DNA of 32,000 nucleotides from Candidatus Hermodarchaeota archaeon (GTDB lineage: Archaea; Asgardarchaeota; Heimdallarchaeia; Hodarchaeales; Hodarchaeaceae): contig JBHLKY010000031.1 of assembly GCA_048886185.1 (NCBI GenBank), positions 7,886 through 39,885 on the forward strand, in the 5' to 3' direction. The notes under the pieces were generated by a model. It was not told the origin of the DNA and made no database searches. It saw only the letters and a program-made list of their open reading frames with translations. Shown here piece after piece: positions 1 to 32,000 of the stretch (position 1 is the first letter of the stretch; each line of letters starts with the position of its first letter). The position numbers and the translations under genes were made by a program.

Positions 1-2
1 TG

Positions 3-413
3 ATAATAAATAAACCACTCCCGCAAACATATGCAACTGACACGATCACTGTAGCGTTATCTGGGGATGCAGATAATTATTGGTACTATATTGAGTCAGT
101 AGACAGCCAGAATCAGACTTGGACTACCAGTGTGGGTCGAATGCTTACTGACGGCACTTACACACTCCACGTATATGGAAACGACTCTGTGGGGAATGTT
201 GCTCACGTCTTTGTTACATTTACAATTGAAACTCCAGTTCCTACCACTCTTCCTATAACAACAACTACCACGACTACTACACCTAGTTCTACAACTACAA
301 CCTCAGCAACAACCATTCCTACAAAAACTGTTACTCCTGGCTGGAATGTTCTGCTCTTACTTCTTACCTTATTTCTTATGTTACCACTAAGACATCGTAA
401 GAAGAAATCTTAA
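3..413 (+). CDS. C-terminal part of a secreted/surface protein: Ig-like repeat, Thr-rich linker, PG(W)-TM-basic tail anchor (5' truncated by the window edge)
   Basis: Frame is open from position 3 (IINKPLPQTYATDTITVALSG...) into the listed 132..413 ORF. DGTYTLHVYGNDSVGN is an Ig-repeat-like strand, followed by poly-Thr and TPGW + hydrophobic stretch + RHRKKKS, resembling PGF-CTERM-type anchors. Confidence 0.85.
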   Translation: MINKPLPQTYATDTITVALSGDADNYWYYIESVDSQNQTWTTSVGRMLTDGTYTLHVYGNDSVGNVAHVFVTFTIETPVPTTLPITTTTTTTTPSSTTTTSATTIPTKTVTPGWNVLLLLLTLFLMLPLRHRKKKS

Positions 414-438
414 ACTTTCTCATACTCCCCTTTACTCC

Positions 439-447
439 TTTTTTTTT
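439..447 (+). terminator. oligo-T tract, possible archaeal terminator
   Basis: T9 run 26 bp after the stop at 413, preceded by a pyrimidine-rich stretch. Confidence 0.35.
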
Positions 448-508
448 AGAAGTCTGTAAGTTAACCAAAGTTATAATACATTATACGTATCAACATACGT
501 ATTTTTGA

Positions 509-525
509 TAACCTATCCAACGCTA
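509..525 (+). repeat. 17-bp dispersed motif, copy 1 (TAACCTATCCAACGCTA)
   Basis: Matches copies at 1653, 4951, 20890 and 22852. Followed by a perfect 16-bp palindrome ATTTTTATATAAAAAT (532-547). Confidence 0.6.
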
Positions 526-724
526 ACTACAATTTTTATATAAAAATGAATGTGAATTAGTTTTAATCTGAGAACTTTTGGTTGGTCTCGAAAAGAGATA
601 CTTCTCGCTACAAGAAGTTTAAACATGATAGCCATTGTATCATATGTTTATTATAATCTCATACTTAAAATTTATATGATGATTACTAGAATCACGAAGA
701 AGAACGAAGTAGAAGGAATATCCA

Positions 725-1573
725 TTGAAATTTATAACACTTAACAACGGAATTAAAATGCCCATATTGGGATTTGGGGTTTACCAGATAAAAGACCCTA
801 AATTATGTGAACAGTGTGTTAGAACAGCGATTGATGTTGGATACCGATTAATTGATACCGCTTTTGCATATGGAAATGAAAACGCGGTTGGAAAAGCCGT
901 TCAGTCAAGCTCAATTCCCCGAGATGAACTATTCATAACTACTAAACTCTGGAGTCCATATGCGAATTATAATAATACCAAACAACAGTTTGAAAAATCA
1001 TTAAACAGGTTAGAAATGGATTATGTTGATCTCTATCTTATTCATCAACCTTTTGGTGATGTGTATGGATCCTGGTGTGCAATGGAAGAACTTTACGAGG
1101 AAGGAAAAATCAGAGCTATTGGTGTTAGCAATTTTTATCCTGATCGTTTAATTGATTTTATACTTCATAATAATATAACTCCTGCAGTTAACCAGGTTGA
1201 GACTCATCCTTTTAACCAACAGATAGAGAGTGAGAAAATAATGAAGGAATATAATGTTCAGATTGAGTCCTGGGGTCCATTTGCTGAGGGAAGAAACAAC
1301 TTGTTCCAAAACGAGGTACTAGCTTCAATTGGTGACAAGTATAATAAATCAAATGCCCAAGTGACTTTGCGATGGCTTATCCAGAGAGGCATAATTGCAA
1401 TTCCTAAATCAGTTCACAAGGAGAGGATAATTGAGAATTTCAACGTTTTTGATTTTGAATTGAACAAGGCAGATATGAGTAAAATTACATCCCTAGATCA
1501 GAAAAAGAGTGCCTTTTTTGATCATAGAGACCCTGAATGGGTGAAAATGTTATCAAATGCTAGACGGGATTAG
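725..1573 (+). CDS. aldo/keto reductase (AKR5 / 2,5-diketo-D-gluconate reductase-like)
   Basis: [20 protein letters not shown] (catalytic Asp/Tyr), [26 protein letters not shown]: the classic AKR motifs. TTG start after a purine-rich GAAGGA. Confidence 0.95.
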
Positions 1574-1652
1574 CACAAGTGGGTATTTTAAGACCAAATA
1601 TGAATAAATACAAGTTAAACGAGAACATAGAGATAAAAATATAGAGGTACAT

Positions 1653-1669
1653 TAACCAATCCAACGTTA
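1653..1669 (+). repeat. 17-bp dispersed motif, copy 2 (TAACCAATCCAACGTTA)
   Basis: 80 bp after the AKR stop; same consensus as the other copies. Confidence 0.55.
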
Positions 1670-1739
1670 AACGACATTAGAATCAAAAAACCATCTAAGA
1701 AGAAAAAGAGTGAAAAAACTCCCTCTTCATTCAAGGCTT

Positions 1740-2984
1740 TTACTGATTGAAGCTAGTGCTTCGTACAGAGCTGTTCTGATGTGTATCGAGCTTGTTCCCG
1801 ATATCGTACGCAAGGGCAGAAAGAATGACTACAAACATCAATCCAAGAGCCAGAAAACCAAAAATCCATTGAATACCATAAGTAATATCCGCGTTAAAGA
1901 ACCACAGTAGAGGATACCCAAAGATTGCGATTTCAACCCCTGTCCAAAAGGTGATCAGGAGTACAGGGACAGACCAAGGCCAAAATTTAGCAAAGAAACC
2001 CCGTACGCGTACAGAGAGATGTGTATCCCACCACGTTAATGGTTTGTTTATCTTAGTTGCTGTAATAGTTGCAAAGATTGAAAAGAATATTGGCCCATAA
2101 CCACCTCCAACTAACCATAGTATTATTGAGAGGAGAAATAGAACCCGCGCACCATATTTCCGGTCAATGAACACCGTTGCCCATATGGTCACTAATAGAC
2201 CGATAATAATTGCTAGGATACCCGTCCAGAAATAGTTTGGTATCAATGTGATAGCTGTTTCGGTCGCATGCTCCCAAAAATTTTGCTCAGGACCAATTGC
2301 ATCTATCCATATGCCATTTGGAGTTACGTTTCCTTGAAGTACTTCTAATATTCCATGTTCTACACCAGCCAGTCCAACAAGAATACCTAATGTTGATGTA
2401 ACCACTCTTGTCGCATTCATGTTGCTCCAATGTAGTTTAAAGTTGTGTAGATTCATCTGTATCATTAATATTCCGTTTTTCTTAATCTTTTGTCCATTCT
2501 GGAGTTGTTTCCAACTAAAAAAGTATATTGTGGTACAAATTATGAGAGAGCCAAATTCACCTAGCAGAACCCCAATTCCTGTGCTCCATACTCCAAGTCC
2601 TAAAGAGAGTGCTCCACCAAAGGGATGAAGTAATGGACTACTAGGGTTATTTGGAAAAATATATGTCATAGGTTGAGAAATAAAGTCAATAACCCAGTGA
2701 CTGAAAACAAGAAGACCGAGGGTTATGCTTGTACGAGAATCACTTGTAAGTCGTAAAGCGATTATTGTTGCAAGCACCGACCAAACGATAGCCATAAAGA
2801 GACTGTGAGACCACGGCGCGGATCCCACTTGGTCTGAGAGTGGGAGCTGTTCAATTCCTACTATCATGAAAATCAAAAAGAGGATGTCAATGAGGTATGC
2901 ACAGAGAATTAACATCCAGACTGATATTCTGGGAGAAATTCTCTTAGAAGCAAGTCCAATTGCCAAATGAGTTAATCCAGCCAT
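1740..2984 (-). CDS. membrane protein: N-terminal YdjM/YbcI-type metal-dependent hydrolase domain fused in frame to a second multi-TM hypothetical domain
   Basis: N-half has THLAIG, LIDIL, WSHSLF and FSHWVID His/Asp motifs in TM helices. The C-half starts near MNATRVV (ATG at 2420) with GVEHGILE and about 5 TMs. The two are joined by a Lys-rich hydrophilic linker. Confidence 0.75.
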   Translation of the reverse strand: MAGLTHLAIGLASKRISPRISVWMLILCAYLIDILFLIFMIVGIEQLPLSDQVGSAPWSHSLFMAIVWSVLATIIALRLTSDSRTSITLGLLVFSHWVIDFISQPMTYIFPNNPSSPLLHPFGGALSLGLGVWSTGIGVLLGEFGSLIICTTIYFFSWKQLQNGQKIKKNGILMIQMNLHNFKLHWSNMNATRVVTSTLGILVGLAGVEHGILEVLQGNVTPNGIWIDAIGPEQNFWEHATETAITLIPNYFWTGILAIIIGLLVTIWATVFIDRKYGARVLFLLSIILWLVGGGYGPIFFSIFATITATKINKPLTWWDTHLSVRVRGFFAKFWPWSVPVLLITFWTGVEIAIFGYPLLWFFNADITYGIQWIFGFLALGLMFVVILSALAYDIGNKLDTHQNSSVRSTSFNQ

Positions 2985-2990
2985 AATTAA

Positions 2991-3974
2991 TCAAATCCGT
3001 TGAATTTGGATCCAATGAAGCGTCTTTTGTAACGATTCTTCCAGAGGCCGAGGTTTCCATCCAAGTTCTCTCTGAATTTTTGAGGTATCGGTATAAATGC
3101 ACGTTTCTGTGGAAATCCTAGCTTCTTCCCTTGTTACTTGTTTTGAGAAAATTGCGAAAATCTTCATGAGTAAGGGAGACATCTGAAATCTAGGTACCTT
3201 TATTTTGGAGGACATTTTATTGAGTAATTGTAAAGTTTTTTTAAACGTAATAACCTCTGTAGCACAGATATAACGACCCTTAGCATCCTTCTTTTCAAAT
3301 GCTAAAATATGAGCTAACGCAACATCCCGAACATCCACAAAATTGAATCGCATAGGGGGGATCATTGGAAGCTTGTTGGCTAGAATGTCTTCAAAAATTT
3401 GAGTAGTAGGGGTATGTCTATGAAAATTAGGCCCGATTATATACCCTGGATTGATCGTAATTAGATCTAAATTGTTTGATTCCGCATATTTCCAGGCCTC
3501 CCATTCTGCTTTATACTTAGCGTAATAGTAGGGGTTTTTTGCTTGATGGTACCAATCATCCTCTGAAAAGGGTTTGTCAGGAGTGGTTCCCATTCCGACT
3601 GCTGCCATACTACTAGTCCATACAATCCGTTTTACACCCGCTTCTTTTGCTGATTTAAGAACATTCAACCCTCCTATCACTGAAGGATCAATAATCTCTT
3701 TCTGGGGGTCTTTTGCAGATAAGGAAAAGACCGCTGCCGTGTGGAAAATGCCATCGACCGCTTCTACCGCTTTTCTGAGCGTCTCGGGTTTCATTAAATC
3801 GGCATCTACGATTTCAACACCAAGATTGAGCAGATGTTTGTTTCTCTCTGTGTTCTGTGAATTTCTAACACCCGCCCGAACATCATAGTTACGAGCTAGT
3901 AACTCTTTTACCAATGTAAATCCAAGATGTCCTGTGGCTCCTGTAACTAGAACCTTTTTTCCGTTTTCTTCCAT
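2991..3974 (-). CDS. NAD-dependent epimerase/dehydratase, dihydroflavonol-4-reductase-like extended SDR
   Basis: VTGATGHLG Rossmann motif, FHTAA, TSSMAAV, YxxxK (YYYAK), NFVDVRDVALAH. Confidence 0.92.
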   Translation of the reverse strand: MEENGKKVLVTGATGHLGFTLVKELLARNYDVRAGVRNSQNTERNKHLLNLGVEIVDADLMKPETLRKAVEAVDGIFHTAAVFSLSAKDPQKEIIDPSVIGGLNVLKSAKEAGVKRIVWTSSMAAVGMGTTPDKPFSEDDWYHQAKNPYYYAKYKAEWEAWKYAESNNLDLITINPGYIIGPNFHRHTPTTQIFEDILANKLPMIPPMRFNFVDVRDVALAHILAFEKKDAKGRYICATEVITFKKTLQLLNKMSSKIKVPRFQMSPLLMKIFAIFSKQVTREEARISTETCIYTDTSKIQRELGWKPRPLEESLQKTLHWIQIQRI

Positions 3975-4012
3975 TTTTAATCACTTTTTTGGTTGTGTTT
4001 GTTTATTATCGA

Positions 4013-4047
4013 AAAGTTTAAAACTTTCAACTAGTGTAAAGTTTAAA
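4013..4047. promoter_or_regulatory. candidate operator/TATA elements between the divergent SDR and TrmB genes
   Basis: 7-1-7 inverted repeat AAAGTTT-A-AAACTTT (4013-4027) and a second AAAGTTTAAA at 4038-4047. Confidence 0.3.
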
Positions 4048-4103
4048 TGTTAAAATAAATTTCAGTAATGAAAAAATAAATTCCAGTTTATTTGGTGATA
4101 TAG

Positions 4104-4928
4104 ATGACTTCCATTGAAAATGAGAATGTATTAGAGAGATATGGCTTAACAAACTATGAATTTGTAGCTTATAAGACCTTACTCCACCGAGGAGCGTGTG
4201 ATGCAAAAGAACTCTCGGATAAATCGAAAGTTCCCACCGGACGAATCTATGATGTGACTGGTTCCTTGGAAGACAAAGGATTGATTGAGATTCAGAAACA
4301 TTCCCGACCGAAACTCTATTCTCCTGTTGATCCCAGTATTGCTATGAAAAATTTATTGGAACGGAAGAAAGAAGAGCTTGAAATCCTTACAGAAAATGCT
4401 TTAGTCATTGAAGATGAGCTAAAGAGGTATCATCGAACAACTCCGAGTGAGAGTCTCTTTTGGAAAATCGGAATTGGGAATGAGGCAATCGACAGATGGA
4501 ATGTTCGTTTAAAAGAAGCACAGAATGAAATTCTCTATTATGGAGAATTTTTTGAAACACCACCTCAAATTCATGCCCAAGAAATCCAAGAAGAAGCAGA
4601 AATATTTGCGGATTTACAGGAAAGAGGAGTAAAAATACGAATGTTATTAGGTACAAAAAATATGGTTGAAACTATGCAAGAAATGTTAGAATTAGTGTTA
4701 CCATTCATTCATAGGCTTAATCTTGATGAAATGCCAGTTAAGTTTACTGAAACGATAACCAATCCCTTCGTGATAATGGATGACGAAAAAGTTCTCATAA
4801 AAATAAAAAATCCCGCCAATTTAGCTGAATATTTTGCGTCGATATATGTCTGGCAACGTAAGTTCGCTACTAGGCTATCATTGAAATATCACGAAATGTG
4901 GAGTAAAGCGGAAGAATTTTCATTATAA
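4104..4928 (+). CDS. TrmB family transcriptional regulator
   Basis: YGLTNYE...AYKTLL, ELSDKSKVPTGRIYDVTGSLEDKGLI, RPKLYSPVDP wHTH, plus a C-terminal PLD-like sensor region (FVIMDDEKVLI). Confidence 0.92.
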   Translation: MTSIENENVLERYGLTNYEFVAYKTLLHRGACDAKELSDKSKVPTGRIYDVTGSLEDKGLIEIQKHSRPKLYSPVDPSIAMKNLLERKKEELEILTENALVIEDELKRYHRTTPSESLFWKIGIGNEAIDRWNVRLKEAQNEILYYGEFFETPPQIHAQEIQEEAEIFADLQERGVKIRMLLGTKNMVETMQEMLELVLPFIHRLNLDEMPVKFTETITNPFVIMDDEKVLIKIKNPANLAEYFASIYVWQRKFATRLSLKYHEMWSKAEEFSL

Positions 4929-4950
4929 AATGCATGGTATTAACTTTTCT

Positions 4951-4967
4951 TTACCTAACCAACGTGT
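4951..4967 (+). repeat. 17-bp dispersed motif, copy 3 (TTACCTAACCAACGTGT)
   Basis: 23 bp after the TrmB stop; same consensus. Confidence 0.5.
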
Positions 4968-5152
4968 ACCCCAGCTAAAAAAGAACTCGAATAGAAAAGT
5001 TATCCGTCCTCGATTATCAATTTCAACTATACCTATCTTTATTCCCATTCCCACTAGAATACCCTCAGATAATTTTATTATCTGTTTGCTGTTTAATTTC
5101 GCATATAATTGAATGATTTAATTAAGTTGGAATTCTCTGAGAATAGGGATCT

Positions 5153-6490
5153 TTACTTTTGTTTTATGCACTCAAAGATTATAAAGAAGGGGATGCGATC
5201 AGTATCAAATGCTAATAGTCTTGGATGGTTCTTTATTACTTCATTATCTGGTTTAGGCTCTACAATTTCTCGAATTAAAAATCCTGCTCCTTTCAGTGCA
5301 GCACTATATTCTGAAAGAGTTCGATCGAACTGCCAGATAGGTTCCATTGAACCCCATGAAATTAAAGTTCCTCCTGAATCAAAATATCTATCTATCATTA
5401 CGTAAAGTCGTTCTTCGTTCCGTGGGGTATCAAAAGGAAGTCGATAAAACAAATTACTAATTCTAGCAAATACAGGATGTAAATTTGACCAAATGAATCT
5501 TCCTTCTAGTTTCAATACGCGAGCGAGCTCTTTAAATGCCTGTTTATAATGTAAAACATCTACAAACACGATATTTGAAATAATTAAGTCAAATTGGTTA
5601 TCATCAATTCTACGAAGATCCTCCAAAGACCAAGTATGATAGTCAATTCCTAATTGCTGTTGTTTTTCTTTATTCTTGCAATAATCAATTAATACCTTTG
5701 ATTGATCAACTCCTGTCACTAAAGCCCCCCTTAACGCAAGAGCTCTACTGAAATACCCATTACCGCATCCTGCATCAAGTACAGATAGGTTATTTACCTC
5801 TCCGATCAATTTCCACATTGCAGGATCAATAATCAACTGTCGATTTATATCCCCAATGTCGTCTTGGGAGGTGTGGTTCACCAGATCTATCCACTGTTTG
5901 CTTGTCTGTTCCCATTGTGCTCGAACATCTGTTTGACTTATAGTAGCTTGATCTAATAAAGGAGAATGGAATTTAACCGATCCGACACGACTCGACATTT
6001 TCTTTCTCTTCGATAATACACCATTAGGAATTTTGAGGGCTTCATCCACTGTGATCTTCTTACCACTTCTAACTTTCTCAGGCTTCCACTTATCTAAATC
6101 TAATATTCCAAATTCCACAGAATGAGTGTATTTTCCCATATCTAGCTGCCATGGATGTTTTCCTTGAAACTCTGAGTAGTACAAATCAAAATGAGGTTCA
6201 TTACAACTCGAACACTGGAAAGAATAGGCATATGTTGTATTCCAAAAGGTAATAGGGTGAAGGACTGGTTTGTTACAATCCCCACATATTAATTCCTGCT
6301 TATTTTCACACCAATAAAGCCAGCTAAAGTGGTGGAATTTTTTACATAGTGAGCACTGGAATTGAGAATGTAATGCACATCTAAACGCAGTATCATCCAC
6401 TGAAAAAGAGCCTAATCTGACGGGGTATGTCGATTCATAGTTCTTGATGATCTTACAATAAAAACACTTTGGAATTGCCTGTGAATCCAT
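5153..6490 (-). CDS. class I SAM-dependent methyltransferase with an N-terminal Cys/His-rich (Zn-binding) domain
   Basis: VLDAGCGNGYFS (motif I), VTGVDQS, FDLIISN, RVLKLEGRF. N-terminal CFYC, CALH, CSLC, CGDC, CSSC. Confidence 0.9.
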   Translation of the reverse strand: MDSQAIPKCFYCKIIKNYESTYPVRLGSFSVDDTAFRCALHSQFQCSLCKKFHHFSWLYWCENKQELICGDCNKPVLHPITFWNTTYAYSFQCSSCNEPHFDLYYSEFQGKHPWQLDMGKYTHSVEFGILDLDKWKPEKVRSGKKITVDEALKIPNGVLSKRKKMSSRVGSVKFHSPLLDQATISQTDVRAQWEQTSKQWIDLVNHTSQDDIGDINRQLIIDPAMWKLIGEVNNLSVLDAGCGNGYFSRALALRGALVTGVDQSKVLIDYCKNKEKQQQLGIDYHTWSLEDLRRIDDNQFDLIISNIVFVDVLHYKQAFKELARVLKLEGRFIWSNLHPVFARISNLFYRLPFDTPRNEERLYVMIDRYFDSGGTLISWGSMEPIWQFDRTLSEYSAALKGAGFLIREIVEPKPDNEVIKNHPRLLAFDTDRIPFFIIFECIKQK

Positions 6491-7010
6491 AAAACTGACC
6501 TCTTAATGAATGCCTTTTATTCTTGTGATTTAGGTAATTTTCAGGAAGTGATTGTTGCTGACTTATGCGGATGATGAATTTATTATCTATGAAATGTCCA
6601 GCTGGGAATCCATAGAAGACTGATTCAGTTTCTATAACCAAATTAGATGAAAAAAGAATAATGGAAATCAAAAGAAATGTTTGAATATAAATAAGAGGGT
6701 TTTTTTCATTAGATCACTCTTCAGAGCATAAAATTATTCAATCAATAATTGAAACTTCCGATTCCATTAAATCGTTACAATAATCAAATCCGGGTTTATT
6801 ATCTATCAGCTACCCCGAAAAATGATGTATTAGAATTTATTGAACTTCTGAAAATTAAATCTGTCGCATTTTCAATCAAATAATATGAACAGATTGATCA
6901 GAATCATTTAAACGAAGTGATTGGAAAATTGCTTGCCGGGTTGTCAGAAAAATAACAAAAAAGTTTCGCGATTCAAAAAAAGAAAACATGTGGGGGCAAT
7001 AAAAAAATTA

Positions 7011-7028
7011 TACTATTACTACTACTAC
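7011..7028. repeat. imperfect (TAC)n microsatellite, intergenic
   Basis: TACTATTACTACTACTAC. Confidence 0.6.
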
Positions 7029-7146
7029 TGTAAATAAACAACACATACCAAAAATAAAATTAAAACTGAAATAGTTAAAGGATTTTGTGAAATAGATTAG
7101 AGAGAATTCATTTGGGGTGCATTAAAAAGACAAAAATTTTCTAGAA

Positions 7147-7644
7147 ATGATGGTGAAAGGAATGGAATTTACCTTAGAAATAATAACAGCAACATTATCA
7201 CCTATAGTCATGATGAGTGCAGTAGGATTAGTCCTCCTTATGATGCAAAATCGATATTCGCGTCTAAAAGATCGAACTTTACTCTATGATCGCTATTATA
7301 ATATTCTAAAAAGTATAGAATCCCCAGAAGAGCATTTAGAAGTAGTAACTAAGATCAGGAATATGTATCTGAATGAAACAAGAGTAGTTAAAAATGCAAT
7401 GATTTTTGCCTTTACGGCAATAGTGTTTGTAATTGTAACATGTATTAGCATTCTTTCACAAGAAGTCTTGACATTAGATTTATCTTATCTTATTATGTTT
7501 AGTTTTATTCTTGCACTTGTGACTATATTAATCACTATTCTAATAATGGCGATTTCGCTTACTATGTCTGTCTCAACAGTTGAATATGAAATTGAGAAAA
7601 TGACCTATGAGATAGATATACAAATCATAAAATTTAGAGAATAA
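7147..7644 (+). CDS. DUF2721-like membrane protein
   Basis: SPIVMMSAVGLVLLMMQNRYSRLKDR matches the DUF2721 N-terminal pattern; 3 TM segments. The start may be the ATG at 7162. Confidence 0.8.
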   Translation: MMVKGMEFTLEIITATLSPIVMMSAVGLVLLMMQNRYSRLKDRTLLYDRYYNILKSIESPEEHLEVVTKIRNMYLNETRVVKNAMIFAFTAIVFVIVTCISILSQEVLTLDLSYLIMFSFILALVTILITILIMAISLTMSVSTVEYEIEKMTYEIDIQIIKFRE

Positions 7645-7661
7645 ATTTAGAGAATAAATTT
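7630..7661. repeat. 13-bp tandem duplication (AAATTTAGAGAAT x2.5) over the DUF2721 stop codon
   Basis: 7630-7642 and 7643-7655 are identical; partial third copy AAATTT. Confidence 0.8.
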
Positions 7662-7776
7662 CCCTATTCAGTTTAGATTTTCCTGTATTCTGGGTTAGAT
7701 AGCACTTAATAGAATTATTAAGAATAAAACTTAAAATAAAACTAGATTTTTGGTAAATTGTAATAGGGGATTCACC

Positions 7777-8445
7777 ATGAAAACATCCGCATATCTATCG
7801 GATAGGGTTCAAAAGATTCTGCTTATCTGCGCTTTTCCCGCTTCACTGCTGAAAATCGGGACTGATATACTTGCAGGCTTTCTGTGGGAGGGTTATAACT
7901 TCACCTCGCGATCCATCAGTGACCTGAGTGCTATTGGTGCTCCAACAAGACCGCTTGTCGTTCCACTTGATCTCATGGCTGATATATTCTTGACCGTATT
8001 CGCATTGGGTGTTTGGTCATTAGCTGGCGGGAACCGTGCTCTGCGCATCACAGCAGGAATGCTAATCGGAAATGCAGTGTTCCTCTTGATAGGAGTATTC
8101 TTTCCATTTCACCTCAATGAGACTATAAGTTCAGTTGCCAATACCACGAATACAATCATCATTGGTGTGAGCGTACTCTTCCTTCTGCTAGCCATCGGGT
8201 TCGGATCCGCTGCGTACCGAAATTGGTTCCGCTTCTACTCGATCGGGACATTTCTGGTATTCCTCGTAGAAGACATTTGGGCAACATGGGCCACCCCATT
8301 TGTCCTTGCAGGACAGCGAGGGCCGTTGGTCGGGATTCAGGAACGTACTATGCTCTATGGTTATCTGCTTTGGGTAGTTGTATTAGCTGTTGTCCTCTTG
8401 CGGTCTAAAAGACTATATAGCTCAATGAACGGCATCGATACATAG
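7777..8445 (+). CDS. DUF998-like multi-pass membrane protein
   Basis: YNFTSRSISDLSAIGAPTRP and GIQER motifs, about 6 TMs. ATG at 7777 follows AGGGG (the listed ORF opens at TTG 7750). GC-richer than its neighbours. Confidence 0.8.
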   Translation: MKTSAYLSDRVQKILLICAFPASLLKIGTDILAGFLWEGYNFTSRSISDLSAIGAPTRPLVVPLDLMADIFLTVFALGVWSLAGGNRALRITAGMLIGNAVFLLIGVFFPFHLNETISSVANTTNTIIIGVSVLFLLLAIGFGSAAYRNWFRFYSIGTFLVFLVEDIWATWATPFVLAGQRGPLVGIQERTMLYGYLLWVVVLAVVLLRSKRLYSSMNGIDT

Positions 8446-8669
8446 ATAAATATAGAGAGGAATAGAAATATATCCAACGACCAGATCTTCCATAATAAAT
8501 TTGTTCCTTTTATAAACACATTTGAAAAGCATTGATATATTTGTGGATTGCTCTTTTTCTTATAAAATCGATCAGGATGCATGTACGCTAAAGATATGGA
8601 TCATTGGTACTTTTCAAGGAGATTCACTTATAGCTAAATCTAAAAAAGCTGAAATAACAGAAATTGGGT

Positions 8670-9788
8670 ATGAAAAAACCAGAAGAACCTTTAAAAAAGA
8701 AGTTCGATGAGAAAACTTTGATAAAACGGCTAAAAAGCTTATTTAGCGAAAAATACATTTTCATGACCGCTTTATTCTTGTGGTTTATTCCTATTTACTT
8801 AATATTGCCTTTCTTTGGATCAATTATTCAAGACCAAAATCTATTATTAATTCTGATAATAGTCTTTCCTTTTGTATGTCTAATCATTCCATTGCCCGTC
8901 ATTAAGGTCATTTCTAACCGATTTACTAGTGTTGAAACGTCATTAGACACACTTTGGAAAGGTGAATCATCCGAACATGAACGTAATTATATTATCTACC
9001 ATGTTGGGTTTATTTGGGCTGTATATTTCTTTATTGCACAATTTGGTGGTCCATTAATGCTGATTATGCTTTTTGTAGGAATAATCATTTTCATTACTGG
9101 ATTAAGAAAAGGATGGCTATTAACAACCAATGGTGGTGTTGAACGATTTCGTGATTATTTCACACGATTAGATAAAGGACAGATCTTTTTACTTCTTTTC
9201 ATGTTTGTTGGATTAGCTGGAGGAATGGCTTACATTGGGTATATTATAATTTTTGTTTACATCGCAGCAATTATAGTACATGACCAAGTAAAACCTTCTC
9301 AGTTAGGGGTTCGATCAAACAAAATCTTATTTTTAGTCCCCGTTCTTGTAGTAATGGTTCTGCAAAATTTTGTTCTTAATTACCTAATTTGGTTGAGTGG
9401 AAATATAGAATTATTAGGAGGAGATACCTATCCATTATTCCAAACGTTATATATGTATTTAGTTGTAGGTTTTGGTGAAGAAATATCTTTTAGGGCAATA
9501 TTCCAGACTTATCTGGAAAGAAGGTATGGAAATCACCGAGGGATCGTAATTACATCGATTCTATTTGCTATTTGCCATATTCCATCACATTTCTTAGGAA
9601 TGGGGATGTTATTCGGATCTGACTTATTATTAGTATTAATTATGGCATCTATAAGTGTGTCACTTGTTTTCTACTCATCAATGATAACTGGATACGTTTG
9701 GTATCGTACACGTAATCTCTGGGTTATTGCAGGTGCCCATATGGTAGCCAATTCCTCCGCCACAATTATCTATACGATATTTAATTAG
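8670..9788 (+). CDS. CPBP family intramembrane glutamic endopeptidase (Rce1/Abi/CAAX-protease-like) with extra N-terminal TMs
   Basis: All catalytic motifs are intact: GEEISFR (EExxxR), FAICH (FxxxH), AHMVAN (HxxxN). Start is ATG 8670 or TTG 8664. Confidence 0.92.
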   Translation: MKKPEEPLKKKFDEKTLIKRLKSLFSEKYIFMTALFLWFIPIYLILPFFGSIIQDQNLLLILIIVFPFVCLIIPLPVIKVISNRFTSVETSLDTLWKGESSEHERNYIIYHVGFIWAVYFFIAQFGGPLMLIMLFVGIIIFITGLRKGWLLTTNGGVERFRDYFTRLDKGQIFLLLFMFVGLAGGMAYIGYIIIFVYIAAIIVHDQVKPSQLGVRSNKILFLVPVLVVMVLQNFVLNYLIWLSGNIELLGGDTYPLFQTLYMYLVVGFGEEISFRAIFQTYLERRYGNHRGIVITSILFAICHIPSHFLGMGMLFGSDLLLVLIMASISVSLVFYSSMITGYVWYRTRNLWVIAGAHMVANSSATIIYTIFN

Positions 9789-9915
9789 AAAACTAGCATA
9801 CACTAATGTATCTTTATGTCATATCGCTAGTAAGGTTTCTGATAGGAGTTCTTGAAGCCATAAAGTTCGATTTCATCAATTCGCATTTGGCATGTGATTA
9901 GCCATGATTATAAGC

Positions 9916-12900
9916 CTATTTATGCTTTTTCAGCCTCATTCCAAGTCCTAAGACCACAATTCCGCATAACACGAATACCAAGGTAAATCCAGATCCTGAG
10001 ACTGCTGGTTGCTTCGAGGTGATTTGTTGTTCCTCACTAACAATTGTTATCGTAACTTCATCTGATGCCACATTACTTGAAGTATCACTGATAATTAATT
10101 CTATCTCATATGTACCTGCACTCCATCCAACTAACTGCAAAGTAATGTCATCTCCACTCCAAGTTTCTTGGAGAAATGTAGACCCGTTTAATTTTATAGT
10201 ATAAGATGACGGGTGAATATCATGCGCCTGCCAAACTATACGGGCGTTCGAGTCCCCTTCAACAAACCGACAATCTGAGACTTTTGATAACGTTGGAGCA
10301 GTTATATCTACAACTGCTACATGACAGGCCATACTATGCGAGGATCCTTGTTCATCATAAACAAGGAGGAGATATGTGTGGAATCCTAATGTAAGAGTAT
10401 CTACAGTGATTGTGAAATTAGTTTCAAGTAACGTCCCTGAATCAATAAGCTGATCATTAAGATAGAGCGAATAATTATGAGGATTGGCTTCTAAAATCTC
10501 CCAGTGTATTGAGTGGCCTGTAGTTCCTTCGGAGAATACAAGATCAGGGGGCCTTTTGATATATGGTGGGGTATAATCTGTGACATAGACTTGTACTAAT
10601 TCAGTTGCTACATTTCGGGATTCATCCTCAACAACCAAGGTAAAATTATAGTAACCTGGCTTTAAGTCTTCGATATTGACTAGGATAAAAGGAAAATTAC
10701 TTGTTATTGTTTTACTGTCGATCTCTGTTCCATTTCTAAAGAGCTTATAGGATGAGAGATGTGGTTCTGAAATAAAGAATTCAAACCATGATGCTGTGTA
10801 TACTGGTTCGAAGTAAATAGGATCATGAGGCCAGACATAGGGAGCTAAGATATCTTTCACGGTCACTTGAACAGTTGAAAATCTCATGTTATCACTTGCA
10901 TCCCTAAATTCCGCATCAAATGTGTAAATACCAGGAGCTAAGTTCTCTATTGGGACTGAAATAGTGCCATTAGTTGGGGTCCAGACTCCAGCCTTAACAA
11001 GGATCGAGTCACGGTACAGTTCAAAAGTTCCTAAATTAGGATCGTGATCGTGTAATTGCCAAAAAGGAGCGTCTATTTGTGTGAGTTCATGCTCAAAAAC
11101 AGTGAAATCTGTTGGTGAGACTACTAATGTTGGTTCATCAATATCAATTAACGAGAATCCCCAAGAATAAGAAATTAGATTATTCGACCTGTCGTAGAGT
11201 TTTAGTTCTAAATTATTTCCGCCAACCTGTAGGTCTACTAACTCATCTACTTGAAAATCTACTGAAACTCCAGATTCCCAGGTCCCATTTTTTGCTGGTA
11301 TTGAATTAACCCACAATTCATATCTATCTGGATAGTCATCTGTTGCGTTGAATGACACTGTCTCCCCATGGTTCAGATAAGCATAAAATTCAGGATAGCC
11401 TGTAAAGCTTGGTGCCTCATAGTCTGATGGTGCGATAATAACAAAAATGCTTGCTGAATCAGAATTATGTTCCGCGTCTTGGATAAAGAGCGTGAAGTTC
11501 CAAACTCCGGCTGTTAGTGAACCTGTCGAAATATAATGCGTTATTAGAGAAGTATGCTCTGTATCAGGATCCTGTTCTATAATGAGGGTCTCTGGAGTAA
11601 CGGCGACCTTGGTCCCATTCTTATAAATAGTCATATCTAGTAAATACTCTTCCGTACACTTCCAAATGAGAGTGTGTGGTCGGGCAAAATTCTCTGGAAG
11701 AGTACTCCCTGAGATCTCCTCTACAATGGGAAGTGTGTTATCTGTTGGTTTAATCGTAACCCAAATTTGATCTGTAGCGACATTTCCAGAAGTATCGCTA
11801 AATTCAACTGTAATATTATAGATACCTAATGGTAACGGGCGAGATCCTGTTACAGGAACAAAGATCGGAGTTTCGTTCGACCATGGGTCCTGATCGGTGT
11901 ACAGGGTGTCATTAATATATACTGAGTAGGTGTTTGGATAACTATCTACTGCTTGCCAGGATGGTCCATAATCAAAGTTTGATTGTGGGTATTCATGTCC
12001 CCAAGGTGAATATTTAGTATCTAGATATGTAATACCTGGAGGGGTATAATCTGGTTCAAGGACTTTCACACTTACATCATTTGAAGAGGCCACTGTTCCC
12101 TTGCTTCCGTCGGAAACCGCGGATATCCTGAAATCATATATTGTGGCTGGCACTATATCAGGATCAGGTATTTTTAGCACAATTTCTACTTCTTCTGTTT
12201 CATTAGGAGCGAGATCTAATATTTTATTTCCTTTTGGGAAGCTGATATAGTCATCCCATCCAGTTGTTGTTAGCGTATAGTTATCCATGGTATTTCCAGT
12301 ATTGTTCACTGTAAATGTGAAATTAGATTCGAAATTAGCAAACATTGTAGTTGAGGTAGGTGTAATTGAGGTTTCTATGTCAAAATGAGCTGAGAAGTTG
12401 AGGGCCATTCTCTCTCTTTTAAAGAGGGTAGGCTCTCTTTGATTTATTGCTTCGATGTCTAGGGTATATACACCTGGTGATGGATAGAGATCAGTTCGAT
12501 CATATCTAAAATTAACACTTCCTGAATAGTACTGACTTGATCCTGAACCATATGGATCTACTGCAAAATTCTCTACCCAATTTCTCAAAAGTGAGTCTTG
12601 TGAGTAGAGTGTTGCATTAACTATTATTGTATCATTTAGATTACCCAAATTTTCACCCATGAAGGCTATTGGGATGTAATTTCCATAATCAACTTGGATT
12701 ATTTTTGCGGTTTCTGTTCCTAAATCGACATTAAGGCTATAACCTATCATAGATGGTATTATTAATGTCGCAGATCGATTAATTGCAGGATTTGGTACTT
12801 TTAGATTACGTTTTGCTTGACTGGTTGCTATAATCTCAAATGTTTTTTCTCCTGGCGGTATTTTAATTTGTTCTGGTGGTGAAACGATCAAATAAAAAGT

Positions 12901-14874
12901 TGTAGGAGTAGATCCAATACTATAATGGGGGACTGCTCTATCAAAAGTAGCTCTGTAGCCTTCTGGTAATCCTTGGACTTCAAGTTCTACTACATCTGAT
13001 TTTCCAGCTAAATTCTGGATTGTGATTTGATACATCTGATCATGAGTGCCTATGGTAGCTAGTGAACCTTGGCCTGTCTCTGGAGTTATTTCTTCCACAT
13101 CCATTGAAAAGTCATAAACATCTTCAGATATAATTGAGGATGCACTAATCTCATATGAAAATAATGTTGGAAGGTTCATCTCTCCAAAATTAATGCCTAA
13201 TATTGGTACACGTAGACTTCCAATCCAATCTTTAAGTGGAAGTGTGAAAATCCACCATTTAAAGTTTTTAAAGTTAATGAAGAACTCTGGACTCCAAATC
13301 ACTTTACTTGCATGGAAAATCATTTCATCGACAGAGATACCAAGAAATTCTCCTGCTTCATAAGGTATACCGAATTCTAAAACATTTAGTTCTCCTGAAG
13401 AAGTCCAACTTACTGGATTCTTAGTTTTTGGGGAATCACCTGCTGCTGCTGCGAGTTGGCCAGTAACTGCTTTTCCATATACATCAAGGAACCCCAACCC
13501 GACCCCTATTTCCATAATATTTGATAAAGCACTGCAAATCGCTGAAATGTATGGAATATTTAAATTTGCGATAATGGGGAGGAGATCTACATCAAAATTA
13601 AAATCTACTTGAACATTTTCACCTGCAAGAGGAGTCTGATAATCATCATATTTATGATAATTATAATATATTAGCGGATAGGAAAAAACATTTTTCCATG
13701 TCCATCCAAACCAAGGGATTCTTACTTTCTTTTTTCGCCATTTCCAGAACCACCAATAGCGAACTGTAACTCGTTTTGTTGTCCAATGAAGGTACTTGGC
13801 GTCCAGAGCAACGCCAACATCTAACAAGAATTTTATTTCAAACTCATGATAGTCTGGAAGGTCAAGGGGAATAAGGGTCACTTTAAAATCATATGTTTGT
13901 CCTTCCATTACTTCCTTGGGGTATTCGATTATCAATCTAACAGGAAAGACAAAATGAAAACCTGCTTCAAATACTGCCCAAGCTCTGAATCTGATGATAA
14001 ATAGGGATAGAGATGGTTTATAATTGAATCCTGGAAGATTGAATTCAAATCCCAATTTAATGTCAATTGTTTTATTTAAGTATTCTACTTGAGCTTGACT
14101 AGCTCCCTTTCCGCCTGAGGCTGAATGGATAGGAATTTGAATGTCCTCAAATCCTGAAAAGTCAGGTTCGATGAGTCTAATTTGAGGTTTTCCCGAGATT
14201 TCAGTGATCTGAGTAAATTCGCTATTTTCTGTTATTATTGATCGTTGATGAATTTCTTGATTTTCGGTTATAATTCGTCTATCAATTAGTTCATAATTTT
14301 CATTTTTTATTTGTGTGGTTGTTTCAACTTTATGGTCATCAGCTGTACTTATGCTTTCAATTTCTTGATCTGGGGTAACATCTAATGAATACGATGGTTG
14401 TTTCACCCAGTCATTGAAGAAAAATGATTGGAATGATTCTTTAAAATCGGGAAGGTCATCCGAATTAATTGTAACAGTCTCTTCAACAGGTGTCCAAGAA
14501 TTTAGGAAATAATCATAAGCATCAAGTGTTCGTTGATTTGGATTTGCTAGCTGCTGGAGATATTCATCATATTGTTCTAGGGATTCAATATCCTCATCAG
14601 AAAAATGAGTTAAATAACTTTCATACTGCTGCAGTGTCTGTTTGTCTTCTTCTGATAAGAAGCTATACAAATAATCGGGTACCTTTGATTTGATCTGATC
14701 CTGGCAATAAGATTGTTTCATTAATCGGGGGACTGGTAAGGAAACCGAAATATTAATATCGGGTGAATAATATAAAGATGTTACTGAATAAATGAGGATT
14801 ACAAGTGCAAAAGAAGCATAAATAAGTCTTTTATGACTTCGAAATTTACATTTTAAATTCTGTATTGGACTCAT
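9916..14874 (-). CDS. giant secreted/surface protein (1652 aa): signal/TM, unknown beta-rich N-terminal region, NEW3/CARDB-like domains, ~7 Ig-like repeats, C-terminal GF-TM-basic anchor
   Basis: N-terminal hydrophobic segment. FTVNNTGNTMDNYTL...LDLAPNETEEVEIVL is NEW3/CARDB-like. Repeated DxxxP...W...D..P..Y...NG...G.Y..T....D.SGN units. Ends SGSGFTLVFVLCGIVVLGLGMRLKKHK. Start overlaps the upstream stop (ATGA, 14871-14874). Confidence 0.9.
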   Translation of the reverse strand: MSPIQNLKCKFRSHKRLIYASFALVILIYSVTSLYYSPDINISVSLPVPRLMKQSYCQDQIKSKVPDYLYSFLSEEDKQTLQQYESYLTHFSDEDIESLEQYDEYLQQLANPNQRTLDAYDYFLNSWTPVEETVTINSDDLPDFKESFQSFFFNDWVKQPSYSLDVTPDQEIESISTADDHKVETTTQIKNENYELIDRRIITENQEIHQRSIITENSEFTQITEISGKPQIRLIEPDFSGFEDIQIPIHSASGGKGASQAQVEYLNKTIDIKLGFEFNLPGFNYKPSLSLFIIRFRAWAVFEAGFHFVFPVRLIIEYPKEVMEGQTYDFKVTLIPLDLPDYHEFEIKFLLDVGVALDAKYLHWTTKRVTVRYWWFWKWRKKKVRIPWFGWTWKNVFSYPLIYYNYHKYDDYQTPLAGENVQVDFNFDVDLLPIIANLNIPYISAICSALSNIMEIGVGLGFLDVYGKAVTGQLAAAAGDSPKTKNPVSWTSSGELNVLEFGIPYEAGEFLGISVDEMIFHASKVIWSPEFFINFKNFKWWIFTLPLKDWIGSLRVPILGINFGEMNLPTLFSYEISASSIISEDVYDFSMDVEEITPETGQGSLATIGTHDQMYQITIQNLAGKSDVVELEVQGLPEGYRATFDRAVPHYSIGSTPTTFYLIVSPPEQIKIPPGEKTFEIIATSQAKRNLKVPNPAINRSATLIIPSMIGYSLNVDLGTETAKIIQVDYGNYIPIAFMGENLGNLNDTIIVNATLYSQDSLLRNWVENFAVDPYGSGSSQYYSGSVNFRYDRTDLYPSPGVYTLDIEAINQREPTLFKRERMALNFSAHFDIETSITPTSTTMFANFESNFTFTVNNTGNTMDNYTLTTTGWDDYISFPKGNKILDLAPNETEEVEIVLKIPDPDIVPATIYDFRISAVSDGSKGTVASSNDVSVKVLEPDYTPPGITYLDTKYSPWGHEYPQSNFDYGPSWQAVDSYPNTYSVYINDTLYTDQDPWSNETPIFVPVTGSRPLPLGIYNITVEFSDTSGNVATDQIWVTIKPTDNTLPIVEEISGSTLPENFARPHTLIWKCTEEYLLDMTIYKNGTKVAVTPETLIIEQDPDTEHTSLITHYISTGSLTAGVWNFTLFIQDAEHNSDSASIFVIIAPSDYEAPSFTGYPEFYAYLNHGETVSFNATDDYPDRYELWVNSIPAKNGTWESGVSVDFQVDELVDLQVGGNNLELKLYDRSNNLISYSWGFSLIDIDEPTLVVSPTDFTVFEHELTQIDAPFWQLHDHDPNLGTFELYRDSILVKAGVWTPTNGTISVPIENLAPGIYTFDAEFRDASDNMRFSTVQVTVKDILAPYVWPHDPIYFEPVYTASWFEFFISEPHLSSYKLFRNGTEIDSKTITSNFPFILVNIEDLKPGYYNFTLVVEDESRNVATELVQVYVTDYTPPYIKRPPDLVFSEGTTGHSIHWEILEANPHNYSLYLNDQLIDSGTLLETNFTITVDTLTLGFHTYLLLVYDEQGSSHSMACHVAVVDITAPTLSKVSDCRFVEGDSNARIVWQAHDIHPSSYTIKLNGSTFLQETWSGDDITLQLVGWSAGTYEIELIISDTSSNVASDEVTITIVSEEQQITSKQPAVSGSGFTLVFVLCGIVVLGLGMRLKKHK

Positions 14875-17800
14875 TTTCTTTTCCTCCGTCTCAAATTGAA
14901 GTAAGATCTGAACTTCGTGAAAAACAGTATGAATATTGCAGTAGTGGTGAGTTCAAATCCAGGGGCCCTTCCGGTTTTGGGTACTACTATGAGTGTAAAA
15001 TCATCTATCGCATAGTTTCCTGACATGTCATAAACAATAAGACGATATTGATACGTATCAAGGGGAAGAGCTGTTATAACAATTTCAATAGATGTTCCTG
15101 ACCATGATCCTGACTGTTCTATATCTCCATTCGGTAACATGATCAATTCATAATGGGAGGGTGTTTCGTCAGTTACTTGCCATGTTAGTGTAATATTGAT
15201 ATTTTCTTCAACTGTAATATCTGGTAGATGAACGAGGATGGGTGGATCGGTGTCTCCCTGAACCGTGACACTTACTGACCGTGATGCATTATTCCCAAAT
15301 GTATCCCATGCAATTATAATGATATTATAATTACCTACAACCAGCCCATCTAAACAAAACTCTACTTTTATATTAGGAGAGGTCCAGGTATGTTCAACAA
15401 TGATAGTATCCGTGCCGATTGAGATCAAATAACCTTGTGGGTGCACATCAAATAAATAGGCGATAATATAATTATTCAAAGTTCCATATGTAAACACAAC
15501 GTCTTGTATTTGTGAAATAGTTGGTGGAAAAGTATCAGCTTCACCGGTAGGGATTACTTCAACAATTGCTATACCAGATGCGCTATGTCCTGCCACATCC
15601 CATACAGTTAAGATGAATTCCCAGGTACCAAGAGGTAACGAGGTATAATGGTATTGAATGATTCCTGAAACCCAAGAACTTTTTTCATAGATGATTGAAC
15701 CATTTCTAGTGATCATATATCGATCTGGATATTTATCATCGACTTCCCAAATAATTGTTCCAGCAGTATTTTCAGCAATAATAGATTTGGCTGGTTGAGA
15801 AACTGTTGGAGGAGTTACATCAGGAGCTTCTGGATTAACCGTGACTATTACTGAACTAGAAGCTGTATTGCTTGCTAGGTCATATAAAGTTAGAGTCACG
15901 TTCCATGTACCAATGGGGAGATGATCAACAGAATAGGAAATATTCTCTCCATGCCAGGGATTGAATAGTTCCTCAGTATCATTTATAAGAATTGTATAAG
16001 CAAACGGATGATTATCAAGACAGATCCAATGAAGAATATGACCAGTTGTCCCTTTTTCAAATTCTAAAGAACCAGGTGGCATGTTAACAGGGGATTCAGT
16101 GTCTGGGACAGCTTCAGTCACATTAACCCATACTACGTCGTAAACCGAGTTCCCTGCTTCATCAAAGAGTGTACAATTATACTTATATAATCCTGTGGCG
16201 ACTCCATCAAGAGAAATTACAATATCATTTCCAATCCAAGCCTTGTCATAAATTAGAGTCATATTCTTTCGGACAGATGCCCACCAGGGTGTCCGATCAT
16301 CTGATCCAGTCCAAATAATTGAATATCCAATGGATCCTTCTTCAAAGCTTACATCATTTGGTGAGGAAATGGATGGAGGTGTTGTATCAGGCGCGGAAGG
16401 GAGTACCCTAATCCATACTTCATCAGAAGAAGTTCTCCCATAAGCATTCTCTACTACACAAGTAAAGTTATGAACACCTTCTTCTAATCCATCAAGCCAA
16501 ACTAATACATAATTTGTCCAAGACCCCGTTCTATAAATTGTCCCATTCCGATAGACCGAATAATTTGCTGGGAAAAGATCTGTAACAGACCAAAGAATAG
16601 AATAACCTGTATCACCATGAAATATGCTAAAATCGCTGGGGCTTGTGATGCTTGGAACACTTAATAAGCAGAAGAAGGATCTTTGTTCAGAAGTGTACCA
16701 ATTATCTAAAATATCCGTTATATAAAGTTGTATCGTATGACTACCAGTAGCGGGAAGTACAATGCTTGTTTTTCCTTCGATTGGTATATAACTCGAATTA
16801 TCTAATGAATAACCGATCCAAGATAAATCTGCAGGTTCACTCCCCTCATTTACTGCCTCGAACCTGTTATCTCCGATGTTATAATTTGGATCCCATGAAT
16901 AACCAAAAGCATCAAAGTATAAATTTGATTGGACTGAATCACCTGTTGATACATGGATTCCTGAACTACTCCCATGATACTGGAATTCTGCATCTGGTGA
17001 TTCATAAATCAAGGTACTTCCATCTGAATCATAAAGTCTTACCCGATAGTGATGCGGAGCTAATCCTGCGTAAGTGCCATCATCTGAGAAATCGATCGAT
17101 AATCGGTACCACTTATTTTCAGAGAAAGTAATACCTGTATCTATAGATGTATTGCCATCAAAATACTCAAATTCGTTATATTCATCAGCAACACGAACAG
17201 TATAATCATATGGAGAGGCTGCTTTCAACAATCCCCAACTAACTCGCCAATTAGTTCCTGGAGCTTCATGTAATACCCAAAATTCGAGTGTTCCTGATGT
17301 AATGACATTATTAAAGAAACCATCGGCAACAAGTATAGGGCCAGCATCATTATCCTTGCAATACAGAACTTTTGAATGGAAATTTCCATAAGCATCTGTT
17401 TTAGAATTAAGAACCTGTATATCAACTGATGTGGGTTGGATACTACCACCCTGCCACCAGCCCCAATTATCAGGTTCAGTACCAACCGAAACATCTTCAA
17501 ATCCTTCAGAAGCAGGATAATAACCTGCCCAGTCTGTTCTAGATTTCGTAGGTGGTTCAAAATCTAGTAGTAATCCTTCTTTTAAATTATCTCCGATATT
17601 ATAACAAGGATCCCAAGAATATCCTAGCGCATCTAAATAAAAGTCATGAAGTGGATTTCCAGATTGAAATTCTATCCCATGAGATCGAAGATCAAAACCA
17701 TAAATGTCAATTGGGGAGCCTTCAAATAGAAATGCGTAGCCACTACCATACCAGGTGTTATTGAGCTGGATCTGCCATCCACCTTGAGTAATGTCGAAGT

Positions 17801-20336
17801 CTACCCGAATATGGAGCCAAGTGTCTTTTGGAAAGACATTAGTTGCAATGGTAGTTTTAGTTGTATATGGTCCATGGTATAAAGCCTTATCCTCAATTCC
17901 AAATTCGATATTGCCACCAGATCCAAGGAGTTTGAACTTAGTTGCATCCAATCCACTATCAGAGTCTTTGTGAAACCAAAATTCGACTGTTCCAATGGTT
18001 GCACTTGATGCGAAATTCTTAGTCATGCCGACTCTATCTTTCCCAAAAGTACCTCTATCTTTCCTCAATTCTACAACATTCTTGTGGCCATAGAATTCTT
18101 CAAGAACTCTCAATTTGCCATATTGTCCTGGATAATATACGCTCCATCCAGACGGAGGATGCCCTGAAATTGTTATATCTGAATAGGGAACACCAACATC
18201 ATCTTCAAAGCCATAAGAGGCTGGATAGTAACCACTCATTGGAGCTGAATAGATTTTATCCTCAGGTGAAATAAGATTAATAGTTTGATTAACAACAGTC
18301 ACAGCTGGTTCTTGTTCTACACATTTTCTAACGAATACCCAATCGACCTGAATACTGGGGGGAGCTAGACCATCATAAGCACAATCATGGTAAGTGCGTG
18401 CTCGTAAAGCTCGACCTACACTCCCAACTGTATCCACAGACCTAACTGCACCACTACACCCCCAACCAGGGCCATAATATGTTGCGTGGGTCAAAATTCT
18501 TATCCCTAGAGGCATATCAGGAATACATGTGCTATTAGTGTGAGTAATAATTGAAGTACCGTTATTATACTGAACTAAAGAATCAGATATCCACCGAATA
18601 TCCCTTGTATCCCAAGTTCGCATGGCAAGAGCATTATCTACTACGAGACTTGCAGTCGCAGCTTTAGTTTGTATCTGATGTCCACGACCTAATGAACCAA
18701 AATTAATGGAATTATTCGTATATGCATTATAAGGGGCTGGAGGTTTAGTTAGGTAAAAATCATTGAAGCCTATTACAGCACCTCCATTTCGTTCATTAAC
18801 ATCATCTATATATGTAGTGACTGTTAATACCCCTCCTGAAACAATTGTTGAACTGTATTGATCATTATCGGTTATCCATTTGCTTGTATTCACAGTAGAT
18901 CCTTCAAAATCATCAAAGAAAATGAACGTGTCATCTCCATCACTTTCAGACGAAGCAGATGGATTACCATAATACATATACAACGAAGAGGTACCTGGTG
19001 AAGGGATCTTAACCCAAATCATTGATACTCCTGTAGGATTCCACGTTTCAATCCAATAACTTAAGGGATTGGTATATATATCATAGAAACGGAGATCACG
19101 CCCATCAAAGTTAGCGAGTGAATAGTCGAAATTATTGGGATTAAGATTTACTTTAATTTGATAATCAGCTTCAGGAGTCGCTGGATCTACCCTGATAAGG
19201 CTTACATGGATGTTATCAACTCTTGCTAATGGTTCTTGTTCTACACATTTTCTAACGAATACCCAATCGACCTGAATACTGGGGGGAGCTAGACCATCAT
19301 AAGCACAATCATGGTAAGTGCGTGCTCGTAAAGCTCGACCTACACTCCCAACTGTATCCACAGACCTAACTGCACCACTACACCCCCAACCAGGGCCATA
19401 ATATGTTGCGTGGGTCAAAATTCTTATCCCTAGAGGCATATCAGGAATACATGTGCTATTAGTGTGAGTAATAATTGAAGTACCGTTATTATACTGAACT
19501 AAAGAATCAGATATCCACCGAATATCCCTTGTATCCCAAGTTCGCATGGCAAGAGCATTATCTACTACGAGACTTGCAGTCGCAGCTTTAGTTTGTATCT
19601 GATGTCCACGACCTAATGAACCAAAATTAATGGAATTATTCGTATATGCATTATAAGGGGCTGGAGGTTTAGTTAGGTAAAAATCATTGAAGCCTATTAC
19701 AGCACCTCCATTTCGTTCATTAACATCATCTATATATGTAGTGACTGTTAATACCCCTCCTGAAACAATTGTTGAACTGTATTGATCATTATCGGTTGTC
19801 CATTTGCTTGTATTCACAGCAGATCCTTCAAAATCATCAAAGAAAATGAATGTGGCATCTCCATCACTTTCAGACATAGCAGTAGGATTCCCATAATACA
19901 TGTGGATCGTGGATGTACCTACATTAGGCACCTTGACCCAAATTATCGATTTTCCAGCAGGATTCCAACTTTCAATCCAGTAACTTAAAGGAGTATTTAA
20001 CGGGTCATAAAAGCGTAGATCACTCCCATCTGGTTTAGCTTTGGAATAATTAAAACTATAAGGATTAAGTATGACCTTAACTTGGTAGTTTGGTTCAGGA
20101 GTAACAGGATCTAATGTTAAATTACTCTCATAACTCCATCCCAAGGGGATATCAGTGATGCTTGCTAAAATATTGTCCTCATGTCTATCATTAGGTGTAA
20201 GATTAATCAGAGTGTTGTTACCTACATTCTCTAAATATATGTTAATACTCAATGTTCCAGAGTAAACAAATAGCACAATTATCCCTATAACAATACTATA
20301 CCTTAGAACAACTTTTCTTGGTTTTATCCAATTCAT
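14871..20336 (-). CDS. giant secreted/surface protein (1821 aa): 2x DUF2341 + beta-sandwich repeat, two inserted lectin/LamG-like cassettes, ~6 Ig-like repeats, PGF-type C-terminal anchor
   Basis: Two DUF2341 signatures (DGxDLRFYD...LSYWIExWNP...IWVKxP...MYYGNP...DGDxTFIFFDDFEG). Ends APGF + hydrophobic + RRRKRK. Many NxS/T sequons. Confidence 0.92.
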   Translation of the reverse strand: MNWIKPRKVVLRYSIVIGIIVLFVYSGTLSINIYLENVGNNTLINLTPNDRHEDNILASITDIPLGWSYESNLTLDPVTPEPNYQVKVILNPYSFNYSKAKPDGSDLRFYDPLNTPLSYWIESWNPAGKSIIWVKVPNVGTSTIHMYYGNPTAMSESDGDATFIFFDDFEGSAVNTSKWTTDNDQYSSTIVSGGVLTVTTYIDDVNERNGGAVIGFNDFYLTKPPAPYNAYTNNSINFGSLGRGHQIQTKAATASLVVDNALAMRTWDTRDIRWISDSLVQYNNGTSIITHTNSTCIPDMPLGIRILTHATYYGPGWGCSGAVRSVDTVGSVGRALRARTYHDCAYDGLAPPSIQVDWVFVRKCVEQEPLARVDNIHVSLIRVDPATPEADYQIKVNLNPNNFDYSLANFDGRDLRFYDIYTNPLSYWIETWNPTGVSMIWVKIPSPGTSSLYMYYGNPSASSESDGDDTFIFFDDFEGSTVNTSKWITDNDQYSSTIVSGGVLTVTTYIDDVNERNGGAVIGFNDFYLTKPPAPYNAYTNNSINFGSLGRGHQIQTKAATASLVVDNALAMRTWDTRDIRWISDSLVQYNNGTSIITHTNSTCIPDMPLGIRILTHATYYGPGWGCSGAVRSVDTVGSVGRALRARTYHDCAYDGLAPPSIQVDWVFVRKCVEQEPAVTVVNQTINLISPEDKIYSAPMSGYYPASYGFEDDVGVPYSDITISGHPPSGWSVYYPGQYGKLRVLEEFYGHKNVVELRKDRGTFGKDRVGMTKNFASSATIGTVEFWFHKDSDSGLDATKFKLLGSGGNIEFGIEDKALYHGPYTTKTTIATNVFPKDTWLHIRVDFDITQGGWQIQLNNTWYGSGYAFLFEGSPIDIYGFDLRSHGIEFQSGNPLHDFYLDALGYSWDPCYNIGDNLKEGLLLDFEPPTKSRTDWAGYYPASEGFEDVSVGTEPDNWGWWQGGSIQPTSVDIQVLNSKTDAYGNFHSKVLYCKDNDAGPILVADGFFNNVITSGTLEFWVLHEAPGTNWRVSWGLLKAASPYDYTVRVADEYNEFEYFDGNTSIDTGITFSENKWYRLSIDFSDDGTYAGLAPHHYRVRLYDSDGSTLIYESPDAEFQYHGSSSGIHVSTGDSVQSNLYFDAFGYSWDPNYNIGDNRFEAVNEGSEPADLSWIGYSLDNSSYIPIEGKTSIVLPATGSHTIQLYITDILDNWYTSEQRSFFCLLSVPSITSPSDFSIFHGDTGYSILWSVTDLFPANYSVYRNGTIYRTGSWTNYVLVWLDGLEEGVHNFTCVVENAYGRTSSDEVWIRVLPSAPDTTPPSISSPNDVSFEEGSIGYSIIWTGSDDRTPWWASVRKNMTLIYDKAWIGNDIVISLDGVATGLYKYNCTLFDEAGNSVYDVVWVNVTEAVPDTESPVNMPPGSLEFEKGTTGHILHWICLDNHPFAYTILINDTEELFNPWHGENISYSVDHLPIGTWNVTLTLYDLASNTASSSVIVTVNPEAPDVTPPTVSQPAKSIIAENTAGTIIWEVDDKYPDRYMITRNGSIIYEKSSWVSGIIQYHYTSLPLGTWEFILTVWDVAGHSASGIAIVEVIPTGEADTFPPTISQIQDVVFTYGTLNNYIIAYLFDVHPQGYLISIGTDTIIVEHTWTSPNIKVEFCLDGLVVGNYNIIIIAWDTFGNNASRSVSVTVQGDTDPPILVHLPDITVEENINITLTWQVTDETPSHYELIMLPNGDIEQSGSWSGTSIEIVITALPLDTYQYRLIVYDMSGNYAIDDFTLIVVPKTGRAPGFELTTTAIFILFFTKFRSYFNLRRRKRK
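16866..18233 (-). repeat. two tandem ~216-220 aa cassettes with conserved ends (GYYPAS[YE]GFED ... DA[LF]GYSWDPxYNIGDN) and divergent interiors
   Basis: Cassette 1 is 17586-18233, cassette 2 is 16866-17525, with a 20-aa linker. End motifs read directly from the translation. Confidence 0.8.
18306..19797. repeat. intragenic direct repeat: 18306-18873 is identical to 19230-19797 (568 bp, period 924 bp = 308 aa)
   Basis: Base-by-base comparison by eye found no mismatch over 568 bp. Scattered mismatches continue to ~18950/19874, then the DUF2341 halves diverge clearly. Confidence 0.95.
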
Positions 20337-20470
20337 GGTTTCTGACTCCCACTTTTAACATGATAAATTCCCTATATGGAATTTAATTTCTATAATGACT
20401 AAATTTCAGGTGTGTGAGGATGTACATGCTTATAGATTCATTGTATTAGCTCTACCACCCTGATCTATTC

Positions 20471-20533
20471 TGCATCGGTTAAGTCATCAAAAATCTGTAT
20501 ATGATCATGAATTATTTATTTATTTTCGCTGTA
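20471..20533. repeat. 63-bp direct repeat, left copy (partner 24434-24496)
   Basis: TGCATCGGTTAAGTCATCAAAAATCTGTATATGATCATGAATTATTTATTTATTTTCGCTGTA; 57/63 identical to the right copy. Confidence 0.9.
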
Positions 20534-20640
20534 CTACCAGGGTCATATTATATTTTTCTTAATTAAAAAAGAAATAAAAGAAATAAATGGCTAGAATCCA
20601 ACAGTAATTCTACAAAAATCTTTTTATTTTATTTACCTAA

Positions 20641-20856
20641 TCGTGCAATGTAGAGGAGAATTTTAAATTAAGCTCAGCAAAGTTTCACAGGACATTAACG
20701 TTAGTAATTTCAACCTTTTTTCTTGGGTTATCATTTAATTGGATTGCCTATCAAACCAAGTCCATAAGGTGGGCTGTTGTTATCCATGTTTTAATTTCAT
20801 TTTTTGCTTTCGGAAAACCCCATATTACTATTCTCTATGATTTATTATTTGCTTAA
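20641..20856 (+). pseudogene. C-terminal remnant of a CPBP family protease
   Basis: Start-less frame ...AKFHRTLTLVISTFFLGLSFNWIAYQTKSIRWAVVIHVLISFF... resembles CPBP motifs 2-4 (FxxxH; G..F.W....TKSIW..I..H). The EExxxR region is absent. Confidence 0.6.
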
Positions 20857-20889
20857 ATTAAGGATACCGATACTTCTATGTAAAATGTG

Positions 20890-20906
20890 TTACTTAACCA
20901 ACGCTA
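20890..20906 (+). repeat. 17-bp dispersed motif, copy 4 (TTACTTAACCAACGCTA)
   Basis: 34 bp after the CPBP-remnant stop; followed by AATTTTTATA as in copy 1. Confidence 0.6.
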
Positions 20907-21065
20907 TTTGCATAATTTTTATATGAAAAAACAGACAAGAAAGTATATATGTCCTAACAGGGAAAGAGCTTCCGAAGAGGACTAATACATGATTAGTAAA
21001 TATTTAAATATTAGGTTTAACAACCCCGTTATGCAACATTGACTTTCAATGACCACTCTCCTTAA

Positions 21066-21435
21066 AATTCTATAAACTATAAAGGGAACTTAATACAAGA
21101 GAAAGGTTTTGACTGGTGTGAACCTGTTTTTCAAATTCAGAACCTTTTTATTTGTGATGAAAATGAAGATTTAAACTTGATCCTTTTCATTCAGATTGCT
21201 ACAAATCCAACTTCGGGATTAAAAGCTTCAACGTCAGTCTACTTTAACATTTACCATGAAATTATTTAGTGTGATTTATCAAGTCCTAATTTCTTTTATG
21301 TATGAGATCTCAATTAAATATGGAATAATCGATAAAACTCCTGTTCTTGTCATTGATAGAGTATTAACATGGCTGAATAATAACAGTTTCTATGAAAAAA
21401 TCGCTGAACTAATAGGAAATGATTTCCATTCTTAA
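21066..21435 (+). pseudogene. possible decayed thioredoxin-fold gene
   Basis: Two overlapping frames: ...KGFDWCEPVFQIQ... (WCxP-like) and 21256-21435 ...KYGIIDKTPVLVIDRV... (like YGxxxTPALVIDG). Resemblance only. Confidence 0.25.
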
Positions 21436-21509
21436 AAAGGGGTCTTATTACGGAATTAGTAATCCACTCGTGTTGATTGGGGTCTGTTTTAGTTTTTAGA
21501 AATGATCTT

Positions 21510-21790
21510 TTTTTTGGCAGGTATACTGTTTGGCCCCTGGTTGAAGAATTAGGAATTATTTTGATGCAGATCTAACACAGCTTTTTGTCTGAGAAATGGA
21601 GAGATGAAAGTGGCAGAGCGTTTCTATTCATCCAAAGCTTTGAACCATCAGAAGAGGAAGAGGAAGCATTTTGAGATTCGAGATCCAAGCAATCATCATT
21701 AAGACCATCCTTTGGTATTCCCTCTTGGGGGTTTTGATTGGCGGATTAGATGTAGGAATATTATTCTTAGTAGACCCCTCTTTCCTTTAA
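21510..21790 (+). pseudogene. possible decayed C-terminus of a surface protein (acidic linker + PSFG + TM)
   Basis: Interrupted frames: WRDESGR...EPSEEEEEAF*DSRSKQSSLRPSFGI, then a shift to SLLGVLIGGLDVGILFLV. Confidence 0.25.
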
Positions 21791-21893
21791 TCACTCCTGA
21801 TTCCCCTTGAAAAATAAAAAAAGATTAGAGAAACTCTCTAATCGCATTGGCCTCTATTATGAAGTGTATATAACGCTCTTAAATAGATATAAG

Positions 21894-22715
21894 TCAAGTA
21901 AGATCCGCTTCTATACCAATCCAGTTCATATCACCCGAGGGAGAACCATCACCCATGATATAAGTATGTGTCATTCGAGTATAATAACTCCAGAAAAAGT
22001 AGTACTTGAAGTATATTATGACTTTAAATCTTACCTTCTCAATGTAAAGCCAATTTTGTTGCCAGCGTCCTCCACCAAAATCCTCATACCAGTACTTGCC
22101 ATTGTCATACAATCTAGCCATATCATTATCCACTGCTAATTTAAAGAGAGCAGTAAATCTGTGGTCTTCATCGCTATTAGAACTTCTAAACCAACCAATG
22201 TAACGATAATCTCCGCTGACAGAATTCTTAGAAGCCTCCGAAGCTGTTGGGTCACCTGTGCAGCTCCAACTAAAACTGTAACCATATACCGTATATCCTG
22301 CAGTCCATGTCCATTGACGTGTCCCTGAAGCCTCATATTCATACGACCCCCATTTTATCATATTCTCTGGGATTGGATCCCAATAATAATGGGTCCAAGT
22401 TTGCGGGGGTTGCCCTGGATAGTCGACATACCTCATTTTATGGCGATAATATGCAGTGACATACACTTTCACCTCGAAACGATCTTCTTCATTTGCGTAG
22501 ACGGTCAAACCATATGACGTAGTCCCACCCTGTGCGTCATCTACATACACTACATCTGCTTGGCACCAGACCTTGGAGTTACTAATTCCAGAACCTAGGG
22601 TCTCAAACCCATATCGTTCGATGTATCCTAGTGCTGGTGTGATCTGTCCAAAGAAAAAAATGAAAGAAATCAATGCAGTGCACAATATCAATTTGATTCT
22701 TCGCTCCAAAATCAT
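21894..22715 (-). CDS. secreted hypothetical protein, Tyr/Trp/Gly-rich, no recognised domain
   Basis: GGAGG directly before the ATG; signal peptide (RRIKLILCTALISFIFFFGQITPALG); uninterrupted 273 codons. Confidence 0.85.
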   Translation of the reverse strand: MILERRIKLILCTALISFIFFFGQITPALGYIERYGFETLGSGISNSKVWCQADVVYVDDAQGGTTSYGLTVYANEEDRFEVKVYVTAYYRHKMRYVDYPGQPPQTWTHYYWDPIPENMIKWGSYEYEASGTRQWTWTAGYTVYGYSFSWSCTGDPTASEASKNSVSGDYRYIGWFRSSNSDEDHRFTALFKLAVDNDMARLYDNGKYWYEDFGGGRWQQNWLYIEKVRFKVIIYFKYYFFWSYYTRMTHTYIMGDGSPSGDMNWIGIEADLT

Positions 22716-22773
22716 TCCTCCTTTTGATATCCCTATTTATAGGGTAATTTGGAGTTCTTCGTGATTACTCTTA

Positions 22774-22795
22774 ACTTTTGAGGACTCTCAAAAGT
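22774..22795. promoter_or_regulatory. 9-4-9 inverted repeat, candidate operator
   Basis: ACTTTTGAG-GACT-CTCAAAAGT, ~60 bp upstream of the secreted-protein start, in the region divergent from the XRE regulator. Confidence 0.4.
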
Positions 22796-22851
22796 GCAAA
22801 TTACATGGAAAAAAATGTATTTTTTTTTACTCTAACGATATATAAAAACAT

Positions 22852-22868
22852 TAACTTACCCAACGCTA
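22852..22868 (+). repeat. 17-bp dispersed motif, copy 5 (TAACTTACCCAACGCTA)
   Basis: Same consensus, followed by AATTTTTA; sits immediately 5' of a start-less gene fragment. Confidence 0.6.
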
Positions 22869-22877
22869 TGTGAATAA

Positions 22878-23003
22878 TTTTTACTAATACTTTTTCTCAA
22901 TACTTATTCGAATTTTAAAGCGATTGAAATTCTTGTTATTATTGGAGGAGTATTTTATGCAGTAGCAGCAGCCATTTATCTCATTCAGAATAAAGTCAGG
23001 TGA
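22878..23003 (+). pseudogene. 5'-truncated small membrane-protein gene coupled to the XRE regulator
   Basis: FLLILFLNTYSNFKAIEILVIIGGVFYAVAAAIYLIQNKVR*. Its TGA overlaps the GTG of the next gene (GTGA 23000-23003). No start codon after the in-frame TAA at 22875. Confidence 0.45.
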
Positions 23004-23212
23004 CTATCACGAAAAACAGATTAAAGGAATTATGTGTAAAACACGATATGACACAGGAGAATCTTGCAATAAAACTTAGTATCACCAGACGAACTATCAT
23101 TGCTATTGAAAAGGAAAGATATAATCCTTCTCTTACTCTTGCTTTCAAAATGGCTATGTTTTTCGAATGTTCTATTGAGGAGATCTTCTTATATGATAAT
23201 CCTAAGACGTGA
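23000..23212 (+). CDS. XRE/Cro-family helix-turn-helix transcriptional regulator
   Basis: KNRLKEL...MTQENLAIKLSITRRTIIAIEKERYNPSLTLAFKMAMFFECSIEEIF. Confidence 0.93.
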   Translation: MTITKNRLKELCVKHDMTQENLAIKLSITRRTIIAIEKERYNPSLTLAFKMAMFFECSIEEIFLYDNPKT

Positions 23213-23282
23213 TTCTAAAAATTACCTTAAACTCTAACTTGGTATGAACAACCTGATTAAGATTAATAAGGAAGCATGTTCA

Positions 23283-24080
23283 TTATTTACCGTTTATTTT
23301 TATTTTTTTCCAGAATTTATACCATTTGACAATTGTATTATCATGAATGAAAACACCAAAATCCCCAAGAGGTTTAATTTCTTTGATTCTTGGGATGATT
23401 TCTTGATCTTTTTTCCCTTCGTCTAAAAATTTCATCATCCCCTTTTTAACTTCAAGGACATATTCTAGAATCGAATTCACTTCTTCATTTGTCATAATCT
23501 CTCCGTGGCCAATAATGATATAGTCAGTATTTAAAGAAACATATTCTTTCAGAGCAGAAATCCATTTTTCAGGATCACTATTACGTCCTCCCCATAGAAA
23601 ATCAGATCGTAAATTATCACCTGTTGCTAATAGTTTATGCCCAGGAGAATAAACAAAACTTGAATCAGGTGTATGGCCCCCTGTTTGCTTGACAATTACT
23701 TTGAAATCAGATTCTTGAAGACTATATTCTTCTTCAAAAGTAACATTAGGAAAAACAAGGGAGAAATTTTGAGATGGTTTACGTTTAGCTGCTTTCAACA
23801 ATTTTACCAATTGATTAGAAGCAATTATTTGACAATCAGAAAACAGTGGTAAGCTGTGAGTATGGTCACTATGAAAATGGGTTAATACTACATATTCAAT
23901 CTTATTCTTAAATAACGATTCAGCTTCTGCTCGAATCTCACTTGCTTCAGTGACATTCCTTCCACAATCAATCATAAGACTTTTTGAACCTAGGTTCAAG
24001 ATAGCAATATTTGCATGTCCAGGAAAAAGGAGAATATTTTTTGAGAGTCGGACTGACTTTAGTATCTCTTTTTGCTTCAA
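23283..24080 (-). CDS. MBL-fold metallo-hydrolase (glyoxalase II/cyclase-like)
   Basis: LMIDCG, THFHSDH (HxHxDH), GGHT, ATGD, IIGHG. Confidence 0.92.
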   Translation of the reverse strand: MKQKEILKSVRLSKNILLFPGHANIAILNLGSKSLMIDCGRNVTEASEIRAEAESLFKNKIEYVVLTHFHSDHTHSLPLFSDCQIIASNQLVKLLKAAKRKPSQNFSLVFPNVTFEEEYSLQESDFKVIVKQTGGHTPDSSFVYSPGHKLLATGDNLRSDFLWGGRNSDPEKWISALKEYVSLNTDYIIIGHGEIMTNEEVNSILEYVLEVKKGMMKFLDEGKKDQEIIPRIKEIKPLGDFGVFIHDNTIVKWYKFWKKIKINGK

Positions 24081-24433
24081 TGTATCACCTCTATTGACCT
24101 ATACTAGAAAAAAAAGTTCCTTTACTCTGATCATTGCAGGATAAGCTTTTGAGTAATTTGATTGGGGCAAGATGAGAATAAAAAAAGATTTAGATCAGCT
24201 ATTCTTTGATCATTAATCGTTTGGACATTGAATTTGAAATCCATAATGTTTACAGAACTTGAATGAAGGATCGTTTAGGTAATTACAGTTTGTATACTTG
24301 ATAATATCTTGAGCTGTCCTTAATTTGAATACAAGCACTTTTCCATTTTATTATTTGCAATACACGCCATATGATTTTTAAAGATGATATCATTGAAGAT
24401 TATAACGGATTTAGTATTTAGAAGCTTCGATCT

Positions 24434-24496
24434 TGCATCGATTAAGTCATCAAAAATCTTTAATTGATTATGAATTATTTATTTATTTTTGCTGTA
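24434..24496. repeat. 63-bp direct repeat, right copy; overlaps the last codons and stop of the 24483..24755 gene
   Basis: TGCATCGATTAAGTCATCAAAAATCTTTAATTGATTATGAATTATTTATTTATTTTTGCTGTA; 57/63 identical to 20471-20533. Confidence 0.9.
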
Positions 24497-24755
24497 GTTT
24501 TTGCAGTAGTTTTTGGATTTTTCTTTCAAGGACAAAAACTGGGGTGACCTCGCCATTGATCACAACAGTTCGCCCACCCACTCCAAGCTCGTGTGCCCGA
24601 GGAGAATCTGAGGTCAGACTCACAATTTCAAGCTGGTCTTTATATTTTATAAGAATATCCCAGACCTTTCCAATCCACACAGCAAATGAACAGCCACAAG
24701 CTCCTGCTGGAGAGAACACTTCAACTTTGGGACCAGTCATTTTAATCTCATTCAT
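24483..24755 (-). CDS. small thioredoxin-fold-like protein with a CGC motif
   Basis: KVEVFSPAGACGCSF...ELGVGGRTVVING: glutaredoxin/ArsD-like layout. Last gene of the ars operon (9-bp gap to the previous gene). Confidence 0.75.
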   Translation of the reverse strand: MNEIKMTGPKVEVFSPAGACGCSFAVWIGKVWDILIKYKDQLEIVSLTSDSPRAHELGVGGRTVVINGEVTPVFVLERKIQKLLQKLQQK

Positions 24756-24764
24756 TTGATTGGT

Positions 24765-25019
24765 TCATTCATTTTCTTGAAGTAGTTGTACAAGTTTGTT
24801 GGCAGGAAGGTACCGACCAGACAGCACTATTTTCCCATCAATGGCCAATGCTGGGGTAGCAGTAATTCCCCTTTTGATGACTTCGGCCATATCAGTGTTA
24901 TAGAGAATTTTTGCATCGTGCCAGCCTAATTTTTCAACTGCTTCTTCAGTACTTTTTTTCAATGCCTTGCATTTTGCACAACCTGGACCAAAAACTTCTA
25001 ACACTTTTGTCATATCCAT
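24765..25019 (-). CDS. thioredoxin family protein (MTH895/MJ0581-like small redox-active disulfide protein 2)
   Basis: LEVFGPGCAKCKAL...GITATPALAIDGKIVLSGR; GGAGG upstream. Confidence 0.92.
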   Translation of the reverse strand: MDMTKVLEVFGPGCAKCKALKKSTEEAVEKLGWHDAKILYNTDMAEVIKRGITATPALAIDGKIVLSGRYLPANKLVQLLQENE

Positions 25020-25058
25020 TAAACCTCCATTCTTTTGATTTATACATTACCTTTTATT

Positions 25059-26111
25059 TCACGAAACACGACTTGGTTGAGGACTTGGCAATTCAGTCTT
25101 GAAAAGATATTGCTTAAGCCACAGAGCCAAATACACTAATAATAATAATACAGGCACCTCGATCAGAGGCCCAACTACGGTTGCTAACGCCTGATCTGAA
25201 TCGATCTCGAAAGTGGCAATAGCGACCGCTATAGCGAGTTCAAAATTATTTGAAGCGGCTGTAAATGAGAGGGTAACTGTTTCGGGATATCTGAACTTTA
25301 AGAAAAACGAGAGTAGAAAGCTCATTAGGAACATCCCGATGAAGTAGATGAAGAGAGGCACAGCAATAAGCAAAATATCTAATGGTTGGCTAAGGATTTT
25401 TTCACCCTGCATAGAAAACATCGCTACCACCGTGAATAGCAAACCAATGATAGCTGTTGGGCCAAGTTTCGGAATGAAGACACTGGAGTACCAATCCTCA
25501 CCCTTTCGACGACGGAATACTTCTCTTGTTAAAAACCCAGCAATTAAGGGGATCCCTAAGAAAATAAAGACACTACGCGCAATATCGAAAATATCGATAT
25601 ACGTAATCCCAATGAAAATCCAGGCATAAATGGCATAGAAGAAGATTTGGAAGACACTGTTAAGAGCCACAAGGATGGCACATTTCTCGGCGTCTCCTCC
25701 AGCAAGCATATTCCAGATTAGAACCATTGCGATGCACCGAGCTAATCCAACGAGGATTATTCCCTCTCGGTACCCAGGATAATTAGCTAAAAATACCCAT
25801 GCCAGTAACGTCATGAAAATCGGGCCAATGATCCAGTTCTGAACAAGCGATGTGCCAAAGAGCTTATATTCTTGGAGTGCTTGAGGAATCTTCTCGTATT
25901 GCACCTTAGCTAATACTGGATACATCATCCAGAGCAGCCCAATGGCAATGGGGAGCGAGACAGAATCAATTTGTGCTTGACTGAAAAAATTCTGAATATT
26001 GGGTACTAGCCGATTCATGAATAGTCCTAGAACCATGGCTGCAATAATAAACACAGGGAGAAATTTATCTAATACTGACATCTCTTCTGTCACAGTTTTT
26101 GTTGTACTCAT
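25059..26111 (-). CDS. acr3: Acr3 family arsenite efflux transporter
   Basis: GLLWMMYPVLAKV, QNWIIGP, GLARCIAMVLIWN (essential Cys), NNFELAIAVA, VGPLIEVP. Probable ATG at 26111 (the listed ORF opens at TTG 26126). Confidence 0.96.
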   Translation of the reverse strand: MSTTKTVTEEMSVLDKFLPVFIIAAMVLGLFMNRLVPNIQNFFSQAQIDSVSLPIAIGLLWMMYPVLAKVQYEKIPQALQEYKLFGTSLVQNWIIGPIFMTLLAWVFLANYPGYREGIILVGLARCIAMVLIWNMLAGGDAEKCAILVALNSVFQIFFYAIYAWIFIGITYIDIFDIARSVFIFLGIPLIAGFLTREVFRRRKGEDWYSSVFIPKLGPTAIIGLLFTVVAMFSMQGEKILSQPLDILLIAVPLFIYFIGMFLMSFLLSFFLKFRYPETVTLSFTAASNNFELAIAVAIATFEIDSDQALATVVGPLIEVPVLLLLVYLALWLKQYLFKTELPSPQPSRVS

Positions 26112-26145
26112 TTTATTCAACCTCAATTAACAATCTCGTCATAAA

Positions 26146-27525
26146 TCACCATAAGCCAATTCCTTGACCTAAAACAAATCCGAAAATTAACCCAGCCAGA
26201 GTAGTAAATATTGTTACTAGGATAATGTAAAAAGCATTTCTCTTATCGCCCAAATATTTCCGAGTTACAAGAATACTCTGCAAAGACAATTCTGGATCTG
26301 CTAATAAATACGCTAACAATGGCCCACGAGCCATACCAAGATCCAAAAATATTCGGGCAATGGGTACCTCCATCAACGTGGGAAAGTACATAAACACACC
26401 AAATAGGACTCCAAGCAGATTTGCAAGAATAGTATTACGTCCCACCAGCGTTGCTACTAATTCAGGGGGAATAAAGAATTTCACAAAGCCAGCGATGACT
26501 ACTCCTACAATGATTAAAGGAAAAATGGACTTCACAAAGATCCACGTCTCGAAGAGCCATGCTCGAATGTCATCTGTGTCAAACTGGTTCCACACAAAAA
26601 GAAGTAATCCAAGAACCACTAGGCTTGTCAAGAGGAGTTTAATCATCATATTACTTATCGCGGGACTTATGATAACACCCAATAAATTAAGATCCTCAGA
26701 AAAATACGCAATTTGAGAGGTACCCGTCATTAATACATAGACTAACCAGAGAAACAGCACTAATTCCTTACTCGGGATTTTGAAGGTTAGAATAATAAGA
26801 ATCAGCAATCCCAAGAGAAAAATGATGGTTTGCAGAAGAGGAGGGGCCTGAAGAAGTGGAGAAATTATCGTTAACCCCGAAAAAAGAGTTTTACCCAGAG
26901 TGCTAATTATATTAGAATCTAAGGTAGCTAAAAATATCGAAGCGATTCCTAGTCCAATTATTAAGAGCATGTTTGACTTAGAAACCTCCATTTTGTTGGT
27001 TATACTAGGTTCCTGCGTTGTTGGATCTGTGGTGATACTGGCTGGATTAGTTGTGTGATTTTCATTTTGATCTATTTCCTTTCCAAAAACAGCTGCCAAA
27101 ATTAACCCTATAAGGATAGCAAAAAAGATTGCTAGAACCCCTCGTGCTATTGCAATGTCCATTCCCACAAGTGTTCCTGTATAAGTCAGTGCGAGAATGT
27201 TAATTGCAGGTGCAACAAACAAGAAAGTTATCGCTGGCCCCAACCCTGCTCCCCGTTTCCAAATACTCACAAATAACGGGAGAACTGTACAACTACAGAC
27301 TGCTAACAGAAAACCACCAGCCGTGGCCATAGGATAAGCTATTTTCGGGTCAGCATCTTTTCCCATATATCGTGTAATTAAGTCTTTAGGAATGAAATAA
27401 GCCATTGCTCCTGCAATAAAGAAAGCAGGAACAAGACACAGTAACACATGAAGAGAAAGATAATCTAGTAAAGTTGCTATTGCACTCTCTAGTGCTCCTT
27501 GAATCATTCCACCAATATCAACCAT
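26146..27525 (-). CDS. arsP: ArsP/DUF318 family permease
   Basis: HVLLCLVPAFFIAGA, AVCSCTVLPLF, GAGLGPAITFL..PAIN, GMARGPLLAYLLADPELSL; lies in an ars context. Substrate is not demonstrable from sequence. Confidence 0.85.
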   Translation of the reverse strand: MVDIGGMIQGALESAIATLLDYLSLHVLLCLVPAFFIAGAMAYFIPKDLITRYMGKDADPKIAYPMATAGGFLLAVCSCTVLPLFVSIWKRGAGLGPAITFLFVAPAINILALTYTGTLVGMDIAIARGVLAIFFAILIGLILAAVFGKEIDQNENHTTNPASITTDPTTQEPSITNKMEVSKSNMLLIIGLGIASIFLATLDSNIISTLGKTLFSGLTIISPLLQAPPLLQTIIFLLGLLILIILTFKIPSKELVLFLWLVYVLMTGTSQIAYFSEDLNLLGVIISPAISNMMIKLLLTSLVVLGLLLFVWNQFDTDDIRAWLFETWIFVKSIFPLIIVGVVIAGFVKFFIPPELVATLVGRNTILANLLGVLFGVFMYFPTLMEVPIARIFLDLGMARGPLLAYLLADPELSLQSILVTRKYLGDKRNAFYIILVTIFTTLAGLIFGFVLGQGIGLW

Positions 27526-27559
27526 GTATTTATCCTTCTTCTGATATTTTTTTCCATAT

Positions 27560-27594
27560 TATTTCGATATATAAACATATCGAAATATCGAAAT
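27560..27594. promoter_or_regulatory. probable ArsR operator overlapping the TATA box of the arsP-acr3 operon
   Basis: 11-6-11 inverted repeat TATTTCGATAT-ATAAAC-ATATCGAAATA (27560-27587) plus an extra half-site ATATCGAAAT (27585-27594). TTTATATA on the - strand at 27575-27568. Confidence 0.7.
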
Positions 27595-27705
27595 ATTTAA
27601 ATTAATAAGAAATAATAAAAATGATAGGCTAGAATATTAAAATCACTAGGAAATCTCTTTGGAGTGAATTTTGAAATTTAGAAATGAATTGAGGTCTATT
27701 CGAAT

Positions 27706-28092
27706 ATGAGCGTTTCTGTACTGGAAGAGAAATTAAAAGATCTACTAAACTCAGAATTGGTAGACTGGAAGTCTGTTTCGAATCGAATAGAGGAATTAAA
27801 GCTCCTTAAAAACAAGCTTAAGACCTTAAAGGAACAAACACAGTTCAAAGAATTCAGAAAACAAATAAAAGCTTTGAACCATACAGTTAGAATTCAAATT
27901 CTAACAGCTATAAATAATGGAGTAACTTGTCCTTGTGAACTTGAATATTTAACGAATCTTGCTCAGGCCACGGTGTCTCATCATCTCTCTCTGCTGGAAG
28001 ATGCAGATTTAATAACTCGAACCCGAGAAGGAAAAAGGACATTTCTCTCAATTAAGAATCAGGAAGTTATAGCCTCGTTCATTCCCTTTTAA
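27706..28092 (+). CDS. arsR: ArsR/SmtB family metalloregulator
   Basis: KALNHTVRIQIL, TCPCEL (CxC at helix 3), LAQATVSHHLSLLEDADLI..TREGK; divergent from the ars operon. Confidence 0.93.
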   Translation: MSVSVLEEKLKDLLNSELVDWKSVSNRIEELKLLKNKLKTLKEQTQFKEFRKQIKALNHTVRIQILTAINNGVTCPCELEYLTNLAQATVSHHLSLLEDADLITRTREGKRTFLSIKNQEVIASFIPF

Positions 28093-28099
28093 CTATTCA

Positions 28100-28120
28100 T
28101 ACTACTACTACTACTACTAC
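28100..28120. repeat. (TAC)7 microsatellite
   Basis: Perfect 21-bp repeat 8 bp after the arsR stop. Confidence 0.85.
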
Positions 28121-28366
28121 AATTAATCATCTAATTAAGAAATTCTGAAGCAAAAATAGGAAAAAAGGACCTAATTTTTAATTGAATTACCAATTATGAG
28201 ACTTTAGTTTCATGGATCTCATAAAAAATCCATTAATAGAGCATTTCAACAAAACATTGAAGGTTACGAGTCATAGAGTTCTTCAAACCAATTTTTGAAG
28301 GCGGAAAACCAATTTTCTAGGATTTGGTTAAAGATATTGAAAGTTGTTTTTATTAATAAATAATGA

Positions 28367-28561
28367 ATAAACTTTGAACTCGCAATTGCGATAGCCCAAC
28401 CCGCATTTGTTTCGATGCCTATGGTAGCTGTATTAACACTTGTTGGTTTCCTTATAGAGATTCCTGTCATGTTAGTTTTAGTCAAGATAGCACTCAGAAG
28501 AAGGAAACAACATGATATGAATCAAAAAGTTTCGCTAAATGGATCTTCAACGAAAATTTAA
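28367..28561 (+). pseudogene. acr3: C-terminal remnant of a second Acr3 transporter
   Basis: NFELAIAIAQPAFVSMPMVAVLTLVGFLIEIPVMLVLVKIAL aligns with NFELAIAVAIATF...LATVVGPLIEVPVLLLLVYLAL of the intact Acr3. In-frame TGA at 28364, no start. Not in the ORF track on this strand. Confidence 0.85.
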
Positions 28562-28703
28562 CATACTTTGTATGGTGTATAATTGGAATTATCCAATCTA
28601 TCCCAAGCTTCTCGAATTTTTTATCTATGAACGTTAATAAATTATACTAAATTTCATATAATTTTGTAGAAGAATTGTTTATCTATATGGTTCTATATTA
28701 AGT

Positions 28704-29369
28704 TCAAGCAACCCAAGAAGAGAGAGTTTCTAAACTTGTCAGTCCAACGTTTCTATGGGCTTCTGTATATTTTAGAGAAAAATGAATTACAGTAGGAATA
28801 TAGGTGACCTGTAGTCGAGTTGAAACGCCATAAATATCCTTAACAATTTTCCAAGGTATTTCGTTTTGTGTTTTATAAGCAGCAAGATGATTGAGATCTT
28901 CGGAAGATGCTGATATGACGACTATGTGAGAATATAATTCTGTAAACTCTTTGAGAATTTCAATCTGCTTTGCACATGGTTCACAATATGTTCCCATTAT
29001 ATCCAATATAATATGTTGGCCACTATACTGAAATAAATTAAAGTCTGTACCATCTATATCTTGAAATATTAATTTTAGTGTATCTGTTGAAGGATTTTCA
29101 TCTGTGGGTTCAGAGGGTTCATTGGAAGAAGAGTTTTGAGGGACAGTTGGAAATATCACCCCTAATCCTATGCTCGAAATTACTATAACAACTGCAACGA
29201 TGATGAAAATGTTTAAATTACTTTTTGATTTCAGTATTTTACTTTTTACTTCCTGTTCCATTCTGTTCTGGATACGATCTAATCCTTCAAGAACTTCCTC
29301 ATAAGACGTACTTTCTTCTCTCTTTCCTTTTGGAATTCTCCGTCTCTGTCTACGACTCAATTGAGCCAC
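28704..29369 (-). CDS. membrane-anchored TlpA/redoxin-like thiol-disulfide oxidoreductase
   Basis: One TM, then DIDGTDFNL, LDIMGTYCEPC (CxxC), VTYIPTVI. GTG start. Confidence 0.9.
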   Translation of the reverse strand: MAQLSRRQRRRIPKGKREESTSYEEVLEGLDRIQNRMEQEVKSKILKSKSNLNIFIIVAVVIVISSIGLGVIFPTVPQNSSSNEPSEPTDENPSTDTLKLIFQDIDGTDFNLFQYSGQHIILDIMGTYCEPCAKQIEILKEFTELYSHIVVISASSEDLNHLAAYKTQNEIPWKIVKDIYGVSTRLQVTYIPTVIHFSLKYTEAHRNVGLTSLETLSSWVA

Positions 29370-29382
29370 CTTATTATTTATT

Positions 29383-30255
29383 CTACTCTTTCTCGTCCTT
29401 ATGTTGGAATTCTTGATCCGATATTTCCATCTTTTTGATGTTTTTCAACCCATGTTGTCTAAAAAAGAAGATTAAGGCAACAGATGCGAATAAGAGGAGT
29501 AATATCACTAGTACTCCTGTAAGAGCGTCTCCATACAAGTGCCACCAAGGAGTTCCAGTAAACCGAGGTAATATCATTCCAATTCCAAAAATAACTAGGA
29601 GACAACCCATTCCAATATTAATGACATTATTTCTCGCAACAATCCATTGAGCAATTTGAATTCGAAATTCACTAGCAGAAAGTGCAAGAACATAATAGGG
29701 TAAGGCAAGACCTAAAGCGAATACTGGAAACCAAAATATCTCAAAAAATAAATTTTCTCCAGCTAGAATTAGTAAAGTTAAAGAGGCAAAAATTGTTCCT
29801 GCACAAGGTGCTGCAATTAAACAATATCCAAAACCTAAAACAAAAGCATCAAGGTATCTAACAGAGTTAATTCCTATGCTTAATTGAGGATTAGGTAATT
29901 TGGCACTAAGCTCACGTAATTTAGGAACCATCAGAAAAATACCTATCACTATTAATAAAACACCCATAATAGCATTTAGGTTTAGAAAATTTTGTCTCAA
30001 AAACTCTGAAAGGAGAGAAATCGCAAAAAATAGGAATAGAAAAGCCAAGATTTCACCTGAAACGAGTACTGTAGTTATTGTTAGTGTTTTCTTACGTGAA
30101 TCGGCACCAAACATGCGAATAAGCGAGACAGGAAGTATTGGAAACAAACAAGGGGATATTGCAGTGGCTAAACCACCTAGAAAGAAAATAATTAATCCAA
30201 TTTGATCTGGATCCACAAAACCGATTACAGGAATATAGATAGAAGCAAGATCCAT
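29383..30255 (-). CDS. ccdA: CcdA/DsbD-beta cytochrome c biogenesis / disulfide-transfer membrane protein
   Basis: GGLATAISPCLFPILP and IAAPCAG: the two conserved membrane Cys motifs; multi-TM; adjacent to TlpA. Confidence 0.92.
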   Translation of the reverse strand: MDLASIYIPVIGFVDPDQIGLIIFFLGGLATAISPCLFPILPVSLIRMFGADSRKKTLTITTVLVSGEILAFLFLFFAISLLSEFLRQNFLNLNAIMGVLLIVIGIFLMVPKLRELSAKLPNPQLSIGINSVRYLDAFVLGFGYCLIAAPCAGTIFASLTLLILAGENLFFEIFWFPVFALGLALPYYVLALSASEFRIQIAQWIVARNNVINIGMGCLLVIFGIGMILPRFTGTPWWHLYGDALTGVLVILLLLFASVALIFFFRQHGLKNIKKMEISDQEFQHKDEKE

Positions 30256-30320
30256 GTTTTTCTCACTTTAAGATATGGATTTGCACGGATATCATCCAAT
30301 TCGAATAATTTTAAAAATAT

Positions 30321-30348
30321 ATATCTAAATATTTCGATATATCTAAAT
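30321..30348. promoter_or_regulatory. cluster of half-sites related to the ars operator, upstream of ccdA
   Basis: ATATCTAAAT (30321-30), ATTTCGATAT (30331-40, identical to 27561-70), ATATCTAAAT (30339-48). Confidence 0.5.
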
Positions 30349-30504
30349 ATCTCAATTTAGAAAGATTTTTGCTCTATAAAGTTTTTTTAGTAAATCTTCG
30401 ATGACGGCATACACAGACTCGCCGAGAGAGGATTATTACGCTATGAAGAAGGAGAAAATAAAAAGGGAGTTCTTCCGCTATACAGAAGTCTATAAAGCTT
30501 TTTC

Positions 30505-31530
30505 ATGTCTGACTTAATTGTGTCACGTCTCAAGTCATTATTTCGAAGGTCAAGAAAATCTGAATCAACACAACTGGAAGCCGAAGAGGACACACAAACA
30601 GCTCAAAAAGAAGTTGATCGTGTATCTTCGAAACCTATAAAATCTACTAGAGGGTGGAGACGAGGAATAGCGCTTTTCAAACTCTATTTTCCCCTTGGTA
30701 TGTATCAACGCGGGTTAGAATGGCGTTTAGAGGACTCTTCATCTTCCGTATCTGATGAAAATAAACCAAATAATAGTGATCTACAGAATAAAGTGATTCA
30801 AATAAGAGAGAAACCCTTCCGTACTCGATTTGGATACTTTTGTTTTCGTACAATCCTTCAAAGTTTTGGATTAGGGATTGTTTTTACTGCTCCTATCTCT
30901 CTTCCGTGGATTTTCAACATAGTCATCCCATTTTCGTTAGATTTACTCCCATTCGGGTTATCTGAGATTATTCGTGAAATTATTAATAGAATTTTAGCAT
31001 TATTGTCACCACTTGGAGTGGTAGCCGATATCATCATGAACACTTCCAATTTTTTTGCCACGTACAATCCAATCCTTTTCTATGGAACAACACTCTGGAT
31101 ATTAAGCGAATTAGGATTTACCGATATCGAGGTCTTTGATGTAATCGAAAATTCGGAGAACATTGGAACAGGTTCCATGATGGAGCTCTTAGGTAATCAC
31201 TATCAATCCAAATTTGTCTTTATTCAAAGCGTTCTTGCACCTCTTCTGATCATAATTGCCTCATCTATATCCTTTTTTCTAGTCGTTCGTTCAGCACGCA
31301 GGATTATTTTTGAAATTCAAACAGAAAAAGAGCAAACGAAAAATATTGAAAAAACTAAGCGGACTCTAATTGGTTATTATCTTGATGAAGGGTACTCTCA
31401 AGCAAAATATACAGAGAATCGTGTTTCCTCATCATCAAAAATGATTTGGTTGGCCCGAATCACGAAATATGGCCCGCTAATCTCTGTTGTATTGCCTATT
31501 GCTCTCGCAATTGGATTTGTTCTAATATGA
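30505..31530 (+). CDS. hypothetical membrane protein (charged/disordered N-terminus, ~4-5 hydrophobic segments)
   Basis: 341 uninterrupted codons with TM-like stretches; no motif recognised. Confidence 0.8.
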   Translation: MSDLIVSRLKSLFRRSRKSESTQLEAEEDTQTAQKEVDRVSSKPIKSTRGWRRGIALFKLYFPLGMYQRGLEWRLEDSSSSVSDENKPNNSDLQNKVIQIREKPFRTRFGYFCFRTILQSFGLGIVFTAPISLPWIFNIVIPFSLDLLPFGLSEIIREIINRILALLSPLGVVADIIMNTSNFFATYNPILFYGTTLWILSELGFTDIEVFDVIENSENIGTGSMMELLGNHYQSKFVFIQSVLAPLLIIIASSISFFLVVRSARRIIFEIQTEKEQTKNIEKTKRTLIGYYLDEGYSQAKYTENRVSSSSKMIWLARITKYGPLISVVLPIALAIGFVLI

Positions 31531-31639
31531 CAATATGATCATATAACCAACTTTATACTACATTAGAACTATCATGATAAAAAGGGTGAAACACTCCCTC
31601 CCCACCCCAACCATTCACTGATTGACACAAATACTTTTT

Positions 31640-31900
31640 TTAGAGCTCTTCAACTTCGGGTGGGCTCTTACATCTGTCGGTTTCAGGATTATTGGGGGTA
31701 TAATCTATATGTTGGATGGATAACTCCTTTTCAAACAGCTCCTTACTGTCACTCATTCGAGTCCAAAACCCATTTGCATGAGCTCCGAAAGTCTAGTGAG
31801 GAACCGGGTCGCAGGAGCCCCAAGGGAGACCTCTTCATCAAACATCACAGTCATGCAGAGGAACATCGTAAAATTAAACGAGAGAATATTTGAGATTGCC
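31640..31900 (-). pseudogene. possible heavily decayed integrase-core (IS481/IS3-like) transposase fragment
   Basis: Across frameshifts: ...FDEEVSLGAPATRFLT / FGAH...SKELFEKELSIQHIDYTPNNPETDRCK, loosely like 'LTDxGxxF...F...LGIxH....P..PxTxGKxE'. Resemblance only. Confidence 0.2.
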
Positions 31901-32000
31901 CCCATGAAATCGCAAAGTGTATCTATATACAGACACAGAAGAGAAAAGAAGAATGCAAGTGCTTACAATAAAAGTATGTTATTATCCCTAACCCTCCGAC

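Follow-up and report, generated by a model that had tools for sequence, protein, structure and literature searches.

The window, that is, the whole stretch of 32,000 nucleotides of Hodarchaeales DNA analyzed here, carries a mosaic of unrelated genes that is divided by copies of a 17-base motif. Five units between these copies, here called cassettes, were delimited. Cassette 1 (523..1666, + strand) contains an aldo/keto reductase (AKR) gene at 725-1573. Cassette 2 (1667..4964) holds a YdjM-like gene and an NAD epimerase gene on the − strand and a TrmB regulator gene on the + strand, and cassette 3 (4965..8479) holds a methyltransferase gene (−) together with DUF2721 and DUF998 genes (both +). 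Cassette 4 (8480..20903) contains a CPBP protease gene (+) plus a pair of giant genes on the − strand that encode 1652 and 1821 aa, and cassette 5 (20904..22865) combines an orphan 273-aa gene (−) with about 1 kb free of ORFs. Positions 20300-22975 had no match in the other genomes of the genus, and the orthologues of cassette 2 in other species had no flanking sites. No tRNA or Rfam matches were found in the window.

The first-pass annotation had reported five intergenic copies of the motif on the + strand at 509, 1653, 4951, 20890, and 22852, and all five (c1 to c5, respectively) were confirmed. Site c1 with its left module spans 465..546 (+), with a degenerate core, CCAAAG, at 465-470 and the true core, CCAACG, at 517-522. 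Two + strand palindromes, both ATACGTAT, lie at 483-490 and 495-502, which is −34 and −22 from the core, and a further box, TTATATAA, lies at 536-543 (+) beyond the right arm. A paralogous contig, C52, resembles this region (83%) up to base 525 and is unrelated beyond. Site c2 (1615..1680, +) includes a gene-less 52-nt unit at 1615-1666 that ends in the core CCAACG at 1661-1666, after which the right arm reads TTAAACGACATT (+). This unit starts after a pseudo-core, ...ACAAG, ending at 1614, where the homology of the AKR block with genome G008 (96%) stops. Site c3 (4951..4967, +; core 4959-4964) lies 23 nt past the TrmB-family gene, between convergent genes. In site c4 (20890..20906, +), the core at 20898-20903 is followed by a TATA-like stretch, and the right side, but not the left, is common to c5 and C35:9122. 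Site c5 (22832..22868, +) has its core, CCAACG, at 22860-22865, a pseudo-core, CTAACG, at 22832-22837, and a box, ATATATAA, at 22838-22845 (+), −22 from the core. Its left module recurs at C39:22900, C40:22795, and C52:8525, where the right sides differ. The weak sixth copy described earlier at 8466-8482 (c6, +; core 8474-8479) proved real and degenerate. It has a degenerate left module like that of c2, scores under the PWM threshold, and is, judged by its sequence, a decayed copy. Two extra degenerate cores on the + strand, CCAAAG at 465-470 and the candidate CCAACT at 31547-31552, each had a PWM score of 18.0, whereas no control exceeded 14.3. The latter lies 17 nt past a 341-aa gene and has the right arm TTATACTACATT; in genome G014, a true CCAACG site comes after this gene. 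Within the window, sites are missing from many block boundaries, including all of those between 22868 and 31547, and this counts against our main reading of the motif.

The 17-base motif forms the center of a full site of about 26 bp, TAACYTAW-CCAACG-TTAWAYGACAT, in which the central 6 bp are invariant and are flanked by a left arm and a right arm. TTAA-like bases lie on both inner sides of CCAACG. The outer TAAC... and ...GACAT are not inverted repeats, and no clear inverted-repeat relation between the two arms was found. The genome contains about 32 copies in co-oriented arrays, and 32/32 are intergenic. One or two 8-bp palindromes, WTAYRTAW, occur in fixed phase to the core, at −34 and −22. 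At least one is present at 16/32 sites compared with 5% of AT-rich controls, and pairs at the fixed phase are present at 7/32 sites compared with 0% of controls. One module family, GAAGTCATTTT x2, is not palindromic. At 6/32 sites, an extra TATA-like 8-mer lies at +14/+15 from the core; the AATTTTTA that had been noticed downstream of three copies is rightly assigned to c1, c4, and c5 and is part of this phased 8-mer. The strict pattern matched nine times in the whole 4.84 Mb genome, nine forward and zero reverse, and its reversed-pattern control matched zero times. The relaxed pattern, WACYWANCCAACGYT, was present in 13/21 genomes of the same genus and in 0/20 outside it, with 0-2 matches per genome for the reversed-pattern controls. 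A shuffle test of the motif was circular because the pattern had been derived from the same five copies tested.

Across the genome, the units between sites are cassettes of 1-12 kb with one to several genes (one to five) in either orientation or gene-less units of 47-165 nt, and the cargo consists of accessory and surface functions. Arrays contain up to nine sites, which are direct repeats on the same strand whatever the gene direction. Paralogous giant-gene cassettes both start and end at sites. As proposed earlier, a stop codon precedes c1 by 96 nt, c2 by 80 nt, and c3 by 23 nt, but this is not general, as the upstream gene was co-oriented at only 18/29 sites genome-wide. The downstream gene was co-oriented at 17/32 sites. 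In a transcriptional explanation, the motif would be a regulon operator, an upstream element, or the TATA-to-start region of a promoter, with no role in recombination. The TATA-like 8-mers at fixed positions (−34, −22, and +14/15) agree with this explanation, as do the co-oriented genes following c1, c5, C31:1196, C52:1393, and C40:22742, and a TATA box at −22 would put the start site at the 3' edge of the core. However, c2 and c3 lie between convergent genes, so that neither has a gene downstream that it could drive, and at 15/32 sites the gene downstream faces the other way. A promoter also leaves co-orientation independent of gene direction unexplained.

Homology between sites was one-sided. 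Among the 31 curated sites of the genome, about 40 pairs had 18-70 nt in common to the left or to the right of CCAACG and 0 nt across from it, and essentially no pairs were alike on both sides beyond the consensus. The same was seen in the closed genome G010, where one left module occurs in four copies with four different right sides; assembly error is therefore not the cause. The homology breaks fell exactly at the core. A 1,744-bp segment (G000 C7:224884-226627) was 99.4% identical between two species, G000 and G010, with each end exactly on CCAACG and unrelated outer flanks, and the orthologous DNA beside it in G010 was 92% identical to G000. Of the 22 genus genomes searched, only these two had the segment. 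Its G000 copy comes from a MAG contig end. Two further cassettes, bounded by cores or degenerate cores, were each found in two species: a TPR gene cassette, 92% identical, with the edges GCAACG| and CCAATG|, and the AKR gene cassette, 96% identical. Cassette 1 of the window matches G008:C56 at this 96% identity and lies there inside an array with an integrase operon at its start. Metagenome contigs showed several divergent continuations immediately past the core at C31:155-159, and a contig from another study had the same right side with a different left module. No recombination product, either circle or excision junction, was seen directly in Logan contigs, where one joint skipping the AKR cassette was weak (side 28).

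The breaks at the core, the co-orientation, the adjoining integrase, and the near-identical, core-bounded cassettes across species strongly support the option of an unnamed recombination or cassette site raised in the first-pass annotation. With a probability that we put at about three in four, the motif forms the core of a genus-specific site for DNA recombination at the borders of swappable gene cassettes, and the adjoining integrase is the proposed enzyme. A 3'-UTR or termination signal, also suggested earlier, leaves both the breakpoints and the gene-direction-independent strand bias unexplained. A promoter likewise accounts neither for a homology break exactly at the core nor for the 99.4%-identical segment in two species, and we consider the purely transcriptional explanation improbable; site modules may carry promoters as a second function. 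The suggestion of a mobile-element end scar does not fit. By this explanation, a small non-autonomous transposon, either a MITE or an IS200/IS605-type element inserting beside a fixed target word, would have left the copies as its ends or scars. The repeated short modules, which measure 47-165 nt and in some cases contain palindromes able to form hairpins, and the single orientation of all modules relative to a fixed 6-mer are what such an element might leave. Yet the copies are alike on one flank and never show both element ends, neither terminal inverted repeats nor target duplications were seen, the GAAGTCATTTT x2 module family is not palindromic, the hairpins are not conserved, and no transposase recurs in the annotated arrays. 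We judge a transposon origin very improbable.

A tyrosine recombinase near the motif, which the first-pass annotation had proposed to look for, was found adjoining the sites. Five integrase homologs with a paired upstream ORF were found in genomes of the genus (G000 C27, G000 C70, G010, G021, and G008), and they are 33-100% identical to the C27 protein. The operon lies 50-350 nt from a site at 5/5 loci, with divergent orientation at three, a co-directional upstream position at one, and a downstream position at one. In G008:C56, six sites lie on the same strand, the first 68 nt from the divergent integrase operon, and in G010 three co-oriented sites come after the integrase. Arrays without an integrase were also present. 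The integrase is 290-297 aa long and matches PF00589 (E 8.8e-29). It has the catalytic R-K-H-R-H/W-Y residues of the tyrosine recombinase superfamily (R144, K182, H244, R247, H271, and Y280), which are invariant in 11/11 full-length family members aligned, and it looks active on the basis of these residues. Its best NCBIfam match is archaeal XerA, NF040815, at 100-106 bits, under the cut-off of 220, and among solved structures the XerC-like protein 4a8e matches it best (E 1.3e-13). The overlapping upstream ORF encodes a partner of 116-156 aa and is conserved at 11/11 loci. Each genus integrase is translationally coupled to this ribbon-helix-helix (RHH)-like protein, whose best fold matches are nearly all ribbon-helix-helix proteins, none significant (E 0.6-3). 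Structure prediction of the integrase-partner complex gave a score of 0.57, compared with 0.00 for the best of three controls, with contact agreement of at least 96% between runs and a partner pLDDT of at least 69. This is weak support for a complex: in benchmarking, the mark was reached by 58/80 solved complexes and 2/110 mismatched pairs, and of those reaching it, only 7 of the 80 solved complexes, but both mismatched pairs, scored at or below 0.60. The small Xer-like integrase and its partner protein probably cut and rejoin the site.

The sites could also be real recombination sites acted on by a housekeeping XerA-type recombinase (G000 C4) or another enzyme, with the integrase operon being just another cassette. 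A second and stronger Phage_integrase match is indeed present at C4:43052-43534 (E 6.7e-46), and Xer-dependent pdif modules and IMEX elements provide a precedent. Close integrases were not found in several site-bearing genomes of the genus, which are incomplete MAGs. A metagenomic integrase 90% identical to that of C27 had no site on its 4.1-kb contig, more distant relatives on virus- or plasmid-like contigs had no such site, and the orientation of integrase to site varies among loci. The integrase could itself be one more cassette of these arrays. On the other hand, all five integrase and partner operons of the genus lie close to a site, though there are only about 30 sites per 4.8 Mb. No other recombinase or transposase recurred in the annotated arrays, and no serine recombinase was found in the genome. 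We regard a different catalyst as unlikely, with a real chance of being correct.

With the adjoining integrase as the preferred enzyme, CCAACG would be the crossover region between two arms. The Xer-like tyrosine recombinase would bind the arms of double-stranded sites and exchange strands within CCAACG, and the RHH-like partner would bind the phased palindromes. Recombination of two direct sites would excise the intervening cassette as a circle, and recombination of this circle with any site would insert it with its orientation kept. Such a cycle would account for the strand bias, for the reassortment of left and right flanks, and for unrelated genes lying together as a mosaic. We give an even chance to the broader proposal that Hodarchaeales own a gene-capture platform that is integron-like but of separate origin, in which a dedicated Xer-like integrase with an RHH partner acts on short double-stranded CCAACG sites, builds up arrays of self-expressed, often multi-gene cassettes, and passes these between species.

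Archaea of the Heimdall/Hod group of Asgard archaea are the closest known relatives of eukaryotes, and to our knowledge very few of their mobile-DNA mechanisms are understood. How Asgard archaea gain and shuffle genes is a central question, for which our findings offer a concrete and testable mechanism. Its elements are a defined sequence of about 26 bp, a two-protein candidate for the recombinase, and a set of identified cassettes, one of them exchanged almost unchanged between species. The mechanism concerns the flexible part of the genome, here with surface giants, redox enzymes, transporters, and regulators. A small recombinase with a compact site is also a possible genetic tool for archaea.

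Several known systems share features with these arrays. Aloposons (Wu et al. 2022, PMC8813620) are mobile elements of Heimdallarchaea that integrate at tRNA genes; their gene set is fixed and comprises giant genes in tandem, which encode 3,000-6,000 aa, as well as a ParA-like ATPase. The Hodarchaeales arrays are likewise mobile DNA of Heimdall-group Asgard archaea with giant genes in their cargo, but have no tRNA-gene integration, fixed gene set, or ParA-like ATPase. As in lambda att sites, with their arm-type sites and small directionality factor, and the SNJ2-type archaeal integrase with its small accessory proteins (PMC5861418), a core crossover site has phased accessory repeats on one side, and an integrase co-transcribed with a small DNA-binding-type protein lies beside the site. 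Unlike these, the arrays have many sites rather than one element bounded by an attL and an attR, they have no tRNA or conserved-gene target, and one core is combined with several accessory repeat sequences. The tRNA-less window and the arrays of up to nine sites do not fit a lambda-type integrative element, and the resemblance of copies on one flank only does not fit a MITE or IS element. Xer/dif-type sites are about 28 bp long, and in them a 6-bp center separates two 11-bp arms in inverted orientation. The pdif modules of Acinetobacter plasmids and Xer-dependent integrating elements (IMEX) have been described (PMC6449649, PMC11705084). They resemble our arrays in their gene modules bounded by short sites for a Xer-family or, in our case, Xer-like tyrosine recombinase, in a 6-bp center between two arms, and in varied contexts. 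However, pdif sites are inverted around the module, with alternating XerC/XerD order, whereas the Hodarchaeales sites are all direct repeats. The proposed Hodarchaeales enzyme is a dedicated adjoining integrase rather than a housekeeping Xer, and the arms are not clear inverted repeats and are accompanied by phased accessory palindromes.

Integrons are the remaining comparison. Their attC sites are imperfect single-strand hairpins of 55-140 nt with R''/L''/L'/R' boxes, most of their cassettes consist of one ORF without a promoter and face the same way, and IntI forms a clade with a specific additional domain. Archaeal integrons have been reported, reportedly with enrichment in Asgard archaea (Ghaly et al. 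2022, PMC9668308). If the present sites were canonical attC, the arrays would be such archaeal integrons, and the co-oriented arrays that begin beside a tyrosine recombinase gene (G008:C56 and G010), as well as the GTTRRRY-like word in CCAACG|TTAAAY, agree with this. The earlier analogy to an attC R'' box was nevertheless not supported. When 81-nt DNA stretches spanning each of the five window sites were folded, for either strand, single-strand z-scores ranged from −1.75 to +1.5 and fell below −1 only for c1 because of its two ATACGTAT boxes, and the loose inverted partners attributed to c4 and c5 found no support, with z-scores near 0. Inverted R''/R' boxes 50-140 nt apart were absent. The integrase reached 59.8 and 69.5 bits with the IntI model TIGR02249 (cut-off 265), the alignment falling into two separate stretches, and 37 bits with NF011946 (cut-off 435). 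We consider canonical integrons extremely improbable. As in integrons, arrays of co-oriented sites separate unrelated accessory genes, some begin beside a tyrosine recombinase gene, others lack an integrase as integron CALINs do, and cassettes are common to several species. Unlike in integrons, the sites are short and have no attC hairpin, the recombinase is not IntI and is coupled to an RHH-like partner, and the cassettes often hold more than one gene, can face either way, and extend to 12 kb, with gene-less units of 47-165 nt being common. Integron-like arrays thus appear possible without attC hairpins or an IntI integrase, and searches that rely on these two hallmarks would therefore overlook systems of this type. 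The Hodarchaeales system is not a canonical integron; it would function somewhat like a bacterial one and is built differently.

The first-pass annotation had reported five 17-mers on the + strand, all intergenic, and all five were recovered at their positions between ORFs. The initial shuffle test was circular because its pattern had been built from the same five copies, and independent tests were used instead. Across all 75 contigs of the assembly (4.84 Mb, 35% GC), the strict pattern gave nine matches: five in the window, which lies on contig C31 (C31:7886-39885), three on contig C52 and one on contig C39. Over the same assembly, the strict pattern on the contigs' reverse strand and a reversed-pattern control both gave zero matches. 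A relaxed pattern was present in 13 of 21 same-genus genomes and in 0 of 20 genomes from neighboring genera, families and orders, with controls giving 0–2 matches per genome. Searches of the window with Rfam (gathering thresholds) and ARAGORN gave no match.

Aligned copies from the source genome and its relatives widened the motif to about 26 bp, comprising TAACYTAW, an invariant CCAACG core and TTAWAYGACAT. Using a PWM plus inspection, 32 sites were curated in the source genome, every one of them intergenic. These sites formed clusters of nine on C31, four on C40, five on C16, two on C7 and two on C39, together with one six-site cluster shared by C52 and C35, two contigs with overlapping ends. 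Inside each cluster, all sites pointed in one direction, independent of the direction of the intervening genes. Degenerate cores (CCAAAG, CCAATG, GCAACG, CAAACG, CTAACG and CCAACT) were also present, and a scan for CCAACG therefore understates the density of the arrays; in the window, such cores account for further copies at 465 and 31547. Palindromes of 8 bp (WTAYRTAW) preceded the core in 16 of the 32 sites, beginning exactly 34 and/or 22 nt ahead of it, with both boxes in seven sites, and six sites carried a palindrome 14–15 nt downstream. At AT-rich control positions, a single box was found in 5% and pairs in none. The left sides, before the core, fell into a few families, such as ATACGTAT ×2, TTATATAA ×2 and GAAGTCATTTT ×2, which recur across several species. 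Viral contigs of IMG/VR were considered as carriers of the motif and rejected, as TAACYWANCCAACGYTAWA gave 20 single matches, close to our own estimate of the chance number for such a degenerate pattern in a collection of that size. These 20 matches lacked the right arm and the palindromes, and their GC contents were unrelated.

Homology between sites broke at the core. When ungapped identity was extended outward from CCAACG for all pairs of 31 sites, about 40 pairs shared 18–70 nt on a single side and had no identity on the opposite one, and essentially no pair was alike on both sides beyond the consensus. The copy at window position 509 and the site at C52:8420 matched at every one of the 70 nt scored ahead of the core and were unrelated from three bases after it. 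Three paralogous giant surface-protein genes, on C31, C52 and C40, showed the converse arrangement, with common sequence beginning at the core and a different left module in each. A promoter upstream element, our first suspicion, and a CRISPR-like repeat-spacer unit, suspected from a 52-nt period, were both dropped after this test. In the closed genome of the same genus, G010, the ATACGTAT module was present in four copies with four different right sides; since this genome is closed and shows the same one-sided pattern, draft-assembly error does not explain the breaks. Where a core ends, exactly at C31:155-159, metagenome contigs from the runs holding the source genome forked into several paths, and a contig from a different study carried another left module before the same right side.

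Other rearranged paths were less clear. Joints 8405 to 9587 (short side of 28 letters, 90% likeness), which would skip the aldo/keto reductase (AKR) cassette at window 523-1666, and 8432 to 9530 (side of 20, depth 2) were too weak to count. Depth over C31:668-6003 versus the rest is a set of per-contig figures that are not readable as strain fractions, and uncovered stretches in the metagenome sets X19 and X5 are no evidence of absence. An alternative assembly path, C68 (joint 145 to 8530), has about 560 other bases in place of C31:146-8529, removing a membrane-protein gene, the giant gene and the site at window position 509. This path occurs in the assembly and in source-run contigs, and C68 is a 92% orthologue of a stretch of G010 ending at a site. 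We rejected it as a clean site-to-site event, given its near-core position at the left end only.

Cassettes bounded by cores have been exchanged between species. A 1,744-bp stretch (C7:224884-226627), which has two internal sites and two genes for proteins of 149 and 213 aa, was 99.4% identical between the source genome and G010, while other genes common to genus genomes share 74–93% identity. It starts exactly at one CCAACG and ends exactly after another, with unrelated DNA outside, and it was found in only these 2 of 22 genus genomes. The G010 DNA adjoining it has a source-genome orthologue, 92% identical over 2,755 bp, and this orthology ends at the same site. Between contig C16 and G008, another genome of the genus, a TPR-protein gene (92% identical) begins directly after a degenerate core in both. 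The AKR cassette of the window had a counterpart in G008 at 96% identity, with homology beginning 10–38 nt past a core and stopping at a pseudo-core; the G008 copy sits inside an array whose start is an integrase. The one-sided homology and the core-bounded cassettes support the original reading of an unnamed recombination or cassette site, and we put at roughly 75% the probability that the motif is a site-specific recombination site bounding mobile cassettes.

The TrmB/YdjM-like, methyltransferase and DUF2721 genes of the window have orthologues elsewhere in ordinary site-free contexts. Given these contexts in other species, the window array is a lineage-specific accretion, which fits its earlier description as a mosaic of unrelated genes. 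Several further features of the window were observed. About 110 nt between the weak motif copy (8466-8482) and a CPBP protease gene (window 8514-8625) were 89–90% identical in two other species, G020 and G011, with no conservation of the surrounding DNA there, and could be a conserved 5' leader or small RNA. An X19 contig from another study (side of 182) joins C31:16521 to 17690, a loss of window 8637-9804 that removes the protease gene almost exactly, with edges off any CCAACG site. The 1821-aa giant gene contains an 884-bp tandem duplication, 91.7% identical (window 18306-19189 and 19230-20113; C31:26191-27074 and 27115-27998). Two copies of a repeat of about 65 nt, with roughly 90% identity between them, lie at 20471-20536, 400 nt upstream of the motif copy at 20890, and at 24434-24499, just before a thioredoxin/SBF/ArsP/ArsR block that is syntenic in G010 and G003. 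In G010 (4.21 Mb), this block (24505-28104) and a DsbD/redoxin block (28662-30285) sit side by side at 88% identity, and the 341-aa neighbor gene (93% identical) lies 270 kb distant there; therefore, the right third of the window was also rearranged, but without CCAACG sites.

The source genome contained three Phage_integrase matches and no detected serine recombinase. One of them, the candidate integrase (297 aa; C27:43050-43943), is preceded by an overlapping 145-aa ORF (42650-43087) and has a site about 100 nt away. Five copies with the paired upstream ORF were found in the genus (C27 and C70 of the source genome, G010, G021 and G008; 33–100% identity), and all five operons had a site at a distance of 50–350 nt. 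Chance is a very unlikely cause of this closeness, given a density of about 30 sites per 4.8 Mb. An array of six sites in G008 starts 68 nt from the operon, and the two are divergent, as in an integron. Members of the family are rare (17 proteins reached E ≤ 1e-10 among 5.8 billion), and all six catalytic residues were invariant in 11 aligned full-length members. The enzyme is Xer-like, scoring 106 bits with the archaeal XerA model (cut-off 220) and 60–70 bits with the IntI model (cut-off 265).

The upstream ORF was conserved at all 11 loci examined. Its protein, modeled as a long helix preceded by two short ones, had no family assignment in Pfam or NCBIfam and no significant Foldseek match (best E 0.59); the top matches were nearly all ribbon-helix-helix (RHH) proteins (CdbA, ORF56, NikR, Arc and ParD). 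The predicted complex with the integrase scored 0.57, with the best of three controls at 0.00. Among solved complexes, 58 of 80 reached that mark, as did 2 of 110 mismatched pairs, but only 7 of the 80 and both mismatches did so at 0.60 or under. At least 96% of contacts agreed between runs, and partner pLDDT was at least 69. This prediction hints at a complex. The repeats bound by RHH dimers are typically spaced by one helical turn, and the 12-bp palindrome pitch would fit such binding.

The integrase operon may itself be a cassette, or the catalyst could possibly be the host XerA-type enzyme encoded on C4. Both readings draw on a 90%-identical metagenomic operon with no site on its 4.1-kb contig, on several site-bearing genus genomes (incomplete) in which no close integrase was found, and on the variable orientation of the integrase relative to the site. 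We give slightly better than even odds that the neighboring integrase and RHH pair is the enzyme. Integrase relatives at greater distance were located on virus- or plasmid-like contigs that lack this site; on the long contigs L049, L050, L051 and L056, relatives at 41–46% identity had no recognizable site of this sequence and may use others. The metagenome contigs L049 (58 kb) and L051 (45 kb) carry operon relatives (42–46% identity) near the contig start, along with a second tyrosine recombinase, many small ORFs and GIY-YIG, STIV B116-like and Spo11/TopoVI-A toprim genes, and could represent viruses or plasmids from related archaea.

No description of this site system was found in the literature searched on Hodarchaeales tyrosine recombinases and on Xer/dif modules in archaea, and the Hodarchaeales are a lineage where such a recombination and cassette system matters. 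Aloposons target tRNA genes (PMC8813620). The pdif modules likewise place Xer-type sites around gene modules, but their sites are inverted and their enzyme is the housekeeping Xer. Integrons are functionally closest: they too have sites in one orientation, accessory cassettes unrelated to each other, and an integrase heading some arrays while others are orphans. The earlier analogy to integron attC was nevertheless not supported, as the sites here have no attC-type single-strand hairpin, the enzyme is not an IntI and the cassettes are multi-gene and bidirectional. Published archaeal integrons retain both the attC fold of bacteria and the IntI domain (PMC9668308), and the system described here is therefore a different one.
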